From Ruditapes philippinarum (lineage: Eukaryota), in NCBI RefSeq assembly GCF_026571515.1, contig NW_026862398.1, positions 1 to 64,000 on the forward strand: a DNA stretch of 64,000 bases, written 5' to 3'. The notes under the pieces were generated by a model. The model did no database searches. It saw only the letters and a list, made by a program, of their open reading frames with translations, and had not been told where the DNA came from. Both the position numbers and the translations under genes were made by a program. Within the stretch, counting starts at the first letter, position 1; each line of letters starts with the position of its first letter. This document shows, piece by piece, positions 1 to 64,000 of the stretch.

Positions 1-217
1 CTATTTTGCAGGCGAGTTATTTGCTTGTGGATCTTACTGGAACTCAAAACCGCCAAGTTAGATGTTTGTGGAACAGTACATTACCCTCTTTACATTAAGA
101 GCTACAAACATATATGTTAGTGCATATTGTAGAGCTTTTCAAAACGAATCCAACGATACCAAACACGCCATATTTTCAAAAAATCAAGTTAGACGCTTCT
201 GGAATTAAGGTCACGAG
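1..217. mobile_element. Terminal part of a probable non-autonomous DNA transposon (TA-flanked), truncated by the window edge
   Basis: Homology between units A1 and A2 starts abruptly at 218 (tatatacatt vs tatattcatt at 8231). Bases 1-217 have no counterpart before A2 and end ...ttaaggtcacgag|TA. Confidence 0.45.
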
Positions 218-239
218 TATATACATTAACAAATAATGT

Positions 240-790
240 ACACGAGTGCTATGATAGGAGAACAATGTTCTTAAGTTTTCTTTATCTATACAATTGTATA
301 CATTTAACATGATACTCAAGTTTAGGGTTAAGTTTAGGGCCAATATAGCAAAGTTTACAGCATCATTTAGTTTCGGCAATAAAATCGTCCTATTACCTTT
401 AATCCATTAGACATGGATCGTTATTATGCTCATGACCTTTGATAGATAAGAATAGGGTAGGTTACACAATGGTATTGAATATCAGTGTCTTATGGAATTA
501 AGAGAAAAGTTGTTACCGTTAACAATTAAGGTAAAATAATTCATTTATATTATGTACGTTCTTATTATATTGCAACTTGCACTTTTATTAACGTTTATGC
601 TAATGTTTAAAATAAAACACATCATGTACATTTGTATCTGCATGATATTTAATTTATTTGTTCATTCATTGAAATGTTTTCTTTTTTCTTTTACCGAGCA
701 TCTTCTCATCAAAATGTTGTTGTTGTAAAAGCAACATGGAATTAAAAACATAATAATCTTTACAAATCCTTTTAAATTCAAAAAAAAAAA
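240..790 (+). pseudogene. Degenerate C-terminal part of a TLR-like gene (LRRCT, TM, start of cytoplasmic region)
   Basis: Hydrophobic run FIYIMYVLIILQLALLLTFMLMF at ~540-610, then HVHLYLHDI in another frame. Cys-containing LRRCT-like remnants precede it. Many stops and frameshifts. Confidence 0.4.
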
Positions 791-799
791 AAATCAATA

Positions 800-1030
800 T
801 AACATATGACACCCGCTTTAGCGGTACTCAGTTTTAAACACTTAAAAGTGCTGAAATCAATGATCCCGATTGACCTAAAAATATAACAACACTGAAGTTC
901 AAGCCAAGTTTAGCATTTAGCCTGCTGATTTTGTGTCATGTCCTTCCCTTGCTGTAAATTTGAAACAGTCCATCCAGTGTTTAGGGGATTTCAATATCAA
1001 AATAGTAACACGATGTACAAACTGACTGGG
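800..1030. mobile_element. Left half of the MITE that is complete at 8818-9200
   Basis: 800-855 matches the TIR at 8818-8870. The right TIR is missing because unrelated sequence starts at ~1040. Confidence 0.6.
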
Positions 1031-1054
1031 CAACGTTTATTACAACAGTTACGT

Positions 1055-1742
1055 ATAGGTTAGTGTTTAATAATATGCATTAACAAAAATAATTGGTCAA
1101 GCCTGCCGTAGGCAGGCGACCAATTATTTTTGTTAATGCATATTATTAAACATTAACCTATTTAATGATCAACATTATTTTTTTCAACTAACAACAAGGC
1201 ATTTCTCTAAATCACCTATAGCTCCGCCCTTTCGCTCTACAACATGTCTACACCTTGTCAAGTTGCTAACATGTCACATTTGGATAAGCTAAATAAATGG
1301 CCTAGGCACATTTTTTACTGAAATGTCACAGAATTTATACCTTTATCTACAGTAAGACTATCATGTTTATAATATGTCTGGAAAAAACAGCGAGGAAAAC
1401 AATGCAATAAGGTAAAAACAATGGAGTTAATGAAATGTGTACATCCTTTTAAAATAAATGGAAAATGTGAGAAAAAAATACATTAGAGATTATTCATTGA
1501 TACAAATTCGTTACTAGCTTCAAGTTATTCACTAACATTTAAAATCCCTATTGATTTGCTCATTTGAAAAACAGTTTATTTTTTTCTGTGTGAAGGGGGT
1601 CCATTTTCAATGAGTTTTCCAGCCAAAAAATGTAATCATTGTATTCTTGATATCAATGATTGTTAATGCAGTTTATTCCTATCAAGTGAAAGAAAATAAT
1701 GTTTTGGTTATGATTTATGTCATAATGTTATTATTACCTGTA
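1055..1742. mobile_element. A1-specific insertion with a terminal ~107-nt foldback (non-autonomous DNA element, family uncertain)
   Basis: Absent from A2. 1055-1161 is a near-perfect inverted repeat with tip gcctgcc-gta-ggcaggc. The right boundary is inferred from A1/A2 homology resuming near 1755. Confidence 0.55.
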
Positions 1743-1989
1743 GTCTGACTGCTCTGTACATGTATGACATTTGTACGACACAGAATATCATATTAATCGT
1801 GAGCTGTTTCTTTTAAGTTTTAGCTCATACCCCTGTGAAAAACAACAACAGAATAATATACGTTAAACACTAACACACTAACATACAAAATTACATACAC
1901 TCGCAGCAGTTACTTCTTCTACTTATGATAAAGATTGTAGAATGAAAAAAGCGATATTAATTAAACTAAATGAGTGATTGGCTTGGGAA

Positions 1990-2520
1990 TTGCATTTCGA
2001 TTATCTCTCATGAACAAGGTGCGAGGGGTGTTGCATTTTGATAACCTCTACTGAACAAGGTGCGAGGGGTGTTGCATTTTCCATTATCTTTCATGAACAA
2101 GGTGCGAGGGGTGTTTCAGTTTTCATTATCTCTCATTAACAAGGTGCGAGGGTGTTTCAATTTCCATGAACTCTTATGAACAAGGTGCGAGGGGTGTTGC
2201 AGTTTCCATTATCTCTCATGAACAAGGTGCGAGAGGTGTTGCATTTTTCATTGTCTCTCATGAACAAGGTGCGAGGAGTGTTGCGTTTTTCATTATCTCT
2301 CGTGAACGAAGTGCGAGGGTGTTGCAATTTCCATTATCTCTCATGTACAAGGTGCGAGGTATGTTGCATTTCAATTATCTCTCATGAACAAGGTGCGAGG
2401 AGTGTTGCAATTTTTTCTTCCCTCATGAACAAGGTTCGAGGGATGTTGCATTTTCCACTACCTGTCATGAACAAGGTGCGAAGGGTGTTGCATTTTCCGT
2501 TATCTCTCATTAACAAGATC
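1990..2520 (+). repeat. ~42-bp minisatellite (~12-13 units)
   Basis: Tandem units of consensus TGCATTTTCCATTATCTCTCATGAACAAGGTGCGAGGGGTGT. This explains ORFs 2166 and 2176. Confidence 0.95.
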
Positions 2521-4650
2521 AACTTTGTGATTTTCAAATATATTGTTTGTTTTCCTTACTCGAGAGCGCGCGTTCCTATCAAAAATGTTTCCTATTCTTT
2601 TAAAAAGACGGTACTGTACACTTTCAAATTTGGCATAATTTCCGTTATATGAATTGTGTACAGTTTTGTTATCCTCTACGGATCATCTTTGTGTTTTACA
2701 ATAATTTACAAAACTCGTAAACTTACATAAAGTTGAGTGTCAGACGATTATATATCTTCATCTCATATTTACTAACAATCGTGGGACGTATAAACTCTTA
2801 CATTTGAAATTATGTCTGGCACATTTGAACCATTTATTGTATCATTGACAAACTTGCTACTGATACTCATTACACAAAACCTTCTGAATTCCATTTAGTT
2901 TTATCGAGCATTAATTTATTAAAGGAATTCCACTGAGGCTCTAAAGCCTAAAAACGAGGAAATTGAAATTGTTAAAGAGATTAGAAACGGAAATAAATTG
3001 CAAAAGGTAATGCATAAAATAATAAAATGATAAGAATTGAATTAAATTGAATTTCTTTTGCGATTCCTAACCCGCTGAGTTAAAGCAAAAGCGTCTGAAC
3101 GCTTTTAATTTTAGGGGTAATTTTGCACAATTCCAATCACTATTCTGGTAAACACTGTAAGCGAATGATTTGAAACTTTGCATTATACCTATTGCATGTC
3201 AGGACGACCTACATCCAATAAAACGAAAATATCGAAAAATTCTTATCCGTCATGCCAAATACAGAATACCGAAATATCCAAAGAACGCCCAAAATGCCAT
3301 AGGAAAAAAAAATCAGTGGAACAAAGGTCAATACCGGAATATTTGTTAATTAAGATACTTGTGTTATTTAAAGAAGGCTTTCGTTAAAGATTTATTTTTC
3401 ATTTGGTAATATCATCTACTGCAGTTTACTTTTTCTCAATTGTTTAAGTCTCAAATAAACCCAATAACAAATAAAGAAATACCCAATGCTGGTCTTTGGC
3501 ATACAAGTGTGCAAAAATATATCATTGAGCATTTTATTACCTAATAACATAATTTTAAGACGTTTTCATTAAGGCTTTTCGGCCGAAAGCCGCCTGAAAT
3601 CAGGTTTGTCTTCCTGTACATTTTACTAGGAAGAAAAGAATATAAAAATAATTTTTCATTGGTTAACTGGAATCTTGAAATTGGAAATCTTATTTGCCAT
3701 TACCTGATTACCTGTGTGGTCGAGGTGTTAGAGTCGATGACTTCTAATCCATTTACCTTTCTGGCGTGGGTTCGATCCCCGGGAGATGCTTTGGTAGTTT
3801 AGCGCGGAGGAAGGTAGTCTAGTACTGGTGTAACTCTCCAGGAACGATGGTTAGGAAACTACCCGCCTGTATGACTGAAATACTGTTGCGAAAAGGCGTA
3901 AAATGAAACAAACAAACAAACTGTCTGAAATTGCAAATACAAAATTTTAAGCCGTTTTCACGAGGGGTTTGTTTTACCTTTCCATTACAATTTCCTGTTG
4001 AAACGCTATGAACTCCTCTATTTTTCCAGCGTCTGTCTTATAGATTTAACACATTACAAAAATTTAAATTAACAAGCTTTCAAAATCATTTAAGATAATA
4101 AAGCACCTAGCTGTGACAACATCGACAAATCTTGAAACATTCAAAATATGCTAATATTAAAACGCAATTTAGAATATGATTTATTTATTTATTTAGATGA
4201 AATATCTGAAGATATCTCTACTATCTTAGGAGAAGCTATGTAAACACATGTTCCTTAATTGCATGTTAATCTGATAAGAAGTACATAAACAATTAGGAAA
4301 TATCTGACTGTTCAACTTCTAAAATGCTTTGGATACATGTATTTTGTATAAATAGATACTTTGAAATAGATAATTTCAAACAAATTTCTCGAGGACAACG
4401 CTTATCATTAAATAATAGTACATGTATGTTTAACTACTTCAAGGATTTACTTTAACTCTGTTGCATCCTGCTTACTTTCATGTTTAAAAATCTACTGTTT
4501 ATTGTCATGCAAACAAAAGATGCAGAAATGGATCCAGACCCAGACAGGTTTTGTTAGTAAATGAAAATAACTCGGCAGCTGTAGCAATTACCAATGATTG
4601 TATTTAACTATTCATTTCGAATAAAACAACAAAGTTTTTTGTATAACTAG
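2500..4650 (+). pseudogene. Degenerate multi-cysteine-cluster TLR-like gene (LRR, LRRCT, LRRNT, LRR, TIR), copy A1
   Basis: CDS*PAELKQKRL at 3059 (end of LRRCT). RPTSNKTKIS...CQIQNTEISKERP at 3205-3290 (LRRNT-like). EYDLFIYLDE at 4172 (TIR box 1-like), SRTTLII at ~4387, and NLLFIVMQ at 4489 (TIR C-terminal strand). The order matches TLR architecture. Interrupted by a SINE. Confidence 0.65.
3709..3920 (+). mobile_element. tRNA-derived SINE, A1-specific
   Basis: A box tggtcgaggtg, B box gggttcgatccc, 3' end atgactgaaatactgttg...ggcgtaaaa with an (aaac)n tail. The empty site is in A2 (ttacctgactgaaattgcaaa, ~11827). Confidence 0.85.
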
Positions 4651-4859
4651 TCTATAAAGAATGCTCAAATGAATTGATACAGAAAGTTGTAATGTCAACA
4701 AATGTTTGAAAGAATCAAGCATTTCAAAAGAAAAGGACTGATAAGAACGCTTCTATCTCGTAATATCGTATGATATTCGAATAATTTCAGGTAATCGACG
4801 TTCAAATATTTAGATGTTAAAAGGTAAGTAATTTCTCAGGATAGAGGAATTCATTATTT

Positions 4860-6790
4860 ATGAGTAAATGATAACAATGATAAACCCCTTCGTGTCACTT
4901 TTTCTCTTGTTTGAAAGAAAAACGTAATTCACTGCAACGAATTCATTGATCCCGACAGAAGATCTAATCGCTTTTTGAAGACACATATGAAAATTATGTT
5001 AAGATCTACAAAACTTTGACTTAAAGAGTTTATCATTCAATAGTATGTCCCAATAACATGGTATGTAATAGGCACTTACAAGCTAATACAAGTCGACTAC
5101 ACTTCTATCTTTAATAGAATTTTATGTTTTTATGAAAAGTGTTTAGCTTCAATCAGGTATGTTTATTAATATAAACCCGCTTTAATATATTTCGATATCT
5201 GAAAACATAATGCATAAATTATTACAAGACAATGTATTGCAATTTCCAATATATTGCGATATATTACACAACCCTAATTGTAAATCAAGCATACAAAGAA
5301 TATTACTTATCTAGTGTAAAACATATACTAGGAAGTATGATGTAGGCCATTGTAATGTTCATTAGTTTTGTGGAGACGTATCATTTAATTTAATCAGAGA
5401 AATTCTAAATTTGTAAAATCACGATTTAATCATTTTTATTACACGTGATGCTATAGTGTCTTGTTCGCCTAATGGAAATAAATTAACGACTTATATAGCA
5501 GACACACGTGTAATGACTGCAGTATGAAGTAACCAGGAAGATATCTGCTCATATTTATCTGTGGCATATTTGAAATATTACCGGCAGATAACAACAATGT
5601 ATTACATAAGGAAAAGTCCAGTCAGATATATAAAACTCTTCAGCATGGCAACCGCCAAGTTTTCCAACGAGTAATTAAAAGTGAGAAAAAAGCTTATCTA
5701 ATTGAAGAGAGATATCGTTGCTGTAGAGATTTTAATTAAATCTTTTACTGCTTGAACACTTCAATTATTAAATCAATTCCACCTATTCTTATTCCGGCAT
5801 CCATCATATTTTAAATTAAGATGGTTTGTACTATTTTTCGTTATTTTTGTTATAATATCATACTATTTATGATTTGAATATGCTGAAATTGTGTTAAGGA
5901 AAATCACGTATGTTTGTCTCTGTAAAAATGATTTTAATTTTTTCCTTATTTATATTTCACGCTTTCATGGCATTTTAGTAATGCTATACCGTGTCTTTGT
6001 TTGTTTGAATTTACTTCCTCACGCTTCTCATTAACATAATAGTAGCAATAACGCCAAGGAGCACTTGCATATACTGTTGTTGACGCTGACGAACAAATTC
6101 GATCGAATTATATAGACAGTATAAGAAACTAAATGTGTAAACACGTAATGGAATACAATCATATCACACTTACATTGTAAGTTGTCGTCTGCTATTGTGA
6201 TTTGCATTTTCTTTTTCTTTTCGTAATTTATGGAATTATATCGACTTTTAATTACATTGGAAGTGATAACAGACGCGCTGACACACTAACAAGGTAAGGG
6301 GCAGTGAATGTGATGCAAATAGAAATTGTAATTATGTGACGGCTGACGAGCGATTATCAACTTGCATATCAGAGATGCATTTAATACATTAAAATTACTC
6401 CTTGGATTTGATAAAATTATGATATTTATAGGTGTAATCTATCAAAATATTTACTCTTTGATGTAATGGTATTTTATACAAAAAATATAGTTGAATGTAA
6501 CAAAAAGATAATTTAAATAAAAACCATAAGTTATCGTTTTTCATATGCTTTGAAGTGGCGTAAAGATTTTGCGATGATAAATATTATATGAAGTTATGTC
6601 TGTTCAATATGCTTTATTTTAAAACTGACTCAGAACATGTTCTAATACTTAACAGAAATTATTTAGATTTTTCAGCCTTGCATTTACCATTTGTATTACT
6701 AATCACCCGTTAATCACCAAAACAGTTTCTGATATTTTAACCCTAGATGAATTAAACAGCATTTGACATGACTAAGATGTGTCATTTTAA
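4860..6790 (+). pseudogene. Degenerate LRR ectodomain remnant(s), copy A1
   Basis: LRR-like fragments DLQNFDLKSLSFN (~5003), IVSCSPNGNKLTT (~5453) and MELYRLLITLEVITDAL (~6230). No long ORF. Confidence 0.35.
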
Positions 6791-6817
6791 TTAAACAATA
6801 AAGTTTTTTTTTGCATT

Positions 6818-7404
6818 TTTGTGCGGCATACTAAAGAGTAGCATTATTTCTCCGTCGCCAGTCTGTGTGTCTGTCCGTGCATATATTTAGGCAGGTTCTA
6901 GGATGCTGCAGAAACAATAGGCAACTGTACTTTTCTATGATGTTATTCATTCTGTAAACTCTTACGTGGCTGTGTTTTTCCTAATGTGCAGAACATTTGG
7001 AGAACAAAAGAGTGGCCAAGCATCCAAATGTTAATACGTTCGTTTGTCCTTCCATCACAAAATTTACCGGACAACTCCTCAAACACTGTTGGTGAAAGTT
7101 CGTTCATCAAATTTTTAAAGTAATGATCATAATAATCAGTATTAAGTACAGTTGTGCATAGCATAGGCATTTTCCAGTGGATTTTTGTCAGAGTTATAGC
7201 CTTTCAATGATTTTGATTTTTAAAGTTTGTCCAGACTTTTTCTCTTACACTACTAATACAAGTTTAATAAAATGTTACAGGAATGATCTTACCTCAAGTA
7301 CAGGCGCAAATTTAACTTGTCTTTCAGTTGAATGATTTTGACTGTCCCAATCACCCCGCAATATAACTACTTAATTGGCATCAGGCGGCATTGTGTGCAC
7401 TGAT
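6818..7404 (+). mobile_element. HINE/Helentron-associated-type non-autonomous element (degenerate), A1 copy
   Basis: T-rich start, gtctgtgtgtctgtccgt microsatellite, internal repeat with gttgtgcata and cagagttatagc motifs, and end ggcggcat...tgct. The orthologue is at 14553-15102. Confidence 0.55.
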
Positions 7405-7549
7405 TGCTACCAGGGTGAGAAAAATGTGCAGCATGACCGGGACTCGAACCCGGGGCCCTCGCAATACCGTACCGCGGCTTTACCGACTGAGCTATCTGGC
7501 CGCTTAAACACCATCTCCCCTAAATAGTGAACAGTTCTGAACCGTGACA
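7405..7549 (-). mobile_element. ~145-bp TG...CA-bounded insertion with a tRNA-like Pol III head (solo-LTR-like or short tRNA-derived element)
   Basis: Absent from A2. Minus strand 7503-7427 reads GCGGCCAGATAGCTCAGTCGGTAAAGC...GGGTTCGAGTCCCGGTC, followed by CATTTTTCTC. The + strand ends are tgctac...gtgaca. Confidence 0.65.
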
Positions 7550-7859
7550 TACCATTTGAGTGTTATTGGCTTTAATTTTGCCTCCATTTGCCATGAAGTT
7601 ACTTGTTTCAAAATTAATAAAACATGCAATATTTTAATAAAAATATATAACATAAAAATATATAACATTGCCCACACAAATCGAACCAATCGAACCCATT
7701 ATTTATTCTGATATTATATTAAACACTTTCATTGTTATTTTATTAAAGTTTATTTTACCATGCAAAATTGCAAATAATTTACTATGATATGATATGATAT
7801 GATCTGATCTTGGTATATTTATGTGTGCTGACAGTTTAAATGTAGGAAATATCTAAATA

Positions 7860-8810
7860 ATGCGCAAATAATTACCCTTGCTTGAAACAATGATATATTA
7901 TACACATTTGGCTCGAATATGGGCGATAGAAATGCGCTTGCATATAAACTATATACAACGCAACTTGTGATTTTATTACAAATAGCATACAATCAGGAAT
8001 TCGCTTAAACATCTTTAACTCAGAAAACTAAATTGCATGATGGAGTAAACTTATCGTTATATCATTAAGTTGAATAGAACGATTTAAAACCCCAATAAAA
8101 TATCAATTTCATGTATGTTATCATCATTTAATTGATGCACGAAGTAAATTGCATTTGTATGGCAACAAGTTTCAGAGAAAAAATGACAAATACAATACAC
8201 ATTTGTTTATTTGATAGTGATGATAGACAATATATTCATTTACAAATAATTTACAAGAGTGCTAGGATAGGAGAACGTTGTCCTTAAGTTTTATTTACCT
8301 ATACAATTGTATAAATTTAACATGATACTCAAGTTTAGGGTTGATTTGAGGGCCAATATAGCAAAGTTTACTGCATCATTTAGTTTCGGCAATAAAATCC
8401 TTCTATTACCTTTAATCTATTAGACATGGACCGTTATTGTTCTAACGACCTTTGATAGATAGGAATAGGTACGACATAATGGTAGATTGCATAATGGAAT
8501 TGAATATCTGTGTCTTATGGAATTAGGAGAAAAGTTGTTACAGTAAAAAAGTAAGGTAAAATAATTTATTTATATTATGTACGTTCTTATTATATTGCAA
8601 CTTGCACTTTTATTAACGTTTATGCTAATGTTTAGAATACATCATGTACATTTGTATCTGCATGATATTTCATTTATTTGTTCATTGAAATGTTTTCTTT
8701 TTTCTTTTACCGAGCATCTTCCTATTAAAATGTTGTTGTAAAAGCAACATCGAATTAAAAACATAATAATCTTTACAAATCTCTTTAAATTAAAAGTTTT
8801 AAACAGTATT
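7860..8810 (+). pseudogene. Degenerate TLR-like remnant (LRR/LRRCT, TM); paralogue of 240-790 with extra upstream part
   Basis: KLHLYGNKF or NCICM at ~8145, DRYCSN at ~8430, TM-like hydrophobic run at ~8565-8630. Confidence 0.4.
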
Positions 8811-8817
8811 CAATATA

Positions 8818-9200
8818 ACCTCTGGCACCGGCTTGAGCGGTGCTCAGTTTTAAACACTTAAAAGTGCTGGAATCAATGATCCCAAAAGATCTAAAAATAT
8901 AACAACACTAAAGTGCAAGCCAATTTTAGCATTTTGCTGCTGATTTTGTGTCATGGATTTTTCTTGCTTTAAATTTGGAACAGAATTTGGAACTGTCCAT
9001 CCGATGTTTATGGGATTTCAATATCAAAATTGTAAAACTGAGCCACCAACTGTGTAGAGCCTGGCCAGGAAACACGGATGTGCAGGCTGGCTTGTGTACT
9101 ACAAGAGTTACAACAGGTTAGGGTATATACGATTCAGTGTTATCTTTTCCAGCACTTTTAAGTGCTGAAAATTGAGTACCGCTCAAGCCGGTGCTAGGGG
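8818..9200. mobile_element. MITE with ~52-bp terminal inverted repeats, containing a nested fragment of a second MITE
   Basis: 8818-8870 (cctctggcaccggcttgagcggtgctcagttttaaacacttaaaagtgctgg) is the approximate reverse complement of 9149-9200. The interior 8930-9120 carries cacggatgtgcaggctgg. Confidence 0.85.
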
Positions 9201-9223
9201 CCGTGAGGGATGTTACACTCATT

Positions 9224-9530
9224 CATTATCCCTGATGTACAGACTCATGTACAGACTCAATCAAACCGAGTCTGCAATTTTCATGTAATTTTGTTGTGAT
9301 TAATGCTTCCGAGGGATCACTTTTCTTCCAGATTTTTATATATTAAAGGTCTTGACAAGATAATGTTATGCTACTCGTGTTCTCTACAAATGAAATATTA
9401 TTTTTCTATTTGTTCATGCACGTTTTCATTATCCATCATGTACAGACTCAATCAAACTGAGCCCAAAATTTGCATGCAATTTTGTTTTGATTAATGCTTT
9501 CGAGGGATCACCGTCCTTCCAGATTTTTTT
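9224..9530 (+). repeat. Local ~105-bp diverged direct repeat
   Basis: cattatcc...atgtacagactcaatcaaac...gattaatgctt.cgagggatcac...cttccagattttt occurs at 9224-9337 and 9427-9530. Confidence 0.8.
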
Positions 9531-10224
9531 TGGCAATGAAAAAACTTCTGCTCATATCAATGTTTTATTGACAGTAAGAACTGATTAACATAATAATAGG
9601 CTTATTCGATGTATTAAGCGGCACATGGAAAACACATTAGTTGTTTGTTAGAATGTAAGCAATCAATACGTAGTAATTTTGTAAGCAGTTTTTTGCAAGC
9701 AATCAGCATAGAACACGTATTGTTATGATTTATGCATTACCTGGAGTCTCCCTGCACTGTACATGTACATATATTTTCAAGACACACAATAATATTAACT
9801 GCTTCTCCGTCCTCTTGGAGAAAAAAACAACAAAAAAACAACAACAACAACAACAATAACAAAACAATAAATGTTAAACACTAAGACATGCACTCGTAGC
9901 AGATACTTTTCTGTACTTTTGAGTAAAAAATGTAGAATATCTACTAAAGTATACTGATTGAATGAAAAATGCGACATAACAATTCATGCATTTCATAAAT
10001 TCTTTTATACCATATTTATCTGGTTAAATGGATGCATTACAGATAACAGTGAAAGTCATTCTTACTAGCTTTTCTCTGTGGTGCAGTGTTTTGCATTGTG
10101 TTGCACCGTACTTTATCTCATTATTGATGTTCTTTTCTTTTAGTTCTTTGGGATAGGTTGACTTCCAGTCCGCTTTGTGTTAAGGATTGAATACTGCCTG
10201 AGCTAGTGCTCGAAGGACGCAAGG

Positions 10225-10630
10225 GTAATGCATTTTCCATTATCTCTCATTAACACGGTGCGAGGGTGTAGCATTTTCTATTATCTCTCATGAACAAGGT
10301 GCGAGTTGTGTTGCATTTTCTATTATCTCTCATGAACAAGGTGCTAGGGTGTTGTATTATTCATTATCTCTCATGAACAAGGTGCTACGGTGTTGCATTT
10401 TTCATTATCTCTCATGAACATGGTGCGAGGGGTGTAGTATTTTAAATTATCTCTCATGTACATGGTGCGAGGATGTTGCATTTCAATTATCTGTCATGAA
10501 CAGGGTGTGAGGAATGTTGCATTTTCCATTATCTCTCATATACAAGGTGCGAGAGTTGATGCATTTTCCACTATCTCACATAACAAGGTTCGAGAGATGT
10601 TGCATTTTTCATTATTACTCATGAACAAGA
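10225..10630 (+). repeat. ~42-bp minisatellite (~10 units), paralogue of 1990-2520
   Basis: Same unit, tgcattttc.attatctctcatgaacaaggtgcgag. Confidence 0.95.
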
Positions 10631-12620
10631 TCAACTTTGTGATTTTCAAATATATTGTTTGTTTCTCTTACTCGAGAGAGAGCGTTCCTATCAAGATTGT
10701 TTTCTATTCTTTTAAACAGACGGTACACTTTCAAATTTGGCATAATATCCATTATTTAAATTGCGTACAGTTTTGTTATCCTCTACGGAACATTTTTTTG
10801 TGCTTACAATAATTTACAAAACTCGTTAATTTATATGAAATTGTGTGTTAGCCGATTATATAGCTTTATCTCATATTTACTAACAATCGTGGGACGTATA
10901 AACTCTTACATTTGAAATAATGTCTGGCACATTTGAAACATTTATTGTATCCTTGACAAACTTGCAACTGATACTCATAACACAAACCCTCTGAATTTCA
11001 TTTAGTTTTATCGAACATTAATACATTAAAGGAAATCCACTGGGATTCAAAAGCCTAAAACGTGAAAATTGAAATTGTTAAAGAGATTAGAAACGGAAAT
11101 AAATTTCAAAAGATAATGTAGAAAATGAAATGAATTGAATTGAAAATGCTTTTTTTGGCGATTCCTAACCCGATTTGAGCTAAAGCAAAAGCATCTGAAC
11201 GCTTTTAATTTTTGGGGTCATTTTGCACAATTCCAATCAGTATTCTGGTAAACTGTGTTAGCGAATGATCTGAAACTTTAAATTGTACTTATTGGTCCTC
11301 ACCTACATCAAATAAAACGAAAATATCGAACAATTCTAGTCCGGTTATGCCAAATACAGAATACCGAAATATCCAAAGAACTCCATATGCCATAGGAAAT
11401 AAGAAAGAAACAAACAAAAAGCTAAGCTGAATCCCACAAAATTAGTTGCACCTTGAAAAATAATATGTCAATACCGGGATATTTGTTTATTAAGATACTT
11501 GTGTCATTTAAAGAAGGCTTTCATTAAAGATATATTTTTCATTGGTAATAAACTTTACTGCAGTTTACTTTTTCTCAATGATTTAAATCTCGAAAAATCT
11601 GAAATACATTATCATGGTATTTGACATACAAGTGTACAAGAATATATCATCAAGCATTACCTGTCTGAAACTGCAAATACATAAGTTTAAGACGCTTTCA
11701 TCAGGGCTTTTCGGCCAAAGGCTTCCTGACTTCCTGTAAAATTTACTAGGAAGAACTGAATATAAAAAGAATTTTCATTGGTCATTTTAACAATAAAAAC
11801 TTGAATTTGGAAATCTCATTGACCTTTACCTGACTGAAATTGCAAATTCACAATTTTAAGCCGTTTTCATGAAGGTTTTACCTTACCTTTACAATTTCCG
11901 GTTGAATAGTTACAAACTCCTCTATTTGTTAAGTGTCTGTCTTATAGTTTTAACGCATCAAAAATTTAAACTAACAAGCTTTCAAAATCATTTAAGATAA
12001 TAAAGCACCTGTGAAATCATTGATAAACCTTGATATCTTAAATATTCAAAGTATGCTAATATTAAAACGCAATCTAGAATATGATTGATTTATTTAGATG
12101 AAATATCTGAAGATGTCTCTAATATCTTAGGAGAAACGATTGAAACACATATTCCTTCATTGCATGCCAGTCTGATAAGAAGTACATAAACAATTAGGAA
12201 ATATCTGACTGTACAACTTCTAAAATGCCTTTGATACATGTATTTTGTAAAAATAGATAATAATAGTTAGATAATTTAATATAGATAATTTCACACGAAT
12301 TTCTCGAAATACTAGTAAGTTTAACATGTATTTTAATCATCAATATGTGATTGATATGTTAGTAATGAACGAAGAAATTACGTTTATCTCTCATAACATA
12401 ATTCGAACTACTTCAAGGATTTACTTTAACCCTGTTGCATCCTGCTTACTTACATGCTGCAAATCTACTGTTTATTGTCATGCAAACAAAAGATGCAGAA
12501 ATGGATCAAGACCCAGACAGGTTTTGTTAGTATATGAAAATAAATCCGCAGCTGTAGCCATTGTTGTATTTAACTATACCATTCAAATAAAAAAAAACTT
12601 GTTTTTTTGTATAACTAGTC
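10610..12620 (+). pseudogene. Degenerate TLR-like gene, copy A2
   Basis: YIKGNPLGF (~11022, LRRCT start), CQIQNTEISKELH (~11348), LHLEK (~11447), KRNLEYD (12065, then frameshifted), ITFISHNII (~12376) and NLLFIVMQ...YMKIN (~12462-12545). Confidence 0.65.
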
Positions 12621-12799
12621 TATAAAGAATGCTAAAATGAATTGATACAGAAAGTTATAATGTCAAGAATCAATCATTTAAAAAAATGACTGATAAGAAC
12701 GCTTCTATCTCGTGATCATATGATATTCGAATAATTTCAGGGAATCGACGTTGTTAAAAGGTGAGTAAATTTCCCAGGATAGAGGAATTCATTATTTAT

Positions 12800-14520
12800 G
12801 AGTAAATGATAACAATGATAAACCCCTTCGTATCACCTTTTCTCTTGTTTGAAAGAAAAACGTAACTCACTGCAACGAATTCATTGATCCAGACAGAAGA
12901 TCTAATCGCTTTTTGAAGACACATATGAAAATTATGTTAAGATCTACAAAACTTTGACTTAAAGAGTTTATCATTCAACAGTATGTCCCAATAACATGGT
13001 ATGTAATAGGCACTTACAAGCTAATACAAGTCGACTACACTTCTATCTTTAATAGAATTTTATGTTTTTATGAAAAGTGTTTAGCTTCAATCAGGTATGT
13101 TTATTAATATAAACCCGCTTCAATAAATTTCGATATCTGAAAACATAATGCATAAATATTATTACAAGACAATGTATTGCAATTTCCAATATATTGCGAT
13201 ATATTACACAACCCTAATTGTAAATCAAGCATACAAAGAATATTACTTATCTCGTGTAAAACATGTACTAGGGAATATGATGTAGGCCATTGTAATGTTT
13301 ATTAGTTTTGTGGAGACGTATCATTTAATTTAATCAGAGAAATTCTAAATTTGTAAAATCACGATTTAATCATTTCTATTGCACGTGATGCTTCAGTGTC
13401 TTGTTCGCCTAATGGAAATAAATTAACGACTTCGATAGCAGACACACGTATAATGACTGCAGTATGAAGTAACCAGGAAAATATCTGCTCATATTTATCT
13501 GTGGCATATTTGAAATATCACTGGCAGATTACAACAGTGTATTACATAATGAAAAGTTCAGTCAGATATATAAAACTTTTCAGCATGACAACCGCCAAGT
13601 TTTCCAACGAGTAATTAAAAGTGAGAAAAGAGCTTATCTAATTGAAGAGAGATATCGTTGCTGTAGAGATTTTAATTAAATCTATTAATGCTTGAACACT
13701 TCAATTATGAAATCAATTCCATCTATTTTTTCTTATTCAAGCAACCAGCATGTTTCAAACTAGATTATTTGTACCGTTTTTCGTTATTTTTGTTATTATG
13801 TCATTCTATTTATGATTCATTTGAATATGCTAAAATTGTGTTAAGGAAAATCACGTATGTTTGTCTCTGTAAAATGATATTATTTTTTTCCTTATTTATA
13901 TTTCACGCTTTCATGGCATTTTAGTAATGCTATACCGTGTCTATGTTTGTTTAAATTTACTTCCTCACGCTTCTCATTAATATAATAGTAGCAATAACGC
14001 CAAGGAGCACTTGCATATATTGTTGTTGACGATGGCGAACATATTCGATCTAATTATATAGACAGTATAAGAAACTAAATGTGTAAACACGTAATGGAAT
14101 ACAATCATATCACACTTACATTGTAAGTTGTCGTCTGCTGTTGTGATTTGCATTTTCTTTATTTCGTAATTTATGGAATTATATCGACTTCATTCATTAC
14201 ATTGGAAGTGATAACAGACGCGCTGACACACTATCAAGGTAAGGGGGCAGTGAATGTGATGTAAATAGAAATTGTAATTATTCGTAATAGGATTTCCTAT
14301 TTTTCTACTAACAGTCTGATATTTAAGTCTGTTCAATATGCTTTATTTTAAAACTGACTCAGAACATGTTCTAATACTTAACAGAAATAATTTAGGTTTT
14401 TCAGTCTTGCATTTACCATTTGTATTATTAATCACCCGTTAATCACCAAAAACTTTTCTGATATTTTAAAATATTAACCCTAGATGAATTAAACAGCATT
14501 TGACATGACTAAGATATGTC
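12800..14520 (+). pseudogene. Degenerate LRR ectodomain remnant(s), copy A2
   Basis: Close paralogue of 4860-6790, with an internal deletion near 14280. Confidence 0.35.
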
Positions 14521-14552
14521 ATTTTAATTAAACAATAATGTTTTTTTTTTCA

Positions 14553-15102
14553 TTTTTGTGTCGCATACTAAAGAGTAGCATTATTTCTCCGTCGTCAGTC
14601 TGTGTGTCTCTCCGTGCATATATTAAGGTAGGTAGGTTCTAGGATGCTGCACGAACAATAGGTAACTGTACTTTTCTATGAAATTATTCATTCCGTATAC
14701 TCTTACGTGGCTGTGTTTTCTCCAATGTGGCCTAAAGAACAATATGGAGAGCAAAAGAGTAGCCAAGTATCCAAATTTTAGTACGTTCGTTTGTCCGTCC
14801 ATCACAAAAAAAATCGGACTATTCCTCAAAAACTGCAGTTGTGCATATCATAGGCTTGTTCTAGTTCATTTTTGTCAGAGTTATAGGCCTTTAATGATTT
14901 TGGTTTTTTAAATTTGTCCAGACTATTTCTCTTACATTACTAATGCAAGTTGAATAAAATGTTACAGAATGACCTGTACCCCGAGTTCTTGCGTATATTT
15001 AACGTGTCTTTCACTTGACTGTTTTTTGACTGTCCCAATGACCCAACAATACAACTACTAAATTGGCATCAGGCGGCATATGTGATCACTGATCGCTCTT
15101 AT
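14553..15102 (+). mobile_element. HINE-like non-autonomous element, A2 copy
   Basis: Orthologue of 6818-7404. It ends ggcggcatatgtgatcactgatcgctcttatt. Confidence 0.55.
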
Positions 15103-15959
15103 TAAAATAAAAAATCTACCATTTTACCAAATTTAACTGAGGGTTATTGGCTTTACATTTGCCTCCATTTGCCATGAAGTTACTTGTTTCAAAATTCATA
15201 AAACATGCAATATTGAAATATAAATATGTAACTTTGCCCACACAAATCGAAATGGTATCATTTCACACTTGATTTTGATTGTTTCAATAAACGTTGCAAA
15301 TTCAGCCGAAATAAAAGCGGTTCTGTGTTAATCCAAACCACTGTTGAATGTTAATCTTATTAATATTACAATAATTCATTGCTGTTGCCTGTCAAACTGT
15401 CAAACTTAACTACTCTAATGATCGTTTCACGAGGATTAAATGAACTCGTGTGAAAAAATTAAATCCGTACTTCAATAACATATTTAACAACTGCCGATTA
15501 TATTTGAAACACTTAAATTAAACAATGATAAAGCTATACTTTATGCCACAATTTTTTTTGATCGCCCATTTGGAAATTTTGAAACGAGAATGAAAAAAAA
15601 ATTTTTACTCTGTCAAAAATTTTATAGCCCCAAATACCTGCAATAATGTAACATTTGATGATGGTGTGCTTAAAAAAAATGAACTTATTTCTTTCTACTT
15701 TAAATTATTTTAAAATTTTATACCCTTAGAAAAAAAAAAAAAATGTTTGGAAGCAATGGTAAACGGTTATGAAAGCTTTTCAACCGCGTTCTTTTTTCAA
15801 CAAAATAAAAAAAAAAATTTTGGACAATAAAAACCCTTTTTTAAACCCAAGCAAAATGCATTTGTTTTCAAAATTGGGCATCCCCATTTTACCATTCTTC
15901 CACAAACAAATTTTTTTTGAAGTTAAATGTATTTTAGACACAACATTTACATGCAAAGT

Positions 15960-18250
15960 GTTGCGCAATCATCATAAATTCAAATTATCGAATTAATATC
16001 GTAATATTTTATTTTCTAACTTGATAAAGTCATCTTTTATCTTACAAATAGATTTATTTGCATCTCTAAACAACGTTTTATGTTGATTAAAGTTGCACCA
16101 TACTGCGCTTTGTGTGCCTACATAAAACTAAGGTATTGCTAATTCAAATTTAATTTCAAGATACAAGAATTATTTGATTATCTAAAACTTTTTTAGAAGG
16201 AGAATTGTATTTAAGGAGATAGTTTTGCATTTCAATTTCCTTGTACACGCTGTACAAGCTGGTCTATATCATAATAGGGACAAAAGCAAATGTGTTGTAC
16301 AAGCTGGTCTATATCATATTAGGGACAAAAGCAAATGTGTTGTACAAGCTGGTCTATATCATATTAGGGACAAAAGCAAATGTGTTGTACAAGCTGGTCT
16401 ATATCATATTAGGGACAAAAGCAAATGTGTTGTACAAGCTGATCTATATCATGTTAGGGACAAAAGCATTGTGTTGTACAAGCTGATCTATATCATGTTA
16501 GGGACAAAAGCAAATGTGTTGTACAAGCGGATCTATATCATGTTAGGGACAAAAGCAAATGTGTTGTACAAGCGTATCTATATCATGTTAGGGACAAAAG
16601 CATTGTGTTGTACAAGCTGTTCTATATCATGTTAGGGACAAAAGCAGCGTGTTGTACAAGCGGTTCTATATCATGTTAGGAAAAAAAGCAATGTTTTGTA
16701 CAAGCTGTTCTATATCATGTTAGGAAAAAAGCAATGTTTTGTACAAGCTGTTCTATATCATGTTAGGGACAAAAGCATTGTGTTGTACAAGCTGTTCTAT
16801 ATCATGTTAGGGACAAAAGCATTGTGTTGTACAAGCTGTTCTATATCATGTTAGGGACAAAAGCATTGTGTTGTACAAGCTGTTCTATATCATGTTAGGG
16901 ACAAAAGCAAATGTGTTGTACAAGCTGGTCTATATCATGTTATTGACAAAAGCAAATGTGTTTTACAAGCTGGTCTATATCATGTTAGTGACAAAAGCAA
17001 ATGTGTTGTACAAGCTGGTCTATATCATATTAGGGACACAAGCAAATGTGTTGTACAAGCTGGTCTATATCATATTAGGAACACAAGCAAATGTGTTGTA
17101 AAAGCTGGTCTATATCATGTTAGGGACAAAATCATTGTGTTGTACAAGCCGGCCTATATCATATTAGGGACAAAAGCAAATGTGTTGTACAAGCTGGTCT
17201 ATATGATATTAGAGACACAAGCAAATGTGTTGTACAAGCTGGTCTATATCATATTAGGGACCAAACCATTGTGTTGTAAAAGCTGGTCTATATCATATTA
17301 GGGACAAAATCATTGTGTTGTACAAGCCGGCATATATCATGTTAGGGACAAAAGCAAATGTGTTGTACAAACAGTTTTATATCAAGTTAGGCGACAAAAG
17401 CAAATGTGTTGTAGAAGCTGGTCTATATCATATAAGGGACAAAAGCAAATGTGTTGTACAAGCTGGTCTATATCATATTAGGGACAAAGGCAGCTGTTCT
17501 ATATCATATTAGGGACAAAAGCAAATGTGTTGTACAAACTGTTCTATATCAAGTTAGGCGACAAAAGCAAATGTGTTGTAGAAGCTGGTCTATATCATAT
17601 TAGGGACAAAAGCAAATGTGTTGTACAAGCTGGTCTATATCATATTAGGGACAAAAGCAAATGTGTTGTGAAAGTTGGTTTATATCATGGTATGGACAAA
17701 ATCATTGTGTTGTACAAGCCGGCCTATGTCATGTTAGGGACAAAAGCAATGCGTTGTACAAGCAGGTCTATATCAAGTTAGGGACAAAAGCATCGTGTTG
17801 TGCAAGCTGGTCTATATCATATTAGGGACAAAATCATTGTAACGTATCGTGTTGTACAAGCTGGTCCATATCATGTTAGGGACAAAAGCAGTGCGTTATA
17901 CAAGCTGTTTGTTATCATATGAGGAGCAAAATCAATGTTCGGCAATATTTCATGGTATAAATCATTATTAAGACAGTATTGAAATATATCTATTGTTTTA
18001 CTGACACTCTGACTATACGTTGACACCGACTACACTGCTACAGTATGGAATACGTTTTGATTCGTCGGCTCTGTATAAAGATTATGTAACCGCCAGATTT
18101 GGCACCGGCGGGATTGTGTGAGCATGAATTTCACCACGTGTTTAGTAATTTTTACCACTTCAGTAAAAAATGAGTTAAGAAATAACAAACTGTGTTTTAA
18201 AAAGGATTTTTAAAAAATGTTGTAATTATTCCAAGGAAGTAAATATTGTT
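15960..18250 (+). pseudogene. C-terminal half of a degenerate TLR-like gene (unit B0), split by the 45-bp satellite
   Basis: 15960-16180 is homologous to the last LRRs of B1, B2 and B4. 17975-18040 is homologous to their post-TM region. PPDLAPAGLCEHEFHHVFSNFYHFSKK* at 18090-18173 resembles TIR box 2 joined to the WCxxEF helix. Confidence 0.6.
16250..17935 (+). repeat. 44/45-bp tandem satellite (~37 units)
   Basis: Unit GTGTTGTACAAGCTGGTCTATATCAT(A/G)TTAGGGACAAAAGCAAAT, with no spacers. This explains ORFs 16225-17781. Confidence 0.97.
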
Positions 18251-18296
18251 TTACAGTGTTCATTTACTTAATTTGATGTTGACAAACGGTATCAAA

Positions 18297-18378
18297 TTAA
18301 TGATAAGTTTTCTTTGATGCACTTTAATGATAAGTTTTCTTTGATGCACTTTAATGATAAGTTTTCTTTGATGCACTT
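18297..18378 (+). repeat. Perfect 27-bp triplication
   Basis: ttaatgataagttttctttgatgcact x3. Confidence 0.95.
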
Positions 18379-18539
18379 ATCGGTTAATGAATTAATATAT
18401 TTGTTAAGAACTTTTATAGAGTCAATGTTGTTTTGTTAATAATATGTCTGTTCTTCTGCAACTATTTGATATACATGTAATGCTAAGTGCGTCCATTGAA
18501 ATTTCAATGAAAAGTCGCAAGACTTCAAAAGAATCACCT

Positions 18540-21500
18540 TTCTACATATAAAAATGAACCTCACTTTAACCTTGTTTTATATAAGATCTATTTCCTTATT
18601 CCCATGGATATCTCAATATATCATTGTAACTACATTATAGAATAAAGTAGACATTTTGTTTTGTAATTATGTTATATCTTTGTGTATAACTTAAATGCTA
18701 TTTTTGGAGTTATAACGAGGGTGGCCCATTGGGAAGATGTTCAGACAGACATAAAGACGTCAAATGGGTCAGTATGCTACATGGTATGGTAATAAAATGA
18801 GCATCTTTAATGGTAGTGATGTTATCTTGAGACAAATGATATTAGTTTCTTCCGACGTATGAGATAGCACGTATGTAAATCACTTTCGATGATATAAGAC
18901 ACATTATGCATACGAAATAAATATATATCTATTTATGTAAAAAGGTTTAACCTGTGCCTCCTACTGTTGTAAAAGATTAAGAACATCTAAGATGAAGAAA
19001 ATAGTGCTAAATTTGAAATAATTTGTGACAAAGGTAGCAAAATTTTAACAAAATGGTGTTTTGACTTTCATACAAAATGCCAATTGAATGTTGTTATACT
19101 AACTACCAAAACACAATATGAGCGCTACATGGCCAAACCAAAAATAAAAATAAATAAATAACGAGAGCTCCGTTGAACAGGGAAAAACATACTCCAAATT
19201 ACAAATTCAAAAGAAAGGTATCCCACACAAAAATAGAAGTTCAAGATAGATACAACAAATTTATTGTTGTAAAATAGCACAAATAATGATTTATCCGTCA
19301 AATGTAGAAGCAGAAATATTCAATCGTAGAATCATACTAGCAATTGAAGATAACTGAACTTGCTTGTATATAAAAGGTCCAATAATTAATTGATTGTTTT
19401 GTTGGCACGTGTTTTGACATAACATACATGTATGACAAATATAAATGTAATCGTTAAAATTCTTCATATGTTATCCTGCTGAAACCAATACAGAAAATTT
19501 GATTAAGACTGGCATAACGTAATCAATAATTGATTGATAGCAGCAAAAACAGAACTTAACCTTTGTTTGTATATAACATACCTATTTGCCACATATAAAC
19601 ATAATCATTGAAATCCTTCAAAAGTAATCTTGCGAAACCAATTGTTCACGGACAGACGAACAAAAAGAAGTACGGACAAAGCCATACCTCCCGAAGGTTC
19701 TTCCCGATGGTTCTTCGGGCGTACAAAAAGCTTACAAAACAGATATCATCCTTTTTACCTAAAGCACCTTTAAGCGTTATAAATAGTGATTTTATTAAAG
19801 CAGAAGCTTGGTCATGTTTTTCATGGTTTTAGAATTTTCAGCAATGATACCATAAGTTTACCTCATGAATATATATGTATGTTATTGCATCAAAGATGTT
19901 TATACATCAAAATTTGATAACGATGATGAAGAACTATAATAAAACAGACATTGTGCTGTTATTGATAAAGCTTGTTATTCACTAACAAGATAAATAAGCG
20001 TAGGCAAAAAAATCACTTTTCATGTCTTCCTTGGAATACATGCCTTTATGAAAACATAAAGATTTTGCGAAATAAAATATGTTTACGAGTTTTATAACTA
20101 TAACAATTCTCCTTCTTACTAGAAAATGAGATTCCCAGATAGTTTCGTCTTGTCAGGAAAACAAAATTACATGTCCTCAACTAAGATAGATTATAATAAT
20201 TTCTATATCGAAATGAGTATATCATTTTACCAGAGTGTGCTAAGAAGAAAGTGTTAAGTGCGTAATTGTAATAGTGTGCATTATATTTGAAACGTTGGCC
20301 CGGCAAAAATATTCCACAATATTTTGTAATAATGTGTTTTACAGGCGAAACATTGGCTTGCCTAAAAAATCACTGTCTTAATGATGTGTAAAGCATTTGA
20401 TTGTGAATCTAAACTCTCAGCAGATTTTTCAGTGAGTAATATTTTGCTCAACTTTTGATACATCAGCCGCTCATACCACGTTCAAAGAGTGTCTGTTATA
20501 ATTTTCGTTGTATCAGCAACATCAACACGCAGCAAAGATGTCACCAAGGGTTTGTTTGTAAAATGTATGTGGTATATTAAAGCTCGTCAAATCCAGCCCG
20601 GACATATTGATTTCAATTAAAGCAAGAGTATCTGAACAATATGTTTACATATTAACTATATATTATTGCACATGTTTCTTTTTATATGCTACTTAACATA
20701 CATTCTTATCAAATTTGACACCGTGCATTTAAAGTAAATGTGACTTCAAAAAAGAAACCACAAAAAAACTGCTATGATATTTGTACACTTGCTTCACGCG
20801 AGAATGAAATTAATCAATTGCATTACGTGTACTTCAAATTATTTCATTTATTCATACAATTTTATATACTGGAAGGAACGACTGAATATATTTGCTTCAT
20901 CAGTTTTTTTCTAAATAAACGCTAATGTCCTCAATAAATCTGATATATCTTTTAAAGCATATGTTAATCATCTTAAAATTTATAAAATATTCCAAAATTT
21001 TATAAGAAAACAAAAACAATTTCTTTCATTTAAATTTGGGTACTTACATAAAAGTGAAAATACAGCAAAAAGTTGTAAATAACTTCTTTATGGATATGTT
21101 AACAATGTTATCTTATAAAAAAACGATTTCAGTTTGTTTATCTTGTCAGTTTGTTTATCTTGTCTAAAATGGCAAACAGTAAACTTGAAGTCGGATTAAC
21201 ATATTGCCTTTTCTTTGTAAAATGAATTTGTTTGAATGAAAACACAAATGACATATTGAATACATTGATAGACATTTGATTAATTTACGATAGACATAAA
21301 ATACCGTTTTAGCTCCCTTATGTCGGAAAAAGTCAGATAAAGAGTCGCGAGAAAGAAATAACCCCCCAAAAAACGAAACAAATATATTTAATAGTACGCA
21401 TTATCGTAACATTTATTTAAGATAAGATAAAAGACTATCGGAATTCAAATTAATTGTAATGCTAATACATAAATATATACCGAGGACCTTATACGAAAGT

Positions 21501-21790
21501 TTTCTCTTAGAATCATTTCATTAATTAAGATCATTAGTAAGGCGAATTGTAACGCCTGAGGTAATGAGAGAATATTGCAGCGGACTCTCGTTAAACGACG
21601 CTACATTTGAGACGGAAGTTTTTTTTTTAAGTTTTAGAAATAATATAACCAATTTCTTCTCATGTATCATAAATATGTTGTTCCACAGAGTTCGACCTAA
21701 GTATTTTATATCCATTGTTTAACAAAATATTATTTTTATCTTAATAAAATTTCAATTATCATTATTTATATGTGTTAAGCCCTTTACCTG
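18540..21790 (+). pseudogene. Degenerate TLR-like gene, first gene of unit B1 (most diverged copy)
   Basis: Collinear with 28030-30260 and 39907-42530: N-terminal block at 18600, LRRCT blocks at 20200 and 21060, TIR remnants at 21480-21780. Confidence 0.5.
19160..19729 (-). mobile_element. HINE-like non-autonomous element
   Basis: Begins aacgagagctc after an A-rich site. Contains a cacggacagacgaac microsatellite-like tract and a terminal hairpin cccgaag...cttcggg before aaaaa. Absent from B2-B4. Confidence 0.55.
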
Positions 21791-22454
21791 TTGGTATTTG
21801 GGATGTTAAGACCTTGGAATTGTGCTCTCAAATGTCATGAACTGTGCTTTCAATTTCATAGACGACAATATGTCTCAGGCTATGTAATATCTTTGACAAT
21901 ACCAAATGATTATAGAGAAAAAAGAAACTGTCATTAATTTTGCTGTAGAGATATTAAAACTGATAGAATTATCTATTTAGGTCATATTACCAACCGGCGG
22001 GTATTTTTGTGTGTTTTAGATGTGTTACGACTAATTTAGTTTGTATCTAAACTACAATTTAATGACACCATTACATTGATGGAAATTTATAGAAAGTAAC
22101 ATATATCAATTTCAGTTAAAAGAGAATTATACATTAAACAATTGTCACAATGTCTCTTCTAATTGAATAGAATTGATCTATTTAAACAATCAACTTTATT
22201 TTTTAACAAATTGACAATAAAGGCTTTTTTATTTGCTTATTCAACTTCTAATGTGTGCAAATGGTCCGATGTGGCGTAGATATGATATCTTTATTCGCAT
22301 TAACTTGATTGATATATTACACTCAACAATCAAATGTATATCTCATCAGTAAGTAAAGGTGACGTGAACTAATATAATAAGGGATAAAGGGAGATCCGTG
22401 AGACCAGTTAAAATGGTCAATGAAATTAATGAATATCGCAGCTAGTTAATTAGT

Positions 22455-22522
22455 TAGTGAGCGAGTGGGTAAGTTGGTGAGTGAGTGAGTGAGTGAGTGA
22501 GTGAGTGAGTGAGTGAGTGAGT
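22455..22522 (+). repeat. (GAGT)n microsatellite, possibly the tail of a minus-strand truncated LINE
   Basis: About 11 perfect GAGT units, followed by tactttatt (AATAAA on the minus strand). Confidence 0.85.
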
Positions 22523-25505
22523 TAATACTTTATTATAGTTTCATATTCATTATGTAATTACAAACAAAATATTAACATTCGAAATACCAAAGTAATAGCC
22601 CACGAGCCTTTCTGAGACATTGAAAACAAAATAATATTAAAAACATTGATTTGTTTTATCAATCATCATGTTATGTTTATATCAGGTTTAGATGGAGAGT
22701 AATATTATCAAAACGTAAAAAAAGATATTGCACTGGGTTACTTGGAAATACTGTATACATACGTAAGCAAAATAGTGACAAATTTGGTATCAAAAATTTC
22801 AGAAATACTGTATATTGACCATACGATTGTTTAATTTGAAATAAAAATTTGATAATTTCAGAAATATAGTTGAAGGGTAAAAAGTAAAAGTTGCAGAGTT
22901 GTGATTTTTAACGCTTTTTGTCTCGTTATATGACCATTTATCAGTATCTGTTGCGTTCATCCCATTTTTAGATCAGCAAAAGTGTGCGAGACTGATACAC
23001 CATATGGACTCTGGCTTGAATTTTCCATTTACAAATTCAAATATCTAAATGCAAAAACATATTTGGAATAGACACAATTTTGCAACTTTAATTTTTCGTC
23101 CCTCAGTTGTTTACACGTAACCACAGTTCTGATGATTATCAAATTTCAATCAAATTTTAGCCATGAAAACAATATATTGCTACAAATTTAGATATCAAAT
23201 ATGCTTAAATTTTGCTCAATAAGTATAAAAGATATCCCTGTAACCAATTGCACACTTTATTTTGCAACTTAGTATATTGAAAATATTTCATTTTTTTCTA
23301 AAACAATAAATTAAATTTGTTTTAATGATTTTAACCATCTTCATCTTAATTGTTTGTCTGTAGTACTGTAAAAGTTGTGAAATGAAGAATGTTGTTATAC
23401 TCTTTAGTTAAGGAAATAAAATGTATGATATCGAAAAGCGACTAAAATTAATTCAAAATATACTAGTATTTTATCGTTTTATGTTGAAATGACTGCATAT
23501 TATATCCTTTTAAAATTGCCTTAAATCTTAATTGAAAGGTTGACAATAGACAATAATTTCTGTCAATAACAAATGAGTAAACGTATTTCAATGTATTATC
23601 TAAAATTAATAAGGTAATGAAAATATTTAACATTATAATAAAATTGCACACCTGCATTATATCTTAAATAAAAATACTGTAACATTTTAAAGATAAATTG
23701 TAAATATTGATAAGGTAAGGTGACAAAAACCTAACAACCTAATCGTTTAAAGGTCTAGATGACATAAATGTTTGAAATCTACTTTGTGTTTTATTAACCG
23801 ATTGTCATTTTTATTATTGTTCCACTATCAAACAGTTTTGATCTTGTTTGTTGAACTATAAACCATGAAGACTTATCAGAGAAAAAATCTGTCTATTTAT
23901 CTTTTACCCGAGGAGTTTTGTATATGCAATAAATGAATGATATTTTAACCCAAATAATCTGAATTAACGATGAAATATTTTTAAACAAAATTCAATTATC
24001 GACGGAAAGAAGTGTTTTCTTTGTCTTATAGTAATGGTTTAAGACAAATCAACCACTGCAACCGGTGTTCGCATAGCTAATGAACACAAAGGAAAGTAAA
24101 CATACATATACAATAATCTAAACTAAAATACATTGTTAGCAATGTATCCATAGTTACTTCGTGTATTTCATTTGAAAATATCGCTTTAAAATTACTGCCT
24201 TCTTTGGCAAAATCGAGTTTATGATTAATATACCATTTAAAACATATAATTTGTAATTCTTAACTCTTTCAAATTCATTACTTACATTTTTGACAACTTT
24301 TACGAGGTTTTTTGAAATATTATTTCATATCCGGGCCAAGAAGCGATACATTCCCATTCAACGAAATCACAATGTGTGTTTTTCATTCATTTAGGTGCAC
24401 ATTTTTTCAGATTTAGAAATTATATATTATATTTTTTTCAGATTTAGAAATTATATATAATTTTGTAATATTAGTACCTTAACATATCAAGCGTGTTAAG
24501 ATAGTTTCATAAAGAATTAAGATGTCTTAATTCATTAGATATATGACTTTGAATTAAGGAATGACACTAATTCTGCTTCTATATTTTCTAATTAAATAAT
24601 CAGTCACATATTAAACTTTTATGGGGACGGATAAATTTTTACTTTTTCATAAAAACATGTTCCATTACATTTTATCAGAATAAAAATTAAGCTGAAACTT
24701 ATTCATGTATTTCTTTTATTCTAAAATATTTTATGTAGGACTTAGGAACGATGGACATGACTGATAATTCATATAGTACTCCCTGTTTGTTTAAATGTCG
24801 TGTTCTATTTGAGACTATTACTATTATTATTTTCTGAAGAAAATCAAATCCAAGAATATAGTTTAAAATCAAATTGCACGTGGACAAATTGATTTCAGTT
24901 CTTGTTACGTTACAGCTTAAAACATGAACATGTTCGTTGATTGCTGAGATTTCACCAGTCTGTAAGTTGTAACAGAAAATGTCAACTCTATGTATTTAGA
25001 ATCAATGTCATTAACTGTTTTGATATATCTGACAACATGTCTGTAATTTACGGCTTCGTTTCCTGTAAAAACTTTAACCAAAGTTTGCCCCATTCAGTAT
25101 TTAATAATATTATTCGTTCAAGAGTTTAATAATATTGTGACCAAGGGACGAACATTTCTTTGATGCGTTTAAGAATTAAACATTGTTTACACATTTTATT
25201 TGACAATCAAAGAATACACTGCACCCTTCAAACTATTGCACGATTAAGTTGCATTAAAAATAAACCTTGGATAAAGGCATTATTTTCGATAAAGGCTCTT
25301 AATCTATCATAAAACATAATTTAACACTGGTCTGCTTTTTTGACTGAAGAAAAAATTGTGTAGGTTAATTTTATTTTAACAATTTATAGACATTTGCATA
25401 TAATATTTTCACCTTTTCTTTTCAAAGTTTTAAAAATTACGAAAAAAAACAACAAAAAACAAAAAACAACGAAAGGTTTTGAAATGCGGTAGCAAAATTC
25501 ATCAA

Positions 25506-25883
25506 GAGAATAGGTGATGATGTACTAGTTATATTTACTATGTAAATTAATGTAATTTTAAAGCCTTTAATAGAGCTTTACAATAAATTGAGATAGTGAA
25601 TGACATTGTTCAGCTTCAATATATCATTTTCATAGAAAAAGAACATTTGAGCCGCGTCACGACAAAACCAACATAATGTGTTTGCGACCAGCATCCGCGC
25701 AGTCTCATCAGGATCTATGCTGTTCGCTTACAGACCCTATAACAAGTAAAAAACTGATAGCGAACAGCATGGATCCTGATCAGACTGCGCGGAAGCGCAG
25801 GCTGGTCTGGGTCCATGCTGGTCGCAAATACATTATGTAGGTTTTGTCGTGACGCGACTCATTTATTTACTGACCATCAGATA
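25506..25883 (+). repeat. Left copy of a ~378-bp near-identical direct duplication flanking a LINE fragment
   Basis: Matches 26488-26866; the only difference I found is one A-run length. Confidence 0.95.
25648..25861. mobile_element. Palindromic MITE (~214 bp)
   Basis: TIRs tgagccgcgtcacgacaaaacc...ggttttgtcgtgacgcgactca, with internal arms atgctgttcgct / agcgaacagcat. Confidence 0.9.
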
Positions 25884-26487
25884 TATATCTTTTAATCCAC
25901 CAATTCTGATGAGCATAACATATGTTACAAACAGGTTATAGTACATATAATCAAATACATATGGTAACATTTGTAAATTGAGTAACATGCATAAACATGG
26001 TACACTTCAAATATTATAGAACATATAAATTACAAGAGTTTCATGAATACGTCGATAGTATAAATGAATATATTAGCGAAAGTTAAATCGAAAGCATATA
26101 TTCTACATTATACAACCGAATCAAAATTCATTACAGAACAGAACATAATCTTAAGTCTAGTTTCGAAACGAAAGTACTAGAACAAAGAAGATGTGTTTCA
26201 ATTCGTCAACAACACACCTGTACGATCAAAATTGCCAAATTGAAGGAGAATATCCATGTATATTGGCATTTATGTAACATAAACAGACGGTCTATTGGCT
26301 TTAGTACAGATGCTACATTAAACAAGTAAGCATAGTCTATAAGCAAGTGCATGGTTGATAAATCCGTTCATTGAGCACAACACGGATACTTGTATAAGTT
26401 TATCACATTGATCTGAGGGCGACATATCAATAAAAGATTGATAACCTTCATATCCCCACTTATCAATTAAACAATCCCACAATTTAG
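25884..26487 (-). mobile_element. 5'-truncated LINE (ORF2 C-terminus plus 3' UTR), RTE/RTE-X-like
   Basis: The minus strand opens with an uninterrupted frame KLWDCLIDKWGYEGYQSFIDMSPSDQCDKLIQVSVLCSMNGFINHALAYRLCLLV*. A ~440-nt UTR follows, ending attaaaagatata. The clade is assigned by resemblance only. Confidence 0.6.
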
Positions 26488-26866
26488 GAGAATAGGTGAT
26501 GATGTACTAGTTATATTTACTATGTAAATTAATGTAATTTTAAAGCCTTTAATAGAGCTTTACAATAAATTGAGATAGTGAATGACATTGTTCAGCTTCA
26601 ATATATCATTTTCATAGAAAAAAGAACATTTGAGCCGCGTCACGACAAAACCAACATAATGTGTTTGCGACCAGCATCCGCGCAGTCTCATCAGGATCTA
26701 TGCTGTTCGCTTACAGACCCTATAACAAGTAAAAAACTGATAGCGAACAGCATGGATCCTGATCAGACTGCGCGGAAGCGCAGGCTGGTCTGGGTCCATG
26801 CTGGTCGCAAATACATTATGTAGGTTTTGTCGTGACGCGACTCATTTATTTACTGACCATCAGATA
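26488..26866 (+). repeat. Right copy of the ~378-bp direct duplication
   Basis: Matches 25506-25883. Homology to unit B2 continues after it (cagatacaatccaa vs cagataaaatccaa at 32362). Confidence 0.95.
26631..26844. mobile_element. Palindromic MITE, duplicate of 25648-25861
   Basis: Same sequence and same flanks. It accounts for most of ORF 26578. Confidence 0.9.
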
Positions 26867-28029
26867 CAATCCAATTTTATTTGAGCCTCTTGATGATGAT
26901 GTATCTTTGATTGGTTTATTCTTTTCAAAATAGTTTTGATTAATGTATGATCGCAGCTAAAAATAAATCATTTTATACAAATATTCGTCTTCATTTAGAG
27001 ATGTTATAACTCAAAATAACACAATGGCGCTATTTACGGCATCTTGCAGACTTTTTATTTAAAAATAAGAAAAGCAACAAAAGGAAATCACTTAAATTAA
27101 ATGTTTATTGAAAGTGAAATGTATGTTTAGACGACAACATTTCAAAATTATTTAAATTGACAAGCATTGCATAATTACCATAAATTTAAAGTATCAAATT
27201 ATCGTCGTAGTATTTACTTTTTAACTCGATAAAGTCATCTTTGATCTTACAATTTAGTGTTTTTCAATATCTGAAGAACATTTTAAGTTGAATTAAGTTG
27301 CACCCTACTCGTTTGTAGTATCTTTATCACTACACTTGGGTAGCCTATATAAATCATGCTTTGACAAATTATGGCATGTGAATTCGAATTAATTGCAAGA
27401 CATAGATATTTATTGTTAGCACATTTTACAACCTTTACATGAGTTTAATCTATTGAGGAAATTTTAAAATGGTAAAATTTGTCAAATTGAAGTTTTCAAC
27501 AACAAAAAAGGAAATAAAGATATAGTTATTTTTACATGTTTACAATGAATGCTACACTTTACACGCTTTTTCCATATCATTCGAACAGTTAAAGATTATG
27601 TAGTTGCAACAGTACCTCTTCTCTTATCGTAATAATTGTTACTGGAATTGTATTGAAACATAATTTTTTTTAATGGTGCTCCACTCTCGTGACATCGGCA
27701 CAATAACATCGAGTAATCTCAAAATCTGCCAGGTAAAATATGACTTGTATTTATTTGACAAACAAAGAACATAGATCCTGTCAAATCGATGGTTATCTTC
27801 TCAAGCACACGCATCATTGTTACTGTCTGTTGTTATTGCTCAATTTAGTGAATAAATTCTGATATGTCACACACATTATCTGAATTTATATACTGCAAAG
27901 ATATTGTATTTTGGTTGATAGCGCCAATCTCGTTTTTAAGATGTTTTGTCTGTACTCTTACAACTATTTTATATAAATTACAATTTATATTTAAAGGCAT
28001 ATGAGCACAATAGGACATTTTTGTTTCAT

Positions 28030-30260
28030 TTTGAGAATTGTACTTCGTTATTACCATGTTTTCAATCTATGTTTATTTGATCCAGTTCTTTATTCCCCAT
28101 GGATAGCCCCATTTATCAATGTAATAACATTAACAGCAGGCATTTTGTAATAAAACTATTTTATACATGTATCTTCCAATCCAGTTTTGCCAAATATAGT
28201 TATTGCCGAAATTATAACCATGGGAATTTCCATCTGGAAGATACTAAGGCAGACAGAGAGACGTCAAATGGTTCTGTTTACTTCATAGTATTGAATCTTT
28301 AACATTAGTGATGTTATAATATGACAAATGATATTGCTGTCTATTTTAAAGTTTTAAAGACGTGTGTGATAATACAAATGTAATTCGAATACTTAGCACG
28401 AGAGAAAGTAACAATGATTAAAAAATCTTATGTTTGGATTTGACTATTTGAACCAAATGATGCTTTGTCATACCTTTTTATGGCTAAGAAGCAATTTAAA
28501 GGGAGTAGCAAAATAAAACAGTGCATTTGACCTTTCTTGCATTAAAATTTTTTTATGCTGGCGAAAAAAAAAAGGAAAATAATTTCAGAAAAAATGTTGA
28601 TTATATATCGTGTAATGAACTGCTTTAAAGTTTAGTTATATGATAAAAGTTTGTATCAAATTTCTTATGATGTGAATTCTGTGCATTTTAATATACCATA
28701 TTGTATCATGCAATATTTTGCGAAAAAATAATTGTTGATTAGTAAAAGATTATTCCAGATAAATTGTCGTTCGTAAAACAAATGCACTAGAAACAAATAT
28801 ATGTGGAATGGTTCACTTATCGTACATACATTTTGGATAATGATGATATGTACGTTAATTTACATATATTTTGATCCATGTGACAATGTGTGATATCAAA
28901 GTAAAGGTATTTATAAGAACTAGAGTAACTCGTCCTTTCCTATATCTGCAACTTGTAAATTGAGAAAGGAAAAGTCTCAGATGTTTCCACTTATTATGAG
29001 AATATCATTTTAAGAAATGATAATATGTCCCCCATTGAGACTAGTTTCAAAAACATCTATGTCAAAATGAGTTAAACCTTTCATCAGAGTGTACCAAGTG
29101 TTTCAGAATATGCAGGAAGAGTGTCAATGTAATAGCGGTGAAACATTAGGTTGGCAAACATATTTAGTAAGATTTTCTTATAAAGTGTTGTAACAGGGTA
29201 AACTTTTGTTCGCCATAAAATATTCATTTAAATGTTTGAATAAGCTTCATTAATAAGAAAGAATCCAAAGTCCCTAAAGGGATTCGAGGGGCAAGTGGTC
29301 TGAAGTCAATGACCTTAAACACTCGGCCACGTACGCCCCAACAAATGATAGTGTACTGTAAATTTTACATACTATTCTTTCAAAGCATGTACGAATAGTT
29401 TATATAAATAACTTGATATAAACAGTTTTCTTTTCAAATTTCAAGATGACGTAAAATTAAAAAATCTGCAGCAAGAAATTTTAAATGATTCCTTGATGAA
29501 TATGTAAATAATGCTATCTTATAAAGACTTTTCCTGTCTCAAATAACGCACAATAAGTTTGAGTTGCTTTTTCTTTAGATTAAACATACACGTCACCTTT
29601 TGCAAGTTTGATACACATTTGATAAGTTTACGATACAAATTAATACCATTATAGCTTCATTATGTCGAAAAAAATCAGTCAAATTTCTTAATAATGAGTA
29701 ACGTGATAAAGACGAGAAATAAATTAAATAATACACAAAAAATTATTGATATATTAGATTAAAGCGTCCAAAAATAAAATACTAATATATTGATATGCAG
29801 ATACAAAAAATATATATTGAGGGGCTTACACGAATGTTGTTCCTTACAAAGATTTCCTTTAATGGGAGTATTAGTTAGGCAGATTAATAATTTGTAAAAA
29901 ATACGTATGTTAACACAGTTCTCATCCTGGATAGAAAAGGGATATTAAAGAGGGATTTTTTAACAACGCTGTACCTGAGGTAAAAAATAAGTTTCAAATC
30001 TTTGAATAAGGACAACCAACGTCAAAAAATGTATGGTATGATTAGATGTTTTAACAAAATCCGGCCTAAGTAAGCTCTACGAGCTCGTACTTGTGTTTTT
30101 CCCCCCAAATCTTTGAATTAGGATAACCAATGTCACCAAATGTAGGCTAGGATTAGAGGTTTTAAAGAGTTCGACCTCAATATTCTATATCCAATTTATA
30201 ATAAATGTTACTTTGTCTAAATAGGGTTTGAATTAACATTGTGTATTTAGCCGAAGGTGA
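28030..30260 (+). pseudogene. Degenerate TLR-like gene, first gene of unit B2
   Basis: Signal-like ELYFVITMFSIYVYLIQFFIP (~28035). KPFIRVYQVFQNM and QGKLLFAIKYSFKC at 29074-29235 (LRRCT-like). TIR box 2-like GAYTNVVPYKDFL at 29821. Confidence 0.6.
29258..29340 (-). mobile_element. 5' head remnant of a tRNA-derived SINE, at the position orthologous to 41466-41680
   Basis: gaatccaaagtccct...gattcga...gcaagtg...gaccttaaacactcggccacg matches the head of the SINE at 41590-41680. Confidence 0.8.
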
Positions 30261-30329
30261 TTGGCTCTTGTCACAAGTTTGGACCCAGTTCATCCTGCGC
30301 AAAAATGCAATATGAGCAAGTTTAAATGT

Positions 30330-33300
30330 TTGTGGCTCAAAGTTTTTCAGCAATTGGTATTAAAGATTTTTATTTGGTTATTCAACCTCTAATGGTGGCA
30401 AATAGGCCGACGTATCATATGTATAATATCAATATTCGCATTAATTTTGACTGATATATTAAACTCACCCATCAAATGTATATCTAACCAGTATGTAAAG
30501 GTGACGTGAACGTAAAAAGGTTGAAAGAGAGACACAGCAGAACAATTATAATGGTCAATAAAATTGTTAGTGATTTAGTTTGAGATGAAGAGTAGTAATA
30601 CTATCAAAGCGTATAGAATGATATTCAGTTCATTTTAACTGATAAAGCATAATTGTTTTTGAAAAAAGACTACATGGATCTGAAGTAACACCATATGAAC
30701 TTGGGCTGGCAATTAATGATGTTCTACTTACAATTTCAAATATCTAAAGGCAAACACGTCTTTGATAATATCGAAAGCAACTAAAAAGATCAAAAATATG
30801 TTTTAATCGTTTTATGTTGAATCACTTGCATATTATATCCTTTTAAAAATTGTTTTAAATTTTAATGAAAAAGGCGACAATAATTGCTACTAATAACATT
30901 GAGTTAACTAATTTCAATATATTATCTTAAAGTATTAAAGTAATGAAAATATTTAACATTATAATAAAACTGTACACCTGTATTTTATCTTGAATAAAAA
31001 TACTGTAACATAAAAAAAGATAAATTGTCAATATTTACAACGTAAGGTGACAAAAACCTAACAACCTAGTCATTTAAAGGTCTAGATGACATAAATGCTT
31101 TAAATCGGCTTTGTGTTTTATTATTTATTTGCAGTTTTATTATTGTTCCACTATCAAACAGTTTTGATCTCGTTTGTTGAACTAAAACCATGAAGACTTA
31201 TATGAAATAAATGAATGATATTTAATCCAAAATGATCTGTCAAACGATGAAAAAATGAATTATCGAAGAAAACTAGCTTTGTCGTTTTAGTAATGGTTTA
31301 GGAAATTTTAACCATTGCAACCGACGTTCGCATATCCAAGATACAAAAAGCAATGTACATTGCTGACATGCTCAAAGAAAAGTAAACATACAAACAAAAT
31401 AATCTAAACTAAACTTCATATATACATGTACGTAGATACTTGTGTATTTCATTTGAAATTATAGCTGGGTTTGTGAAAAGAAAGCTTTAAATCGAGCATA
31501 GGCATTTAAATAAACATTCCATTTAAAACATATCATATTGGATAGTCAACTCTTTGCAATTCAGCAGCCAAATTTAATGACCAACATTTTTGACAACTTT
31601 ACGAGGACTTAGGAACAATGGACATGACTGATAAATCATATGGAGCTTCCTGTTGGTTTAAAGGTCATGCTTTGTTTGAGTCTATTACTTTAATCATTAT
31701 CAAATTCCAAGAATATGGTTATAATTATCAAATTGCGCCAAGGCAAATCGATTTGAGTTGTTGCTTCAAAAACACGAACATGTTTGTTAATTGCCAAGAT
31801 TTCATCAGCCTGTAAGTTGTAACAGAAAATTTTTAGAATCAATGGAATCAACTGTTTGACATATCTGACAACATGTCTGTAATTTACGGCTTCGTTTCTT
31901 GTAATAGCTTTATAGTAAGCAAACGACAAAAATATGACCCCTTCAGTGCGTAGTTTAATAATTCAGTACTTGTTCAAGAATTAAATAATAATGTGACCAA
32001 GGGACGGAAATTTGTTTGATGCGTTTAAGAATTAAACATTGTTTACACATTTTACCTGACAATCAAAGAATATACTGCACCCTTCAAACTATTGCACGAT
32101 TAAGTTGCATTAGAAATAAACCTTAGATAAAACCATAATTTTCGATAAAGGCTCTTAATCTATCATAAAAATAATACACTGGTCTGCATTTTTGACAGAG
32201 GAATAAAATGTATTCGTGAGCGTTGGTTAATTTAGCATTTACAATTTTTAGACAGTATTACCTTAGTATTGTTATTAATTGTAAAGTGTTTATTTTTATG
32301 TTCAACTCCAGTACAATATTTTTTTTCACATTTAAAGGTGAAAACATTATTTACTGACCATCAGATAAAATCCAACTTTATCTGATCTTGATAAATATAT
32401 ACATTTTGTATATTTTTATGATTAAAAGATTTTTCAAGATAGAAATATTTATGACTATAGTTGATATTGTTCGCTGAATCGCAGCTAAAAGTAAATGCAT
32501 TTCCCCTTTATATTAGAGATGTTATGGTTCAAAATAACCTACAATGACGTTATTTACGGCCTCTTGCAGAAAATATATTTAAAAATAAGAAAAGCAACAA
32601 AAAAAAACACTTAAATTAAATATTTATTGAAAGAGAAAAGTGTTTTTAGACGACTACATTTAACAGTTATTTCAATTGAAAAGCATAGCACAATCATCAT
32701 AAATCAAAAGTATCAAATTATCGTCGTAGTTTTTACTTCAGTCATCTTTGATCTTACAATTTAGTTTTTTTTTTCCAAGTTGAATTAAGATGCACCATAC
32801 TCGTTTGAAGAATCTTTATCACTGCACTTGGGGAGCCTACATAAATCATGTTTCGCAATAATTGCAAGACATGAATATTTATTGGTAGCAAATTCTACAA
32901 CCTTAACATGAGTTTGATCTATTGAAGTAATTTTGAAATGGTGAAATTTGTCAATTTGAATTTAAAAAAAAACAAACCAAAAACAAACAAAAATGAATGT
33001 TTTAATACACTTCACACTTTTTTCGATATCATTTTAACGATTAGAAATTATGTAGTTGCAACAGTGCCTCTTCTCTTATCGTAATAATTGTTATTATAAT
33101 TGCATTGAAACATAAATTTGTTTTAGTGGCACACCACTCACGTGAAATCGGCACTATGACATCGAGTTATCTCAAAATCTGCTACGTAAAATATGACTTG
33201 TATTTTTTTTGACAAACAAAGAACATAGCTCCTGTCAAATCGATGGTTTTCTTGCATATCAAACAGGGTTATCTACCGTTTACACAGTTGCTAGAAAACT

Positions 33301-33840
33301 CTAGCTTACATCCCCTATGCAAGACAAGTCGCGTGCTTTAAATGACGTCATTGAAGCGCGCCTTTTATGAATGAATTGCGTTCTAAGGATGACCTCACTT
33401 AACCATTTTGAAATGAAGTCGTAAGTTCATACGCTACTATAAGAAAAATAGTGCGGCATGAGAATATCCGTTTTCGTAATTTTTGTTCTGAAAATAATTG
33501 ATATGTAATACGCGAGAAAAAAAATCAAACACCGGCTGTCGGTGCAGACCGGAATATCTAGCTCTCGGGTAACTGTTTAGTGAAAACTCGGCAGTGCCTC
33601 GTTACCACCGTAAACAGTTACCATCGAGCTAGATATTCCGTTCAGTACGGCAGCCAGTAAGATTCTTATAATCTTCTCAAGCACATGTACCATTGTTTCT
33701 GTCTGTTGTTATTGCAAATTTAGTGAACAAATTCCGATATGTCACACAAATTATCTGAATTTATAACTTATTGCTTATTTTGCAAAAATATTGTATTTTA
33801 ATTTATAGCGCAAATCTCATTTTTTAAATGTTTTGTCTGT
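30330..33840 (+). pseudogene. Degenerate TLR-like remnants, second part of unit B2
   Basis: FKGLDDINAL (31073), CLHILPDNQ...IKALNLS (32040-32165), FSHLKVKTLFTDHQI (~32323), TM at ~33050-33110 and VKYDLY at ~33186. Confidence 0.6.
33250..33670 (+). mobile_element. ~420-bp non-autonomous DNA element with a 3' foldback, B2-specific
   Basis: The empty site in B1 reads gatggttatcttctcaagc (27788). The foldback ggctg...cggaatatctagctc..ggtaactgttta / taaacagttacc..gagctagatattccg...cagcc lies at 33534-33655. Confidence 0.75.
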
Positions 33841-33899
33841 AAAAATCATTATATTTTTTATACTTAAAGGCATATGACTACAAAAAGGGCATTTTTTCA

Positions 33900-35990
33900 T
33901 TAAAGCATTGTACTTCGTTATAACCTTGTTTTCTATATATGTGTATTCGATCCAATTCTTCATTCCCCATAGATAACCCTATTAATCAATGTAATAACAT
34001 TAACAGCAGACATTTTGTAATAAAACTGTGCTATATTTTCCAGTATTGCCAAATATAGTTATTTTCGAAATTATAACCATGGGAATTTCATTTTGGAAGA
34101 TACTACGGCAGACATATAGACGTCAAATGGTTCTGTGTACTTCGTAGTATTGAATCTTTAACGTTAGTGATGTTATCATTTGACAAATGGTATTGCTGTC
34201 TATTTTAAGGCTTTAAAGACGTGCGTGATAGTACATACTTTTTTTCATTGTCTTGAAGCAATTATAACGGAATAGAACATAAAATAGTACTTGTAAACTT
34301 TAAAGTTTACCTTACTAGCATTAAAACAATTTTGCGTATGCGACAAATATCGAAAAAATGAAAATGAATTTAAGAAATAAACTTGTCATAACTTATGTTA
34401 TACATCGTATAATGAAAACGCTTCAACCTTTTGTTAGAACGTAATAGTTTGTATAAAATGTCTTATGTTGTGAATACTGTAAATTTCAATTTATCATACT
34501 TTCTCTGTATCAGAAAATATAAGGGAAAAATATTTACCGACTGGTAAACATTTTTTCCAGACGAATTGTCCTTCATAAAACCAAAAAACTCTGGAAAATG
34601 TAAACCTTTTGATTCATGATGCTATGTACCCAAAAGGAATATAACGTTAATTTACATATATATTTATCCATATGACAATATGTGATATAAAAGTCGATAT
34701 TAATAAGATCTAGAACAACTTGTCTTCCTTATACCTGCAACTTGTAAATTGAGAAAGGAACATTCTCAGATGTTTTCTTCTAATAATGAGAATATCATTT
34801 TAAGGATCAATTATATGTCTTTCAGTGAGACTCGTTTCAATAACATTTATGTCAAAATTAGTTTAGCATTTTATCAGAGTGTGCCAAGTGTTTCAGAATA
34901 TGCAGGAAGAGTGTCAATGTAATAGCGGGCATTGCATTTGAAACATTATGTTGGCAAACGTATTTAGTATGATTTTCTTATAAAGTGTTNNNNNNNNNNN
35001 NNNNNNNNNNNNNNNNNNNNNNNNNNNNNNNNNNNNNNNNNNNNNNNNNNNNNNNNNNNNNNNNNNNNNNNNNNNNNNNNNNNNNNNNNNNNNNNNNNNN
35101 NNNNNNNNNNNNNNNNNNNNNNNNNNGTTAGCTATCACATGTACTAAATATTGATATAGTTTGGTATTTCCTTTGACATATTTTGAAAGTACAATTTACA
35201 CCAATGCTATTTTTTAAAGGACGTACGAAAGGTCTATATAAATGTGTACATTATTCAAATTCGATATAAATATTTCCTTTTCAAATTCCATGTTTAAATA
35301 AAAGTAAAAATGCAACAAGTAATTGTAAATTACTTCTTGATTGACATGTAAATAATGTTATCTTATAAAAACTTTTTCAGTTTGTTTACCCTGTCCTAAA
35401 AAACGCACAATAAGTTTGAGTTGCTTTTTCTTTTGATAAGGCATACAAGTAACCTTTTGCATGTTTGATAGACATTTGATAAGTTTACAATACACATTAA
35501 TACCATTAAAGCTTCATTATGTCGAACAAAATCAGCCAAATTTCTTAATAAAGAGTAACGTGATAAAGGCAAGAAATAAATTAAATAGTCCACAAACAAT
35601 TATTTATATATTAGATAAAAAATGCAAAAGTTAAATATTTTGAAATGCTGATACACAAAATATACACTGAGGTGGTTACACGAATGTTTTTCCGTAAAGG
35701 GATTTCATTGTATCAGATTATAAGTTTAAAAAAAATTGCAATGTATATGTGAATATAACACTTTTATCAACCGAGAAAGTAAAGGAATATTACAGAGGAA
35801 TGTTTTATCGACGCTGTACCTGAGTTGAAAAATAGTTTTAAATCTTTAATCTAGGATAACCAATGTCACCAAATGTATGGTAAGATAACTGGTTTTAAAG
35901 AGTTCGACATACATAAGTTATATCCGATTTATTAATAAATATAATTTTGTCGAAATAGAGTTTGAGTTAACAGTATGTGTTTATCTGAAG
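33900..35990 (+). pseudogene. Degenerate TLR-like gene, first gene of unit B3 (spans the assembly gap)
   Basis: N-terminal block homologous to 39907-40150. TIR box 2-like GGYTNVFP*RDFIV at 35671-35712 and LKSSTYISY at ~35895. Confidence 0.6.
34990..35126. other. Assembly gap (137 N)
   Basis: Run of N. Confidence 1.
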
Positions 35991-35999
35991 GGCAAATCT

Positions 36000-38810
36000 A
36001 TATCACATATTCAGCAGGTTAATGGTTGAAGTTGTCGCATATTTTAGGAGTAAATTAAACGTCTTTTCATCTATCTAACAGCTTATCTTTCTGATAATAT
36101 ATTTTTGTCACTTAATAATTGTTACCCTTTCATTTTCATACACTATTTGTAAAAAGGTAAAGGTAAAGGTCTTGTTTATTATAGTGTCACCCCTACTGAA
36201 AGGGCCAGCCATTTTGACTTATGAGACACCTTTTGGTTGCATACCATGTACCTCTCAATTCCTACCACTATGCCAGGCGCCAGGCTTTTATATGCTTTTT
36301 GCGGATGTTGCATATTGTTGTAAAGGTTGTTACGCAGTATATAACACATTGATTCTTTTCATAAAGTTTTGATTCTATAGTATGCCTCATTGAGAACTGA
36401 CTATTTTTATTAGATTGGTATTTTTTTCATTTAATTTTCATTTGACGAAAACCGTATATTTGTGTTTTTATTTACAAAAAGTGGCAGTTAAAATTTGTAC
36501 TATTTTATGTTTGAATTTATTCAATTTTATAAACACATGTATTGTTTCCATTGGGAGCCATTTAGCGACCATATTGTAACCTTACTCTATTCTTTAAACG
36601 TCAGTCAAGACTTTAACAAATCTAAATAGCTGGCTGTAGAGAGGCAAGGACATTGATGTGATACAATGCTTCTTATTGTTAGCATTGTGATAACTTCATG
36701 TCATGGCTTTACAAAATTCCATCTGAAAATGATGAGAAAATGAAAATAGCATATATAATATCAAATTGTTAACCTGTACTTCATGTATATCTTAAATAAA
36801 CACTACAATTAATTGAAGATAAATTACCAATATTGCCATGGTTAGGCGACAAAAAAACAAACAACTTAATAGTTTCAAGGTCTTGAAGAAACAAATGTTT
36901 GAAATATAGTTGTCTCTTATAAACTATTTGTCAATTTATATTTTATAGATACACAAAAGTAAATCTGGGAATAATCTGTTTCGATTAACTGAGCAGTTGT
37001 AAATATAAAAAATAGCGAATATTATCCCTAACAAATCCAAGTTAATCATATGCCAAAGTATTCAAAATCTTGACAGAAAAAATCGTTTGCACTGTCTCAT
37101 AAATGGTTACAGTGAAATGTTAGTAAAAATGCCAGTGTTTTGAATGTCTCTAAGTTTTATTATATTGTGTTAGGAATTAACAATAAATGTTATGCACTGA
37201 AAGTTGAAACAATTTTCACCAGTTGAGAATTTAAAGCAGAAACCAGTTAGACGTTTCATACACGAACTCCGGCAATTAGCACCTAAATAAGCAAAACAAT
37301 ATGGTCTTATGACATTTTCGGGAGAAGCATATCTTGTTTATAATGTAAATATTGTCTAATAGATATGTTTTAGCAGTATAATTATATTGAATTTGAAAGT
37401 GCTGAACGCGTACCCAATTAAATTTAAAAAGACTCCACAAGTCATGCTTACAGGCTAATGTTTTGAAAGGTTTTTGTTCAAATAAGAGTATAATAAATAT
37501 ATCAGTATAAAGTTTGCATGCGATATTTGACGAGAGCTTAATGATTTACGAAAACTTTTGTGATCGAAATGTCTCATCAAGTGAAGTCAAATGCGTGTCT
37601 AATACGACAAATCTCATATATCATATTTGTATCAATGATTTTTATTTAATTTCTATAAAATCTTAAGTCAATGACTAGACGGTGTCGCTCTTTCGACAGA
37701 TTGAAAAATTAAAAGCGCATTATGTAATATTATATTGGTAATAAAATGTTGATTGTTGAATGACTGTCCAATTTAATCGTCTGAAATGCAATGATATGTG
37801 GTATATACACCTTTAATTATAAGATATCATGCTACATAACCGTCAGTCAGATAACACAGACGTTGTAGTTTATGGTGTTTTCATTGGCATAATTTGTTTA
37901 ATTTTTTTTTAAACAAGTATCAATTTCAATAAACGAATATTATTGACGAATATACATTTATCACATTTTGTATTTTGTTTACCGTCTTAAACATTGTAAA
38001 ATATTCAAGTAGTTAGACTGACAATCAAGTAATATACTGCACCCATTGAGTCATTCCATAATTCAGTTGCATGAGGAAAAACATGAAATAATGGTATAAT
38101 TTCATATTGTACACTAGTTTTTATATGAACTAATGTAGAAATTAAATATCCCAATTATTAGGCTACCAGATAGTTGTGTATTATTGCATTAATATTTTTG
38201 CTATAAAGGTGTGTTACAGAAAACATTTGATGACTAATTGTCACAAAAGAAAATCTGTCACAATTAGCATACCCAAAACTGTATTTAATCATGAATAAGT
38301 GTGTTTTGACAAAGATTACAGAAATATGATATTCATATTACGAAATGTCTAATCATTGTCAACAAAAGAAGGAGTGAAAATGTTTCTTACAGGTCACAAT
38401 GTCTTTTCTATTGGCTGACATGTAAATACAAAAATGTTCACAGGCTTTTCGGTTTTGTTTAAAAAACTGAGATTTATTATAAAAGACTTAATCATGATAT
38501 GCATTTGAATTAATAAAAAAATAATTCATCTTATATTGATTATATTAACATAATAAGAAATATATATTATAAGGTAATAATCAAATTAAGTTGGGTCATA
38601 TTAATACATTTATTGAACAAATTCTGACCTGTCATACAAATTAGCTGTAATAAAATTCATCACTTATTTTGCAAAGATGTTTGCACTTTAGTTGATGATA
38701 ACCAACAGTTTTATACATATGATATATACTCTCTGTTAAATATTTGTCTCTTTTACCTTTTATTTATTGTTGAATTTGGGCCGTCTCGTTTTTTAAAAAA
38801 GATTTTTTGT
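36000..38810 (+). pseudogene. Degenerate LRR/TLR-like remnants, second part of unit B3 (TM and TIR region largely deleted)
   Basis: FQGLEETNV (~36873), QSIQNLD (~37054) and LKVLNAYP (37393). Collinear with 42660-45090. Confidence 0.5.
36155..36290 (-). mobile_element. Very short LINE 3'-end insertion
   Basis: (aggtaa)n tail next to tttatt (AATAAA on the minus strand). Absent from the homologous site in B4 (~42800). Confidence 0.55.
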
Positions 38811-39858
38811 CTATAGACCTTTTTACAATAGGATTCTTCCATAGCAACCAATATTCGATTCGCGCATACGCATTCTGCGTAATTTAAATTTAAACAGCAG
38901 GGTGTTAAAGATTATATTTTATTACCCCTGTATTACATAATATTACACAATGTGTATTGTACACTTCCTTTGGATTTGCCAGGCGGTAAGTGTCAAACAG
39001 ATTGACACGCGATCGTGGATGTTTGTTTCCAGCTAGATATTGTATAAATATCATTCAACCGGGGAGTTTTGTAACCATGACATATTTAATCACGTACAAT
39101 TATGAAAATCGTAATTTAAGTAACTTTTATATATACCGATCTCATCAAAGTTTATTGATTTGTGAAGTGACAATTAGTGTGACTTGCATTAAAAAATATT
39201 AACATGTGTTCCGAGGAACCGGATAAAATGAGTGTTATTTCACTTCCCTTAAAGATTAAAAAAAATTAACTATTTAAAATATATTTATGTGACTTAAAAA
39301 TTATCATCACAGTCAAATAAAGGATGAAATCAGGTAAACTGAACACTAAAAATGCATTATCACCGGGCCTGTTCTGACTATTTTCAGAATGCTCGATTTT
39401 ATATGTTATAAAATTCATTTTATCTTTTTTATGAACTATTTCAACAAAACTTAGTTGAATCCCATTTGAATAAAAGATATAATTTCACATTTTCTTTAAA
39501 AAAATCTCAATGTCAGGTCCGTGACCGTAAGCGGGCCCACCGTAAGAGGGAATTCTTAAACAATTTCCTTTTCCATGCCTTTTTATGGCAATCTTGGCAA
39601 CAAAGCTATAAAGGAATCTTTTCTATCTTTGTTTAAAGCTATTTTATATAATTTTCTACCTTTTACCTTAAACTTACTCGGAATTGTCTAGGAACTTCTT
39701 CTATATGTCTATGTTAGACTAAGCATTTTTTGCCCTACGCAGTTTGCGCATGTGCGGGGAAATACTACTTCCGGTCGATTTTTCATAGCAACGGCCGCGT
39801 CGTTAAAATGTCTATTCTCAAACAAATTATTTTTTATGAATGGTAAAAGTCTTTATAG
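38810..39858. mobile_element. ~1.05-kb insertion between units B3 and B4 (probable non-autonomous DNA transposon)
   Basis: It interrupts sequence that is nearly contiguous at the B1/B2 and B2/B3 junctions (ttttgtctgta...taaaggcatatg). Imperfect inverted ends ctatagaccttttta / taaaagtctttatag. Confidence 0.6.
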
Positions 39859-39906
39859 AATAGTTTTTCTAAAGGCACATGGCCACAATAGGACATTTTT
39901 ACATTT

Positions 39907-42530
39907 ATGGAATTATACTTTGTTATAACGTTGTTTTCTATGTATGTGTATTTCACCCAGTTCTTCATTCCCCATAGATAGTCCCATTTATCAATGTAAT
40001 AACATTAACAGCAGACATTTTGTAATAAAACTATGTTATATCTTCCAGTATTGCCAAATATAGCTATTGTCGAAATTATAACCATGGGATTCTCCATCGG
40101 GAAGATACTTAAGCAGACAGATAGACGTGAAATGGTTCTTTTATTGAATCTTTAACGTTTGTGCTGTTATCCTTTGACAAATGGTATTGCTGTATATTTT
40201 AAGGCGTTAAAGACGTGTGCGTTAGTACAAATGTTATTCGAATACTTAGCACGAGAGGTAGTAGCAATGGTTAAATGGTACTAGTAATCATTTGGATGGA
40301 AAATATTCTATTATTATTGGATTTGACTAAACGACACCAACTGAAGCTTTGTAATTCTTTTTCATGGCTAACAAACCAAAAGGGAGCAGACAAATAAAAC
40401 AGTACTTGTAACCTTTCTTGCATTAAATCATTTTAGCTTTGGCGAAAAATATGGAAAATAATTTAAGAAAAATCTTGTCATTGTTTAGGCTAAACATCGT
40501 GTAATGATCAGCTTCAACGTTTAGTTAGGTGGTTATAGTTTGTACAAAGTCTTGTTGTGAATGCTGTTGTTTTGTTTTGCAATTTACCATATTTTCTCTG
40601 TATTATCAAAAAGTACGTAAAATTGTTTACTGACTAGTAAACAATTATTTCAGAATAATCGTCGTTCGTGTAACAAACGCCCGAGAAACAGGCATATATG
40701 ATATGAATAATTTTTCATATAGACCTTTCGATTATTCATGCTGTGTACTAAAAAGGTACATAACGTAAATTTACAAATATATCTATTCATATGAAAATGT
40801 GTAATATAAAAGTAAAGATATTTATAAGAACTGAAGCAACTCGTTCTTCCTTATATATACAACTTGTAAATTGAGAAAGGAAAATTTTCAAATGTTATCC
40901 CCTTACTATGAGAATATCATTTTAAGAAGTAATGATATGTCCTCCAGTGAGACTCGTTTCAATAACATTTATGTCAAAATGAGTTTAGCCTTTTATCACA
41001 GAGTGTGCCAAGTGTTTTAGGATGCGAAGAAAGAGTATCAATGTACATTTGAAATTTAAGGTTGGCAAACATATTCAGTAAGATGTTCTAATAATGCGCT
41101 TTTACGGGGAAACTTTTGTTTGCCATGAAATATTCAATTAACTGTTTTAACAAATTATTTTGAATTTGAAACCTTAACTCGCAATTGGTTATTCAGGGAG
41201 CTTAGGTTATAATGTGCATGTCATTTGAAATAGCAAGTTTGAAATAATGTCCATGCCATTGGAGACATCAGTTCTCAACAAAATGTGCATGCTCAGGCTC
41301 TGCAACACTTTCAATTTTCCCGTTTGGGGAGTTCTTTGTGGATTTCGTTTTTTTCCTCGTTAAAATATTCTAAAAGGTTATGTTTTATAAAACGAGGCGT
41401 AAATTTGATGTAGATAAAACATTTATGATTATTCTTCACTTATGTGTACTGTGCAATTAATCATTTTTACACCAATATTGTATAGGGCATATGGCGACTT
41501 TCAGGCTTTACTGGTGGAGGAAGAACTCTGGTGCTTTTCTGTGCACGGCCAACGTTCCGTAAGCTAGCTGGATAGCTTCCTCATAGGAAAAAATCCAAAG
41601 TCCCTACCGAGATTCGAACTAACAGCGGTGAGGTGCAAGTGATTCGGAGTAAACGACCTTAACCACTAGGCCATGGATGCTGCATCAGTGCTGATGTACT
41701 CAATATATCTTACATACAATAATTTTAAAGCACGTACGAATCGTCCATATAAATCTGTTTAATATTCAAATTTGATATCAACATTTTTTCTTTTTAAATT
41801 TCATGCTTCCATAAAAGTGAGTGAAAATGCAACAAGACATTGTAAATGGCTTCTTGGTGGATATGTAAATAATGCTATCTTATAAAAACTTTTTCAATTT
41901 GTTTATCCTGTCTAAAATAACGCACAATAAGTTTGAGCTGCTTTTTCTTTAGATTAAGCGTACCAGTAACCTTTTGCAAGTTTGATAGACATTTGATAAG
42001 TTTACGATACAAATTAATACCATTATAGCTTCATTATGTCGAACAAAATCAGCCAAATTTCTTATTAAAGAGTAACATGATACAGATAAGGAATAAATTA
42101 AATAGAACGCAAACATCGACACAATTATTTAAAAACTTGATAAATAACATACAAAAATTGAAATAAATTACAATGCTGATACATAAAATACATGATTATA
42201 CTAAGGTGCATACACGAATGTTTTTCCTTAAAGAGATTTGATTTAATGAGGTTATTAGCAAGGCAGTTAAATACATGTAATCTGTAATATATTTGTTAAC
42301 TTTGTTATCACAATGTAAAAGAGGAATTCTTTAAATTCTTTAACGACGCTATACATGAGATGAAAAAATAGTTTTAAATCTTTGAATTAGGATAACCTTG
42401 GTCACCAAAAGTATGCTATGTTTAGAGATTTTGAAAAGCTCAGCCTAAATAAATTATATTCTATTTATAATGGCATTATTTTGTCTAATTTGAGTTTGAA
42501 TTAACAATATGTGTTTAGCCGAAGGTGATT
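39907..42530 (+). pseudogene. Degenerate TLR-like gene, first gene of unit B4 (best-preserved N-terminus)
   Basis: The ATG at 39907 opens MELYFVITLFSMYVYFTQFFIPHR*, and the same frame later reads FCNKTMLYLPVLPNIAI (40018, LRRNT-like). CNKTL*MASWW at 41828 (LRRCT), YKLIPL*LHY at ~42008, and GAYTNVFP*RDL at ~42205 (TIR box 2-like). Confidence 0.65.
41466..41680 (-). mobile_element. tRNA-derived SINE
   Basis: Minus strand: tggcctagtggttaagg (A box), gttcgaatc (B box), core gaggaagctatccagctagcttacggaacg, 3' part ttcctccaccagtaaagcctgaaagtcgccatatg. Confidence 0.88.
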
Positions 42531-45500
42531 GGCCATTGCCAGCAGTATAGAACTAGGTCAGTCTGCACCTAAATGCTGTTTGGCTAGGCTTTGTACTGTT
42601 TATAACCAATGTTTGTATTTTGAAATTTAATTGATAATTAAAATTGTATTCAAAATTCAAAACAGGGCAAATCTATGACACAGATTCAGCAGGTTGGTGA
42701 TTTAAGTTGTCTCATATTGAGTCGTAAATTAAAAGTATTTTCATATATGTAATAGATTGATCTTAATTAAGAATAATCCTTTCTTTTTCATACAACATAT
42801 TGTGAATGCTTTTTGCGGTTGTTGTATATTGTGGTAAAGGTTCTTTAGCAGCACATAACACACTAATTCTTATCGCAATATTTTGCTTTAAGTTAGGTTC
42901 TATAACATATCATTTGAAACTGACCATTTTTGTTAGATTGGTATTTGTTTTTCATTTAATTTTCATTTGACGAAAACAGGTTTTTGTGGTTGTTTTAATT
43001 TTACAGAAAATCATTTAATTTGTCTTGTTACCTTTTATAAAAGAAGTGGCAGTTTGAATTCTTTTAATTTTATGAACCCATTTATTGTTTCCATAGGTTA
43101 AACTTGGTAGTCATTTAGCGTTCATTCTGTTACCTTACTCTACATATTCGTAAGTCAATATTTTAGCAGATCTCGAGAGCTTTAGATTGAGACCAACAGA
43201 ATGTAAAAAAGATAAGTGTATATCACTCGTTTTGATTGACTTTGAATTTACATGAGAACAATATGATAAATGTTGTTTTTAGCATTGTTATATCTTCAAA
43301 CCACTTTTTTTTCAAACTTTCATCTGAAAATGATACGAAAATGAAAATATCAAATATAATATCAAATTGTTCGCTTGTACTATATCTAAACACGATAGTA
43401 TATTGAAGATAAATTACCAGCATTGCCAAACAACTTAATATTTTCAAGGTCTAGATGACACAAATGTTTGAAATATAGCTGTCTCTTTTAAACCATTCGT
43501 CAATTTATTTTTTATGGATAAACGGAAGACACATCAAAAATAAATCTGGGAATAATCTGTTTTCGATTAACTGAGCAGTTGTAAATATAAAAACAGCGAT
43601 TGTTATCCCCAATAAATCCAAGTTAATCATATGCCAAAGTATTCAAAATCTTGACATTTCACTGTCTCGTAAATGGTAAGAATAAAATTTAACCACTTTA
43701 ATATTGATACTGGTGTTTGAATGTTTCAAAATTGTATGTATATTCTGTTTAAAATTAACCAGAAATGTGCACAAAAAAATGTTGATATAAATTTACCAAG
43801 TCGATGATTTAAAGCAGAAAGTATTAAGACGTTCCATATAAAAACTGCGGCAATTAGGATTTAAAATAAGTCAGACAATGTGGTTTTATTACGTTTACGG
43901 GATGAACAAACCTTGTGTATATAGTAAATAATGTCTAATAGATATGTTTTAGTAATTTATATTTAAGTAAAAAATGCTGAACGCGTACCCTGTTAAATGT
44001 TTTAAATAATCCACAAGTCATGCTTACAGGCTAATATTTTGAAAGTTTTTGTTCAAACGAGAGTTTAATAAATATATCAGTGAAAACTTTGCATGCGATA
44101 TTTGACAAGAGCATATTGATTTACAAAAACTTTTGTCAACGAAATGTCTTACGTAATGAAATCAAATGCGTGTCTAATAAATCTAAATGTTGCATCAATG
44201 ATTTTTTCATTTCTATCAAATCTTAAAGTCAATGTCCAGACGGTGTGGCGATTTAGACAAATCGAAAAATTAAAAGCGCATTATGTAATATTATATCGGT
44301 AATAAAATGTTGATTGTTGAATAACTGTCCACATTAATGGTCTTAAAAACAATAATATGTGATATATATACCTTTAATTATAAGGTATCATATCCGTTTA
44401 GAAATAGAAAAGTTAAAAATGTTTTATTACATATGCAATAGTTCTAATCATCCGACATATTATTTTATTGATTAAAATTGACACATGTTTTTAAACCTGA
44501 ACTATTTTCTTGATACTATATTCAAGAAATGGGTTATATTGTCCCCAAGGGTTTGAGATATAAGGTTATTTACGAATATACATTTATCACATTTTGTATT
44601 TGTTTACCGTTTTAAACATTACAAGTATTCAGACTGAGGATTAAGTAATATACTGCACCCATTGAGTCATGTCATGATTAAGTTGCAAGAGGAATAAACA
44701 ATAAATGCGTAATATTATAATGTACAAAAGTTTTTATATAAAATAATGTAGATATTAGATATCCCAATTATTAAGTCACCAGTTGTGCATTATTGTATTA
44801 ATATGTTTACTACAAAGGTGTGTTACAGAAAATACATTTAAAGATGAATATAATCTGTAACAATTATTATACCAAAATAAAGTGGTTTGAACCATGAATA
44901 AGTGTGTTTTTTGACTAAGATTACAGAAATATGATATTTATTTTATGTAATACAGTATTACCTTGTATAATTTATTATTTATAATTTATTATCGTCAACA
45001 AAATAAGTATTGAAAATGTTTCTTCAAGGTCAAACACTTCTTGTCTGTTGTTTAACACGTAAATACAAAAGTGTTCACATGCGATTTGGTTATTAAATAA
45101 AAAAAAAACTGCCAGTGAAATCGGCCACGTGATTCAATGATTTTCATTTTAAACGCGCTGTACTTTTTATTAAAAAAAATGTAACGAAATAAAAAATTGT
45201 ATATAAAAACTTAACTTAGGTATCCTGAAACCATGTGTAGTAAAACGATTACAAATCCGACAATTACCGACAAAAGGTCATTGAATATTCAAATGTCTCT
45301 GGTCAATTTTGCCAAACAATATCACACGTGATGCGTAATACTATCAATATCTGTGGTAGCATATTTTCCATCATAGACACATTCATTTTAAATTTCCTTT
45401 TTGTTTTTAATTAAAATGTAAAAACCATTGATTTAAATATAGTAAGCAACTACGGTACATGTTGCATGCATATAGTTCTAATCTTTCAAGTATATTGCTT

Positions 45501-45544
45501 TGCGGACGTTTTGTGAATTTATAACTGGACTAATGTTTATCTTC

Positions 45545-45705
45545 TTGCTATGGGTTCGAATCCCACCACGGACTCGGATTCTTTCATGTGATGAAGCTAT
45601 CCAGCTAGCTTACGGACATCGATAGTTCTATACAGCTTCCTTTTCGTGCGCGGAAGAGCACTTCACCAGTAAAGCTGCAAAGTGTTAATGTGACGTTTTA
45701 ATGTC
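45545..45705 (+). mobile_element. Truncated SINE of the same family as 41466-41680
   Basis: gggttcgaatccc, ggattctttcatgtgatgaagctatccagctagcttacgga and caccagtaaagctg. Confidence 0.8.
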
Positions 45706-47304
45706 TTAAAACTAATTAGGACTTTGCATGTACTAATTTGTAGTTTGAAAGAAATAAAATTCTTATTTGTTTTTTGTTTGTATAAAACCCCAATTAGAAG
45801 TTACAAAATTAAAATTAGGTTTTTTAATTAGTTCACTAGTCAATATTAAGATTTTATATCTCAACTTCTTATAATATTTTTTGTTTCTAGTTGAAAGCCT
45901 TTCAATACTCCTTATTAAATTACTTAGTTGTAATTAGGTTTATTTCTCCTAATTATAAGTAAAAAATACTTATTAATTGTAATTGGGAGTTGTAATAAAC
46001 TTTTTATCTCTCGTTTTTAAAAAAAAAGTTTCAAAGTCCTAATTAAGCTTTTATATTCCTTATCAAGAATTTAAATTTTTTTCAAGACCCTTAATATTTT
46101 GCACAGCAAAACACTTTTAAAGACGTTGTCATTTATTAGAGATTTTCGACCGTGCGACCACATACACGCATCAGAGTATTCCCCTTCTCTAAGGAGAATA
46201 GGACAAAGAAGTGTCCACCCTTTTAATTAAGGACAGACTTTAAAAATATGCCATTTCCTTATTGCTATTGATAAGGAGGCTTTTTTTTAAAGATATGTAT
46301 TGTTATATTTTTGCAGAATCTGAACGTTTCAAAAACGTTTATTATGCATTAATTTTGGTAGATACATTTCACACTTTATTGGCAAATATTATCCTGGGGG
46401 GGGGGGGGGCTTTTTTGCCACAAAAACATATTTAATTTTGATATTCGACTTAACCTACTTGTAATGGTAAAAAAGTAATGGGATGGACGGCAAGAAAATA
46501 GTACATAAAACTTGAGCAGCCGACAATTCTGACACCTGTAAGACCTAACCTGCTGAATTTGTAAAATGCTCTTGCTCTTTTTGGAGAGCTGTCTATCAAT
46601 CTTTGAATATCAAAATTTAGTCAGGCGATTCATGCTGCCTGGCTTACATCTTTACTGGTTAATTCATACCTCTATACTGGTAAATTCATTTCTGTTCTGT
46701 GTAAAGATACAGTGAAAGGTACAGTGTTGTTAGCAGTTGTCATATTCATTAATTTTTAAACTACACAATTGCTTTTGATGTCAAAGTGTACACAAATTCT
46801 ATTATACAGTTCTCAATCTGCCTGATTGTCTATGTAAATATAGCATATGCCTTTAAACTTTCATTTTTTTATGTTTTTCTCAATATGGAAACATTATCAA
46901 TGCGAAGAAACAATTTCTAATGACACACAGTAAACGTAATTTCGAAACAAATATAACGAAGTCAATCAATTCAATGTCATTACACATTACATGAAAATAT
47001 AAAAAACCCCATCCCTACGTCTATATACACTGTGTAACCTAACTGATTACTTACTCACATACATGGGAAAATTTGGTCGTAGCTGATTTTGTTTTGTCCT
47101 GTAACTGCGTGACAATAATTTTTTTTAACCAATCATTTTGTACATCACAGCCTGATAGATAGCTAGTTTCCAGATCACTTACATAACATTAATATTGACA
47201 TAATACGAGTTGTTAAATATAAATTTAGAAAAACGGTAGTGTTGTAAAGAAAAATGGTGTGACATTTTAACGTCATCATTAGACTTTTAATGCAAAATAT
47301 TTTG

Positions 47305-47400
47305 ATACATTTAGCGGCGGTTGCGACATTTAGCGAAAACGGTGCGACATTAAGCGACAACTGCGACATTTAGCGGCGTTGCGACTGATCACGGTGCCAC
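47305..47400. mobile_element. Transposon terminus with ~20-bp subterminal tandem repeats
   Basis: gcgacatttagcg-type motif repeated four times, ending cggtgccaca near the end of the B4-specific insertion cluster. Confidence 0.5.
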
Positions 47401-48312
47401 AATGTGCTTAAACATTTTAATAAGGTTCCACTCTAATATCGGGTAGTAGTGAGGAATGAAAAACATGTTATATTTAATCATGTAAATTGAGGATCATTTA
47501 TGGTCTTCAATAGTACTTTGCAGCTCATATATAACCGTACAAGTATTGTTATTGAGATAGTGTGTGACACTCTATTGTGCCAATGTTCAACTCCATATAA
47601 TTTATTCTTTTCGTAATAAAAGGTGAAAAGAAAATATGTTTGCTGACCATCAGATAAAACCCATCTTTATCTGATTCTCTTGATGATTATAATATAACAC
47701 TTTTATGTTCTTTCATTTTTTATAAGTTTGTAAAGCAAATATAGTCATGGATTTAACGTGAGAGAAAAGTTAAAAACGTGATTCAATTTTACGTTCTGTG
47801 TGCTTTGATAGACCTTTTCTTCCTTAACCTATTGATGCTCAATTTATACTACATGTAATATATATGCCTAATCAAATTTGTATTCAACAAACAAAATATT
47901 TACATATAAGAAAAGGATAATGAATTACGACGAGTATTTCTGAACGTCTGCTTTTGTTGTCGATAGTGATTGAAGAGTTGATAAAATAGAGCCAAAGTCA
48001 CAAGATTTATGTTGCCTTGAATTTCAAATTTACAAAGAGAAAATTAAAAATTAATACGCTTGATGATAAGGTTTTGTTGCGATAATTATATCATTTAAAT
48101 CACTGAGATGACAGTGTTCAAAAGTTTGTGTAGGTAAATCATGTGGTATTAGTTCTTAATTTCTTTAGTTATTATGATCAGTCGCTGTGAAATTTGTTGA
48201 TATCAATAATTTTAGGATAGAAATATTCATATGGAAGTCAATGTTTTTATAAATTCTAACTTAAAATATATCATTTATACTTTTATTCAGCTTCATTACA
48301 TAAGAAATGAGT

Positions 48313-48355
48313 TTACTTACTTACTTGCTTACTTACTTACTTGCTTACGTGCTTA

Positions 48356-48389
<34 letters not shown>

Positions 48390-48395
48390 TACTTA
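48313..48395 (+). repeat. Compound (TTAC)n/(TTGC)n microsatellite
   Basis: Directly visible; it explains ORF 48231. Confidence 0.95.
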
Positions 48396-50279
48396 ACTAA
48401 CTATAAACTTCTTTAAAATGCTTCACAAGTTTCCATGTATAGCAAAAGGCATTCGCTTTGCAAAACGAAAAAAACACATCATTTTGTTTCTTTTGCTAGA
48501 TTTTTCAAACAAAAATGTTTTCAATTATGTTGTGCAATAATGACATGTCACGATTTCAAAGAGCACACCAATCAAATCCTTATTGAAAATGTAATATGTT
48601 ATGAGATGGCACAACATGTTCACAGCGATTTCACATGAACATCGTAATGTAATCATCATAAATTTAAAGTACCAAATAATCATCGTAATATTTACTTTCT
48701 TACTTGAAATCTTTCTCTATCATCTTACAATCTAGATTTATTAACATATCAGAAGAACGTTTTACGTTGAATTAGTTGCACCCTACTCGTTTGAAGTATC
48801 TTTATTTCTGCACTTGGGGTTGCCGATATAAATCTTGTTTTGACAAATAAGGTCATGTGAATTCGAATTAATTGCAAGGCATAAATAATTATTGTAATAT
48901 TAAAACGAGTATACGAGTACAATTCATTGTAGTAAATCTAAAATGGCGTAATTTTTAAAATATGTTAATACACTGCACAATGTTTTCTATATTATTCAAG
49001 CATTTAAAGATGATATAGTTGCAACAATGCTCCCTTTTATCGTATAAAATGTTATGAAAAAGGAAGAAGAAAGAATTGTTGAAACATTGTTTAAATGACA
49101 CTCTCTAATGTTGACATCTACTGCATGTCACCAAGTCATCATTATATTTGCTCTTTTACAAATTCAATTTTGTTGATGTTGAAAATGTTCTTTGTATATA
49201 TGACATAAATCATTTGATTGAGTATCCGGAAACAAACAACTTTTTTTTTTGAGAGGAAATAAAGAAATATTGAAATAAACAAAGAGGTCCTGACGTTTAA
49301 AAGATAATGACAAGAAAGAACATAAATACATTCACATATCGGTCCTCTTTTCATGCATATGTACCATTTGATACTTTATTGGTATTAAACTCACAAAAAA
49401 TGTGACATCATTTTAGTTGATGCTTCTTTTCTTTCTGCATGTTACACAATCTGAATACAGCTGTTTTAAAATTCAAATTCGTGCAAAACGTGTTTGATAT
49501 AAACTATAACTTATGTTGATTAATTTACATAATAAGAAGTTATAAATAACAAATTTCAATTAAATCAATGTGGGTGTCGCAAACTTATCAATGTTATTGC
49601 TTATTTCAGTTAACAGCTTCTGAAATGTCGCACATGTTATCTTAATTAAATAGCAATATGAATGATACTAAACCTGACTCTGCATTTCCGATTGTAATCC
49701 CTCTGGTTTAATTTGTAACTTACATCATTAAAATAAATAATAGGCTCTGACGGAAAGTAATTTAAATGGTAATAACGTGCAGTTATATTTCATAAAGTCC
49801 ATTTCTCATACGTATAACGCTTTAACAATAAACTATATCACCTTGTCCTCAAATCTAAAATCAATTGTTACAATAATGATAATATTGTTCTTAACAATAT
49901 ATTAATATTTGGAACTGTTGGCTATTAAATAAGAATCGAAAGTTTCTCTGATAATGAAGAATGGTTTTGTCCATTCACAATATATATTGTGTTAAGGAAT
50001 AACTGATTTAAATAAAGCGACAGTACGAAATTATCATTACAAATTATACATTTTAAACCTTATCTAGCTATGACCATTATTGTGATAGTTTATTATTTCT
50101 TTTCTGCAAAAACAACAACAACAACAACAACAAACAAACAAAAACAAAACATAGAAAAACAAACAAACAAAAGAAAAAACAATATATATTCTTTACATAA
50201 TACTGGACTTAATATAATCGATGTATTACTAAAAGTCTTGTATTACTACTCATTACTTAAATTACATTTCAAAAAAAAA

Positions 50280-51650
50280 AAAATGAAAATGCAGCAGAAA
50301 TTGTATATGATTTTAGATGGATATGTAAATAATGTTATCTCAGAAAAACGATTTTAGTTTGTTTATCCAGACTAAAATGACGCAAAGTAAATTTAAAGTT
50401 AGATTAACTTTGAAAAATAAATTTGTTTGAAAACAAATACAAGCTTACATGTGATGAGTTATATGATCAATAGCAATGCTTAATAAATGGTACTCAAAAT
50501 TGTAAGAATTATTCGATGAAAACAAGAAATTCAAAAACATTTAAATGATGATGATTCACACATAGGCAGAAGATGTTAACAGATACGTTTTTCCCTTTTT
50601 GTTAAATGAGTTAACAAGATGAATATGCTGATATAGTACATTTTATTGTTTGTTTATTTTTTATGTTTTATGTTGTTGTAATGGTGTGATTTAAATTAGG
50701 GAAATTTATATCAAGCTTCTCATTAACAACCAATGTCAACTCGGTTTAATGCAAATTTTGTCTAGAATTGTTTGTTTAATAAACTTAAAGGATTCCTCTG
50801 AGATTGTTTGACACAAAGGGACTGGAAATATTTTCGGAACTTGTGAATCAATTAATGTAGGTCTAGACAAACAGTTTTCAGATCATATACTCATCCCGTT
50901 TCACAAGAACATCAATGTTTATGCCCAATTAAGCAAACAAGAGAAAAGACTCGGAACGCTTACTGAAAACCGTGCAACAATCGCTTTTCAATTTAACTTG
51001 GAGCATATTTCGTTATCATCTTTTGCATATTTCTTTTTCATCTTAAAATGTATCACTTAATATATTCAAGAATTTCAAACATTATGTCCATAATGAAAAC
51101 ATTTAGGGGTGCGAACAGTCTAGAGAGGCATTTAATCAGATGGAGTGTTCTTATTCTTCCTTTACTTTGTTATCTTTATATAGCATCAAAGCGTTAAAAT
51201 ATAGTATTTACGGAATATATACCGTGTTAAACCGACGATGCATCACAGTTCATTAGCTAACTATATGGTTGGTGATACGAATCCTCTGAATATGACTGTT
51301 TCTCCATGATTGCATTGTTTCCATCAACCATATTGCATATTTTTATCATTTGTATGTCGAATTGTGAATATGAAAAACGTTTTTATCTCAGAATATTCAA
51401 TACATTCCATTACAGTTTCAACATTTTTATCTCTTGTTTCCAAATGCATGTCCATAGTGTTTTTATTTAGCTAAATACCCTTTAAACTCGTTCGTTTGCT
51501 TTGCTCGAAACACTTGAACTACTTGCCAAAAGGTATTTCTGACTATTTTACAGTATGCAAATGAATAAGATTCAATTTCATGTATTTTAATTTGGACATA
51601 TTGTTGTCTTGATCGTTTCGTTTATATATCATGTTATTATATAATCGTTA
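50280..51650 (+). pseudogene. Degenerate LRRCT remnant followed by LRR ectodomain remnant (unit B5)
   Basis: 50285-50400 is homologous to the LRRCT block at 41826. LRR-like IPLRLFDTKGLE at 50792 and KTFRGANSLER at 51096. Confidence 0.5.
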
Positions 51651-51698
51651 TATAATCGAAATGTATTAAAATATTTTGCTAGGTCATATAAAAAATGT

Positions 51699-51976
51699 TA
51701 ACAGGAGCTGTCGGCTATTCTCTGTGCTTGATAGTAAAACAAGAGCTTGGATAGTTTAGAATTTATTAGAACATGATTCTGACAGATCAATGTTGTAGTT
51801 ATGGGCCTCGTAAATGACCTCATATTATGCCCACAACTAAGTTTCAACCAATTCCTTTCAGTTGTTTTTAGATACCAACTTGCACACAAAAACTAAACCA
51901 AAGTGAGTCGCCGACTCCGACGCCTGGGTGAGCACAACAGCTCTCCATGTTCTTTAAACAGTCAAGCTTCTAAAAA
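51699..51976 (-). mobile_element. HINE-like non-autonomous element
   Basis: aacaggagctgtc start, an internal aagtttcaaccaatt repeat remnant, and end gtcgccgactccgacgcc...agctctcc...agtcaagct..aaaaa. Confidence 0.65.
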
Positions 51977-53439
51977 CGTGATTTTAAATTTCTTAGTCAG
52001 CACATTGGCAATTTAATGCAAGACAAAGTGTATAAGGCTATTAGGTTTTCACTGACAAACCAAATGATTTATGAGAAGAAATGGCTTTACTTCATTGATA
52101 ACAGGTCATAATGGATAGAATAATTTATTCAGGTCATGTTGACAGCCGACGGGTATATCACTGAAATTGTTACAAATCGACTAACAATCATAAATCATCG
52201 ATTGTTTCGTATTCGTACAAAAGCGAGTTAAAAAAAGAGTTATACTTTATGCTTGATTTTAGATTATAGTTATTGAATATGTTTTTATGGTGATTTAGAA
52301 TTTTTTTTTAAATATTTATATCATCATATTATCAAAATATCTAAGATAAAACTGTTCGCAATTAAACCTTATCTTTGAAGTAACATGTCTGTATGACAAG
52401 AGTCTGTATGACAAGAATGTCCTTACTCTCCTAAATATTTGAGATGTTTAACGATAATACATCACATCACTTGTTAAATGGCTTTAATCATTCGTCCTGA
52501 TGTTTTTTAATCAAAATCCAAAGATTAATATCAGTGAAATATTTTTGTTTCAATTGCATTTAAACTACTTTAACAATTTGAAGACATTGAAACTGTCTTA
52601 CACTGCACTAGAAAAAAAATGTTTATGCAAACTGCTTAACTGTTGAGCTTGCCTCGTGCTACATGTTATACTTTTGTTTACAGATCATCATCAAACATCC
52701 ATGTACTTGAACGTAAGACAGTGGAACATTAATAAAAATGAAAGCAAGGATTTATTATAAAGAACATACAAATGTACATTGATTAAATAAATGATGTTTG
52801 TGATGATTGTACATTTTTTGGTAATTAGGTTTGCGCATGCTCGAAATCGTGGATGACCTACTAAAACAGATTTTTCTTCCGTACTTTACGAACAAAGTTC
52901 ATTAACGTTAAATATAATGTTCTCTTTGATGAGGCCATAAAAATGAAAAATAAATGTGATTGTACATGTTTTGAAATTAAATTCTCATATAGCAAGTTAC
53001 GTGTATACATGTTTTCAAATGCTTAGACTAGCCTTAATTGATGCCACACATACATCTATTTTGTAAGTTAACATCTTGGTTATGTTTAAATTGGAAGTTT
53101 GAATTTCATCGCATTTACTTCGGACAATGACATCGGACAACTGTAACATACTTTTACATTAAAAGGCTACATGAAATACAAAACGGCTTTTCAATGTGTT
53201 GCACAAAACGTTTTAGTATCACTGCCTTACTTTACACCCATTGGTGTTTGGTAGCTTGCATTTACTGTACCGCTCATGAACGTGCTCTTTTTAAACCAAC
53301 CCTGAAATATGTTTACTTTTTTCGTGTTGGACGGCCTGTTAAGTATTTATTTTTACATTTGTTTGGTTATTCAATTTGCTTTAACGGATTTATTATTTTA
53401 CTAATCAAAGTATCAATTTAATGTCCCCAAAAGCGTAAT

Positions 53440-54850
53440 AGAAATTTATTAAAAAGTAACATACAAATGTATCAACATCATTTAAAAGAGAATTATACAT
53501 TATATATATATGTTACGATGTCTCTTCAAATTGATAGATAAACAATCAACATTATTTCTTAAAATTTGATATAGATTGTTTTTTATTTGGTTATTCAACT
53601 TCTTATGGTGGCAAATGGGCCGACGTAGCGATCACATTAATTTTGATTGAAGTGTTACATTCCTTCATAAAATATTTCGCATGAGTATATAAGATTGGTG
53701 TGAACTTACATAACTTGAACAAAGCGAATTCACTTGAGACCATTGATCCCACCCTCCCCAAAAAAGATAAGTGACTGTCACAAATTTAGTGTTTGATTCG
53801 ATGTGAATTTAATAAAAAAGACAATGCAAATATATGAAGAAAAATATTTCCATTCTATGACATGGTGATAACTATATGCCATGGTATTTCAATATATTGT
53901 CCAAACGTTATAGGGTAATGGAAATATTTCACATAAGTAATTTTACACCTGTGTTATATCTTCAAAGAAAACACTTTAACAAATGAAAGATAAATGGTCA
54001 ATATTGACAAGGCAAGGTGACAAAAAAGCAAACAATTCAATCGTTTCAATGTCCAGATGACACGAATGTTTAAAATGAAGTTACCTCTTTTAAACAACTT
54101 GTCAGTTTTTATTAATGTCCTGTTATTAAACGGTTTGATCATGATAATTTCTTAAGCAACTTGTGCAAAACTTGTTTGAGATAAATCTTTGAATATGTGA
54201 AGTAATAAATATATTTATAATAATATCATCTCCTAAACGATACAGAACATGCTGATCGGTAAAGGGAAAACATTGTTCGATTTGTGTTGCAGAAAATAAT
54301 CAACGAATTTTCAGTTTAAAACATACATGTTTAAGAGAAAAAACCCAACTTGCTAAATAATACATTCAAATAGCCACTCACATGGGCAACACAAAATAAA
54401 CGTCATTGTATTGTGTCAGAATTATATAGAAATTTGTTATTTTGAATCAACTAATGTTTCAAAATGTTAATCAACCCAGTTTCTTTTTATTCTCTTTTAA
54501 ATTTGTCTGCTTATTTCGTAATTGGCATCATTTCAAATATTATATTTTACAAAATGCGCAAATGGCGGGGTTTACGACATTTCGTCGAAAGGTACTTTAT
54601 AGAATACGAAAATTAACAGAAGGGACTTATTATAGAATGGACTACTGATAGAGAGCGACAGATTGACTGTTAAAAATGTATTATTTTGATTTCGTGTATA
54701 CTGGTTATGTTATGCCATTTGAAATTCTTCATAAAGAGGCACAATATTCGATAGTCTCAATATAAGCATTACTCAATTTGTAAGTAGTATTATGTGCTGT
54801 AACTAAGAAATTGGAATTCTTAATCCTATTTTTTGGTACAGGACTTTCGA
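53440..54850 (+). pseudogene. Degenerate TLR-like gene retaining TM and TIR remnants (unit B5)
   Basis: Homologous to 22050-23800 and 30370-31150. Hydrophobic FLFILF*ICLLIS is followed by FQILYFTKCANGGVYDIS (54531-54584) and KINRRDLL. Confidence 0.5.
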
Positions 54851-57800
54851 TATACGAACTCCTGAGTTGATAATTAAGATAGGAAGTGTCAAGTCATTGC
54901 CCAATAATGTTATCTATAATGTGAGTATTGTAAAATAGAAAGTTTCCTGTCATTGAAAGTGCTCAACGCGTACCAGAAAGATTGTATAAAAATTCACACG
55001 TCATGCTTACACATTAAATCTTATAATCTGAAAGTTTTGTTTAATGTAGTGTCAATATCAACAAATAAATTACTTTCCTGTGATACTTGACAAGAGCTTA
55101 ATTATTTGCAAAATCATCTGTCCAAGAGGCAATCTTGTGTCTGATAAGACAAATCTCTTATTTGTTTCATTCACCTTTTTGCATTTTTATAGAACATAAC
55201 TAAAAGGTGTCGCATTTTTGCCAATGTGAAAACAATAAATATGTAATATTATATGAAATTGGTAATCAAATGTTCTTTGTTTAAATAAAAAGGCTATAAT
55301 ATGCGGTCTCTTCTAATTGTGAGATACTAGTAACATGCTAAAGATGCACTACACACGACAGAAACATTGAAATAAGTTTATGGCGGCGCTTTCATTGGCA
55401 TAAACTATTAAGATTTAACATATATCTATTGCAAGAAGTAAAGTAAGAAGTCAGATCATAAGAAATATTGCACATGTTCAATTAGAGTTAATTATCATTT
55501 CTAAATCTCTTAGTGAATCTCCAATCAAAATGTTTACTGTAAATAGTAAGAGATTGAAACCAAAGGTCATTTTCTATTTACCTCGAATTTCTTTGTTGGT
55601 CATTTGACTCATACTTCCTTTATGTATCTCAGTTAAAATTATCGCTAAAACGATGTTGCTTTTACAGTAAAATGAAACCTTATTAATTTTACATGGGTAT
55701 ATGAATAAACATAAAATTTCAAATTTTGAAATTAAACAACATATTTATATTACATTAGTTTTTGAAAATTTTAGGTTGTTTATTTTGTTAAGTATTATTT
55801 AATATCCGGTTTAAGAAGCAAAACATGTCCATTCGTCGAAATCACAACGAGTGTTTTTTCATACAATATGGGTATAAATTTGTTAAAATTGAAATTAAAT
55901 ATTTTATTTGTAACAATATCCTCTTGACATTTCAACCGTGTACACGTTGTTCTCATATATAAACCTTCTAATGCAATGAAATTGAAGCCAGATATTTTGT
56001 AATCATGACTTAAACTATGAAATAAATGGTCTTAAATTCAGGGGAAAAATGATATGTATACTGGCTTTTTTCGTTTATGAGATAAAACCAGTCACATTTA
56101 AAATTTTTAAAGAGATTTCTTATTTCTTTTGAAACAGAAAAATATATATGTGTTTTGATTTGATTTAGTAAAACCAATTTTAATTTCACATGGACCAGTA
56201 TAAGGTCTGTTTTAATTTTTTGTTTTTTGTTTGTTTGTAAAGTTACTTCTGTTTGATTTTAGGAATAATGTAAATGAATACACGTAATTGACTGATCATT
56301 CATGCAGCACATCTTGTTAGTTTGAAAAGTTTGTTGCTTAACATAATGTTAAATCCATTATCAATTCTGCACAAAGGAAACTATACGTTTTTGAATATCT
56401 AAATGTCGTTAGAGCAAAGGGATTTGTGTTCTGCAATTATCGTTACCGCTAATCACCTTAAAATTGAGCATGCAAATATCTAAACTTGCCTACACTTTTA
56501 TCAGATTTTTAATAAAAACGTTACAGAAAATGTCAGATCTTGTACGAAAGTAATCAGCAGTTTTAAGATTGATATCCGACAGGTTGTCTGTAATTTACGG
56601 CATCGTTTTCTGTATCAGCTTTACGATAAGTATAATTATAAATTATGTATCCAAAAGACAAAATATTTTCTATGCACATACATAGTTTGATAATAATAAA
56701 ACTAAATTGCTCTTACTAACCAATTTTGAGATACTTACGCATATTTAAGTCTTATTTATTAGTCTCTCTTCTTTATTTTGTCAGTGATATACAAATCAGA
56801 CTCAAATTGGTATTTGAAAACAAACATCTATATAATTATGTGTAAATATGTTACTTAATATCATTACATGTATTTGATTTCTTGTGACTTGTAGGCCAAT
56901 GGGACCGGGTGCTATGTTATTTTTTCTTGTAGATATGCATTGCAGTAAATATGCACTTGTCACGATAATAAAATAATCACTCACTCACTCAGTCACTCAC
57001 TCACTCACTCACTCATATTTGGTTTTATTGCTCTCATCAGTGCTGTCCTATTTCTGTAAGGTGATGATGAATTGGTCATATTTACTTATGTAAATTAAGG
57101 AAAATATATGGCCATTAAAAGCACTATACAGATTATATATCACCTTTAAAGTATTGTTAATGAGATAGTATATGGCCCCTGTGTAGTATTTATGTTCAAC
57201 TACCATATAATTTTATTCATTTCAAACGTAAAGTCAGAAGAAATGTATTGACTGGCCATCTGATAAACACCATATATATTTATCTTATCCACTTGATAAT
57301 GATATATCTTTTTATGTTCAAATAATGTCATAATAAAATCTATAGGTTCAACGACTTGTGAACATGAAATAAAAGTCAAAAACATGATTTAATTTTTACT
57401 TTTCCGCGCGCTACGATAATATTTTTCTTGCTTATTTCATATACTGAATTTAGTGACAGACACAATTTTACATACAGGAAAACAACTATCGCCTAAAATC
57501 TAAACGACTGTAGCTATTTCTTTTAAAATTTTGTATTCTCAGTAAACACGTTTGGAGAATTCATAACCGTAGGTAAAGGGTATTTAAAAGTTTAAGTAAG
57601 AATCATAGCGGGAAACTAAGCTAGCGTTTTTAATAATATCGGTATAGTTTCACTTCACTTGCATACTCCATGCTTTTGAATTACACTGATTTATATGTAA
57701 AATTTACGGTGTCATTCTTAACTCGTGATACTCTGTATATACGACTCTCTTATTGTTAAAGGTTTATAGTTATAAGATATTTAGTTCTTTTCAATGGGGA

Positions 57801-59080
57801 AATACATTTTGAATATACTGAAGAAGCAAATATAATCAGGTATTTAATTTCATTTTCTTACTTTAAGAAAAAATATGCTTGTAGTTTCAATATATCTGAA
57901 AACAGGCAGATCTTTCGAAACAATGCAAACAACAATATTTTATGAAATTTTCACACTTGGTTTCGTTTGTTTGAATCTGCTATGAGATATAATGTAAAGG
58001 TGCAACATTTCTCTAAAACCTAAACTTAAACAAGGATTGTTTAACAAAATGTATGTATGAATCTGTAACTTTCATATTATTAGAGATTTATAGTATATTT
58101 ATGACACAAAATCAATCGATTTAAGAAATTGAAATTTTCTTTCTGAAGTGCCGTTTTAATTCAAGAATCAAGTATTCCTATTTCACATTGATTTTTTTCA
58201 AGTAATATACAAAGCATATTTTCTTGGACAATACATCTTGTAAATAATGACACTATTAAAGGGTAAAATTCAAATGTTAGGTATTGAATGTCTAGTGTAT
58301 ATTTCTTTTTTGTTTGGCTACTTTATTATTTACAAATGATGTATTTTCTACTTGTATATATGAAACGTGACAACAAATAAGACTTCAAGGTTCATTTTGC
58401 CTCGGAAATGCTATCATGTTTATTTCCCAAAACTATTTATGTTGTTTCCTGTTTCATTTTTAAAACAAAATACTTATTGGCCATGTAGATTAAGCATCTT
58501 TTACTTCTTTTTCTCTGTTGGAAATTGGTATAATTATATTGCATTAGTATTATGTAATGGAAGTCAAATTACTACTTTGTTTACATTTTGCTACCTTTAC
58601 AACACTTCACTGCGCATTCAGCGATATTTTCTTTCAGTTGTTACACATCTAATGTGCGCTTCATCCGTCTTTAAAACATTTTTAAACACATTTTTACATC
58701 CCTAAAGAATAAGAAAAATATGGATTTCTGAGGCATAATGTGCCTTTAAGTTACTTTTTTCGATGAGAAGACGTCTTTCCGTCCCTGATAGCTAAACTTT
58801 GCTTGATACATTGGCAAGCAAAATACACGTTTTTTTTCAGGGACTTACCTACCAGTTTTGCACTAATTTCGATTTGAAAAATAGATAAGAATTGTTTATG
58901 AGCGTGATAAAGCAATTTTGTTTGCGATAATTACACCAGTTAATAATGAGTTCATAGGTGATGTCAATACCTTTATTTCTTTACTTCTTATGATCAGTCA
59001 AAGTGAAAGTTCTTAATTGAAATGAATTGAAATGAATTGTAAAGATAGAAATATTACTATGTACATGAATGTTTTGTATA
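54850..59080 (+). pseudogene. Degenerate LRR ectodomain remnants (end of unit B5)
   Basis: LKVLNAYQ...YNLKVL (54953-55040), IDISDR (~56568) and NCKDRNIT (59035). Blocks are homologous to 37390, 25020, 47520-47820 and 48060-48230. Confidence 0.45.
56965..57015 (+). repeat. (TCAC)n microsatellite preceded by AATAAA, possible LINE 3' tail
   Basis: gataataaaataatcactcactcactc... Confidence 0.8.
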
Positions 59081-61615
59081 TAATCTGAAAATAAGAGAGA
59101 AAGAAAAAAACAGCAAAAAAGGATGAAAGAAAGGCTTTCCTCCAAACAGCGTCAGAAATCACGATTGTAGGTTAAATTGTCTTAATGCTCTAATGCTCGT
59201 TCTTCTCTTGTTGACATTTCATTTTATAAATTACACAGAAGCTTAAAATGCATGCATATCGTAGCACAGCATTGTGCACTTTCATATGATTGCGTTTTTG
59301 TGTGTAAAAAGACCAGACGTTAACGGAAGGTAATCAAAGGTCATATTGAAGTTTAGTTATTTCCTAAATATAGCAAGAAAGAATTTCATTCTTGTAGAAA
59401 CATTTTAAAATTATCTAGCAATACCAATAAATCAATTTTGTGAAAATGAACATATTCGTTTAAAGGTGTTTTTCTTTATTTCATTATATGTGCATAATAT
59501 ATTGTGGTCTTAAGACAAGGTAAAATGTGGTTGTCTCGGTATATCTCCATTGAGCTTAATTCAAGTATTTACCTTAACCTTTAATCAACAAGGACTGACA
59601 TTTGAAACAAAGTTAAATATGGTAAATTATCTTATTTTCTTACCTAATTTTCCCTTTGTATACCTAGTTTTATGTACTTTGAACGATGTTTTGCAAGTGT
59701 TTTCCCATTTAGATGACATATGATACATTTTATCTTTATGGTGTTTAAATTGATGATATTATCTTACATGTTTTTTAAAGATGTTAAAAGGACGATCTAA
59801 CATTTAAATGTTACTTTAAGGCAAAGTTACATGGGAAAAATAACAACAACGACGAAGTTATTGGCCTATTGTACTTATTTATGATACTATAATTAATAGT
59901 GTTGTAATGTATTTGTTATTTTTGGGAAAACTTTAAAAAATAAAAAATTTTGGGGTTCCCCATGTTGAAGCAAATCAATTAAACTTTTTAAATTTTTTTT
60001 ACTGCTTTCAAAACAAAATAATATATTTTTTCAATTTTCCCCTTTAAATCTTTAAAAATTTAAAAAATTTAAAGGTCAATTAAGAAGAAAAATTATCAAA
60101 ATTTTATTTTTCACATGTTTTTAATATGCCGACCCTATCGAGAAAATTTCTTTAAGAAAAAGTCAATTAAGCTAAAAAAAGCCCTTTAGGCTCCCTAATT
60201 AAAAACATTGAAAAACCAGTTTTAAAATTCCCAAAAAAATATATATCTAAAAAATACCCGGGTATTTTCAAAAATTTGAAAATTAGTTGTAACCAAGAAT
60301 TGGCCCCTTGTTGTCAGATTTTAAATTGGAAAGAATTTTAAATTTTTTAAAAAAGAAATAAAAGAAAAAAAAACTTTCCTTTTTGTTGTTTGACAGAAAA
60401 ATAATTCAATTTTAATCAAAACTTTTAACCCACTTTTTTTCCCAAATAAAAGTTTCAGGGGTAAATATAAAAGAAGCCTATTCCATTTTTTATGCCAATT
60501 TTTATCAAAAATTATATTTCCCCCTTTTTTTAAATGTCTTGCCCTACCCCAAATTTTTTTAAATTTTTTTTTAAAATTATACACATTTCTATAATTTTTT
60601 TTTGGCCCAATATCTTTTTTAAAAAAAAATCATACTACCCTTTAAAAGGGTTTTTTAGGTTTTTAAACTTCATGCAACGTATATTAAAGGTGGTTACATA
60701 TCGATTTACTTATAGGCAGGATAAAAAAAATTGTTTAAATATTTTTTAAAGTGACATTATGCTCATTTTTTTTATCAAGTTGAGCTAAGCAAGTTATATA
60801 TTTCAAAGGATTGGTCATTACAATGGTTATTGACCAAAAAAAAAATCATAATAAAAATGGTGAGGATAAAATATTTCAAAAATGCTTAAAACATACAATG
60901 GCTGCTGTACGATATGTTGTATTTAATCCGCTATGTCTATATGCAACTCTAGCGTGTGACTATGACCAAACTTGTTGAAAATATATTTGATATAATGAAG
61001 AAAATGTAATGAAGAAAAAAAACTTTTTTATTGCAATATCTAAATAAATGATAGTAGGACTGTTAACCAATCATTGATAAAAACAGTCCATTTGTTGTTC
61101 CGAATTCTGATTCAATTACATTTTGGGACAAATATAATATATAATTGCTCATTTAATGTATCTAGATAGCGTTGCATTAGCTTTCTTCCCTTTCTAGTTG
61201 TGTGGTAAGTGTTTGTTATAGGGAATACCATCGTTCCCATTCCTAAATTCAGTGTAAGTGAAACAAGGAACACTTAGGTAAATATCAGTAGTTGACAGAG
61301 TGAACACTGATATTTGTAATACGTATACTATTGTTTTATATGTAAAGGAAAGAAATATTCCATTGACATATCCTTTGCTAATATTTTGTTATTAGTTTTT
61401 CTAGTTGTTATTATGTAAATATGTTTGCAAGAGGCATACTTTCCATTGGGAGAGAGCCCTAGCAAAGCACGACCATCTATTTATTTCATTGAATAATTTA
61501 CAAAAACACATTTATAGCCTCAAATACGTTGTATGTGTTTGTTTTCTATGTTGTGGGAAATAAGCATCATTAAAGTTTTGAAATGGACACCAAATATATA
61601 TTTATGTGTCTATAT

Positions 61616-62200
61616 CAGAACAGGACAGGACAGGACAATATTTTTATTTGTAGACTTGAGCTCTACGTTCCTCGTCTATATAAATACAATACATATAATA
61701 CAAAAGTCAAATCATTTATAGCATGAATACAGAGAGAGATAATTAAACTTTGTGAATAACAATTTATTTGTTACAGAAACTAATGCAATGCACGTAGTAC
61801 AAATCGCCACAGTAACTCTGGCAATTTCTGAATATAACGTATTTAATTTAACAAATGTGTCTAATGTAGGTTATACAAAACTTCAAATTAAAGCAGTTCG
61901 TTGGATCTGATTTTTAAAGCACAATTAAGATAACATGCTAATTTGTTTAAAACATCTATGTTTGTGACTGACATTAATTCGAGAAATTTGAACATGCTAG
62001 GTCGTTCAAAATAATAACTGTCTATGTAACGTTTCCTAATCCATTTATACTTGGGACACATAATAACAAAATGGAACTCATCTTCAATATCAGAGGAATT
62101 ACATATTTTACAACGTCTTTCAGTTCTTTCAATTCTATTTTGTCCATACTTTCCTGTTTCGATGCGTAATTACATGGTTGATATTCGGAGTCTGTAGTTA
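61616..62200 (-). mobile_element. 5'-truncated LINE: ORF2 C-terminal CCHC region, 3' UTR and (CCTGT)n tail
   Basis: Minus strand reads RLRISTM*LRIETGKYGQNRIERTERRCKICNSSDIEDEFHFVIMCPKYKWIRKRYIDSYYFERPSMFKFLELMS...RSNELL*, with the stop at 61890-61888. AATAAA then a tgtcc repeat tail. Confidence 0.9.
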
Positions 62201-62209
62201 TGTTATGTT

Positions 62210-63100
62210 TGAATTATATCAAAATTCTAGTTATATACCACTGAGTTTTGAAGTAAGATGTGTAAGCACATTACTAACAAATTTGTATTTTAATCATGAT
62301 AATTATATTGATACAGAAAATATTTAACTACATCTTTTAACCAATGTACTCTGATAAACGCCGTTGGTGTTTTGAGCTTCTTTTTGATGTTTCAAAATTC
62401 GGTTTTGAAGCGTGTCAATAAATGCATAAATGTTTGAGATATAAAAATGATAATGTTTATCAAAGCTTTGAACACTCGTATAACTACGCATTGAGAAACT
62501 CAAAACAGCAATATCATTTAATTAGATTTTATGTAAACCATTACATCTGTATTATCTAATATATCAACGCAATTATAACACATCAATTTACATCAGAAGT
62601 AACAAATATGCCGGTTGTTTCCTTGGTATAAATATTGTATTTAAAAGATGTGTTGATAATTGTACTAACTGGGCTGTTGCAAACAATATTATCGAATAAA
62701 AGTTAAAGGCTTTTTAGACAAGCAAAGTTTACGCAAACGTACAATGGCTACAAAGAATGGTTTAACACCACAGCTATCTAAAGCATACCTTGAGAAGAAC
62801 CAAGTAAAAGCTTCCATCGTGACAAATATCTTTAATAGATCTGTTCCCGTCAGTACGTGCAAGTCGTTCAGAAGACACTCTGAAATGCGAAATAAATAAA
62901 GACCAGAACGTGTACCTGCGCACCAGCTGCCAATGTCTTGACGACTGAAAACCGAAGTTTGAGGTTTGCGGCCCTACAAAGTAGGCAGGGACGACGAGTT
63001 AAGTGCTTTTGAGCTTCGCAGCCGAACAAGATTAGATAATCTGATAATACCATTGTTTATTTCTTAAGCAAGCTTGAAGTACAAAACATATTGGTATATG
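62210..63100 (+). pseudogene. Degenerate TLR-like ectodomain fragment with LRRCT-LRRNT junction
   Basis: EDTLKCEINKD (62871), then frameshifted RTCTCAPAANVLTTENRSL. This resembles the LxC...CPxxCxC...P..N junction of multi-cysteine-cluster TLRs. Confidence 0.5.
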
Positions 63101-63479
63101 TTGTTCGATGAAATGAAAAATAACGTTAGCATTAGATAGAAAAAAGTTAACTTGGTGATCACAAAGACGATATATACGAGTAATACGTAATACCGTAATA
63201 ATTGAAAGTATGGTCCTTTGAATGTTTTGCTAATGTTGTATCAAAATAACAATAATCACATATTAAGCACGTTGTATAAAATCATATCACAAACACGTGT
63301 CTCCTTTCTATTTTGCATCATGTTATGAAATATCAATATAAAAACTAAAATTTGATATAAAAGAGAGAAAACCATAAAGTTAACGTGATCAAATCTAAAG
63401 AGAGTAGCATGTTAAAATTATGTTTAAATCAAGAAGGCAAAAACATTTTATTTCATTTACGATATCTCCTTAAATTGAA

Positions 63480-64000
63480 AATGTTTAATCTATATTAATA
63501 ATCAGCATTATTTTACATAGAAAGACACAATTTGCCTACGGAAACAATTTTACCAAAGTAATATACTTTTACATGCGAATCAATTAAAATTGTTGTTGGT
63601 GACAACTTGGGTGATGGGGGTTCTGTTTTATTATTCGATTGCAGTAATATTGTTAAAAGGGGTTTTCATACGTTCTACAATCGGATATAAATTCTTAAGA
63701 GCCAAATTCTGAACACTTTTAAAATATATGATTAAACAATTAGTACTCCCGACTTTTGTACATTTTCACATTTTCATAACTTCATGCCGTTTTAGTATTT
63801 CATTTAATTTAATAATGCAAACAGTTGTTTTACACAATTTGTGAAATAATTATATTGAAGTATTCAATATTCGCAGCTTATTACAAGTTTCTAAATAGTA
63901 GTACATGTATTTCATTAATTAACTTGGAAGCGCTTCCAAACTGGTTCTTTTGAAATCGTATGCTTACCGAAAATCAAATTGTGTATCCAAATTAAATAAA
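63480..64000 (+). pseudogene. Start of another degenerate LRR/TLR-like gene, running off the window
   Basis: FTCESI...LLFDCSN (63568-63648, LRRNT-like), TFSHFHNF (~63760) and INLEALPNWFF (63918-63950). Confidence 0.45.

Follow-up and report, generated by a model that had tools for sequence, protein, structure and literature searches.

The question raised by this locus is whether a long stretch of clam DNA, in which no gene-length open frame survives, is the remains of a cluster of Toll-like receptor (TLR) genes and, if so, how so many remnants came to lie side by side. The window, by which we mean the whole 64,000 nucleotides analysed from Ruditapes philippinarum (contig NW_026862398.1, G+C about 30%), had been read in a first-pass annotation as a window-wide, single-strand array of 15–20 decayed TLR genes left by birth-and-death evolution. 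We therefore deal in turn with the layout of the array, the divergence of its copies, the case for a TLR ancestry and the history that would join these.

Layout of the array

The window holds a genuine head-to-tail array. By self-BLAST and DNA profiles, same-strand duplicated DNA occupies 39,843 of the 64,000 bases, as against 1,284 opposite-strand bases, which are short repeats, and every profile match lies on the + strand (13 of 13 for the module H1 and 19 of 19 for the module H2). Adjacent, co-oriented and colinear copies longer than 1 kb, the mark of tandem segmental duplication, are present. An assembly artefact is contradicted by independent DNA contigs from two other studies, which match unique parts of 18000–37900 with few differences (for example, 1 difference in 434 bases at 37068–37501). 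Since tandem duplication keeps orientation, it accounts for the common orientation of all the remnants. Coverage by duplicates is 86% at 1–15300, 66% at 15300–50500, 44% at 50500–57500 and only 4% at 57500–64000, where faint + strand traces of another unit (58971–63654, with pieces at 58971–59086 and about 63400–63650) are found and the remainder is outside the array. Thus, the array of the first-pass annotation is confirmed, but its reach at the 3′ end was overstated.

Family A consists of two + strand units, A1 (218–8230) and its direct tandem copy A2 (8231–15300), which have diverged neutrally and are 83.5% identical over 6,041 aligned bases. The duplication was established by self-comparison, whereas the TLR reading of A1 is by eye, as is its division into one remnant, Aa, that runs to about 4700 with LRR-end and TIR-like words at 2940–4500, and another, Ab, at about 5000–8000. 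The units share a 42-bp minisatellite (1990–2517 in A1 and 10222–10629 in A2), and A1 carries SINE-like insertions at 3717–3920 and 7428–7501.

Family B comprises five + strand units in which H1 and H2 modules alternate (18389–57455; identity 65–74%), plus fragments. One of the latter, an H2 3′ fragment recognized by DNA profile at 15903–18031 (pieces 15903–16206 and 17948–18031), is divided by a 45-bp minisatellite (16251–17938). In the first unit, the H1 module (B1-H1, 18389–22451) is the most diverged H1 copy, 34–35% from the others, and retains in its middle about 550 nt more than that of the second unit, while a MITE, together with a 983-bp insertion-plus-duplication (25506–26866), breaks up B1-H2 (23425–27789, with SFKGL at 23743 and KYDLYLF at 27736). 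The second unit contains B2-H1 with its 3′ flank (27786–30694) and B2-H2 (30765–33253), the latter seen by both self-BLAST and DNA profile; the third contains B3-H1 (33662–36297), with a run of N near 35000–35130, and B3-H2 (36292–38797), from which most of the 3′ part is deleted. B4-H1 (39794–42797) carries a SINE at about 41560–41670, and B4-H2 (42805–49200, with IQNLDIS at 43641) is broken by 2.3 kb of single-copy DNA at 45111–47449. The fifth unit is the most dispersed, with H1 fragments at 49592–49649, 50243–50460 and about 53357–53742 among mostly unrelated DNA (49592–53742), and an H2 module in five pieces (53843–57455). The SINE and MITE sequences are presumably of venerid-clam type.

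In total, 15–16 gene-sized modules were counted, taking two per A unit, a by-eye division, and they derive from four ancestral modules (H1, H2, Aa and Ab), among which no mutual similarity was found. This is close to the first-pass estimate of 15–20 co-oriented remnants. Its motifs are likewise all on the + strand (13 of 13, none on the −); they had been read from that strand, however, so this is no test. Of 16 motif sites checked, 13 fall in duplicated blocks, whereas TFRGANSLE (51099), CTCAPAAN (62911) and PPDLAP (18090) fall outside. The longest stop-free frames of the whole window (148–160 aa) sit inside three minisatellites, two of 42 bp and one of 45 bp, and those elsewhere reach at most 124 aa; a functional TLR gene, that is, an open frame encoding LRR, TM and TIR, is absent from it, with no ORF of gene length and closed module consensuses.

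Divergence of the copies

The copies diverged neutrally. Between copies, the period-3 power ratio ranged from 0.79 to 1.36 in all 20 comparisons (0.91 for the A1–A2 pair), as against 12.9–34.3 in three of three control pairs of live TLR paralogues, and the sole signal at p<0.05, a weak one, came from B1-B2 H1 (ratio 1.36, p 0.03); the H2 rows are the weaker part of this series because the H2 alignment is poor in places, with distances near 0.5. Gaps between B copies were multiples of three in 84 of 506 cases. The copies are 18–35% or more apart, and homogenisation was not seen. Disablements combined with neutral evolution, the usual signature of a pseudogene, were thus both found, and the neutral graveyard that had been among the first-pass suggestions is supported.

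The consensuses date any loss of coding capacity relative to the amplification. That of H1 carries 18.4 disruptions per kb (19.2 in shuffles) with a longest ORF of 69 aa, and that of H2 carries 17.2 (16.7 in shuffles) with a longest ORF of 78 aa. By comparison, three-copy consensuses simulated from an intact TLR ancestor had 0.4–6.7 disruptions per kb and ORFs of 151–751 aa in six of six runs. The test is weak for family A, which has two copies only. Because the H1 and H2 consensuses are as broken as shuffles, amplification acted on blocks that had lost their coding capacity beforehand or had never possessed any. An array that grew after gene death does not need 15–20 separate deaths, and the independent birth-and-death events proposed earlier give way to copies of four ancestral modules, dead before copying.

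Searches for a TLR ancestor

Regarding the TLR architecture, colinearity by eye with heterodont-clam TLRs makes it plausible, but no search was significant. The Pfam TIR and LRR models matched none of nine stop-read frames from three regions (4.5 of 64 kb) and gave only sub-threshold matches on 11 stop-free frames. A phmmer search with the best TIR-like stretch against 1.84 billion representatives found no TLR, only three unrelated repeat proteins; of the 86 candidates that a word search based on the TIR-like stretch of A1 produced, none was a TLR; and an Atlas search with two frames (48 and 61 aa) gave no usable match. Exact-word look-ups in the TLR table of Saco et al., in the part available, revealed no close relative (PMC10279657). 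For translated searches, 120 TLR-bearing loci were gathered from metagenomes, and the six checked were all LRR-TIR proteins. With these 120 TLRs, the best tblastn match had an E of 0.025, and with 299 TLRs 0.011, both on the − strand; matches fell on both strands in either search and none was significant. The heterodont-clam family was not found in the viral and prokaryotic collections (0 of 120 loci). Profile alignments that allow for frameshifts, one of them also for decay, scored no better than shuffles against either the window or the consensuses; the sets behind them lack the clam family.

How much these results exclude depends on the query sets and on decay. The TLR sets were seeded by the canonical TIR motif, further homologue searches brought in mainly annelid-type TLRs, few molluscan and none of the heterodont clam family, and the matching family is absent from every set. 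In addition, a simulated dead mollusc TLR scored 17–34 bits at 0.25 and 13–29 bits at 0.35 substitutions per site, about the level of the window's shuffle maxima (17–23 bits). The null searches are limited by both facts, since the clam family is missing and power is gone at this range of divergence. The first-pass annotation had named a lack of TLR, TIR or LRR matches above shuffles as the outcome that would tell against it, and this was the outcome in all sets tried, none of which has the clam family and in which simulation puts a dead TLR at background level from about 0.25–0.35 substitutions per site.

Three other signals did not withstand scrutiny. The top TIR-profile peak (7376–7503) is the head of a tRNA-type SINE, not a TIR. 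A codon-usage scan for 'ghosts' of coding sequence tracked G+C only. The − strand of H1 seemed open (z −3.2), but non-array control DNA reaches z −2.4 to −2.8 in three of eight tests and the frames concerned are motif-free.

The by-eye comparison draws on the supplementary table of Saco et al. (2023), with about 2,980 TLRs and, in the part available, a large heterodont group of single-cysteine-cluster TLRs (sccTLRs) of 730–750 residues with a divergent TIR (PMC10279657). Among the entries available there, about a dozen words of H1, in order over 1.9 kb, match sccTLRs of Mercenaria, Cyclina and Dreissena (PMC10279657). Close to H1 are, for example, the Mercenaria proteins XP_045213288.1, XP_045156979.1 and XP_045210807.1, and close to H2 is the type of XP_045206120.1, all about 730–750 aa (PMC10279657). 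B2-H1 served as the reference copy, its traced order being an N-terminal cap at about 28150, an LRR block at 28670–29000 and a TIR-like part at 29470–29900. By hand count against the family members seen, LK follows SNGSVYF (near 28265) by 24 residues, as it does in the family; LLDLTKRHQL lies 52 residues past GSVYF (53 for the family LDL); and in B3-H1, the module with the best motif chain, LERNSLYKM (34434) gives 39 residues from N-LYKM to IP (38 in the family). The segment FCNKTMLYLPVLP of B4-H1 (40018), read as CNKT...LPN...GKILKQTDR, was likened by eye to the cap and GKI..ETF of these sequences, and YYENIIL in H1 sits at their LRRCT place. A basic, juxtamembrane-like stretch, KKKKMKMQQ...ILDG...EKRF, was read near 50270, and TIR-like words in B3-H1 are CMFDRHL (35458), LCRTK...KE (35517) and KIYTE (near 35655). 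By eye, and as far as the family was seen, the likeness covers the order in which cap, LRR, LRRCT, juxtamembrane and TIR words follow one another and some of the distances between them; it also covers gene size, the modules of 2–2.8 kb fitting intronless genes of 730–750 residues. Unlike the heterodont sccTLRs, the array has no open frame and carries dozens of disruptions and deletions. The H2 and A modules hold fewer family-like words than H1 in the same comparison, and the TIR-like end of H2 adjoins the start of H1.

This tracing has its cost. To follow H1, the reading frame has to change about ten times and two deletions have to be allowed (one of 150 residues), the TIR ends up 15 residues short, and frames are hopped freely against some 60 proteins, which invites chance likeness. 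In two scorings by motif chain, 13 and 6 of 300 shuffles, respectively, did as well as the H1 consensus (p about 0.02–0.04), and for L..N.LY.M alone 1 of 300 did, all with motifs picked post hoc. Window-wide, the best chains (85 and 73) were not above the shuffle maxima (95 and 80); no motif chain gave a signal for the H2 or A consensuses; and a chain of seven motifs that used generic LRRs showed nothing on any of the three consensuses (246 of 400 shuffles). Judging from the sequence, we regard a TLR origin of the array as quite probable, with H1 a likelier case than the other modules.

Two details of the earlier reading do not carry over. An internal LRRCT/LRRNT cluster, as in TLRs of the mccTLR (SPP) type, is disfavoured: an mcc-like profile built from 25 annelid-type TLRs stayed, in a test of low power, at shuffle level, CTCAPAAN is not part of the array, and the by-eye match is to single-cluster proteins. 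The supposed TIR box 2, GYxxxxPxRDFIV (35674), is probably off-frame, overlapping by eye the TIR end in another frame.

History and significance

The history that we favour, and think reasonably likely, is that of a neutral pseudogene graveyard in which dead sccTLR gene blocks were amplified in tandem after death. An old cluster of intronless sccTLR genes of a heterodont-clam subfamily would have lost its function, and the dead genes would have decayed and been compacted by deletions. Two-gene dead blocks would then have been copied head to tail several times to give the observed layout, most simply by unequal crossing-over. Since then the copies have gathered substitutions that show no codon bias and indels that break the frame, as well as SINEs, MITEs and minisatellites. 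Such an array would encode nothing and most likely do nothing.

The main competitor, which we consider rather unlikely but worth taking seriously, is that the units are tandem duplicates of DNA that was never TLR (intergenic, intronic, or from some other dead gene or element), the TLR words being chance products of AT-rich DNA read in three frames. In its favour, every formal search was null; open frames were not in excess on the + strand of either H1 (z −0.05) or H2 (z 0.48); three of the quoted motifs lie outside the array; and the best TIR-profile peak is a SINE head. However, simulated dead TLRs vanish from these same tests at 0.25–0.35 substitutions per site, the module sizes suit 730–750-residue intronless genes, and chance would have to supply ordered, partly exactly spaced matches along H1 to one clam TLR subfamily, as seen in the entries available. 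The classical course, in which 15–20 TLR genes were duplicated alive, served and died singly, has precedents in the parts available of reports on mussels (PMC10279657) and sea urchins (PMC3367398), and the weak B1-B2 H1 signal would suit it. We nevertheless judge it very improbable, given the 19 of 20 comparisons devoid of period-3 signal and consensuses that are closed where all six intact-ancestor simulations gave open ones.

We think equally little of the proposal that the array was kept or amplified as something functional, be it as one long transcript, processed into piRNAs or serving as a lncRNA, that targets the mRNAs of live TLRs, or as a reservoir of LRR sequence to be donated in gene conversion. 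Only its single orientation and its size speak for this, and the orientation is already explained by tandem duplication. Strongly diverged copies are a poor substrate for gene conversion, and those of the array are unhomogenised and still farther from any live gene than from one another; silencing, for its part, would require transcription of the − strand. That a dead TLR block was amplified because it worked as a piRNA or lncRNA source tuning the live TLR repertoire is, to us, marginally less credible still.

Tandem TLR duplication and TLR pseudogenes are both known from other systems. As far as the available part of the mussel report shows, Mytilus also has tandem expansions of one TLR subfamily, but with copies that are intact and under selection (PMC10279657), whereas those of the array are all dead; the string 'pseudogen' does not occur in the main text of that paper (PMC10279657). 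In the purple sea urchin, according to the part available, 67 of 253 TLRs are pseudogenes, ranging down to 'highly divergent sequence fragments' (PMC3367398). There, these lie among live genes (PMC3367398), unlike the present 57 kb, which lack a live gene and were amplified after death. In a search of literature listings that do not take in most subscription journals, no wholly dead TLR array from a bivalve came up. If the TLR origin is true, bivalve TLR turnover exceeds what gene counts convey, with remnants escaping both annotation and Pfam. Pseudogene counts, in turn, would overstate past functional diversity, as some 16 remnants stem from four ancestral modules that were dead by the time they were copied. 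The locus looks like ordinary genomic debris, and its importance is modest.

Two sequencing runs labelled RNA-Seq (X23 and X24) cover 18000–37900 at equal depth in both directions, and 97% of their aligned reads there continue into unlike, loose ends that start at GATC, a pattern that we take to be Hi-C DNA rather than RNA.

Repeats and the order of duplication

The two tandem A units of the co-oriented array, A1 and A2, each carry one 42-bp minisatellite (1990–2517 and 10222–10629, respectively); it is common to both units and older than their duplication. An H2 fragment encloses another minisatellite, with a 45-bp repeat and a length of about 1.7 kb (16251–17938), and the longest ORFs of the window come from the 42-bp and 45-bp repeats. 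In addition, a short local tandem duplication (29995–30079 and 30106–30189, 78%) was found within B2-H1. Among the B units, which are built of alternating modules H1 and H2, the H1 copies of B2–B4 are equidistant (22%), whereas the H2 copies pair as B1–B2 (18%) and B3–B4 (23%). This discordance between the two trees shows that the boundaries of the duplicated blocks shifted.

Inserted elements

Module H2 of unit B1 contains a 379-bp direct repeat (25506–25883 and 26488–26866; 99.7% identity between copies), composed of array sequence and a MITE, with a 604-bp insert between the copies. Because the depth of sequencing run X5 is 213 over the insert, as opposed to about 10–20 in unique DNA, the insert is a multicopy element; the duplication flanking it is unusually long. 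MITE-like palindromic elements occur at 1055–1161, 25641–25870 and 33531–33658; of these, the element starting at 25641 is present in extremely high numbers across the genome.

SINE-like insertions are located at 3717–3920, 41560–41670 and 45547–45616, the latter two being mutually related and oppositely oriented. A tRNA-Pro-like head in A1 (7428–7501, minus strand; Rfam 29.5 bits, ARAGORN), which the A2 copy lacks, is probably a SINE. The TIR-profile peak here was rejected as false, since it stems from this head. On the minus strand, a stop-free frame of 93 aa (61891–62169) resembles the C terminus of a LINE ORF2 protein, with a sub-threshold match to zf-RVT (E 0.058).

Sequencing runs and metagenomes

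Runs X23 and X24, labelled RNA-Seq, behave like Hi-C DNA: loose ends show GATC junctions, 97% of the placed reads continue into unlike sequence, and depth is equal in both directions. Long animal TLR reading frames are numerous in host-associated metagenomes (L001–L120), and include two TIR genes that share a single contig (L025 and L026).
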